From Octopus bimaculoides (taxonomy: Eukaryota), in assembly GCF_001194135.2 (NCBI RefSeq), contig NC_068996.1, positions 51,996,662-52,044,538 of the forward strand: DNA of 47,877 bases, in the 5' to 3' direction. The position numbers were made by a program, and so were the translations under genes. Below the pieces are notes generated by a model. It was not told where the DNA came from and searched no databases. It worked only from the letters and a program-made list of their open reading frames with translations. Below, piece after piece: positions 1 through 47,877 of the stretch. Each line of letters starts with the position of its first letter. The stretch's first letter is position 1.

Positions 1-369
1 GTGGGTAGGTACCGCCAGCGAGTAGATAGGGCTCTTAATTGTAGATTTTAAATATTTGAGAGACAACAATGCATAAATCGTAATTTTTTAAAAGAGCAAT
101 GAATTCTGGGTGATTAGAATATAACGTAGCATGAATTTAGGAAGCTTAGAAAATGAATAAGCATGAATTTAAGACAACAACTGAATTCAATTGAATTTCA
201 TGGAGAGAAACAAGATAAATAATAGGGGGCAAAACTAAAGCGCAAGGTATTATGAGATGTTTGAGGCCGTAAATAAATAAAAAATCTCTATCTTATCTGC
301 ATCTTGGGTATTTCGTCGTAGTATGTCAGCGAGATAATTTAGAATGGGTTTCTCATTTATATATAGCCA

Positions 370-484
370 GGTATGTATATTTTTATTAATATTTAGCAGA
401 AGTAACAGAGTGACTCCAGGTTCAAGAGTTTCATGTGTTGGCACTTGATAAGTGCCAATGCATGAAACTCTTGGACCTCGGTAC
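370..484. repeat. Head-to-head palindrome of a repeat family with hammerhead-like remnants (also at 8745-8822)
   Basis: ccaggttcaagagtttcatg..ttggcact tgata agtgccaa..catgaaactcttggacctcgg is self-complementary. The left arm on the minus strand (gaaactc..gagtcactctgttacttctgcta.atattaataaaaatatacata) recurs on the plus strand at about 8760-8820. Confidence 0.7.
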
Positions 485-1120
485 CAGCACTGGCAGGGTC
501 ACCAAGTAACGCGCAAGAAAAAGGTCCTTTAAGAGATGGGATATTGAAGGAGGTGACCTTGTGCCATATGGTGAAAGGTTAGAATGTGACAGAGAGAGAG
601 AGAGAAATAGTTGTCTTGCTGTAGAGGAGATTCATGGTTACCCGGTCAGAGGAAGAGAGAGAGAGAGATTGATGCCAGGAACAACTGTGTTTTTGTAGAG
701 GTGATACATAGCTAACCAGTCAGAGGGAGAGAGAAAGAGAAAGAATGCGAAAGAGCAGTAGAGAAATGGTGGCGAAGTGCCTGGGAACAGGGGTCAGAAT
801 ATAAATGGGATGGTAGAGAAAAGCAAGGGAGAGATAAGTGGTAGCAAAAGTAGAAGGGCATACTCTCAAGATACAGCGTCAGAATATAAATGCTAGGGTA
901 TTGCCAAGATGCATGAGCAGGGAGAAGTGACTTCACATGAATGCAAAGAGAGTGGGGGTGGGGAATGCAGTGACTGGTGAAACCCAGGGATACAGAAGGT
1001 TGTGAGGGTGAGGTAACAGGATAGCAATGATGCAGAGTGCAAGGCAGTGAGGACAGGATTGAGGAGCAAGAGATAAACATAAGCTTGGTGCATGAAAAAA
1101 GGAAATGTGAGGAAGAAGGC
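480..1120 (-). mobile_element. Non-autonomous RTE-tailed repeat with purine-rich (plus strand) body, fragment
   Basis: Shares the ccaagtaa.ttgcaag..a motif and GA-rich body with 9255-10260 and 11735-12540. Confidence 0.5.
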
Positions 1121-1247
1121 AGATGTCGTTTGATTTGTTGGGGTATATATATACATATACACTATGAGGCTATTTAAGCCTCTTATATAAGATGTGATTG
1201 ACAGCAGAAGAAAACTGGATATATAAACCTTTATTCTCCTTATTACT

Positions 1248-1252
<5 letters not shown>

Positions 1253-1280
<28 letters not shown>
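1253..1280. repeat. (AC)n microsatellite
   Basis: Direct reading. Confidence 0.95.
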
Positions 1281-1510
1281 TTCACCTTTTGGGGATTAAT
1301 CGATATGCAGGTATTCTATTTCAGATAATACAAAAAATAACCTTATGAGTATATCTGAAAGTAAACTCATGGTATCAGTTTGCACATCACGAAATAATAC
1401 TTAAAGGACATAGCCAAAAAATCTAGATAAAGAGAGTACACCCTTAATTGGAGTATTATAGGTAGAGCCCACTCCTATAATATTGGGAATAAAATGTGTT
1501 TATTATGCAT

Positions 1511-3436
1511 AACAGATGGATCAGGTAATGAGAGTCACAGAGAGGGTCATAGCCCAACTAATTAGGGAGAGAGTCAGTCTAGATGAGATGCAGTTTGGGT
1601 TCGTGCCAGGGAAAAGTACCACTGATGCTATATTTCTGGTAAGACAGCTGCAGGAGAAATACCTAGCCAAGGATAAATCTCTGTACCTGGCTTTCATTCA
1701 TATGGAGAAAGCCTTTGACAGGGTCCCCTGATCCCTCATCTGGTGGTCAATGAGGAAACTAGGGATACATAAATGATTAGTGAGAGCTGTGCAAGCCATG
1801 TAGAGGGATGCTATCAGTAAGGTGAGGGTTGGCAACNNNNNNNNNNNNNNNNNNNNNNNNNNNNNNNNNNNNNNNNNNNNNNNNNNNNNNNNNNNNNNNN
1901 NNNNNNNNNNNNNNNNNNNNNNNNNNNNNNNNNNNNNNNNNNNNNNNNNNNNNNNNNNNNNNNNNNNNNNNNNNNNNNNNNNNNNNNNNNNNNNNNNNNN
2001 NNNNNNNNNNNNNNNNNNNNNNNNNNNNNNNNNNNNNNNNNNNNNNNNNNNNNNNNNNNNNNNNNNNNNNNNNNNNNNNNNNNNNNNNNNNNNNNNNNNN
2101 NNNNNNNNNNNNNNNNNNNNNNNNNNNNNNNNNNNNNNNNNNNNNNNNNNNNNNNNNNNNNNNNNNNNNNNNNNNNNNNNNNNNNNNNNNNNNNNNNNNN
2201 NNNNNNNNNNNNNNNNNNNNNNNNNNNNNNNNNNNNNNNNNNNNNNNNNNNNNNNNNNNNNNNNNNNNNNNNNNNNNNNNNNNNNNNNNNNNNNNNNNNN
2301 NNAGTTCAGAGAGCTCTTACCTCTGCTGGTGACAAAGGGCCTCTCACTCAGTGTAAAAGGCAGACTGTATGAACAGCCATGCTACATGGCAGTGAAACAT
2401 GGGCCTTGACTGCTGAGGACATGTGTAAGCTCGCAAGGAATGAAGCCAGTATGCTCTGCTGGATGTGTAATGTTAGTGTGCATACTCGACAGAGTGTAAG
2501 TACCTTGAGAGAAAAGTTGAACCTAAGAAGCATCAGTTGTGTGCAAGAGAGACGATTGCGCTGGTATGGACATGTGATGAGAATGGATGAGGATAACTGT
2601 ATGAAAAAGTGCCACACCTTAGCGGTTGAGGAAACCTGTGGAAGAGGTAGACCCAGGAAGATCTGTGATGAGGTAGTGAAGCACGACCTTCGAACATTAG
2701 GCCTCACCAAGGCAATGACTTCTGACCGAGACCTTTAGAAATATGCTGTGCATGAGAAGACCCGGCAAGCCAAGTGAGACCTAAATCCAAGGCCTCTGCC
2801 AGGGGTGTAGCCAGCCCACTTATGCATACCTTTCCTTCATTGGACATTAAACTCCACTTATGATGACCTATTGAGGCAAATAAAATCGAAATCGAACTAA
2901 ATTCAATGACTGGCACCCATGCCAACGTCTCTTTCATTGGACACTAAACTCGGCTTGCGAAGACCTGTTGGGGCAAGTGAAAGCGAAATTGTGATGGCAC
3001 CTGTACCAGTGGAGCGCTAAGAGCACTGTCCGAGCGTGATCGTTGCCAGAACAGCTGCCTGGCTTCCGTGCCAGTGCATTTCAGCACCATTTGAGTGTGA
3101 TCGTTACCAGCGTTGCCTTCCTGGCACGTGAAAAAACATTCGAGCGAGGTCGTTGCCAATGCCGCTGGACTGGCTCCTGTGCAGGTGACATGTAAAATAC
3201 ACCATTTCGAGTGTGGCTGTTGCCAGTACCGCCTGACTGGCCTTCGTGCCAGTGGCACGTAAAAGCACCCACTACACTCTCGGAGTGGTTGGCATTAGGA
3301 AGGGCATCCAACTGTAGAAACTCTGCCAAATCAGATTGGAGCCTGGTCTAGCCATCTGGTTCACCAGTCCTCAGTCAAATCGTCCAACCCATGCTAGCAT
3401 GGAAAGCAGACGTTAAACGATGATGATGATGATGAT
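1511..3436 (+). mobile_element. 5'-truncated RTE-clade LINE: RT fragment, 3' UTR and (GAT)n tail
   Basis: Translates to MQFGFVPGKSTTDAIFLVRQLQEKYLAKDKSLYLAFIHMEKAFDRVP and LHGSETWAL..RLRWYGHVMRM..GRGRPRK, with stops and frameshifts. Ends ..gacgttaaacgatgatgatgat. Gap at 1837-2302. Confidence 0.93.
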
Positions 3437-3790
3437 AACTACAGTCTAGAGATGAATTATTAAACACATATGATGAATGTGGAGTTAAATGTAGGCACTG
3501 AAGTAATTTTACATTTAGTAAAATTAAGTACTGAACTCTCAACCCCTGAATCAAATAACCACATAATTTTATTTCTAAAGCACTTGAATAGACTATATAA
3601 ATAAAAGAAAAATAATGCAAGAATTTAAATAAATATATGAATTAAATATTACTAAAATTATATAACAAATTCTATATATCTCCCAATATAGGTAACTTTG
3701 AAAATAATAATAGAAGATAATTTAAACTTAAAACTATGTATAGTGTAATTACCCCCACCCCTTGCTACAAATCACCTATAAATACCCATA

Positions 3791-4934
3791 TTACTTCACT
3801 GACCTTGGCCACCGACCATCCCAGCTCCTGGCCAGTTCCAAGCAGTCGATTTTTTTGCGGGCACCTGCCAGCATGCTGTGGACCGGTTTACCTTTTCCAG
3901 GCATCCCCGTCATCTGAACATCCCCCCCAACCAAACCCTTGGCCCTTTGATGTCTCCAACGTCACACTGACATCATCATAAAACCGGCCAACAAGGGTGG
4001 AGCCGTGGTGGTGTGGAACACAGACCTCAACAAAGGAGAAACTCTCTGCCAACTTCAAGACACCTCCTTCTACTGCCCTCTGACCCCACGCCCAGCTACC
4101 AACAGACTGTGTTCTCCACTATCCATGACCTCATTTCCTCCTCCTGTCTCCCCCCACCGCCCCCAACCTCATTGTACGCACCCCTCACACCCCCACAATT
4201 TACTTCCTCCCCAAAATCCACAAACCTAACAACCCTGGTCGCCCCATNNNNNNNNNNNNNNNNNNNNNNNNNNNNNNNNNNNNNNNNNNNNNNNNNNNNN
4301 NNNNNNNNNNNNNNNNNNNNNNNNNNNNNNNNNNNNNNNNNNNNNNNNNNNNNNNNNNNNNNNNNNNNNNNNNNNNNNNNNNNNNNNNNNNNNNNNNNNN
4401 NNNNNACATCCATGACACCAACCAAGCACTTCGTTTGTTCAACTCTTTCTCCTTCCCTCCTGGCCCCTCTAAACTTCTCTTCATTCTCGACATCCAGAGC
4501 CTTTACACAGTGGTCCCTCACCACGAGGGGCTGTGTGCACTCCAACATTTCCTTGACCTTCGACCCAACCTGACACATCCACACTGCACTATCTCTGATG
4601 CCTCTGTCTTCTTTCTTGACATTTCGGTCAGCATTCATCACTCCACTCTCACCACCTCCATCCACTACAAACACACAAACTCACACTCATACCTCAACTT
4701 CTCCTCCTCCCACCTTAAACACACCAAGCTTAATCCTGTGTGACCCCTCTGTCCGGCATTCGCCATGATAGATCGCTAGCCACTGCACATTCTTTATTTT
4801 CTCTCCCTGTTCCTTTCTGTGGAAGAGCGTAGGCTCAAAATGTTAAAGACATTTTCATTTCCTGAGCGTTAAACTAATACATCTGTTTGTTGTCTACACC
4901 ACCTGTCTTTGTCTTTTTTTCTTCTGAATTCTCC
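3791..4934 (+). mobile_element. Penelope-like element: internally deleted RT plus 3' pseudo-LTR, flanked by a 16-bp direct repeat
   Basis: DIIIKPANKGGAVVVWNTD, LFILDIQSLYTVVPHHEGL and FLDISVS..TTSIHYKHTNSHSYLNFSSSH are PLE RT motifs. cctataaatacccata occurs at 3775-3790 and 4935-4950. Confidence 0.88.
4813..4848 (+). ncRNA. Hammerhead-like variant (CUGUGGA core) in the Penelope pLTR, decayed
   Basis: cttt CTGTGGA a GAGC gtag GCTC aAAA tgt t aaag. Second copy at 8112-8147 retains GAAA. Confidence 0.45.
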
Positions 4935-5104
4935 CCTATAAATACCCATAGTTCCCTGCTATCTTCTTCCTCTAATCACCATTTTAGTACCAGTAAAAAA
5001 AAGGAAGATATGTATTTGAATTTTTCTTGTTGTATATCACATTTCTGATGTTTAATCTTATATCTCACATTCTGTATTTGACATATATATATATATATAT
5101 ATGA

Positions 5105-5245
5105 CAGGCTTCTTTCCATTTTCATCTACTAAATCCACTCACAAGGATTTGGTTGGTCCGAGGCTATAAAAGAAGGCACATGCCCATGGTGCCACTCAGT
5201 TAGACTGAACCAGGAACCATTTGGTTCTTATTACACAGTCATGCC
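5105..5245 (-). mobile_element. tRNA-derived SINE, 5' part
   Basis: Reverse complement of the head of the intact SINE at 43494-43877. Confidence 0.8.
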
Positions 5246-5499
5246 TGTGTGTTTGTGTGTGTGTGTGAACGTGTGTGAGTACACTCATATGCATACATAT
5301 TTATATATGCCTATGCATGTTTATACATATACATGTTTGTATGCACATGTGAGTATGTGAATGTGGGTGCATGCATGTGTTTGTTTACATTTTTTATGTC
5401 AATGGAATCTGTAAAAAATGTTTTTGTTGGAAAAAGGAAATAATTTGTAAACAAATGAATTTAATATTCAATGTCATTCTTTTATTCTTTCATTCTTTT

Positions 5500-5600
5500 A
5501 TTCTAATATTCTTTTACTTGTTTCAGTCATATGACTGTAGCCTTGCTGGAGCACTACTTTTAGCCGAGCAAATTGACCCCAAGACAGTGATGGTGCAGTA
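5500..5600 (-). mobile_element. SINE 3' part
   Basis: Reverse complement matches ..gtgctccagcatggc.cagtc.aatgactgaaacaagtaaaaga of 43820-43870. Confidence 0.75.
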
Positions 5601-6101
5601 TTAATCTCTAACTGTAACTCATGAGGCAAAGAAATATATACGATGTGTATCACGTGACAAAATGGCGCCCAACATGTGATCACAAATACCAAAACTAATG
5701 TGTAGAACTAAAAGACGTGAGACACGATAACATGGCATGGAAGGAGAGGAGGGAAGAAAAGCTATATATTGGAGGAGATGGAAATCGTCCCAACGATGAG
5801 TCGTATTCATCTTGATCGATTCATTGTAGATTGACCAGATATTTCCCACTCTTATGTGGCCATGAAATGCGTGTAGTCTTTCTTCCACTTTCGTTTTTAT
5901 AAACTTACTAAACTGATTTAAATTCTTAGTCCAACATTTCATAGATTTTATGTATTACAAATTTTCCCTTGGACTTTTCAGATTTTTAAACTAGTATTTT
6001 GCATTGTACGCTTTTCTTTATGGTGTCTGATCTCCATCATTGTGTGAGCTGCACCATCTCTAAATTATTAAAATATATATATATATAATCTGTAAAAAAT
6101 G

Positions 6102-6172
6102 TCCTCAGTCAAATCGTCCAACCCATGCTAGCATGGAAAACACATGTTAAACAATGATGGTGATGATGATAT
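6102..6172 (+). mobile_element. RTE 3' tail fragment
   Basis: gtcctcagtcaaatcgtccaacccatgctagcatggaaa..gatgatgat, as at 3365-3436. Confidence 0.85.
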
Positions 6173-6180
6173 ATATATAA

Positions 6181-6437
6181 TATATATTGGAGGAGATGGA
6201 AATCGTCCCAGCAATGACTAGCAAGAATGCCAGATGCATTTTAGCCTTTTTGAGCCTTTTCAATTGCATGTACTCATAGCCAGCCACATGTATAAACAAG
6301 ATTTGTTACTGAGATTACATAGGGAAAAAGCAATGTAACATTCATTGGTATTGCAAATAGATGCCAACGAGGCTGAAATGCAAGTGGCATTCTCGCTAGC
6401 TGCTGCTGGGACAATTTTCATCTGCCTTCAATATGTA
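6181..6437. mobile_element. Foldback MITE with imperfect TIRs of about 75 bp, TA-bounded
   Basis: tatatattggaggagatggaaatcgtcccagcaatgactagcaagaatgcc versus the reverse complement of ggcattctcgctagctgctgctgggacaattttcatctgccttcaatatgta. Confidence 0.75.
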
Positions 6438-6558
6438 TTATGCTTTTGAAACCAGGAAGTCTGTAAGAGATGTTATCTCTGAGCGATTACTGCAGTAAAT
6501 TTGCCTTTTCATTGTTGCATTTACATTAAGTATAATATTTAGATGGCAGAGTGTGTGT

Positions 6559-6636
6559 GTAGTAGTAGTAGTAGTAGTAGTAGCAGTAGCAGTAGCAGTA
6601 GCAGTAGCAGCAGTAGCAGTAGCAGTAGCAGTAGCA
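6559..6636. repeat. Compound (TAG)n/(GCAGTA)n microsatellite
   Basis: Direct reading. Confidence 0.95.
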
Positions 6637-7904
6637 GAATGAGAAAGTTCTTGGTACAGTATTATATATTTGAAAAATGAGTAGAGATGGCTTATTTGAG
6701 GGGGTAATTTTTATTTTTTTAATAATGTTTACAAAGAGTGACTCTGGTATGAGTCGAGCTTCAAGTAGCCATTTTATGAAAATAAAAATGATCCCAAAAA
6801 AACCTTCTCTACTCATTTTTTTCNNNNNNNNNNNNNNNNNNNNNNNNNNNNNNNNNNNNNNNNNNNNNNNNNNNNNNNNNNNNNNNNNNNNNNNNNNNNN
6901 NNNNNNNNNNNNNNNNNNNNNNNNNNNNNNNNNNNNNNNNNNNNNNNNNNNNNNNNNNNNNNNNNNNNNNNNNNNNNNNNNNNNNNNNNNNNNNNNNNNN
7001 NNNNNNNNNNNNNNNNNNNNNNNNNNNNNNNNNNNNNNNNNNNNNNNNNNNNNNNNNNNNNNNNNNNNNNNNNNNNNNNNNNNNNNNNNNNNNNNNNNNN
7101 NNNNNNNNNNNNNNNNNNNNNNNNNNNNNNNNNNNNNNNNNNNNNNNNNNNNNNNNNNNNNNNNNNNNNNNNNNNNNNNNNNNNNNNNNNNNNNNNNNNN
7201 NNNNNNNNNNNNNNNNNNNNNNNNNNNNNNNNNNNNNNNNNNNNNNNNNNNNNNNNNNNNNNNNNNNNNNNNNNNNNNNNNNNNNNNNNNNNNNNNNNNN
7301 NNNNNNNNNNNNNNNNNNNNNNNNNNNNNNNNNNNNNNNNNNNNNNNNNNNNNNNNNNNNNNNNNNNNNNNNNNNNNNNNNNNNNNNNNNNNNNNNNNNN
7401 NNNNNNNNNNNNNNNNNNNNNNNNNNNNNNNNNNNNNNNNNNNNNNNNNNNNNNNNNNNNNNNNNNNNNNNNNNNNNNNNNNNNNNNNNNNNNNNNNNNN
7501 NTACATATATATATATATATATATGTCCTGTTTTTGTCAACAATTTCACCCTCCACAAAAATTCCAAATTCTTTTTAATTTGCTTTGCGGGAAGGACTGT
7601 TCCAATGAAGTCGCGTGTTGTCCTTGCCTTCAAAACGTGGAGCAGATGGAACAGGGACAACTGACAAAGGGATATACTCTTTATGTTGCATGTTTTGTTT
7701 CTCTGTTTGTTTTCTTCGTTGTTCGAAAAAAGTTCGTTTTCTGTTTTCATTTCTCATTCTGTTTAACATTTTTTTTTTTGTCCTGTACCCATATATGCAT
7801 GTATGTATACATATAGATGTAGGTATGTACATATATGTATGGACATATGCATATAATTATATATTATTTATATATTTATATATATATATATAAAGGTATG
7901 TTGG

Positions 7905-8223
7905 TGAAAACAGGAAAAATAAAATTCAAAATATGCATTTAGCGGAAGCAATAGAGTGATTCAAGGTCTGAGATCACCGCCACTTTATTATCTCCCCTTC
8001 TTCTTAGCTCTCCTGTGTGACCCTTCTGTCCAGCATTAGCCATGATAGATCGCTAGCCACTACACATTTTTTTTTCTCTCTTTGTTTCTCTTCTTGTTTC
8101 TTTCTGTGTTCCTTTCTGTGGAAGAACGTAGGCTCGAAATGTTAATGACTTTTTTCACTTCCTGATACATCTATTTGTTTTCTACACCACCTATCTTCAT
8201 CTGTTGTTCTTTGTGAATTTTAC

Positions 8224-8230
<7 letters not shown>
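7905..8230 (+). mobile_element. Solo Penelope-like pLTR (second copy of 4736-4934)
   Basis: cctgtgtgaccc.tctgtcc.gcatt.gccatgatagatcgctagccact.cacatt.. and downstream sequence align with 4736-4940. Confidence 0.8.
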
Positions 8231-8266
<36 letters not shown>

Positions 8267-8309
8267 TATATACACACACACATACACACATATATATACA
8301 TACATTTAT

Positions 8310-8645
8310 ATTCTTTTATTTGTTTCACTCATTTGACTGTGGCCATGTTGGAACACTGCCTTTAGTCAAACAACCCCAGGACTTATTCTGTCAGAATCTA
8401 TTGCCAAATTACTAAGTTATGGGGACATAAACACACCAGCGTCGGTTGTCAAGTGATGTTGCGGGGACAAACACAGACGCACAAACCTATACACACACAC
8501 ACATACATATACATATACATATATATGACGGCCTTCTTTCAGTTTGCGTCTACCATATCCACTCACAAGGCTTTGGCCGGCCTGAGGCTATAGTAGAAAA
8601 CACTTACCCATGGTACCATGTAGTGGGACTACCACACAGCCACTC
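8310..8645 (-). mobile_element. tRNA-derived SINE, near full length
   Basis: Reverse complement aligns with 43494-43877, including the internal (TA)/(TG) tract. Confidence 0.85.
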
Positions 8646-9254
8646 CTACACCTATTCTAGGACATTCTAGAACATTCCACAGGGGAATATATTTATTTAT
8701 TTGTCAACTGCTATATAAACTCACAGGCCTGTGACTAGTTTGAAAATTGTCAACATGCACGAAACTCTCAGACTTTGAGTCACTCTGTTACTTCTGCTAT
8801 ATATTAATAAAAATATACATAGACTCATGTTCTGAGTTTTATTTTTACCCTATTTGCATCAACATACCTATGTGTGTGTGTATGTGTCTGTTTGCATGTG
8901 CATGTGTGTGCGCACGCACGTGTGTGTGTATGCGCATGTATGTATGTATCTATGTATGTGCATAACATCATCATCATCATCATCATCATTTAATGTCCAT
9001 TTTCCATATTGGTTCATAACAGGATCCAGTAAGCTGCAAGGTGGTGTCAAGTTCCAATTCTTTTATTCTTTTAGTTGTTTTAGTCATGTGCATGCCAGCA
9101 TGGAAAACGGACATTAATCGATAATGATGATGATGATGATGATGACAGGCTTCTTTCAGTTTCTATCTGCCAAATCCACGCAGTGGAACTGAACCCAGAA
9201 CCATGTAGTTGGTAAGCAAGCTACTTACCACACAGCCACTTCTGTTAGTTTTTA

Positions 9255-10260
9255 GATCATTTCTAGGCTGGATGTCCTTCCTGACATCAGCCACTTTACA
9301 GACTGAAATGGGGGCTATTTTTCATGCTACCAGCACAAGTGAAGCTGAGAGGTAAACTTGCAAGGCAGAAAAAGAAGAGAGGAAAAAGGAAAAAACTTCC
9401 TCTACTGAGAGAGAGATATTTAGGAGGAGAAGATGGAGGAGGGTGACTTTACAACCCGGTATTGAAATGCTAAAATATGATAGAAGGACAAGTGCAGGTG
9501 TCTTCCTGTAGAAGAAATTCATGGCTGAAGGAGATAAAAGGAAGATAATGAGGGTGTGCTAGTGTAAGCTCTCAAAGTGCAAGTGGGTGAGCATAAGAGT
9601 GGATACAGACAGGGGGTCATGAAGGGAAAAAGAGAGTGGATACTTTCATAAGAAGGTGAGTGGGGAGTAACAGGTGGGATTGTAGACAGATGAATAGGGT
9701 GAGTAAAGAAAAAGGGTGGAAATGGGGTTGAAAGGAAATACCAATATGATAAGGGATAAGGTGAGAGATATAGGGAGGGGCTCAGGAAGGAGAATAGGTG
9801 AGAAAGAAGTAGGAGGATGTGCAAGATATAGGAGCAGTGGAGAGAGAGAGAGAGAGGGAGGTATATAAGGGGCTATGGTAAGTGAGGTATATAAGGGGCT
9901 ATGGTAAGTGAGGTATGACAATTGAGATGAGAGGGTATTGAGAATAATAGCAAGTAAGGGTGATGTTAAGAATAGGGTGTACCTGCGGGGGGTGGGGGTG
10001 GGGGGAGAGAGAAATAGCTGAAGGCACAGCAAGAAAGTGATTAGTAGAAATAGGGTGGGCAGGGACGACAATGAAGAATGGAAGTGGTCCCCCCCCCCCA
10101 CTGGAGGGAATGGGAGGTAATCACCAAAAGGCTGGGTATGTAATATGTGCCAATTCTGCTTTCAAATGATTACAGCAGCAGAGTAGTACTAAAGATAGGA
10201 GAATGGTAGGTATTAGATGAGAATTTGGGGAAATGATACACATGACAGAGAGAGGGAGGG
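9255..10260 (-). mobile_element. RTE-tailed purine-rich repeat, fragment
   Basis: gctggatgtccttcctgac.. RTE-tail motif followed by a GA-rich body. Contains a 26-bp tandem duplication at 9858-9915. Confidence 0.5.
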
Positions 10261-10269
10261 GGAGGGGGG

Positions 10270-10520
10270 AGCAGGGCCCCACATGTACAAGAATACAAGT
10301 GGTTTTAGAATATCATGCTTGCTTTGATAGACAGGTCTTTTTGAGCAAAGCAAATCACCACTGACCTCAGTCCTCTGCCATCTCATCTGTAACACTCAGC
10401 ATCTTGAGATCAACCTTCAATATTTCATCCCACACCCCCCTGGGTCTCCCTCTTCCACAAGTTCCATCCACTTTAAACAATTGGTACTGTCCTCTCCCAT
10501 ATTCATTGCACGACCAAACT
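10270..10520 (-). mobile_element. RTE LINE C-terminal fragment
   Basis: Minus strand reads like ..GTCGRGRP..VWDEILKVDLKMLSVTDEMAEDxGQW. Confidence 0.7.
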
Positions 10521-10790
10521 ACAAGGTAATTAAATTTTGTCTTTTATTCTATAAATTCTGGAGATGTACTTGCATAGCAAGTGACCTGATCTGAGATCGC
10601 ATGCTGGAATGAAAACAATTGCAGTGTGAAAGGTATTTATAAGCCATTTAAAATAACACACAAAAACCGTTAGATTCACTTCAACATTTAAATATAATTT
10701 GTCAAACTATTTTCATCGCTTTGAGACCGCGACCTGTTCACTGACAAAATTCTGTGCTAAACACCTTCCACGCTGCAATTGTCTATAAAT
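10518..10790 (-). mobile_element. Probable Penelope-type pLTR repeat carrying a hammerhead variant
   Basis: CpG-rich repeat-like segment containing the three-way-junction fold at 10696-10751. PLE assignment is by analogy only. Confidence 0.5.
10696..10751 (-). ncRNA. Minimal type-I hammerhead-like ribozyme with G3-C8 covariant core
   Basis: tttgtca GTGAACA g gtcgc ggtctcaaa gcgat GAA aatagt t tgacaaa: 7-bp stem I, 5-bp stem II, near-palindromic stem III. Confidence 0.6.
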
Positions 10791-11734
10791 TCTGTCAAAT
10801 GGCTAATGAATATTTGAGGAAGATTATTGTGAAAAAATATGACATAGAACTTCGTTTTTTGTATTCAGTTTGTAAGATAATTGATGTGAGGGTAGATATT
10901 TAACCAACTGACAATCAATAAAGAAGTGATGTTGAACCAATACATGTGTTATTATTGCTGTAATGACCCTCTCAAGATACAACAAGATATGTCACAAAAG
11001 TTTATCCATTACTTGATCTTACATAATATTAAGATGTAGTAAAAATAGATTTGAATTATATCTTTTTATTCTTAATTTACAAGAAATGTAACTATGAAAT
11101 TATATAAAATGAAAAGAATGAAGGAAAACTAATAAATAACATGTTTGGATATTCTTGGTGGACTTTGAGTAAACTCTGGTGCCTAGACCACATATTGGTT
11201 TAGATACCTGTATTTGCAGCAGTTGGATAGAATGTCTTGTGTTATTTAGTCTGACTATCTACTCTTTGAGTTCGGATCCAACTTAGGCCAATTCTGCCTT
11301 TCATTTTGGGTTAATAAAGCACCAATCAAGCACTGGTGTAAATTCTGTCAGTCTCTCTCTCTCACTCTTTCTCCCTCTCCCTCTTCCTTTTTTTGCGTAA
11401 GAAATTAGCTGCATTTACATCTAGATATGGATGGACTTTGTCAGGTTTAAAATGCCCAAGTCGTGACATTTGTCATGACAACACCTCTACAACTACGAAT
11501 GACTGATGGCTGGCTGGAACAATCTGATGAAGTTAGCCAACAAAAGAATCTCATTGTGGTTGTTTGATTTACTAAAAATAGTAGCCAACTCTTTCTTAAT
11601 CCACACCCTACCATCTTAATTAGATGGTCGTGGCTAGAAAGCCTATGATCATAGTGCTGCCTGATCAAGATTTACCTGGAGTTAAATTACAAAATTTTAT
11701 TATTTAAGAGTGACTAAAACAATTGGTGATATCA

Positions 11735-12540
11735 CCATCATCATCCTTTAGCATGTTTTCCCTGCTGGTATGGGTTGGATAGTTTAACAGGATCTCATGA
11801 GCCACAGAGCAGCATTATGCTCTGGTATCTGCTTTGGTATGGTTTCTACAGCTGGATGCCCTTTCTGACACCAATCAAATTGCAGTGTGTAGTGGATGTT
11901 TTTTTGTGGCACCAACACTAGTGGGGTTGCCAAGTAAGTTGTAAGACAGGAAAGAACAAGAAAAGGAGGGAGAAGGGAAAGGGGAAAGCTCCCTTAACTA
12001 AGTGTGTGGGGATGAGGGCAGTTTTTGAGAAGATGGTGTAGAGATTTTATTCCAGGGACAAGCAGAGATGTCTTGCTATGGAGAAGATACATGGCTAGCC
12101 CACTTTTATATCATAAGGGTGGCTGGGAGTTTCTAGAAAAAATGGTAAGACGGAAGCAATGGGGTACCAGAGCAAAACCTTCAGGAAGCAGAAGTGGTGG
12201 TGGGGTGGGGGAATAGTAACTGATGGTTAGATGCCAGGATAGAGGTGATGGAGTGAATGATGAAGAGGAGAGGTGGTGCAGCATGATGGGAAATTGCAGT
12301 ATGGGTAGGGGTAGAAAGAGAGAGATAGGAGTGGCTCAGGGATGATAGTTCAGGGAGTAAGAGAAGAAGAGCAAGGCACAGGAGTGTGGAGGGGGACAAA
12401 AGGAATAGCTAGAGAGAGTGGACATGATGGCTGAAATGAGAGGACACTTAGGTTGTGGGGTGGGACGATAGCTGATATGTGAAATGTTAAAGTAAAGCAT
12501 ATCAGAGGATGGAGGGGATAAGGGACGATAATGAGAAGTA
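11735..12540 (-). mobile_element. RTE-tailed purine-rich repeat
   Basis: catcatcatc tail, then the reverse complement of the RTE 3' UTR (tctacagctggatgccc), then a GA-rich body. Confidence 0.6.
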
Positions 12541-13539
12541 AAATTATCTTGAAAATAAAGAACATTCCTGCAAAATACGAGAAATTGTGATTTTTAAAGT
12601 TCATAGAATATAAAGTTTACGCACGAAATTGATAAGTTCAACGCTGCTTTTCAGCTCTGGTTAGATGAGCTGATATATTTCTCACTGGTGACATTACAGA
12701 TAAGAACTAGCAAAATGTCAATTTGCATAATAATAATTGAATGTGTCACTTAAAGGTATTTACCAAAAATAGTGTTAGTAGGTATATCTTTCATTCTAGA
12801 GTGTCATTTCTATTACTAACAGTTGGAAACTATTCTGTGGTTATTCATAACTTTAGTCAGCACATCCACATTGAGAAAAGTTCCCAAAATAACACAATTC
12901 AACACTATAAGCACTAGACTATGACTTAAATTTATACACCTTGAGCTACATAATATCTAAAACCTTAATAAAGATCTTTATCAGAAGCTTTAATATATTA
13001 ATAACCATTTATGGTTATTAATATTTCTAATAAAAATAAGATCTTTAGGAGTTCTACTTGTTTGACAAGTGACTAGTTTGTGAGATTTATATTTCTTTGT
13101 TTATCTGAGTGTGTGGGCTGAAAAGCAAATAGACAACCCTACAAAATATAACCTGCATGGTATTCACAAATCTTTATAAGTTTGCTGGAAAAGTAAACTC
13201 AACTATTGAGGAAATAACTTAACATTTAAGAGAAATAGTATAGATTAACTTTGCTATTCTATTGCCTTGACCCATTTTTTTTTATTTTAAAATCTCAGGG
13301 GAGGTACCTCACAAGAGAATTTTTATATTGTGTAATTGAGTTGATCCTCTACTCATACAATTATCATCATCATCAAATGCCTGTTTCCCATGCTGGCATC
13401 ATCAGTTGGAAAGCTACACCAGGCTGCATTTGTGTATATTGGCATGGTTTCTTTGGCTGGATACCTTTCCTTATAGTATTAGGTTCAATAAAATAAATAC
13501 TAGTAACATATGATATGTTATTATATATCCTCCACAGCA

Positions 13540-13862
13540 GAAGTGTTAAGGCCACATCCTCTAGTGAAGAGGATTGGCTTGCAAGAGTCTTGTACCGGTG
13601 CCATGTGAAAAGCATTCATGCCAGTGCCAAATAAAAGCACTTGTGCCAGTAACATGCAAAATGTATGCACCACACACTCTCAGAGTGGTTGGCATATTAG
13701 GAAGGGCATCTAACCATTGAAACCAGGCAAAATCAGACTAGAACCTGGGGCAGCTTCCTAGCTTGCCAGCTCTGGTCAAAACACCCAACCTACGCCAGCA
13801 TGGGAAAACGGACTTTAAAGGATGATGGTGATGGTGATGGTGGTGGTGGTGGTGGTGGTGGT
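13540..13862 (+). mobile_element. RTE 3' UTR/tail fragment ending in (GAT/GGT)n
   Basis: cactctcagagtggttggc..aggaagggcatc..gccagcatgggaaaacggac. Confidence 0.8.
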
Positions 13863-14289
13863 ATGGAGACTGATTTCTATTGATATACCTTTTCTTCGTG
13901 TTATTCAAATTACATATATTTATTATCAAAAATTAGAGCACTGTACAAAAAACCTTGTGGTATTTACATTGTGATTTTGATCCCTCTGTGAACAATTTTA
14001 CATGTAGATCTTTTCTGTGTCATTTTAATCAATTTGTGGTCCTGAGTTAATGTTAGAAGTAGTAGTCATAGCTGGAAGGCTTTTCATCATATCAAAGAGC
14101 CTCCTTAGTCAGGGTTGACCAACAGGTGCTAAACAACAAAAACAAATAAACTTTATTTAAGAATAACTTATATGAACACTTATAATCAATCTAAATTAAA
14201 TAAACATTTATCATTATTTGACTTGACTCAGGATTGGTATTATTCCTGGTAGAATTTATGAGGGTAGCAGGTTACTACCTGAAGCATTA

Positions 14290-14530
14290 GATATCCATAT
14301 GATTTCCGTAAGCAATCAAGTGCTCAAAACCCTTCTTATGATCTTATTTGTTCCTGAGAAGCAAACCTTCTGTAGAAGCTCAACGGGATATTTCATTCCA
14401 ATCTCCCTTAAGCACTTGTCTATGTTATTACTCACAGTCCCAAATGCACCAATTATTATAGGTACGACCATTACAGAATCCCCAATTATTACAGGTACAA
14501 CCTTTACAGGGATGGCAGAATTGTTAACAT
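14290..14530 (-). mobile_element. R4/Dong-like LINE C-terminal fragment
   Basis: Minus strand reads ..IIGAFGTVSNNIDKCLREIGMKYPVELLQKVCFSGTNKIIRRVL, the RLE-clade C-terminus. Confidence 0.65.
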
Positions 14531-14705
14531 GCTGTGCAAAATGGTTAGCAGCATTTTGTTTGTCTTTGTCTTGAAATCAAATTCTGCTGAGGTCATCTTT
14601 ACTTTTCGTCCTTTCAGGGTTGATAAAATAAATACCAGTTGAGCACAGGTGTCAATATAATTAACCTTCCCCATCCCCCGAAATTGATGGCCGTGAGCCA
14701 AAATT
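14530..14705 (-). mobile_element. SINE (second family) fragment
   Basis: Homologous to 19600-19805, 20660-20805 and 33680-33910 (ttgaaatcaaattctgctgaggtc..ctttcgtcctttc). Confidence 0.7.
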
Positions 14706-14774
14706 TGAAATAATCATCATCATCATCATCACCACCACCATCACCACCATCACGATGATGATGGTGATGATGAT

Positions 14775-15313
14775 GTGAGGGAGCAGTGCATTTATACAAA
14801 GCCCAATATACCCATCATGACTATCCGTCTGATAAGGGTACACCAGGCACATGCATCACAACCACATGTGTATGACATGGTGAGCCCATATCAAGATAAA
14901 CAGCGCATGACCTCACAGGTGGGGCCCAGTTAGAATTTTCTTCAGGTCAGGTAACCCATTCCGCTCAAAAGCTCCCTGAGTAAGGGTTGTTTAAGGATGT
15001 TGAGCAGAATACCCATGTTTCCAAAGGTGAATTTGAATAATTCACCTTTGAATTATTCAATTATTCAAACCCCAAAGAATTCCTTTCAACACATGGCTAT
15101 GATGCTCCCCCACTACTTCTGCTCATGATCAGAGATACACATATCGTCAGCCACCAAGGGACATGCTCAACTGGTTAAGGTCAAACAACTGACCAGCAAA
15201 TCTGTGGTATTAAGCAGAATATTTGCTGTAGCCCATCTTTTATACCAAGACAAAACAATATACATGATAACACTTCCAATCAATTAAGATCAGAAGCCAT
15301 GAGAGCCACTGCC

Positions 15314-15314
<1 letters not shown>
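14775..15314. repeat. Unclassified 540-bp interspersed repeat abutting (ATT)n; possibly the 5' UTR of the adjacent RLE LINE family
   Basis: Complex non-coding block lying between an (ATG)n tract and the (ATT)n tract that ends the Dong-like copy. Assignment is inference. Confidence 0.4.
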
Positions 15315-15347
<33 letters not shown>

Positions 15348-15795
15348 GTGCAGTAGTTTTATTTTTATAACGTGCTTTCACTTCACTACTGAGCGCAGCT
15401 CTGTGTGCCTTGGGTATGTGCTGTGGTTTGCTGTGATGCTCTTATGGTTATTGTATTGAAAGTGTTTTGCGTAGGATGTGTGCAGTGCCCAGTAGTGCAA
15501 TTTTCTGTATGTTATATATATGTGTAAGTCCTGGTGTTTTTGTTATGTATTTGCCTGAATATTTTTTTATTATACCTAAGGCACCTACTATGATAGGAAT
15601 TGTTTCTGTTTTTAGATTCCACATTCAAGTTACCTCTATTTCCAGGTCTTTGTATTTTGAAAGTTTCTCCATTTCTTTTAGAGAAACGTTGTCATCTGCT
15701 GGTATTGATACATCAATGAGGAAGCATTTTTTTTCTTCATCTCTGACAACTATATCTGGCCTATTGGCCTAATTTCTCTGTCTGTGTGTATTGGC
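15348..15795 (-). mobile_element. R4/Dong-like (RLE) LINE 3' end
   Basis: ANRPDIVVRDEEKKCFLIDVSIPADDNVSLKEMEKLSKYKDLEIEV..IPIIVGALG..QKIALLGTAHILRK. 3' end abuts (TAA)n at 15315-15347. Confidence 0.9.
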
Positions 15796-15813
15796 ATTAT
15801 TATTATTATTATT

Positions 15814-17020
15814 ACATAGAATATATAAGGTAGCCATGAGTACGATCTTTTGTAATTCACTTATTTTGGGGTTGCCAAGGATTTATTTGGTCTACATGGT
15901 TACTTCTCTTGATACCATTCCAAGAGTCCCAATAATAATAGCTAATGTTGTTGTTTTGAGATGCCACATTCTTCTAATTTCAATCTCCTGGTACTTATAT
16001 TTGCTCAGTTTTTCAAACGTTTTCTGAGATGTGTTTTTGTTGACTGGGGCTGCAATATCAATCTAAAGACAAGTCTTTTCAATATGATTTTTCACAATGA
16101 GATCAGTTTGGTTTGCCTGTATTTCCCAATCACTGAGATTCCAAAGGATTAGTAACCTCAATAGTCTGGGCAACCTGTGGTGTCTGGTGTTCCCACAGAT
16201 TGTTTTTGTGACAGAGATTGTATGTAGAGCATATTGCCCATTGATCATACTGAACTGCCCCATCATGCCTTTGCAAGTATTCTGTTGCTGCCAATCTGCT
16301 TCATTCAAGATTATGTGATTGGTTGTCTCTGGGTGTTCTCTGCATGCACAGCATGGCAGGTTGTGTTCATACTTCAGTACATTATTCTGGTAAGTTCTAG
16401 TCAGAAGGGACGGGTCCTGAGCAGCAACAATACACCCCTCAGCTTCTGGTTTGAGACCAGAACATGACAGTCACTGATGAATAAGGGTCCCTCATCAACA
16501 TCAGGGCCCGTGATTCTAGTCAGGTATTTGCCATTTTTCTTGAATATATTAAAGGCTGGTTTGTTTTGCCTTATCTGTTGGGGACACATTTTCTTCAGGT
16601 ATTGGTTCCTCTTGTTACATTTCTTGGAGATACATTTTTGCATCTTCCACCATTCAGTGCAACATTTTGATATCTTCATGTTTCAGAACCAACTTTAACA
16701 TCCAGTTGTTTTGCTTGTTGCAAATAGGCAGAAAGTCCCTTGGTTGCAGTTTTCAATGAAAGTTGAAATTGTATTAACCCCTGACTGCCTTCTTTTTTTG
16801 GGAGGAATATTCAGTCTATGTCTGCTTTAGGGTGATGCATACAATGCATTGTCATCATCTTTTGGATTTTGACATCACCTTCATTGATCTCTGAAAAAGT
16901 CCAGTTTACGATATTGAATCTGTATGTGATTACGGGCATGGTCATTGTGTTTATGGCTTCAATTTTGTTTCTGGCATTCAGCTCAAGTTTCAGAATAGTT
17001 CTTCGACTTTGTCTTTCATC
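15814..17020 (-). mobile_element. Second R4/Dong-like LINE fragment (RT C-terminus, Zn knuckle region, RLE)
   Basis: LKLELNARNKIEAINTMTMPVITYRFNIVNW..KMMTMHCMHHPKADID. 3' end abuts (TAA)n at 15797-15813. Many stops. Confidence 0.85.
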
Positions 17021-17189
17021 CTTATAAAATAAGTACCAGTTGAGCACTGGGGCTTACCTCCTCCTCCAAAGTTGCTGGCTTTGTGCCAAAATTTGAAACC
17101 ATCATCATCATCATCATTATCATCATCATCATCATTATCATCATCATCATCAGTATTTTTATTATTATTTCTTTATTATTATTTCTTTT

Positions 17190-17620
17190 CTTTCCTTTTT
17201 CTGACTTATTTATTTCATATCTCAGCTCCATCCTGAAGCTTAAAGACACAACACTTTCCTCAACACATGAGCTGTTCAAAGTATTGCTGCCAACTGTGTT
17301 CTTCCTATGAAGTTTGGTATTTACAGCTTTTGATGCCAGAATATTGCTCTCTTTGAGACATTCCCAAGAGCACCAATCATAATAGGTACCATGTTCGCTT
17401 TGAAGCTCTATGGAAGCATTTCCCTTCCAATGCTAAGTCTTGGTACTTCCTGACTTTCTTGTCCTCTGTCTTCACAATATTCTGGTCTGCAGGTATAACT
17501 ACATTGATGAAGGACCATTCTTTGGATTCCTTCCATAGGAGAGTGATATCTGGTCAGTTATGGTGCAGCTTCTTATCTGTGTAGATTGGCATATCTCATG
17601 TGAGTTCCAAACAGTAGAAA
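17190..17620 (-). mobile_element. Third R4/Dong-like RLE fragment
   Basis: ..PDITLLWKESKEWSFINVVIPADQNIVKTEDKKVRKYQDLA.. next to (ATC/ATT)n at 17100-17185. Confidence 0.75.
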
Positions 17621-17870
17621 TCCCATGTGAGTTCTACAGTTTGGATTTTAATTTGATGTGAGTACAATTGTAAAAATAAAAATGGTATTTGATAATTCAT
17701 TTTCTATTTTTACCCCTTTGAACAAAAAAAAAAAGAACCTTAGAACTATTTGATGCAACTTATTTTCTGGTGTAATTGTAAGAAAATAGGACATGGCAAC
17801 AAGACAAATCAAGAAAGAAAATACACATACTTAATTAACAAAAACATTTGCACAGACAGTACCTCCCCAC

Positions 17871-17905
<35 letters not shown>

Positions 17906-18759
17906 ATTTTGAATAAAAATATGAACATTAAAAAAGAAAACCAGCAATGATATAACTAGTGTTTCTGACAGCAATAACAGTTTATTTAAAGATTCACGCA
18001 GCAGTAACATCAGCAACCATAATAACACACAGCATCACACTCAGATAAATAAGAATATAAGAATAAACAAGGAATTTCTGAACGTAAGCAGGTTCCTATT
18101 GAAGATTCAAGATTAGAAGGACTATATTACAAAAAAACAACTCTCTCTCTCCCTTCTTCAAAGTTTGGAAAGGAGAAAGTTGGCATGCCTCATGAAAACG
18201 GAAGAAGCTTTTTTATGTATGTCTAAAATAAATCGAAGCAAGTTCTAGCTAATGCATAGGACAATATTTTGTGTATTAAATGAGGCAAGAAGTATGCCAC
18301 TGTCTGCCTGCTTTTTCTTGGGTGAGAACAAAGCTGAGAGACAGGCTAAGTGATAAGATCCATACCTGCATGTAGACTCATATTATGGTACATGGGTCAA
18401 CACAACACAAGGATGAGTGTTGGGAACATTACTAGTAACATCTTGTAGCTCATCATTATCTTTGTGAAGTAATATGGGTGGGTTGTAGGGATGCAGAACA
18501 TGTAGGAATGCAGAACATGTAGGGATGCAGAACATGTGGTTGAGAGGGATCTGTATAGACTTGTAAGCCCTTATGACCCCTGCAAAACTACAAGCAAACT
18601 GAGTCTTCAACTTGATCCATTTGCCAAAAGGTTTGCAAGGCACCAACAGGCCTCAAGAGACATATTCATGTCCAGAGAACATGATTAACGATTTATTTTA
18701 CTGAACCTTCATTTGTTATTCATGATGAGAGAATCCATCTTTATATTCTTTTATTATTT

Positions 18760-19400
18760 CATTATAAAGTTGCACCCTCTCAGAGGGATAGAAATATGAG
18801 TGATCATACTGGGAAAAGGCCCAGGTACTGTCCTTGTTACTTGACAACTTTATACCACACAAATGCCATTACGAGGCTATTGTTGATGGGTTTGGCCTGC
18901 ATCTGCGATCATGCCAACTTAGCACTGGCCTGTTCCCTCAACATGCTACTTTGAATGACATCATCAGGAGAAACCTCAACACAGCCAGCTTCCCTTCACA
19001 ACAAGAGTAAGTTGGCCTTGAACATGGTGCTAATAAATGCCCCGACAGAATAACCCTCTTCCCATTTAAGACAGGTAAATCACTGATCTGGGATGTGATG
19101 TACTGCAACTCGTTCTCTGCCTCCAACCTTGTTGCTTCAGCTGCAAATCTGGACACAGCGTCTGCAATGTAGAAGGGAGGAAGATAAACAAATATCAGAG
19201 TTTGACCAACCACTTTTTTTTTCCATACCAGTCACTTCTGATGTCTTTGGTTCCGACATTGCTAATTTTCTCTGCAAAACTGGAAAGACAGCATCCCACC
19301 TGAGGAAAGAGTACTGTGAGATAGAATGGCTGTTTCTGTGGGAAGCATTTCTCCTTGGTTTTCAGGGTGGACCTGTGGGGTTCCTCAACTGACCACAAAT
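18760..19400 (+). mobile_element. CRE-like non-LTR retrotransposon C-terminus (CCHC knuckle plus RLE), degenerate
   Basis: PHKCHYEAIVDGFGLHLRSC..QHATLNDIIRRNL..KCPDRITLFPFKTGKSLIWDV matches the PHxCxCG..VD..GxHGLSC..RHxxLND..KRPDGxTLxPWxxGKxLxWD pattern. Confidence 0.75.
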
Positions 19401-19599
19401 GGAGGTTCTCTTACTTTGAGAAAATTGAATCATCATTATTTATTATCTGTAAACTTATGTTTCATGTTTTGTTTTATCATTTTTTTATGGTGGGAGGGCC
19501 TCAGGAAGGGCTTCATTTGATTTTCTGCATAAATCCTCACATTGTCTTTGTATGTCTTTGTAATTGACCCTCTTATCTGACATCATGGTGGCAAATAAA

Positions 19600-19805
19600 A
19601 GCAATCATTATTGAGCTGGCAGAATCATTAGAACTTTGTAAAAAATGCTTTCTTCTGGTTTTTTACATTCTGAGTTCAAATCCTACCAGGGTCAATTTTT
19701 CCTTCCATCCTTTTAGGTTTGATAAAATATAATATCGGTCAAATACTAGAGTCAATGTAATCAATGAACCCCTTCCCCTAAAATTGCTGGTCTTTGGCCA
19801 AAATT
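19600..19805 (+). mobile_element. SINE (second family)
   Basis: ctgagttcaaatcc B-box-like motif, then ..ttttccttccatcctttt..gataaaat.. Confidence 0.7.
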
Positions 19806-20399
19806 TGAAGCAATTATTATTATTATTACTAGCAGAAAGATTGCCCTCTGAGTGGTTTTTACTAGTCACGAAATAATATTTATTCATTCAATTCCCAATC
19901 TGTATGATTCTTCTGATGTTTTATGTCTACTTTCTCTTTGTATCCTTTTTTCAACCAAAAACACTCACTCACACAGTAAATAAATCAAACTCTCAGAGAC
20001 TGTTAGAATTTATGAAGAAATCAAGTATCATGTTGTATTAATTTGGCCAATGTAAAAAGGCCTCAGTTTATGAAAGAAACCACATTCTGTGAAGAAACAT
20101 TTACAGAAATGCCAGACCTGGAAATTCACAGTGCACATCAGGTCAACACGGCAGAACAGGGGCAACCTTAGAATCTCTGAGGCCATCCTCATACACCAAA
20201 GCAAACCAGATATCAACAACAGAAGAGAGTTACAGGAAGCTAGCTGGTTGCTATAGCAACACCTTTCCGTGCATGACCACTCCACACACGCACATTGGCA
20301 ACATTCATCAGTTTCTTGAAAATGGGGCCATAACCCCAAAATATTGAATGCAAGGTAAGTCTACATTAATTCATATTATTTGTTTTCTAGAGATTTGCC

Positions 20400-20960
20400 T
20401 TGCATTTACTTCACATTGTTCTGGCCTTACCCACGATCCTATCCAAATGTGGCCAATGCCAGTACCCACTGACTGACATCCGTGCTTGTGACACATAAAA
20501 AGCACTATTTGAATGTGATTAATGCCAAGCTTGCCTGACTGGCTCCTGTGCCAGTGACACACAAAAAGCACCCACTACACTCTTGAAGTGGTTGGTGTTA
20601 GGAAGGGCAGCTAGCTGAAAAAACATTGCCACATCAGATGGGAGCCTGGTGCAACAAATAAGGGATTAAGTCGATTACATCGACCCCAGTGCATAACTGG
20701 TACTTAATTTATCGACCCCGAAAGGATGAAAGGCAAAGTCAACCTCAGCAGAATTTGAACTCAGAACATAGCGGCAGATGAAATACGACTAAGCATTTTG
20801 CCAGCTCATGGCCTTCTTTCAGTTTCTGTCTACCAAATCCACTGACAAGGCTTTGATCGGTCAGAGGCTATGGTACAAGACACTTGCCCAAGGTGCCATG
20901 CAATGGGACTGAACTCAGAATCATATGGTTGAGAAGCAAGCTTCTTACCACAAAGCCACG
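20400..20960. mobile_element. Nested cluster: RTE tail (+, 20400-20655), SINE family 2 (-, 20660-20805), SINE family 1 head (-, 20806-20960)
   Basis: Each segment aligns by eye to other copies in the window. Confidence 0.75.
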
Positions 20961-21789
20961 CCTGTGTCTATGTTTGTGTGTATGTGTGAAAACTAGAAAT
21001 TATAGGAAATTTCTAGATAGTGTAAATTTTAAGAATTACTTTCTTTTAGTAAAAGTTACATAATTACAAATAATAAATAAGCAGCACTCTTTGTTATATT
21101 GTAGATGATGATGATGATGATTATTATTATTATTATTATTGAAAATAGTAGATTGTTTGAATCATTAGAGCTTCAGACAAAATGCCTTGCTGTATCAGCA
21201 GTTGTATTTTCTTATAAAAGAGAGCGAAAGATAGAAAAGAAAGAGACAGAGACATGCAAACAGACAGACAGACAGACAGACAAATGAGGATCAAAGAAAA
21301 TCATTTTTAAGTCAAGTGTTGTATCAGAAAAGAAGTTAACATTTTATAACGCATCTCTTCATTTTGAATATATTCTGGCAAACTCAAACACAAACATCTG
21401 ATCCCTGTTATATTTCAACATCAAAGAACACCTCCTCTCTTTAGACGACATGTGTTTAGAATACCCATATTTCAGCAGTTCATCAGTGGTCAAAGGGATT
21501 TCAAGACACCACAGTGTTCCAACCTTGATGTGCATCTCTTCTGTCAAGGCTACTCTGCCACAGCAATGTGTCTGGCAAGAACATAAGCTCTTCTTTTATA
21601 AGAACCAGCAAACAAAACATTTGCTGATGTGAGCTGATGACTGCTGAGCTGATAATAATCCATGGGGCACATACAGAACAGTGGATTTCTAAACAGCAAT
21701 GTATCTTTTCATTCTTAATGCATTTGAACAGGAATATCTGATCACTATTGTTTTTCGCTACCAGAAAACACTTCCTCCTTTAGATGATG

Positions 21790-22090
21790 TATGAGGATGA
21801 TGGTTCCTGTTGATCTGACCAAGGGAACAGCCTGCTCATGAAATTAATATGCAAGTGGCTGGGTACTCCACAGACCCATATATCCTTAATGTAGTTCTCA
21901 GGGAGATTTAGTTGTGATACAGAGTGTAACAAGGCTGGTCCTTTGGAATATAAGTACAGCTCATTTTTGCCAGCTGGATGGACTGGAGCAACATAAAATA
22001 AAGTGTCTTGCTGAAGGACATAACATGCTGCCAGGAATCGAACTCATGACCTTACAACCAGGAGCCGAACACACTAACCACTAAGCCACT
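21790..22090 (-). mobile_element. SINE (third family, tRNA head)
   Basis: Reverse complement starts gtggcttagtggttagtgttcgg..gagttcgattcctggc (A/B boxes). Related fragment at 39790-39995. Confidence 0.8.
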
Positions 22091-23858
22091 CGTGATTTAC
22101 TGGTGTAAGGATACTTAAAGACACCACATTGTTTTCACCATCTGCCATGTCAAAGCTACCCTGCCAGAGCAATAAATTGGACATGAGATCAAGTTCTTGT
22201 TTATAGTAAATAGTTATTTTGTTGTTTTCTGGGGAAATAGAAAAGTAGAGCCATGGAATATGTAAAAATAATATGAGTAGGCTGTCAGGAAAACAAGTTA
22301 TTTGTAGTATAGCAAGAAACTGCCAAAACTCTTGGGATACTTTGAAATCTTAGCAATGTTTGATTACATTTTAAACAAACAAATATAATAGGCAGAGAAG
22401 TGATTCAAAAAGTGTGTCAAAATATTAGCATGAGAACTAAAAATGTTCTTCTGATAAGAATTGATATGACGCAAATACAAGCAATTATTAGTTGATAATT
22501 TGAATAAGTATAAAAATGTCTATTAACTGAAGTCTGCCAATGTAGAACTATTTCCATAACTGTTGGCAGATAAAGCTAATGGAAGAAAACAAAGATCAAA
22601 TACATGAACCAAAACAAGTCTGTTTTTGTAAGATACCAAATACATATTATCTATTTTTGATTACCAGAAATTTCATTTAGCTCATGAGAATGGCTTTCTT
22701 CTATAAGTTTTCAGATAAGATATAATCTAAAATTTTTGCAGACAAGACTCAAAAAATATTAACATGCATATTTATCTACATTGGATCTATATAAACGTTA
22801 TAATATGCTATAGTAGAAGAGTGAAGGGATGGTGTTATGGAAAAGGATACTACATAGATGACGATGCTGGTGTTCATGATGTTGCATGCTGGTTCTGATG
22901 GTGAAGGATATAAATTGCATACAATATAGCCATAGTGGTTGTCATCAGGTATTTGTGCTGCTGTTGATGGTGAATTAGTGTTCTTGTTCTAACTGAATAG
23001 TCTTGATAAGCTCATTCAAACAGCTAAATGCCACAAATCTGGTCAATATGAAATGCTGAATTACACTCAATTTAGAGCCTATACTATACACTCTGCCATG
23101 TATGTTTTAAGAACTTTACTGGTCAAACTATCTATCAAGTGTGTAATCTACGAACTCTCTTATTTGTCCGTTAAAACAAGAACTTAAGTTCACATCCTAT
23201 AATTATCTAGGATAATTCCCACTTTATAGAAATACTATCCTTTTAATAGTAATATTTAACCCTGTTAACATAATGAATCACACCAAAATTAGCTCTCAAT
23301 TATTAAGCTCTCATCAGCTCTCAATCCTTAAGTGTTGTTAACCTTGAATATTCTATTGTCGAGTTATCAACATCTAAACAGGAATATTACCCCAATAAAT
23401 GCAGAAGTGGCCTCCAAACAGTTTTACAACTATATGGCTCAAATCTGTTTTGGTTTTAGCTTGCAATATCTTTTAATTTTTACAGGGATTTCAATAAATT
23501 GCTCCTCTAAATTCTTAGATATGATTGAAATGGAAGAAGAATTTAATAATGATTACATATGATAATTCTTGATATTCTATAAAGTTTGTCAATATAGTAT
23601 TGTTTATTGAGTTATAAATCTAACCAAATGATTCATTGTTAGAAAATTACTATTTGTAAATCTCACGAGAGATATTCAACAACAGTACTTTGGAGTAAAG
23701 ATTGTTTGCCAACATAACATGGCAATCCTGGTTTAGGATGAATGTTGCTGTAATTTAGCCCAAGAAGACATTGTCTCCAGCTGGCTATATGACACGATCT
23801 GTGTCCTTATATTTTCGAACAAGGGAATCTAGCACCCCCACTCAGCTCAAAACAAGAC

Positions 23859-23901
23859 CTGTGTATCACGATTTCCAGGTTATTTCCCTTCATCGGCACA
23901 G
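23859..23901 (-). ncRNA. Minimal hammerhead-like ribozyme (CCGAUGA core)
   Basis: ctgtg CCGATGA agg gaaataa cct g GAA atcgtgat a cacag. Confidence 0.65.
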
Positions 23902-24111
23902 AATAATTATTCGGCTAGAGGTCCTAAACCAGGACTGCCATGTTATGTTGGCAAACAATCTTTACTCCAAAGTACTGTTGCTGAATATCTCTCGCTGTGA
24001 GATTTAAAAATAATAATTTTCTAATTTATAAACCAGTGACTAGTTGTCACTTTGGAAACTATATATTTCAAACAAGAATTTGGTAGTGCCACCTCTAGCT
24101 GAGCAATTATT

Positions 24112-24154
24112 CTGTGCTGATGAAGGGAAATAACCTGGAAATCGCAATACACAG
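24112..24154 (+). ncRNA. Minimal type-I hammerhead ribozyme with canonical CUGAUGA/GAAA core
   Basis: ctgtg CTGATGA agg gaaataa cct g GAA atcgcaat a cacag: 5-bp stem I. The two copies imply a palindromic stem III, AUCGCGAU. Confidence 0.75.
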
Positions 24155-24318
24155 ATATTGTTTTGAGCTGAGTGGGGGCGCTAGATTCCCTTGTTCGAAA
24201 ATATAAGAACACAGATTGTGTCGTATAGCCAGCTAGAGATGATGCCTCCTGGGGCTAAATTACAGCAACATTCGTCCTAAACCAGGACTGCCATGTTATG
24301 TTATTCATTGTTATTTAA

Positions 24319-24539
24319 TTCTTTAGCATTTAAACTGGCCATAACCAGCCCTGATATTCTATGTGTTTTATATGAAACCTGACCACATCCAACCTCACAT
24401 ACCTACCCTACAATGTCATTCTAAAAACATACAAACACACCATTGAAATCTTGAAGCTGCAAGATAACGAATGATTAACTCAAAAGAATGTAAATAAATA
24501 AGCAAATACATTTGACAAAGAAATTTGAATGCTAAATAG
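24319..24539. mobile_element. piggyBac-like MITE
   Basis: TTAA on both sides. Termini ttctttagcattt / gaatgctaaatag. Confidence 0.65.
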
Positions 24540-24899
24540 TTAATAATTAATCAGGGTTCACTGATTTTTTCTCTCAAACTAGTACCTACAACTCTTTTCA
24601 CCAAGTAAATGTTTTACCCCATGAAACTTGTCAAGTGTAACATCCAATGTGCTGTTTTCGGATTACTGTCCTATCTTCAGTCTTACTACCTTGAATGGCC
24701 TTTCCTACAAACAAATATTCTGCTATTGCTCTCAGTTTCTCTGCAACATATAACAACATTCTTTTGTTAAATGTGTCAGAATATAAACAGCTAATAAAGA
24801 TGTGTTTGTCATCGAACTGTAAGAATAATCAAGCAGGTCTATGATGAAAGGTCTTTCAGCCAATGATTATTACACATGTTTAAAAATATGTAGGACTAC

Positions 24900-25725
24900 A
24901 TCATTTAATAAGGATGTCTATACATTGCTGTCCTCCGTGATCAGACTCTCTCTCTCAAGCTTGGAAATTCTTCATTGTCTCAAGCAATCTGACTGAAATT
25001 TCCTCCTTCTTAAGAGCCTCTGTTGAACAGCATCACACAGTCGTTGTCTTATCTATGTTACTAAGCTCCAAGAGAATCCTTCCAATCATCAGATTGTGGT
25101 CTGAGCCAATGTCTGCTCTACAACATGCATAGACATCTTTCAAGAATGAATGCCACATAGAACTGATGCAAATGTAGCTAAATGTGTTCCTCACTGTACC
25201 ACATGAGGAAGTTTATGCAATTTTAAACAAATGCTTTTAGCAAAGAACATGCTGTTGACACTGAGCTCAAAGCAGTTACTCAACACCAACAGCCTCTCGC
25301 CACTGTTGTTTGTGCTGTTGGCCAAACCATACATGGTCATGAGATGTGTATGGATGTGTAGAATAACCACAACTGTTATTGTCCAGTTGTGCATTGAGCT
25401 TACCCAACTCACATGATGAATTGCTTTAGCAACTTCTTCCATTGGAACGGTCAGGAGTCAGGAGCTGAAGACCATGCAGTGAACAAATCTACACATTACA
25501 CATCGTTGAGATGAATCACAAATTCCAGCAATTGCTTGCGATCAGCTTCATCAACTTCAAGAAGGCCTGAAGCAGCAGGCACAGAGAGTCTCCATGGAAG
25601 ACCATCATGCTGTATGGTGTACCCAGATACTATGACATTAATCACTTTGCTAGAGGCCATTATGCAACATCAGAACTAATGATTAGAACACAAAGAGGTT
25701 CAGCATCACACCACATGAGAATTCT
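24900..25725. mobile_element. Degenerate RTE-like LINE with endonuclease on minus strand and RT on plus strand
   Basis: Minus: NNSGERLL.. and LKDVYACCRADIGSDHNLM. Plus: ISFINFKKA..HRESPWKTIMLYGVP. Confidence 0.7.
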
Positions 25726-26334
25726 CTTTTTTTTTTTTATCCCTATAGTGGTAGCATTCCACATGTACACACACACGCGCATATAGATATACATGTATCT
25801 ATGTATTTATGTATGTATGTATGGATGGATGGATGGATGGATGTGTGTATGTGTGTGATTATATGGTTATCATCATCATCATTTAATGTCCTTGTTCCAT
25901 ACTGGCATGGGTGGATGATTCGACAGGATGTAATGGGTCCAACGACTGCTTTGACATGGTTTGTATGGTTTGATGCCTTTCATAATGCCAGACACTTTGA
26001 AGAATGTAATGGATACTTTTTCTAATGCCACCAGCACACAAGAGCAGGTTTTTGTTGTTAGGGAGCTACATGGCTACTCACATTTAGGGGAGAGAGAATG
26101 AGAAAGAATCAATAGTAGCTACAAAGGGTAAAGTAATGGGGACACTTAATATAATGAGTGAAGAGGTTTTAGTTAAACTTATGTCAATGGAGAGGAGAAA
26201 GAAAAAAAGCAAGAACTTAACTGAATTAGAAGTCTGAAGCAAAAAACAAAACAAAACAAAACAATTCTGCTTTCTATTCTTTCACTTGTTTGTCATTGGA
26301 TCACAGACATGCATGTATGTATATATATTTATGT

Positions 26335-27143
26335 TCACTCAAATGCTTGAGTGGATCATTAGTAGTAGATAGCTTTTGTTACCTAGGAGACCAAGTTAGT
26401 AGTGGAGGAGGGAGTTCTGAAAATGTAGTTATTAGAATAAGAACAGGTTGGGCAAAGTTCAGAGAGCTTCTATCTTTGTTGGTAACTAAGGGCTTCTCCC
26501 TCAGACTGAAAGACAGATTGTATGATGCTTGTATACATACAGTTATGTTACATGGCAGTGAAACATGGGCTTTGACTACTGAAGACTTGCAAAGGCTTGA
26601 AAGAAATGAAGCTAGCATGCTCTGCTGGATGGGTAATGTCAGTGTGTATATATATGACAGTGTAAGTGATTTAAGAGAAAAACTGGATATAAGAGGCATC
26701 AGATGTTGTGTGCAAGAGAGAAGACTGCGCAGGTTTGGACATGAGATGTGTATGGAGGATGAGAGCTGCATAAAGAAGTGCCAAGCTCTAATTGTGAAGG
26801 GAAGCTGTGGAAGGGGTAGACCCAGGAAGACGTGAGATGAAGTGGTGAGAAAGGATCTTCTGATGCGAATACTCACAGGGGAAATGACAATGGATCAGAA
26901 GATGTGGTAATTTGCTGTTATTTGATAAGATGCATCAAGCTAAGTAAAATCTCTGTCTTCCACACAAAAAGCACTCAACACACTCTGGTAAGTGCTTGGT
27001 TTTAGGAAGGGCATCCAGCCATAGAAACCATACCCCAACAGACAGTTGGAGTTGGGACAGCTCCCAGCTGGCCAGCTCCATGTCAAACCATTTAGTCCAT
27101 ACCAGCATGGAAAACAGACATCAAACAATAATGATGATGATAT
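26335..27143 (+). mobile_element. RTE LINE 3' fragment with tail
   Basis: FCYLGDQVSSGGGSSE..RIRTGWAKFRELL..MLHGSETWAL..GRGRPRKT, then 3' UTR and (GAT)n. Confidence 0.92.
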
Positions 27144-27825
27144 ANNNNNNNNNNNNNNNNNNNNNNNNNNNNNNNNNNNNNNNNNNNNNNNNNNNNNNNN
27201 NNNNNNNNNNNNNNNNNNNNNNNNNNNNNNNNNNNNNNNNNNNNNNNNNNNNNNNNNNNNNNNNNNNNNNNNNNNNNNNNNNNNNNNNNNNNNNNATATA
27301 TATATATATATATACACATATATGGATACATTAAAGATATCTGGCAACTAACTTGGTAAACACCCACAAAATCATTAACCATTGTGCCAACAACCACCTT
27401 GAGCACCTTTTTGAGCTCCATATGTCTAACACATGGGAATGCCTACAAAGTCAGAAAACAGCACAGCTCCCATGACTTTTAGAAACATTTTTTCACACTC
27501 AGAATTGCTGAAGCATGGTACAAACTACTTGCATCAGTTGTTAGTTGCCAAGACATTGCATCCTTTAAACCTTCCATGCTTCCTGAAATTCACCAACACT
27601 ATACACCTGACATCTCCTTCCCCCTCCTTACGCATGCACACCTGTATATCATGACTCATACACTTCACTTTCCTGACTTTTCTACATAATTCTATCTACT
27701 GTACATAACACCTTTGATGAGTTGCAGTGCACCTGAGCACTATACACAATAATTTCATTATTATTATTATTATTATATATATGGATGTGTAAAAGATGTA
27801 TGTATATATATATATATATATATAC

Positions 27826-27982
27826 TCTCTGAGTGGTTGGCGTTAGGAAGGGCATCCAGCTGTAGAAACTCTGCCAAATCAGACTGGAGCCTGGTGTTGC
27901 CATCCGGTTTCACCAGTCCTCAGTCAAATCGTCCAACCCATGCTAGCATGGAAAGCGGACGTTAAACGATGATGATGATGAT
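27826..27982 (+). mobile_element. Young RTE 3' tail
   Basis: Near-identical to 3280-3436. Confidence 0.9.
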
Positions 27983-29139
27983 ATATATTCCTTTTCTTTT
28001 ATTTGTTTCAGTCATTTGNNNNNNNNNNNNNNNNNNNNNNNNNNNNNNNNNNNNNNNNNNNNNNNNNNNNNNNNNNNNNNNNNNNNNNNNNNNNNNNNNN
28101 NNNNNNNNNNNNNNNNNNNNNNNNNNNNNNNNNNNNNNNNNNNNNNNNNNNNNNNNNNNNNNNNNNNNNNNNNNNNNNNNNNNNNNNNNNNNNNNNNNNN
28201 NNNNNNNNNNNNNNNNNNNNNNNNNNNNNNNNNNNNNNNNNNNNNNNNNNNNNNNNNNNNNNNNNNNNNNNNNNNNNNNNNNNNNNNNNNNNNNNNNNNN
28301 NNNNNNNNNNNNNNNNNNNNNNNNNNNNNNNNNNNNNNNNNNNNNNNNNNNNNNNNNCTTTCAGTTTCCGTCTGCCAAATCCACTCACAAGGTTTTGGTC
28401 GACCTGAGGTTATAGTTGAAGACACTTGCCCAAGGTGCCATGCAGTGGGACTGAACCCAGAGCCATGTGGTTCGTAAGTAAGCTACTTTATTTCAATCAA
28501 ATTGCCATCAAGGCATTACATAGAAGTGGAGGCTGCAGGCTGGACAATGACATTAATGAAATGAATGATGAAAAAAAATGGTATTAATGAGGGAATGCAG
28601 ATGACACCCGCCGATCGCTGCTTCTCTAAAACATTGTTCTTTTACAAAACACACAATTTGAGGTAATAAACCTCTTACTAATGTTCCATTGTACTCAAGG
28701 TCCTTACAATGAGGCACTAAGCCTCTTACCAAAAATAACACAATGTCCTTACAAATGAGACAATAGCCCTCTTACATTTTCTCTTATGGACCAAATGCCC
28801 TTTCAGTATGAGGCACTAACGGTCTCTTTTGCTGAACTGCAAGGTCACAAGACCCCTACACACAGTAACACGAGTTGTCAAACAGTGGTGGAGAACAAAC
28901 ACACACACACACATATGACACACTCACACATATCTATACCTATATCTATCTATCCATAAACTAGCCATGACTATCTTTATCTAAATATATAACTGGTACC
29001 TGTGCCAGTGGCATGTAAAAAGCACCCACTACACTCTTGGAGAGGTTGGCATCCAACCATAGAAGCCTTGTCAGATTAGACTGGAACCTGGTGCAGAACC
29101 CCCCTGACTTACCAGTTTTCTGTCAAACCATTGGTTGAC

Positions 29140-29290
29140 TGTGTGGGAAGAAGTTTGCTTCCCAACCACATGGTTCCAGGTTCTGTCTCACTGCATGTTA
29201 CCTTGCGCATGTGTCTTTTACTATAGCCTCAGGCTGACCAAAACCTTGTGAGTGGATTTGGTAGATGGAAACTGAAAGAAGCCCGTCATA
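29140..29290 (+). mobile_element. tRNA-derived SINE head (a minus-strand head lies at 28358-28475)
   Basis: Aligns with 43494-43640. Confidence 0.8.
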
Positions 29291-29307
29291 TATGTATATA
29301 CATACAC

Positions 29308-29353
<46 letters not shown>

Positions 29354-31059
29354 CTATTNNNNNNNNNNNNNNNNNNNNNNNNNNNNNNNNNNNNNNNNNN
29401 NNNNNNNNNNNNNNNNNNNNNNNNNNNNNNNNNNNNNNNNNNNNNNNNNNNNNNNNNNNNNNNNNNNNNNNNNNNNNNNNNNNNNNNNNNNNNNNNNNNN
29501 NNNNNNNNNNNNNNNNNNNNNNNNNNNNNNNNNNNNNNNNNNNNNNNNNNNNNNNNNNNNNNNNNNNNNNNNNNNNNNNNNNNNNNNNNNNNNNNNNNNN
29601 NNNNNNNNNNNNNNNNNNNNNNNNNNNNNNNNNNNNNNNNNNNNNNNNNNNNNNNNNNNNNNNNNNNNNNNNNNNNNNNNNNNNNNNNNNNNNNNNNNNN
29701 NNNNNNNNNNNNNNNNNNNNNNNNNNNNNNNNNNNNNNNNNNNNNNNNNNNNNNNNNNNNNNNNNNNNNNNNNNNNNNNNNNNNNNNNNNNNNNNNNNNN
29801 NNNNNNNNNNNNNNNNNNNNNNNNNNNNNNNNNNNNNNNNNNNNNNNNNNNNNNNNNNNNNNNNNNNNNNNNNNNNNNNNNNNNNNNNNNNNNNNNNNNN
29901 NNNNNNNNNNNNNNNNNNNNNNNNNNNNNNNNNNNNNNNNNNNNNNNNNNNNNNNNNNNNNNNNNNNNNNNNNNNNNNNNNNNNNNNNNNNNNNNNNNNN
30001 NNNNNNNNNNNNNNNNNNNNNNNNNNNNNNNNNNNNNNNNNNNNNNNNNNNNNNNNNNNNNNNNNNNNNNNNNNNNNNNNNNNNNNNNNNNNNNNNNNNN
30101 NNNNNNNNNNNNNNATATATATATAAGGTGCAGCAGAAAGGATGTCCTGATTTCAAAGGTTAATAAAAGACAAATGCATGAAGATGCATGAAAGAACTTT
30201 GTATTTCTATGAAGTTCATTAAATGCTGTTTTCTTTTACTGTTTCAGGTGGTGCCCACCATGGCCTGGAATGGAGAGCATTGTGAATTTGTTGTTGAAGA
30301 GTTTGTTTTTTATTAACCTTTAAAATCGGGGCAACCTTTCTGCCGCACCCTGCATATATATATTTATAGACAAGATATAAATAATGGTCATTACCTATTT
30401 TATCTATATCTATACACAAACACACACACACACAAACATATATTTGCATGCGTGTGTGTTTGTGCTTGTATGTATATTATCTAACTGATAAGTGATTCAT
30501 AAAATCAGGACATAAGATATTGTACCATGTTTTCCACACATCTCTGAATATAACGATTGCTTAGAGTCAAAGGAAAGAAAAGTTTGTCTAAATGGGAGTG
30601 TATATTGAAACACTCAGGTCCATCTGTGAAACGTTATCAATGGCATTGCACAAATTCCTTTGGCCTAATTTAGAACACAAGTGACAAAACTATGTTTGTC
30701 AAAATAAAAACAACTTGAAAGCACACCTTGAAGATAATTCCTCCACTTCCGCCTGAAATGAAAAAATAAAGTGAATGTGTTTCTAATAGCAGAGCAGATT
30801 AGGCTGAAAGATAGGGAAACATTGCAATAGGAGAAGGCTGTAGTACTTCAGATCCTGCATTCTTATTTATAGTATATGAAGGTGGTAGTGCTAAGTAGTG
30901 ATGTGAATAAATACAAACTTGTTACTAGTTCAAAAATGCTTGAGGAATATTCAAACCTGTAAGAAAGTGATTTGCTGTGTTTTTCCATGAAAGAAATTTC
31001 TCGTTGTTGATAAACAGGTGTAAATACACTGAATCAGCACACAGCATTTTATAACCAGA

Positions 31060-31107
31060 GTGTGGGATGCATACATTTCAGAGTGATTATTTCCCCTTCA
31101 GCCATAG
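31060..31107 (-). ncRNA. Minimal hammerhead-like ribozyme, decayed copy
   Basis: ctatgg CTGAAGg ggaa ataatca ctct GAA atgtatgcat C ccacac. Confidence 0.6.
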
Positions 31108-31323
31108 AGACTGGAAAGGCAAACACTGAGAACTGACATGAGATGCAGATCCCTCTTATGATATTCCCATCGTGGTTCAATGACTGGTTGTGCGGTTCCA
31201 CAGCTCACTGTAAATTAGATATGGGATGACAGTGCTAAGCATTGATGTGTATAAATACAGACTTGTCACCAGTTCAAATGTGTTGGCTCACATGTCAGTT
31301 CATAATGTCTGCTTTTCTGGTGT

Positions 31324-31371
31324 CTGTACCTGAAGAGGAGATAACCACTCCAAAATTCATGCATCCAACAG
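31324..31371 (+). ncRNA. Minimal hammerhead-like ribozyme, decayed copy
   Basis: ctgtac CTGAAGA ggag ataacca ctcc aAA attcatgcat C caacag. Confidence 0.65.
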
Positions 31372-31572
31372 TCTGGTCAGTGAGCGTTGTGAACAGACTC
31401 GGTGTATTTACATCTATATTTGTCTACAACAAGAAATTTTCTTCAGGACAAATTACAGTGAATCACTTTCTTATGGGTTTGAATATGCCTTAAACAATTT
31501 TGTATTCTTATTTATAGATACTAACCTTAAAAAAATAATAAGGTTTGTTATGTTCTCAGACATACTTAAGTA

Positions 31573-32465
31573 TTGGGTCATTCCATAATTAATGCAGTTT
31601 TTTATACTTCTTTTATTTTTCAAAATTAAGATAAACAAAGTTCTTTTTTAATCTAAAATATACTCTCCTTCATTTTCTACAATACTCTTCCATCTATCTG
31701 GTAGACTTGCAAGGCCCATCTTCCAAAATTCACTTGTCCTGGATGAAAAATACTCCTCCAGTACTGTTCTGACCTTGTCTACAGAATTCATACTTTTTCT
31801 ATCCAAGTGAGTTTGAAGACTTTGAAATAAATGATATTCAGATGGGGCAATGTGAATACGGTGGGTGGTGCATCGTTTCCCATTCAAACTGCTCCAGCCT
31901 TTGGAATATCATCTTTACTGAGCATTATCCTGATGGAAGAACACCTTTTTTCTTGAAACCAAAGAGGATCATTTTCCAATGCCATGCAGGTATCTATGAA
32001 TGATTGAATGACCAAATCCAAGCTTCTCTGCTAGTTCTTCAACAGTTACCAGGGTTTGCAGGACGTCCTCGTTGAGCTCTACAGATCTTCCAGGATGAGG
32101 CTCATCTTCTAGGCTGTAGTTTCTGGCTCTGAATTTCTGGAACCACTCTTGACACTGGCTTATGCTTATTGTCCTATCCCCATATACTGCATTAATATTC
32201 CTCACACTTTCCATTGCGTTGTTGCCTTTATTGAACTCATAAAGCAAAATATGCCAAATTTGCTCCTTTGCCATTTTCATTATAGCTTTGAAAAAATAAC
32301 TGTTAAAATTGAACTGCACTCTTTAAAACGTGAACTAGGAATAAATACAAGATAAAATTACTACCTGCTTTTATAGCAAGTTGATGCAGGTAGTTTATCC
32401 CATCCCCCTCCAACTTTTAGTTCATGCAATTGAAAAAAAACCACATTATTTATGGGATGACCCAA
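31573..32465 (-). mobile_element. mariner transposon, internally deleted, with both TIRs and TA target duplication
   Basis: TA|ttgggtcattccataattaatg ... cattatttatgggatgacccaa|TA. Encodes MAKEQIWHILLYEFNKG..FQKFRARNYSLEDEPHPGR and APSEYHLFQSL..LPDRWKSIVENEGEYILD. Confidence 0.93.
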
Positions 32466-33679
32466 TATTTATGGTCAGTAAGACTAAAACATTTAGTAAC
32501 ATTCAGAAGATTCAGCTTTGGCTGTATTGCTACACATTGTTGGATGATATATATTTATGAGCACAAGGTGGGCCATTCACATGCTTCTGGTTCCTGCTTA
32601 TAACATTAAATATATAGTGTTGCAACACATGAAGTGTCAGTCAGTTCTCAATTGTTAAAGACACTTAAAACTATCACAAATTGGTTAAACAAAATAGATT
32701 CTATTACATATTTGCTTGACATCAAGTTCAGAATAAAAAATTGGTAGTTAAGTTGAATCATTAAAACCTTTTTGCTGACCTTGGAACGAGAAGGCAAGTC
32801 ACTAAGTCAATGAAAAGATTTTGACTAACAAATAACCAATTGACTATTTAACCAGCTCATTAAACAAACAATTTATTAGTTAGTTGGTTAGATATTTAAC
32901 CAATTGACTAACGATAGAGAAGTGGAATTGAACCAGTGGCATAATGACTCTTTCAAGACACAACAAACCATCATATCAAGATTTTAACAAATGTAAGAGA
33001 ATGTTCCAAAATTGAATCACATACCAGAGATCCTCTGAAATTTCAGTCAGTTTTAAAATATCCTTACAAATTAAGACAGTTCCTTTATTTTCCGCTACCT
33101 ACCATTTTACTGTACTCACTCCATTAACAAAAATCCTCTCCAATATCTTTAATTGATTTCATTTGTTAATGACCACAGTATTTTCCATAAAGTCAGTTCT
33201 AGTGGAGATTTGCTCTCCAATGTCATTCACATTGTTGTTGTTGTTGTTCTCAGTGTCAATAGAGTTTTCATTAATGTCTGATATGTGAATTTCTTGGCAA
33301 AATTGTCCACCAATAGGCTCCATCTCTTCTTTGTGTCTTGGAACTATAGCGTCCAATCAGATCACACCATCACAGTATGTGCTGACAGAACTCTTTTTGA
33401 CCCATGTTCTTTCGATCTTGGAAAGGATTTTTATTTATTCTCTGCACTTTTCTTTCTATACCTCAATGATCTACTGATCATTGTCTCAACAATGCTCACC
33501 TCTACACTGATTGTACCACTTTTTATTCCTTTCTAACCTTCCAAACTCAGGTGTCATCCACATACAAACTAGACACAATATACCAAACCCATATTAATCC
33601 TTTGAACAGAAACCTTTAAATTATTTTCCAGTGGGATCATGCCAAACTCTTTCCCTTCAAAAGTACAAAGACAGAATCA

Positions 33680-33910
33680 CTAACATGACATTGGTTTCAA
33701 ATTTTGGTACAAGGCCAGCAATTTCTGGGGAGAATGTAAGTCAGTTACATCGATCCCAGTGCTCAACTGGTACTTAAAATAAGTAAAACTCTGAAAAGAT
33801 GAAAGGCAAAGTCAACCTCAGCGGAATTTGAACTCGGACCATAGCGACGGATGAAATGCCACTAAACATTTTGCTTGGCGCACTAACGACTCTGCCAGTT
33901 CACTGCCTTA
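33680..33910 (-). mobile_element. SINE (second family)
   Basis: ..gatgaaaggcaaagtcaacctcagcggaatttgaactc.. as at 20720-20762. Confidence 0.8.
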
Positions 33911-34287
33911 TCACTATATATTATTAAGAAAACATTATAGTACTCTTCTCCCTAAACCGTACACAGCACACAACTAAAAACTTCAAGGTTACTACAAATA
34001 CTTAGACTTGCCATCACTGATGAACTTCCAGCTGAATGTACTCTCACAACAAAGACTGCATGACGATGACTAGATTTTCTCTTCAGAGCCATAAAATGCT
34101 TCAACCTTCAACAACAAGTTAATTTTTTATAAAGCTAAAAAGAAATCTACAACAGCATATTGCTCCTGCATATGGGATGGTGCTGCTGTTACATTCAAAG
34201 TAATGCTACTTGATTGATTGGTATAAAGTCATTCACCTACATACAAACATGTTATATTCTCTATCACTCTCTTTCTCATATATATAT

Positions 34288-34845
34288 ATCATCATTGTTT
34301 AACATTCGCTTTCCATGCTGGCATGGGTTGGACAATTTGACTGATGACTGGTGAACCAGATGGCTACACCAGATGCCAATCTGATCTGGCAGAGTTTCTA
34401 CAGCTGGATGCCCTTCCTAACGCCAACCACTCCGAGAGTGTAGTGGGTGCTTTTACGTGCCACTGGCACGAGGGCCAGTCAGGTGGTACTGGCAACGGCC
34501 ATGCTCAAAATGGTGTTTTTCATGTGCCACCTGCACAGGAGCCAGTCCAGCGGCACTGGCAACAACCTCGCTTGAATGTTTTTTCACATGCCACCGGCAC
34601 AAGTGCCAGTAAGGCAGCACTGGTAACGGTCACGCTCAAATGGTGCCAGACAGCTGCTCTGGCAATGATCCCGCTTGGACGGTGCTGTTAGTGCTCCACT
34701 GGCACAGGTGCTAGTCATCGAATTTGGTTTAATTACGATTTCGATTTCACTTGCCCCAACAGGTCTTCGCAAGCAGAGTTTAGTGTCCAATGAAGGAAAG
34801 GTTGGCATGGGTGCCAGTTGTCGAATTTGGTTCGATTTCGATTTC
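34288..34845 (-). mobile_element. RTE 3' UTR and tail
   Basis: Reverse complement of 2820-3436. Confidence 0.9.
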
Positions 34846-34855
34846 TATATATATA

Positions 34856-35215
34856 CTGTAAATCCTCCTTGAGTATACACGGGATTTTTAGGGGCCTGTA
34901 CCTCTGAAAAACCTAAACTTTGTGTATAATATGCACCCCTTCTCTAACTTGAGTCAAGGAGGTCTATATAACGTCCTTGGTTTGTAAACGTATATACGGT
35001 AACGTCCTTTATTATTATTGTGTATATAACATAATGCAAACATGTAGCTTTTTTGTGCTCTTTGCAGAAAATAAAGAAATAGCAGTGAAAAATAAATATA
35101 AAATAAATTGCCTTTACATATTTATCACTTAGAAAATTTTGCTTAGAAAATATTTTAGAAATTTTGACCCTTAAATTTTGGGAAAAAAGTGTGGATTATA
35201 CTCGAGGATTTACGG
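34856..35215. mobile_element. Tc1/pogo-type MITE in a (TA)n tract
   Basis: TA|ctgtaaatcctc..gagtata ... tatactcgaggatttacgg|TA. Confidence 0.75.
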
Positions 35216-35234
35216 TATATATATATATATATAT

Positions 35235-36264
35235 ATATGATGATATACATATATCATCATCATTTAACGTCTGTTTTCATGTTGGCATGGGTAGGACAGT
35301 TTGACTGAGAACTGGCAAGGTAGGAGGCTGCACCAGGTTCCAATCTGTTCTGGCAAGGTTTCTACAGCTGTATGCCCTTCCTAATACCAACCACTCTGAG
35401 GGTATAGTGGGTGCTTTTTATGTGCCACCGGCATGGGAGCCAGTTAGGCAGTACTGGCATCGACCATGTTTGGATGGTACTTTTTATGTGCCACCATTAT
35501 TGGAGCCGGTCAAGGGGGGACTGGCATCAAACACGTTCGCATAGTGCTTTTTACATTCCACTGGCATGGGGAGCCATTCAGGTGGAGCTGGCATCAGCCA
35601 CAACTACAATTTCCATTTGATTTCGATCTTGATTTGATTTTGATTTTGATTTCACTTGACTCAATAAGTCTTCTCAAGCGCCGCATATTGACCAATGATT
35701 CAAGGGTACTTTTAAATGGGCCGGTTATGTGACACTGGTATAGGCTACAGCTGCGATCTCACTTTACTTGTCGGGTCTTCTCAATTACAGCATATCTCCA
35801 AAGGTCTTGGTCTCTTGTCATTACCTCTGTGAGGTCCAACGTTTGAAAGTCGTGCTTCACCACCTCATCTCATATTATATATATGTTATCTAAGTGACCA
35901 AGTCAGTAATGGAGACGCATGCTCTGAGAGCATAGCTGCTAGTATAAAAATAGGCTGGGCATAATTCAGAGCTCCTACCTCTGTTGGTAACAAAGGACTT
36001 CTCCCTCAGAGTGAAAGGCAGACTGTATGATGCCTGTGTGCAAACAGCCATGTCACATAGCAGTGAAACATGGGCCGTGACTGCCGAGGACAAGCATAGG
36101 CTTGAAAGAAATGAAGCTCGTATGCTTCGCTGGATGTGTAATGTCAGTGTGTATGTACGACAGAACATAAGTGTCTTAAGAGAAAAACTGGGCATAAGAG
36201 GCATCAGATGTGGTATGCAAGAGAGACGACTGCACTGGTATGGTCATGCGATGTGTATGGATGA
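35235..36264. mobile_element. RTE LINE with 5' inversion: 3' part on minus (35235-35872), upstream RT part on plus (35894-36264)
   Basis: Minus: DEVVKHDFQTLDLTEVMT... Plus: YLSDQVS..FRELLPLL..RRLHWYGHAMCMDE. Confidence 0.85.
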
Positions 36265-36628
36265 ACCACATGTTTCACTAATAACGCTCTGGAAGTTGAA
36301 GGAACTTGGCTACAAAGTTCTTCCCCACCCAGCTTATTCCCCAGACCTTTCTCCTACCGACTACCACTTTTTTAAGCACCTTGATGGTTTCCTGCGAGAG
36401 AAGGAGTTCAAAAATCAGACCAATGCTGAAAGTGCATTCAAAGAGTTCATCAGCTCCAGAACTCCAGATTTTTATGTTACTGGAATAAACAAACTTGTAA
36501 CTCGTTGGCAAAAATGTGTTGATTGTAATTGTACTTACTTTGGTGAATAAAATTAGTGCATTGTTGAAATATATTGCGATGAATTTCATGTTTCAGAGCA
36601 TTGCTTTCTTTCTACTTAACCTGATATA
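36265..36628 (+). mobile_element. mariner 3' fragment
   Basis: PHVSLITLWKLKELGYKVLPHPAYSPDLSPTDYHFFKHL..RWQKCVDCNCTYF (YSPDL motif). TIR-like end aacctgata. Confidence 0.92.
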
Positions 36629-36753
36629 CATATATACCAGAGTAAGCATGTAAATGTGAAACAAGGTGGGAGAAAATATTACTTGAATACTGAAGGTAAA
36701 ATAGTATACTTTATTAATAGAGCTGCAAAGACATTACAAAAATATCACAAAAA

Positions 36754-36795
36754 AACTACTACTAAGAGTTTCATGTTCCCGTTCGTCGGACAGTT
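36754..36795 (-). ncRNA. Minimal hammerhead-like ribozyme, U4C core
   Basis: aactgt CCGACGA acg ggaa cat GAA actc t tagt A gtagtt. Confidence 0.6.
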
Positions 36796-36810
36796 GTGAT
36801 TCTGAATCAC

Positions 36811-36852
36811 AATTGTCCAACAAAGGGGAACGTGAAACTCTGAGTAGCAGTG
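36811..36852 (+). ncRNA. Minimal hammerhead-like ribozyme, U4C core, CpG-decayed
   Basis: aattgt CCaACaA agg ggaa cgt GAA actc t gagt A gcagtg. Confidence 0.55.
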
Positions 36853-37596
36853 TTTTTTTGTGATATTTTTGTGACGTTTTTGCAGCTCTATTAATAATAT
36901 ATACATAAATATATATATATATTGTCAGTAGATCATATATCTTAAAAAGAAGCACTCTCTAACCATTAGAGCAGTAATGTATTTATAGGAAGTTAATTAT
37001 ATGGCCAGTCATAGAGTAACCAATAGTTTCACATCCATAAAGTGCTTAGCCTTATAGACAACTCATCAGTATATATAACAAAGCAAGAAAATGGAAATAT
37101 TTTGGTATTATTTATTCTCCATTGCACATTTTTCATTTGGTAATAAGAATTACAAAGGAACATTATATGATTTTTCTCTATCTGAAGATTTTCTAACAGG
37201 AAATTCCTTACATGTCTATATAGCATGGAACCCTTTGTAATTATTAACAAATGAGATACATGTAATGGTAAATAACTAATGCAAAAAAATTTCCATTTTC
37301 CCATTTTGTTATCCAACAACTGCAAATAATATTTCCATAATTATCAATTTTAATTTATGCTTTAATTTACATACAACAGTAACTATGGAGACATATTGAT
37401 TGTAATAATGGAATAAGCAGATGAGCTCCAAGAGGAAACAGCTGGGATTTACCCTAACTATCTATCAATCTATATAAACACACATGTGTGTATGTGTCTC
37501 TCTGTGTTTTTCCATCAACACCAGCACCACTTTGTAACTTAGCAAAAGTGACTCAGAGAATATGTACCAGGTTTAAAATGAAAAGTAGTGGGAATG

Positions 37597-37810
37597 GGCG
37601 ATCTTGCGTTACCAGTTCCAAAGCTGTCATTTAAACCACGTGTGTTTATTTACATCATATCGGCCTTTTCTGTAAAAGGGTTTTAGTGTTAGGGTTAGGG
37701 TTAGGGACGGAATTCCCTAACCCTAAAACCCCTTTACGGAAAAGGCTGATGTGATGTAAATAAACACGTGATTTAAGTGACAGCTTTGGAACTGGTAACG
37801 CAAGATCGCT
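37597..37810. mobile_element. Merlin-type palindromic MITE with 9-bp TSD and central telomeric repeats, inserted in a SINE (37490-37910)
   Basis: gtgggaatg|ggcgatcttgcgttaccagttcc ... ggaactggtaacgcaagatcgct|gtgggaatg. (TTAGGG)3 at 37689-37706 and (CCCTAA)2 at 37715-37726. Confidence 0.85.
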
Positions 37811-38911
37811 GTGGGAATGATTTATTCAGCTAAAAACCCTTCAAGGTGGAGCCCCAGAATGGATGCATTCCAGTGACTGAAACAAGTAAAAGATAAAAAA
37901 TACAATTCTATACATTCCTTCAAGTACGTCTTCCTCTATCACCCCTTGAACTACTCACACCATAAACAACCCTTTGACCAGTTCTCCTCCTATATTAAGG
38001 ACTTCTTCTGTCTCTCCTCCCCCTTCTCTGAAGTCATCCTTTTTGGTGACTTCAATACTCACAACTCTTTAGGAATCTCACAGACATCTCAGAAGATGAA
38101 TTCCTTGCTCTTCCCATCTCTTTACCTTCTTTTTGTATTCCAGCCCCATACTATACTCACCTGGTCTGATATGCAAAAGATGCCTTTGTGTATCACAAGA
38201 CCCTAAAAATTTCCCCCATTTCCCAAACTGTAACTAATCCTTCTTGTCCCTTGCCAAAAGGATCTCTACCAACCTTAGAATCCTCTTTTTCTCCTTGTCT
38301 AAACAACAATGTACCTTCCTAAAGAAAGCTTCTACCTTCACCACCTGCTTTGCATCTAACTGTACACTACACATCTTTGGCCATTCTCCTCCAAATCTAC
38401 CTTCTTCCACTTCAATAGGTTTCTTTCCTCACAAACCCACACACCAATGAAGAAATATTTCTGGTTGTTTCAAATAAACAATACCACCATTTATGACAAT
38501 GTCCTTTCCATTACACTCAAACAATATGCACCACAACTTGCTCCTACATTCCCCAAACTCTTTAATCTGTCATTTTCTACAAGGATACATTCTGACATTT
38601 AGAAACATGCTTCAAATATGTCCTATTCTATAAAAAGGTAACCCCTCTGACCCATCCAACTATTTTCCCATTCTAACATCTCTAAAACAATGGCGACAGC
38701 TATTAACAATGGTATTCCTTAACATCTGGAAATTCTCTTTCCCCTCAGCACAACTTCTGCAAGAAACCAATTTTTATATGCCATTCACCAGTGGGCAATT
38801 TCTTTAGAAAAATTTGGTGAAAGCAATGCTGAGGCTCTAAATGTCACCAAAGCTTTTGATTGTGTCTAACACAAAATTTCCTGCTTATGAGCTCTATGTC
38901 TTATTTCTTAA

Positions 38912-39152
38912 CCCTTTCATTACTAACCCAGCTGAAACCAGCTCTAGCTCTAGCTCTAGCTCTAGCTCTAGCTCTAGCTCTGAGTACAAATGTCTTGTTC
39001 TGAATTAAAATCTTCCACTAAACCTTAGTCACAATTTATGTTCTTAACACTAGATGAATGATAACTAAGTTATTTTACTAAATTCTTTGTTATATTTAAA
39101 ATTAATAGAAAGAAACACAGAGCATCTCAACAGAAATATGGTAACAAAAGGG
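38912..39152. mobile_element. piggyBac-like MITE copy 1, containing (GCTCTA)n
   Basis: TTAA|ccctttcattac ... gtaacaaaaggg|TTAA. Confidence 0.85.
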
Positions 39153-39183
39153 TTAAAATATATAATAGAGAAACAATTCTTAA

Positions 39184-39404
39184 CCCTTTAGATACTAACC
39201 CAGCTGAAACTGCCTCTGGCTCTGGGTACAAATGTCTTGTTTTCATAAGTTTTGAATGAAAATCTTCCACCAAACCTTAGTCACAATTTATGTTCCTAAC
39301 ACTAGCTTAATGATAATGAAGTTATTTTACTAAATTCTTTGTTATATTTAGAATTAATTGAAAGAAACACAGAGCATCTCAAAAGAAATACTGTAACAAA
39401 AGAG
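39184..39404. mobile_element. piggyBac-like MITE copy 2 (same family, same orientation)
   Basis: TTAA|ccctttagatac ... gtaacaaaagag|TTAA. Body aligns with copy 1. Confidence 0.85.
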
Positions 39405-42400
39405 TTAATCAGAATTATACCATGCTGTTGATGTGGCTCGTTTTATTATCTCATCCTTAATCAACTCTAGTATCCTTCAGGGTTGATTGAAACCATCCGA
39501 TTCTCTTCTTCCTATAACAACCTTCTATTTGCTGCAACATGCAGCAATATTCGTTTTTATGTAAACAACACAACTTTTCATTTTTTTTCCTTGACCATAC
39601 ATTGTCCATATTGATTCCATAAACAAAGACATGGAGAACATTGAGACCATGCCAACTATTGTTGGCATTGAGACCATACCGTTTCTTTTTTAGCATTAAA
39701 AAAAAAAACTCAAGCATTATTCATATCAAGAAAACACTACCTCACTACACCCACTCAAGACATGTACAGCTAGGGCTGCAATAGGTTAATCCACATTACT
39801 ATATGGGGAGTATAAGGCAAGTTTCCCCAGCTCCTCTGGTGTATATAGTCCTTCCTGGATGGGACCCGGGTCCATTTTTACCAGCTGAGTGAACTGGAAC
39901 AACATGAAATGAAATGTTTTTCCTTGTGCAGGAATCGAAACCACAATCTTAGGATCGCAAGTCCAACAACCTAACCACTAAGCCATCTGCCTCCACAAGA
40001 GCTGCTATAGTCACTCCAAATGCTAGGATTTAATATCATCTTAGATCTCACCTGGAAAAAAACACCACATCTTTAGCATAGCTACGATTGCATAGAAAAT
40101 ATTGGCTCTTTTCGCCTGGGCCGGAAGTTATTCCAATCCCCAACAGCTGCTGATACTTAACAAATCTCAAGTGGGGTTCACAGTGGAAAAGTGCCCCCGC
40201 ATCAAGGATAGTATCTAGTGCTAAACGAACACTTTGGACTGCACCTAAGTGAAGTCCCACTCAGATGATTGGCATTCAATCACTAATAGACATGCTCCTG
40301 TCCCTCGATTTTACTGTCTCTTCTCTATCATTATTACAATGTCCTCTATGTATCTTTGAAGCTTGAAGGTCTCACTTCTCCACATCTTAAATACTAGTAA
40401 CCCACAAAGCATGCAAAATATAAATGTGTTTGTACTATGTATATAGGTATGATAGTACAATGTTGTATAATTATATATAGTGTCGGTTTTACATAAGTAT
40501 GATAGTAGTTGCACTGCATATACAGGTATGACAGTATAGTGTTAGTATTATATAGTTATAATAGTAGTGTTTGTATCATATTGATACGATGATATAAAGT
40601 TTGTACTGTGAATTGATATGACAATAAAGTGTTTGCTGTAAATATTAAAACTTCGGCATCAATTCTGATCGAATACATCTACAACCAAAAACGTTTCAGC
40701 CATGACTCTCAAGTGTATTTGCGTAATGGCAACTGTATTAAGGAGCGGGATTTGGCTGCAATTTCTATTAGGTTAAACTACCTCGAAGAGGCTGCGTCAT
40801 AGATAAAATACTTGTATTTCTTAAATTTCTTAGTGTATTGTTAATAAGGTATGGTTAATAATGTTAAACACATATTTCACAAATAATATATCCATTTATT
40901 AAATACATGCACATGGGCTACACTGTGCAATATTGTTTATCTTAATACATGCAGTAATATCCCACGCATTAAAATGTCCGAACGTGATATATATATGTAT
41001 AACGGAGGAGACTGGTTTTCTGGGTTGCCCTGGGTGAGATACCCAGGATACCTCATAAACAAGCCTCCTCATTATAATATTAACTGTTCTGCAGAGTGTG
41101 CTTCTCCAGATTTGTTTTCTACAAACGATACACACACACACACATATATATATATATGTGTGTGTGTATGTATGTTTATACATAGTTGATCTTTCGGTAC
41201 TAGATCCCATAACTTCCTCTCGTTGTGCGCACGCATACTGATTACATTATCGTTTCGCGTGTTTAAAACCACGTGTGTTTATTTACTTTTCTGAATAACA
41301 TCGGCGATTTCCGTAAAAAAAATATGGGGTTGGAGGGAAAGGGGGTCTTTTGAAGTCGGTGTGAAAGCGAAAGAGATAGAGAGAGAGCGCGATTTGATCA
41401 GGAAAAATCTTTTGTAGTTCGCACGTGTGTGTGTGTGTATGTGAAGTTCTTTTGTTAGTGTGTGAAGAGACAGAGTGTAATGTTGCTGGTGTGTGTATGT
41501 GTGTGAGAGAGAAAAAGAGAGAGGGGGTTATGTATGTATGTATGTATGGCTACATACACACGCTCACACGTACGCAGGTTGTTATGTATGTGTGTGTATG
41601 TGAATGGCTTCAGTGACACACACACACACACAAACACATACTTACGTACACCTATTGCATACATTTTTTTGTACGTATACATGTGTATGTGCGTGTAAGG
41701 GAGGGAGAGGAAGAGAGAGAGAGAGGGGGTATGTTTTTTTTTTGTTTTTGTTTTTGCTTGTTGTTTGCATGTATGTTTATGTAAAAGTCTGCTATGTAGA
41801 AAACGATGAGGTTGATTCAATGGAATAATGACAGTGGACGAAGTTATAGACAATTTTCTTTTTATATTTAACCGTTACATTTGCCTTCTCGACTGCTACT
41901 GTGCAGCCTTAATTTTCTGCTTGTCCTGTTCTCACCATTCTGGCATCATGCAAGGGACTGATAGAATAATGTCTGTTGATGCGACGATGGTGAAATAGTA
42001 AGAGAAAGACGGGAGAGTTATAAAGTGAGGAGGAGATATTCTTCTCATGAGAAATGAGTTGCATGTAAAAGAAAAAAAAGTTAAGAGTCTACAGTTGTGC
42101 ACAGAAACTGGGTGCAAACACGCATATATGCATGTGTAAACATTGTACTGTGCAGCAAAAGGAGTGGACAGTACAAAATGAGTAACGAAAAGTGACAAAA
42201 CCTGGTTGGTTATAGTGAAAGGTCTATGCAGAAAAGTGAGAAAAGGTTTGTTCTCTTGGTTGGATAGATGTTCTAAATGTTGCAATTATGTGGGGCAACC
42301 GTTTCCCTAGTGGATCTGTGCATCGAATTGTAGTATATTGTCTGCCATATGGAAAGTAATTGGTGTGTGTCCATTGAGTCGGTGACTTCCTTCCTTTCGT

Positions 42401-43493
42401 GTTGTGTGACAATGGAACTGAAAAATTACCCTGAAAACTGTGTGTCGTGAAAGTTCGTGTTGTGTAATTCTTGTTGATGCGACTGGCATGGACTGTAATT
42501 TTTTTTCAAGAGGTCATGCGATGCTGAAGCAATAACTTTGAAGTCGAGCTCACCAAATTGTAATGGATAAGGTAACGGAGACTGCAATTCTGTAGGAGTC
42601 AACAATTGTGACAGGGTTGTTGTGTTCGAATCACATTCTGGACACATCGTTGTATCGTTGTGGTTGATGTATTCTAATAACGTCGGTCTAACACCAATTG
42701 TCGAAGCCGTCTGGCAGTGAACCATGTTGTGTGTAATAACAAGAGCTTTGCTCGCTGGTTTTAGTCGACAGCGAGATGTGTTCTGTTGTCATTCTGTCAG
42801 TAGAGAGAGAAAGAGTAGGTAATGCTCGATGCTGACAATAGAGAACGTGAAGGTGGCATTGTCACTTCTTGATTTCGGCCGACTGTAGAAATAGAGGTAT
42901 ACCACCGTGATTGCTATTGTTTTCGTGTGGTGTCCGTGTAGACCCACTAAAGGTTTTAAGTTAAATGGAAAACACATCGATTGACTTAGCAAAGCCATGT
43001 GATGAAAGTAACTCAAAGAACAATGCAGTTGATTCGTTAGCAGGAATTTACTGATTTAGGTTCGAATTTAATCTATGTCCAAATGAATTCACTACATATG
43101 TATAAGTAGCTAGAGTTTGTTCTAACCATTTCTCTTATTTCTGTAAAATGCACTTCTGTTTTGAAAATTGTGGATGCAAATTTCAGAGAAGGAAATGGAA
43201 ATGTTATTAACTGTGCGTGGTAGCAATTTGTTTTTTTGTTTGTTTTTTTAATTTGGTTCAAACTTTCGATGTAATGATTACCAATTCAAAAGTCATTAAA
43301 AAAAAAGACAAATTAAAAATTAAACAGTAGACCAAATTTTGCTTACACGGGTTACTTCCGTGTGTAGAAGACGATTTTGTAAAGGTATTTTAAAATTCCG
43401 AAAATCATACAAGATACAAGATCTGAAAGACGCATGGAGAAAAAGAAAAAAAGAAATGCAGATTACAAAAAAAAAAAAGATAATAATAATAAT

Positions 43494-43877
43494 GTGGCTG
43501 TGTGGTAAGTAGCTTGCTTACCAACCACATGGTTCCGGGTTCAGTCCCACTGCGTGGCACCTTGGGCAAGTGTCTTCTACAATAGCCTCGGGCCGACCAA
43601 AACCTTGTAAGTGGATTTGGTAGACGGAAACTGAAAGAAGCTCGTCGTATATATGTATATATATGTGTTTGTGTGTGTGTGTTTGTCCCCCCAACATCGC
43701 TTGACAACCGATGCTAGTTTGTTTACGTCCCTGTAACTTAGTGGTTCGGCAAAAGAGACCGATAGAATAAGTACTAGGCTTACAAAGAATAAGTCCTGGG
43801 TTCGATATACTCGACTAAAGGCGGTGCTCCAGCATGGCCACAGTCAAATGACTGAAACAAGTAAAAGAGTAAAAGAG
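43494..43877 (+). mobile_element. Young full-length tRNA-derived SINE
   Basis: A box tggctgtgtgg, B box ggttcagtccc, internal (TA)/(TG) tract, tail gtaaaagagtaaaagag. CpGs are retained. Confidence 0.92.
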
Positions 43878-43966
43878 AATATAAAGTTATACAGATTCCC
43901 ATGAATTTGAGGCTAAATTAAACAACGGAACACATTTTATGAACTTCATAAAACATGTTTTTGAAA

Positions 43967-44494
43967 TCATACAGGATAATACTGTCTAATACATTTTATG
44001 AAGCTCATAAAAGTATTACTGGTGTTGTAACGTCGCCACTCTACAACAACATCTCCTATGTGGTCAAAGCACCACATAGCACAAACGTCGCGGAAGTAAT
44101 TGTACCAGTTGACAATTGCTTCTGGTCCAATTCCAACTTGACGCATCACAACACTCTGTTTATATTCCATTTCTGCCCAGTAATACATTAACTCGGGGAA
44201 ACGAGTCAATGGTAGATGGGATTCCGTGAAAAACGAGTCTCGCCTAATGCTACGAGTTCGTCCACAAACAGTACACCCCCACAATTTCCCATCGGATATT
44301 GTATTGCGCGTTTTAAGGTACATCCGCTCATTACAGCATTCCGACGAATTGTGGATCAATCCCACAGATGCCAGGAATTGGTTTGTTGAATCCGCGTTAT
44401 TCGTTATGACAATAATGTCTCGCAGATTGTGATGTCTTTGAATTATGTCATAAACGGAAAGGACAGATTGAACAATTCTATATCGTCCAGCCAT
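43967..44494 (-). CDS. Merlin (IS1016/IS1595-like) transposase derivative, 175 aa, in-frame deletion of the DDE core
   Basis: CCNERMYL..DGKLWGCTVCGRTRSIRRDSFFTESHLPL..VNWYNYFRDVC (Merlin N-terminus) joined directly to WRR..TFMSFIKCIRQYYPV (Merlin C-terminus). No internal stops. Confidence 0.8.
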   Translation of the reverse strand: MAGRYRIVQSVLSVYDIIQRHHNLRDIIVITNNADSTNQFLASVGLIHNSSECCNERMYLKTRNTISDGKLWGCTVCGRTRSIRRDSFFTESHLPLTRFPELMYYWAEMEYKQSVVMRQVGIGPEAIVNWYNYFRDVCAMWCFDHIGDVVVEWRRYNTSNTFMSFIKCIRQYYPV

Positions 44495-45250
44495 AGTGGG
44501 ATCTAATGGAAGAGTATATGATGTAGGTGTCTTAGGAATTGTGAGACAATGTACAGGAGAGTCTGTTGCCAGATATGTGGTGTGTGTGTGTGCGAAATTC
44601 TGCCTGTGTTTGTGTGTACAGGCGTGCGTGTGCAAAATGAAAATAAAATTAAAGATTTCTTTCAAACCTCTCTGCAGTGAAAAATGAAGAGTGAGACAGA
44701 CAGATTCTGATTTCCAAACTTCTCTGCATCCAAGGGCTTCCTGATTCATACTAACAAGAATTGAATTACGGCCCTGAATTTATATAATACATTTCAAAAG
44801 AAATAATATTAAAAAAAAAAAATTAATGAAAACGTACCTATCAATCTGATCATAAAATCGTCAACAAACATAAAATAAAGAAACTGAGAGAAACAAAAAG
44901 TTGGCCCCACACACACATACATCCTTTCTGGGTGTCAGAATTACTTTTCATCAAGGTCTTTCGCCTATTTTCATGCAGCCCCAGTGTGTGCGTGTATGAG
45001 TGATGTTGATGGATAGAGACCTTTCAACATTGCAAGTTTGTCATAGATTATATTTTTTCTGGAGGGACATAAAAAAACAATGCCAAACAAGAACTATCCC
45101 TAAAGTGCAAAAACAAGCGGAAAAAATATATAAATTTTATACTTTTTCTTTTTATATACATATATATAGACACACACACAAATATAGATGTATCTATATA
45201 TATATATAAATATAAATATGTACATACATATACGTATATACATACATAGG

Positions 45251-45257
<7 letters not shown>

Positions 45258-45336
<79 letters not shown>
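45258..45336. repeat. Long (TA)n microsatellite within a degenerate TA/CA-rich tract (45150-45540)
   Basis: Direct reading. Confidence 0.95.
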
Positions 45337-45341
<5 letters not shown>

Positions 45342-45501
45342 CAAGATTTACATATACATATACGTATATATACATATAGGATGTGTGTGCGTGTATATAT
45401 ATATATATATGTATGTATAAAGATATATACATATACATACGTAGATGTATATACATATATCTAAGCACAAGTATATATATGTACATATATCTAAGCACAA
45501 G

Positions 45502-45538
<37 letters not shown>

Positions 45539-45639
45539 TCCGAAGGTTGTCACAGCCGAGGGTGGTAGTAGGGATAAGCGCCCACTATTTACAAAATGCT
45601 CCCATATGGCGTATGTCTCAGAAAGCCTCTGACAACCAA

Positions 45640-45688
45640 AGTCCAACTCTCGGCCTGCTCGTGGCGGAACTGCTTTTACAGACAGGAG
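45640..45688 (+). ncRNA. Candidate HDV-like ribozyme without P4 in the RTE 5' region
   Basis: P1 agtcc/gg(a)act, P2 ctctcg/caggag, P3 gcc/ggc, L3 tgctcgt, P1.1 gc/gc, J4/2 CAGA. Confidence 0.45.
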
Positions 45689-45842
45689 AAGGGGCGAAGG
45701 CGGGTCTCTGGTGCCTTAAAACCAAATGCTTCGGGTAGTTGGGGCTCGTCAGCCTAAGAAGGCTGCCTATCTAGGAGAAGGAAAACTCTTATTTCAAACC
45801 TCCACCGCTGCCTTGTGGCAGTATCCAGTCATGGAAAAGGCT

Positions 45843-46234
45843 TATAGGAAAGTTGGTTATACCTGACTTTCCTATATAAAATTATAGAATATAACGAAAC
45901 GCTGAGCTCTAGACTATCAACTTAAACAACATTTATTCGGGTGGTAAATATATACATCTTTAGCTCTTGTTGTTACAGCTTCTGTGTGTGTGAGCATAGT
46001 TGTTGGGACGTTGTTATGTAGATGTAAGCGAGCTGTCGAGCGTAAGTCCGAAAGATGGAGAGAGACAGCTAAACACGTAAAGAGACTGTCTCCAGAGTTG
46101 GAATGCTGGAGACACTGCTTGACACGTCCATGCTCATGGCCGGCCGACCGAGAAAGAGATAGAATTAAGCGGGAAAGCTTGCTTGTTTAATTCCACGCAT
46201 GCGTGAGACTACGCATGCGCACGGCGTTACTACA
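45843..46234 (-). mobile_element. Solo-LTR-like insertion, TG...TA ends, 4-bp TSD (ggct)
   Basis: ggct|tataggaaag ... ggcgttactaca|ggct. AATAAA on the minus strand. Removing it rejoins the RTE 5' UTR. Confidence 0.8.
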
Positions 46235-47403
46235 GGCTTCAGGAGTAAACCTCAAAGAAAAATCCAGAGTCGGAGCCCCTAAGGCAGCTCGATGCATATT
46301 TCAACTTCGTTCTGGCAGCTTCTGCGACCGCGTTGATGCCAAACTGTGGCAGTCCTACTGNNNNNNNNNNNNNNNNNNNNNNNNNNNNNNNNNNNNNNNN
46401 NNNNNNNNNNNNNNNNNNNNNNNNNNNNNNNNNNNNNNNNAGAGATCTTCGAATCTCACTGGACAACTACCGCCCGCCCCAGGCTGGGCAGCCCCCAGCC
46501 AGTAAGGTGTTGTCCCGTCACGGTCTGCCATCTTCATTGGTTGCATGGGAATTAGGAGAACATCCGACAAGCAGACCGTTAGTCACAGCACCAGTTAACA
46601 ACAAAATAAGACCTTCAAGAAAGAGACCAGCTCTAAATCTGGGATGTTGGAATGTCCGGTCAATGATGCCCGCTTTTTCCCAAGATTTGTAGGATGTCCG
46701 TGACGCCAGGAAAACAGCTGTCATCAACGACGAGCTCANNNNNNNNNNACGCCAGGAAAACAGCTGTCATCAACGACGAGCTCAAAAGACTGGATATCGG
46801 CATTACCACCCTGCAAGAAACACGGCTAGCTGGTGCAGGCACACTGAAGGAGAAGGACTACACATTCTTCTGGCAAGGGAAGAACTTCGACGAGCCTAGA
46901 GAGCATGGAGTGGGCTTTGCAGTAAGGAACAGCTTGCTGAATATGGTAGAACCGAACAGCGGTGGCTCTGAGCGATTCCTAACACTTCGCCTTAACACCA
47001 CCGAAGGCCCCGTCAACCTCGTCAGTGTGTACGNNNNNNNNNNCCTTAACACCACCGAAGGCCCCGTCAACCTCGTCAGTGTGTACGCTCCAACGCTGTC
47101 CGCCACTTCGGACATCAAGGATGAGTTTTACGAGAACTTTGTATCTACCACCAGGAATATAGCGAGTACCGAACAGCTTGTTCTCCTGGGCGACTTCAAC
47201 GCCAGACTGGGTGCAAGACAGCGACTCGTGGCCCTCTTGCCTTGGTCCGTTTGGAGTGGGAAAACTCAATGAGAATGGTCAGCGACTGTTCGATCTTTGT
47301 GCCCTTCACAACCTGTGCATCGCCAACTCCTTCTTCAAAACGAAGCCTCAACACAAGGTCTCCTGGAGACACTCGCGCTAAAAGCACTGGCACCAATTGG
47401 ATC

Positions 47404-47682
47404 TGTAGTAACGCCTTGTCTCGTGCGCATGCGTGGAATTCAACATCTAAAACGTTCCCGCTCTTTTCATTCTCTTTCTCGGCCGGCCGGCCATGAGCTC
47501 AGACGTCCAACAACAGAGCTCTCTCACAGAAGGCGTCTCAGCAACCAAGATTAAGGCTGCCTATTTCCTCGGTAAATAAATATTGTTGTGTTGACAGTTC
47601 AGAGTCAGCGTTACGTTGTTTCTTTTGAATTTAATATAGGAAAGCGGGTGTACACCTAATGGTGTATAACCACTTTCCTATA
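47404..47682 (+). mobile_element. Solo-LTR-like insertion (same family), 4-bp TSD (gatc)
   Basis: gatc|tgtagtaacgcc ... ctttcctata|gatc. AATAAA at about 47575. Removing it restores RTE HWHQLDLILIRR. Confidence 0.85.
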
Positions 47683-47877
47683 GATCTGATTCTGATCAGG
47701 CGTGCTGCCATAAAACACGTTCTCCATACACACTCTTATCACAGTGCGGACTGCAACACAGACCACTCCCTGGTATGCTGCAATATCAGGCTGCAACCAA
47801 AAAGGTTCCACAATGCAAAGAAGCCGGGGGCCTCGCGCATTGACGTTAGCAAGATGACTCAGCTCGATCTTGTGGAA

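What the first reader, a model, noticed from the sequence alone, without database searches (positions are those of the whole stretch)
370..36897. A family-diverse set of minimal hammerhead ribozymes hidden in Penelope-type terminal repeats
Seen: about six unrelated repeat families each carry the same type-I architecture (stem I, CUGANGA-like core, short stem II, GAA, short mostly palindromic stem III, NUH, stem I). They lie at about 395-475/8750-8790, 4813/8112, 10696, 23859/24112, 31060/31324 and 36754/36811. Known: PLE pseudo-LTRs and retrozymes carry minimal type-I hammerheads that cleave as dimers through palindromic stem III. Inference: this genome hosts a radiation of such ribozymes exploring core variants (G3C8, C4, U6, inserted bases) that strict CUGANGA searches would miss.
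Basis: partly seen in the sequence, partly recalled or inferred. Interest (0 to 1): 0.9.

Follow-up and report, generated by a model that had tools for sequence, protein, structure and literature searches.

The report
Decayed hammerhead ribozymes in octopus retroelement relics
Two short, dead mobile-element insertions in this octopus-like DNA each carry a pair of hammerhead self-cleaving RNA motifs of the known Penelope/retrozyme type. The other four claimed "variant" ribozymes are no more frequent than chance predicts.

Summary
The finding is partly right. Two of the six places hold real type-I hammerhead motifs.

Element A is an insertion at 23642-24302 flanked by an 11-bp target-site duplication. 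Its motifs lie at 24111-24155(+), with a perfect CUGAUGA...GAA core, and at 23902-23858(-), which reads CCGAUGA.

Element B is an insertion at 30873-31503 flanked by a 14-bp duplication. Its motifs lie at 31107-31060(-) and 31324-31371(+). Each has one core lesion and two broken stem I pairs.

A and B are unrelated outside the motif. They share stem I of 6 bp, stem II of 4 pairs (one of them an A·G mismatch in A) and a palindromic stem III, with 8 of 15 pairs changed on both sides. Both are head-to-head inverted copies, the arrangement typical of Penelope-like insertions, and both have decayed neutrally, largely at CpG sites.

A control that keeps the real sequence and swaps the core letters puts the exact canonical core at p about 0.002. 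One-letter variants of the core are not enriched (5 seen, 1.9 expected). This covers C4 at 36754/36811 and U6 at 4813/8112.

395-475/8750 has no core or stem II; at 395-475 it is a plain hairpin. The G3-C8 motif at 10748-10698(-) is a single borderline case (p about 0.04).

Rfam finds no hammerhead. The kind is known; the claimed "radiation of core variants" is not shown.

The parts
23642..24302 (.). Element A: a 661-bp composite insertion. An inverted 5'-truncated copy occupies 23922 down to 23642 on the minus strand. It abuts a plus-strand copy at 23921-24302, which is one 353-nt unit plus a 29-nt terminal redundancy.
   Evidence: Inverted arms 23711-23922 and 24091-24302 are 91% complementary. 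The direct repeat 23921-23949 / 24274-24302 is 100% identical with a spacing of 353 nt. GC is 39%.
23631..23641 (.). Left copy of the 11-bp target-site duplication ATTCATTGTTA of element A. The right copy is at 24303-24313.
   Evidence: direct repeat D2.
24303..24313 (.). Right copy of the 11-bp target-site duplication of element A.
24111..24155 (+). Hammerhead A2. Stem I is 6 bp (ucugug/cacaga), the core is CUGAUGA, and stem II is an A·G mismatch plus 3 bp with loop aaauaa. GAA follows, then stem III aucgcaau. H17 is A at 24149, so cleavage is predicted after 24149.
   Evidence: It is the only strict-core match in the window. The minimum-energy fold keeps stems I and II.
23858..23902 (-). Hammerhead A1, the inverted partner of A2. 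The core reads CCGAUGA (C at position 4) and stem III is aucgugau. H17 is at 23864.
30873..31503 (.). Element B: a 631-bp composite insertion. From left to right it holds a 60-nt 'tail' (30873-30934, a direct copy of 31219-31278), an inverted copy at 30931-31143 (minus strand), a spacer, and a plus-strand copy at 31231-31503.
   Evidence: GC is 38%.
30859..30872 (.). Left copy of the 14-bp target-site duplication ATTCTTATTTATAG of element B. The right copy is at 31504-31517.
   Evidence: direct repeat D2.
31504..31517 (.). Right copy of the 14-bp target-site duplication of element B.
31060..31107 (-). Hammerhead relic B1: cuaugg CUGAAGG ggaa auaauca cucu GAA auguaugcau C ccacac. A9 is changed to G, and 4 of 6 stem I pairs remain.
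31324..31371 (+). Hammerhead relic B2: cuguac CUGAAGA ggag auaacca cucc AAA auucaugcau C caacag. G12 is changed to A, and 4 of 6 stem I pairs remain.
10698..10748 (-). Single-copy hammerhead-like motif with a swapped C3-G8 pair (GUGAACA). It has one extra base after A9, a 5-bp stem II, GAA and a 7-bp stem I. Its status is unresolved.
   Evidence: The chance of any of the three 3/8 swaps appearing in the window is about 0.04.
4813..4848 (+). Hammerhead-like motif of repeat C, copy 1, with U at position 6 and A at position 12. It occurs at the chance frequency for one-letter core variants.
8112..8147 (+). Hammerhead-like motif of repeat C, copy 2, with U at position 6 and only 2 bp in stem I.
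36704..36904 (.). A 201-bp near-perfect palindrome (family 6). C4-type hammerhead-like motifs lie at 36795-36754(-) and 36811-36852(+). It folds as one long hairpin.
418..478 (.). A 61-nt perfect hairpin at the end of a family-1 copy (372-448, minus strand). The partner copy lies at 8745-8821(+). There is no hammerhead core and no stem II.
3821..4734 (+). Remnant of a Penelope-like element reading frame, with the DKG-type motif, ...YFLPKIHKPNNPGRP and RT motifs. It is frameshifted, crosses the 4248-4405 gap, has an internal deletion of about 87 codons, and is cut at both ends.

Best explanation
Elements A and B are old, dead insertions of two different short non-coding retroelements of the Penelope-like/retrozyme kind.

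Shown: each inserted in one event as a composite of two head-to-head inverted copies bounded by a target-site duplication. Each copy carries, on its own sense strand, a type-I hammerhead with stem I of 6 bp, stem II of 4 pairs (one an A·G mismatch in A), and a stem III that was a perfect palindrome (AUCGCGAU in A, AUGCAUGCAU in B). Since insertion the copies have drifted neutrally, with heavy CpG loss. This explains C4 or U4 in A, G9 in B1, A12 in B2 and the broken palindromes.

Inferred from the known biology of the family: in the active source elements, two ribozymes paired through the palindromic stem III in multimeric transcripts. They cut after H17 and released unit-length RNAs with 5'-OH and 2',3'-cyclic phosphate ends. 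These could be circularised and copied back into DNA by a Penelope-type RT/GIY-YIG enzyme. The more-than-unit-length copy in A (353 + 29 nt) fits a circular or multimeric template.

Of the other four places, one (395-475/8750) is not a hammerhead, and two (C with U6; 36754/36811 with C4) are as common as chance allows. One (10748-10698, G3-C8) is an undecided single case.
For: Core test on the real sequence. Of 57 structural frames in the window (stem I at least 5 bp, stem II at least 3 bp, GAA, A..U, H not G), one has the canonical core, against a mean of 0.014 per arbitrary six-letter core.

Pooling the two copies of each of 82 repeat pairs, 3 loci are compatible with the exact canonical core: A, B and a weak AT-rich palindrome. 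The mean is 0.14, and only 8 of 4096 cores do as well.

Shuffles give 0.04 strict hits per window.

A and B share no significant similarity outside the motif. On a structure-anchored alignment:
- 84.5% of cells pair, against 66.6% in shuffles (0 of 500 as high).
- 8 of 15 pairs changed on both sides.
- Slid controls reach at most 56% paired and at most 1 such pair.

Restored dimers fold into the double-hammerhead form with an 8- or 10-bp intermolecular stem III. Energies are -26.9 against -19.4 kcal/mol for A, and -35.2 against -19.4 for B.

The target-site duplications are 11 and 14 bp, and the termini are not inverted repeats of each other. The head-to-head arrangement, the tail and the partial tandem match the published description of Penelope-like insertions (PMC8557442) and of paired opposite-strand hammerheads 100-700 bp apart (PMC4209133).

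A Penelope-like RT remnant lies in the window, and full-length relatives carry RVT_1 and (at sub-cutoff scores) GIY-YIG.

Half of the A1/A2 differences are CpG-type, and only 2 of at least 10 CpGs survive in both arms.
Against: - Rfam's hammerhead models give no match, even on 336 bases at E up to 10.
- Stem II of A starts with an A·G mismatch instead of the usual G10.1-C11.1.
- On mutational grounds the ancestor of A more likely had CCGAUGA than CUGAUGA (likelihood ratio about 6, my estimate). The one perfect core may therefore itself be a product of CpG decay.
- B is canonical only as the union of two arms that are 26% diverged.
- I built the covariation alignment to fit the structure, and it rests on two independent families.
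- No further copies could be fetched, so there is no family consensus.
- A model built from A alone does not find B.
- No RT/GIY-YIG frame is linked to A or B.
- There is no evidence of expression or cleavage.
Confidence: 0.7

Rival explanations
1. One reading: five or six independent repeat families all carry working or once-working hammerheads. On this view the deviations (C4, U6, G3-C8, inserted bases) are lineage-specific natural core variants.
For: Each variant motif is individually unlikely within its own repeat. C is the only GAA/A..U frame in its repeat and lies one letter from canonical. Both arms at 36754/36811 had C4 at insertion, and CpG restoration gives an ACG-GGAA-CGU stem II. 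A1 has the same C4, and this may be the ancestral state of A. The G3-C8 swap is the one core change shown to keep activity (PMC9901934), and it comes with the extra base after A9 that is typical of Penelope hammerheads (PMC4209133). A U3-A8 natural variant is already published.
Against: Window-wide, the canonical core plus or minus one letter gives 5 loci against a mean of 1.9, and 308 of 4096 arbitrary centres do as well. About 0.04 is expected for the 3/8 swaps, so one hit is borderline. All single changes in the CUGA turn, which would include U4C and A6U, are reported as low-activity. The motif at 395-475/8750 has no core or stem II. Families 1 and 6 are related, not independent. The sites were chosen by eye for resemblance.
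Confidence: 0.12
2. Nothing here is a ribozyme. All the motifs are chance matches favoured by hairpin-rich foldback or MITE-like repeats, whose inverted arms supply 'stem I' for free.
For: Every claimed place lies in or next to an inverted repeat. Rfam sees only microRNA-like hairpins. Two places fold as plain long hairpins. Relaxed descriptors give 16 chance hits per window at two mismatches.
Against: The decoy-core control uses the real sequence, so hairpins are already accounted for, and it still singles out the exact canonical core. A and B share the same three-helix plan with compensatory changes and palindromic stem III although their flanks are unrelated. In both, the sense strands point outward. 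The termini are not inverted repeats, and the duplications differ in length at 11 and 14 bp.
Confidence: 0.1
3. A and B are real hammerhead-bearing elements, but they were mobilised by a LINE (for example the RTE-type elements abundant here). That would make them like the Schistosoma Sm-alpha SINE-like elements rather than dependants of a Penelope-like enzyme. The inverted halves would then come from twin priming.
For: Variable 11-14 bp duplications also fit LINE target-primed insertion. RTE fragments are frequent in the window. No Penelope frame is linked to A or B.
Against: Both arms copy the same region, whereas twin priming joins neighbouring regions. There is no poly(A) or 3' microsatellite tail. 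The tail extension and partial tandem are described as Penelope hallmarks not seen with non-LTR elements (PMC8557442). Animal retrozymes are reported to derive from Penelope pseudo-LTRs (bioRxiv 10.64898/2026.07.22.740005).
Confidence: 0.15

Closest known systems
Canonical type-I hammerheads of metazoan non-LTR retrozymes (Cervera & de la Pena 2020, PMC7229834; Li et al. 2026 preprint)
   Same: Stem I of 6 bp, stem II of 4 pairs with a 6-7 nt loop, and a very short stem III capped by a palindromic loop, giving dimer-dependent folding. The units are non-coding, a few hundred nt long (353 nt in A), below 45% GC and flanked by target-site duplications. Insertions longer than one unit fit a circular or multimeric template.
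   Different: There are no long tandem arrays here: A holds 1.08 units plus an inverted partial copy, and B holds two inverted copies. A has an A·G mismatch at 10.1/11.1. The copies are decayed. No circular RNA evidence exists.
Minimal hammerheads in pseudo-LTRs of Penelope-like elements (Cervera & de la Pena 2014, PMC4209133; Lunse et al. 2017)
   Same: Type-I topology and a palindromic stem III that implies action as dimers. Paired motifs on opposite strands 100-700 bp apart are reported. The insertions show the complex inverted/tandem architecture with a tail. A Penelope-like RT remnant lies in the same window.
   Different: The published minimal form has stem II of 6-8 bp, stem I of 4-5 bp, an unpaired base between A9 and 10.1, and G10.1-C11.1. 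A and B instead have 6 bp and 4 pairs. B has no extra base, and A lacks the G-C pair. No RT/GIY-YIG frame sits between or next to the arms.
Rfam Hammerhead_1 (RF00163) hits reported in cephalopods (235 in the giant squid genome, PMC6962438)
   Same: Type-I hammerheads in a cephalopod genome.
   Different: None of the motifs here reaches any Rfam hammerhead model, even at E up to 10 on a 336-base stretch.
Schistosoma Sm-alpha/Sj-alpha SINE-like hammerhead elements
   Same: Short non-coding dispersed repeats with a type-I hammerhead whose stem III is too short for monomer cleavage.
   Different: Those carry a pol III promoter and occur as single or tandem copies. No tRNA-like head was looked for or seen here, and the inverted composite structure differs.

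Membership tests
Hammerhead ribozyme (any type) | Conserved core C3 U4 G5 A6 N7 G8 A9 ... G12 A13 A14, then A15.1 ... U16.1 and H17 (not G) | tested here: met
   A2 at 24111-24155 matches every position. A1, B1 and B2 each miss one. The union of B1 and B2 matches all. Not met at 395-475/8750. One letter off in C (U6) and at 36754 (C4). The 3/8 pair is swapped at 10748-10698.
Hammerhead ribozyme (any type) | Three helices around the core, supported by covariation | tested here: met
   For A against B, 84.5% of cells are paired and 8 of 15 pairs changed on both sides. Shuffled and slid controls are far lower. Caveats: the alignment was fitted by hand and rests on two families.
Hammerhead ribozyme (any type) | Self-cleavage after H17 | not testable with these tools
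   No experiment or transcriptome is available. The present copies are decayed.
Rfam hammerhead families (RF00163, RF00008, RF02275-7) | Score at or above the curated gathering threshold | tested here: not met
   No hammerhead match at gathering score, at E up to 10 on the window, or at E up to 10 on 23840-24175.
Penelope-like element minimal hammerhead (Cervera & de la Pena 2014) | Palindromic 15.2-16.2 and loop 3, allowing dimer formation | tested here: met
   B1 auguaugcau pairs fully with itself, with G-U wobbles. A is aucgcaau / aucgugau, which are the two CpG-decay products of AUCGCGAU. Restored dimers fold as double hammerheads.
Penelope-like element minimal hammerhead (Cervera & de la Pena 2014) | Unpaired nucleotide between A9 and 10.1, and a conserved G10.1-C11.1 pair | tested here: inconclusive
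   A has an extra A after A9, but it faces a G, and the next pair is G-U. B has no extra base, and has G10.1-C11.1 only in B2 or the CpG-restored ancestor. C and 10748-10698 do have the extra base.
Penelope-like element minimal hammerhead (Cervera & de la Pena 2014) | Long stem II (6-8 bp) and short stem I (4-5 bp) | tested here: not met
   A and B have stem I of 6 bp and stem II of 4 pairs. This is the 'canonical' metazoan type-I plan.
Penelope-like element pseudo-LTR | Repeat flanking, or in tandem with, an RT plus GIY-YIG reading frame | tested here: not met
   tblastn with 15 long homologues of the window's Penelope-like fragment (three of them with RVT_1 and sub-cutoff GIY-YIG) finds coding remnants only at 3821-4734, and none near A, B, 10698 or 36704. 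Repeat C1 begins exactly where that remnant ends (4734/4735), but C2 has no such neighbour.
Penelope-like element insertion architecture | 5'-truncated copies in inverted and/or partial tandem arrangement, a tail extension of some tens of bp, and a variable-length target-site duplication | tested here: met
   A has an inverted 281-nt copy plus a 382-nt copy (353 + 29 nt) and an 11-bp duplication. B has an inverted 213-nt copy plus a forward copy, a 60-nt tail and a 14-bp duplication. This was compared with PMC8557442.
Metazoan non-LTR retrozyme | Tandem arrays of 170-400 nt units, each with a type-I hammerhead | tested here: inconclusive
   The unit of A is 353 nt, but only 1.08 units are present. 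B shows no forward tandem. Other genomic copies could not be sampled.
Metazoan non-LTR retrozyme | Expression as small circular RNAs | not testable with these tools
   No transcriptome data are available.
MITE / DNA transposon | Terminal inverted repeats at the very ends, and a target-site duplication of fixed length | tested here: not met
   The left and right termini of A and B are not inverted copies of each other. The left arm of A runs 80 nt further than the right, and B has a one-sided tail. The duplications are 11 and 14 bp.

The most novel reading that the evidence does not exclude
Some of the deviant motifs may be genuine natural core variants of the hammerhead used by octopus Penelope-type retroelements. 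Two are candidates.

- A C4 form (CCGANGA), shared by two unrelated families. It was certainly present at insertion in the 36704-36904 palindrome, and on mutational grounds it is the likelier ancestor of element A.
- A G3-C8 pair swap at 10748-10698.

If so, strict CUGANGA searches and Rfam models would undercount hammerheads in cephalopod genomes.
Probability: 0.2. Interest if true: 0.6.

Novelty: new member of a known kind. Interest (0 to 1): 0.33.

Why it matters
Hammerheads in Penelope-like elements and animal retrozymes are well documented, and cephalopod genomes already give Rfham-type hammerhead hits in Rfam scans. Two more decayed families therefore add little by themselves.

Three things are useful here.
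- These copies are invisible to Rfam, so cephalopod counts based on Rfam are probably low.
- The two insertions, complete with target-site duplications, tail and 1.08-unit copy, are clean examples of the composite Penelope-style insertion product for very short non-coding elements.
- The case is a reminder that CpG decay can both destroy and create canonical core letters. Core "variants" must therefore be called on family consensus sequences, not on single copies.

If C4 or G3-C8 forms proved to be the family consensus and active, that would widen the known natural sequence space of the ribozyme.

Tried and rejected
- Rfam scans at gathering score, at E up to 10 on the window, and at E up to 10 on 23840-24175 gave no hammerhead. 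They returned only microsatellite and hairpin look-alikes of microRNA families.
- Fetching further copies failed. Translating an open frame across element A and searching the protein collection gave nothing. Two exact-pattern scans of metagenome contigs for the A and C motifs gave nothing.
- 20.9 kb of Octopus vulgaris chromosome (L001) shares other repeats with the window at 78-91% identity, but holds no A, B, C or family-6 copy and no hammerhead.
- Two ENA contigs (L002, L003) are unrelated DNA.
- The word-indexed protein search with the Penelope fragment found nothing, and Pfam gave nothing for it. The exhaustive HMMER search did work.
- A covariance model built from A1 and A2 alone recovers only A1 and A2. 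B and all other claimed sites fall below noise (best other hit 12.5 bits, E 0.2). This model is too sequence-specific to serve as a test.
- MAFFT/RNAalifold on the raw motifs misaligns the core. I therefore used anchored segments to hold my structural alignment.
- Reading C1/C2 as pseudo-LTRs of the Penelope remnant is rejected. No coding remnant lies downstream of either copy, and C2 lacks the upstream remnant. A shared 16-mer, CCTATAAATACCCATA, is within chance for a 48-kb window.
- Reading 372-448 and 8745-8821 as the two ends of one 8.4-kb element is unsupported. No target-site duplication is present, and three gaps lie between them.
- Look-up of a window reading frame to name the source record found nothing on record.

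Full report
WHAT THE WINDOW IS. It is AT-rich DNA (38% GC), full of TA/TG microsatellites, with nine N runs. It carries RTE-type LINE fragments, a Mos1-type mariner and SINE-like repeats. Its RTE proteins are closest to Octopus bimaculoides and O. vulgaris entries. Its repeats match a stretch of an O. vulgaris chromosome at 78-91% identity. It is therefore an octopus or a close relative.

GAPS. None of the claimed motifs contains N. The 4248-4405 gap interrupts a Penelope-like reading frame. Homologues align at residues 359-390 before the gap and 421-472 after it, so the flanks are collinear with roughly 30 codons missing. The apparent in-frame continuity across the N run is meaningless. The pairs 372-448 / 8745-8821 and 4735-4940 / 8012-8230 are separated by gaps, so their spacing is unknown.

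RFAM. No hammerhead family matches at gathering score, at E up to 10 on the whole window, or at E up to 10 on 336 bases around element A. The listed hits are microsatellites and long hairpins resembling microRNA precursors.

DESCRIPTOR SEARCH. I wrote a type-I descriptor with these terms: stem I, CUGANGA, stem II, GAA, A15.1...U16.1, and H17 not G.
- With a strict core it finds one site, 24111-24155(+), against 0.04 expected in dinucleotide shuffles.
- At one mismatch it finds 3 loci against 1.2 expected.
- At two mismatches it finds 23 against 16.

Relaxed matching is therefore close to noise.

DECOY-CORE CONTROLS. Shuffling destroys the hairpin-rich repeats, so I also kept the real sequence and varied only the six fixed core letters.
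- The window has 57 frames with the right helices, GAA, A..U and H.
- The mean count per arbitrary core is 0.014.
- The canonical core has one frame (A2). CCGANGA has one (A1, the partner arm). The G3-C8 swap has one, at 10748-10698(-).

I then pooled the two copies of each of 82 repeat pairs found by self-BLAST (13.3 kb aligned). A position counted as compatible if either copy had the letter.
- The exact canonical core fits 3 loci against a mean of 0.14. These are A, B and a weak 68%-identical AT-rich palindrome at 37075-37312. Only 8 of 4096 cores do as well.
- The canonical core plus or minus one letter fits 5 loci against a mean of 1.9, and 308 of 4096 centres do as well.

The exact core is thus enriched, and the one-letter variants are not.

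ELEMENT A. The insertion spans 23642-24302 and is bounded by the 11-bp duplication ATTCATTGTTA. A minus-strand copy runs from 23922 down to 23642 (281 nt). It abuts a plus-strand copy at 23921-24302. That copy begins and ends with the same 29 nt (23921-23949 = 24274-24302, spacing 353), so it is one 353-nt unit plus 29 nt.

The two hammerheads point outward:
- A2: ucugug CUGAUGA agggaaauaaccug GAA aucgcaau A cacaga.
- A1: the same, with CCGAUGA, aucgugau and a final g.

Of the 20 differences between the arms, 10 are CpG-type. Only 2 CpGs survive in both arms, while 6 survive in one arm and 2 have decayed in both, to TG in one and CA in the other. It follows that stem III was AUCGCGAU, a perfect palindrome. 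It also follows that the C/T difference at core position 4 is more easily explained by CCG decaying to CTG than the reverse, with a likelihood ratio of about 6 by my estimate. Whether the source element had U4 or C4 cannot be settled from two copies.

ELEMENT B. The insertion spans 30873-31503 and is bounded by the 14-bp duplication ATTCTTATTTATAG. A minus-strand copy at 30931-31143 and a plus-strand copy at 31288-31502 are 74% identical. The 48 nt just upstream of the plus copy (31231-31278) recur at the far left (30887-30934) as part of a 60-nt one-sided tail.
- B1: cuaugg CUGAAGG ggaa auaauca cucu GAA auguaugcau C ccacac.
- B2: cuguac CUGAAGA ggag auaacca cucc AAA auucaugcau C caacag.

The 11.1/12 positions read UG in B1 and CA in B2. 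These are the two decay products of a CpG, so the ancestor had C11.1-G12. Stem III derives from AUGCAUGCAU, again a perfect palindrome. Divergence inside the motif equals that of the flanks: about 9% in A and about 25% in B, by my count on the alignments. This is neutral decay after insertion, not exaptation.

A AGAINST B. Outside the motif they are not significantly alike; local alignment scores fall within the shuffle range. On a segment-anchored alignment of A1, A2, B1 and B2:
- 84.5% of cells form standard pairs, against 66.6% in shuffles (0 of 500 as high).
- 8 of 15 pairs changed on both sides: 5 of 6 in stem I, 1 of 4 in stem II and 2 of 5 in stem III.
- Sliding the partners drops pairing to 24-56%.

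I fitted that alignment to the structure and it has only two independent lineages, so it is supportive rather than decisive. Co-folding two CpG-restored copies gives the double-hammerhead form, with stem II intact and an 8-bp (A) or 10-bp (B) intermolecular stem III. Energies are -26.9 and -35.2 kcal/mol, against -19.4 for two monomers.

WHAT KIND OF ELEMENT. The termini of A and B are not inverted repeats of each other, and the duplications differ in length. This argues against a DNA transposon. Several features match what is described for Penelope-like insertions (PMC8557442): head-to-head 5'-truncated copies, a one-sided tail, a partial tandem, and no poly(A). Cervera and de la Pena also noted hammerhead pairs on opposite strands 100-700 bp apart (PMC4209133).

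The helix sizes (6 bp and 4 pairs, with a short palindromic stem III) are those of the "canonical" metazoan type-I motif found in non-LTR retrozymes. They are not those of the minimal Penelope form with its long stem II. A recent preprint derives animal retrozymes from Penelope pseudo-LTRs.

The window also holds a Penelope-like coding remnant at 3821-4734(+). It contains ...IIIKPANKGGAVVVW... and ...YFLPKIHKPNNPGRP. An exhaustive HMMER search gave 151 relatives, and three full-length ones carry RVT_1 plus GIY-YIG (the GIY-YIG scores lie below Pfam's curated cut-off). tblastn maps the remnant to residues about 235-627 of roughly 900, with an internal deletion, and finds nothing else in the window. 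No coding sequence is linked to A or B, so they are non-autonomous.

THE OTHER FOUR PLACES.
- Repeat C (4735-4940 and 8012-8230) reads cuuu CUGUGGA a gagc guag gcuc GAA augu U aaag. It has the extra base after A9 and a G10.1-C11.1 pair, as in Penelope hammerheads. However, both copies have U6, C1 has A12, and C2 has a 2-bp stem I. C1 begins exactly where the Penelope remnant stops, but C2 has no such neighbour.
- The 201-bp palindrome at 36704-36904 has CCGACGA in one arm and CCAACAA in the other. Its stem II (ACG-GGAA-CGU) appears only after CpG restoration. As it stands it folds as a -74.6 kcal/mol hairpin.
- Family 1 (372-448 and 8745-8821) is related to that palindrome through a shared 3' end and an AATTGTC(C)AACA...GAAACTCT motif. 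It has no core box or stem II, and the 395-475 copy is a -41 kcal/mol hairpin.
- The motif at 10748-10698(-) has a full architecture with GUGAACA, one extra base, a 5-bp stem II and a 7-bp stem I. The G3-C8 swap is the only core double change that restored activity in comprehensive mutagenesis, whereas all other single and double changes in the CUGA turn are reported as low-activity (PMC9901934). It is a single copy with a window-wide chance of about 0.04.

VERDICT. Two families are real hammerhead-bearing retroelement relics of a known kind. One place is not a hammerhead. Two are at chance frequency and one is borderline.

Noticed in passing
window 3821-4734 (+): Remnant of a Penelope-like element reading frame, with a DKG-type motif, YFLPKIHKPNNPGRP and RT motifs. 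It has frameshifts, an internal deletion of about 87 codons, and the 4248-4405 gap inside it. It stops exactly where repeat C1 starts (4734/4735).
   Followed up: yes
window 46361-47272, especially around the 10-N gaps at 46739-46748 and 47034-47043: The sequence on both sides of the 47034-47043 gap is duplicated: ...LNTTEGPVNLVSVY appears twice in the 46694-47272 frame, and the same 40-mer flanks the gap on the minus strand. This looks like a scaffolding artefact inside a LINE endonuclease-like frame.
   Followed up: partly
window 31972-32319 (-) and 36260-36547 (+): A Mos1-type mariner HTH_48 domain (E 5.5e-20) lies 470 bp right of element B. A mariner-like C-terminal transposase piece is fused in frame to an RTE-like piece in the 35984-36550 frame.
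   Followed up: partly
window 1513-1835, 2303-2893, 10370-10543 (-), 26230-26832, 35984-36260: Several fragments of one RTE-type LINE family, with RVT_1 and a ...GRGRPRK... C-terminus. They are 62-75% identical at protein level to Octopus bimaculoides and O. vulgaris proteins, and 85-88% identical in DNA to O. vulgaris.
   Followed up: partly
window 5101-5242, 8525-8666, 20805-20960, 28358-28488, 29136-29304 (-), 43494-43663 (-): An abundant SINE-like repeat of about 150 nt that usually sits next to TA/CA microsatellites. It is 87% identical to copies on an Octopus vulgaris chromosome (L001 1162-1313).
   Followed up: no
G12 is replaced by A. One-mismatch hits like this are expected by chance.
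   Followed up: partly
window 3883-3920 (-): This is the sixth-best match to the model built from element A (10.9 bits, E 0.68): guuCAGAUGA cggg gaug ccug GAAA... It lies antisense within the Penelope-like remnant and is probably chance.
   Followed up: no
window 37075-37312: A weak AT-rich palindrome (68% identity) whose pooled arms are compatible with a canonical core around CTGAAGA at 37182. At this divergence the pooling is very permissive, so I treat it as noise.
   Followed up: partly
window 29288-29356, 8229-8299, 41128-41173, 45150-45545: The sub-threshold Rfam 'mir-297 / mir-3149 / mir-1277' hits are TA/TG microsatellites, not microRNA genes.
   Followed up: yes
window 43967-44749 (-): A 260-aa open frame with a ...CTVCGRTRSIRRDSFF... 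zinc-finger-like stretch gave no Pfam match. It may be a transposase-derived gene fragment.
   Followed up: no
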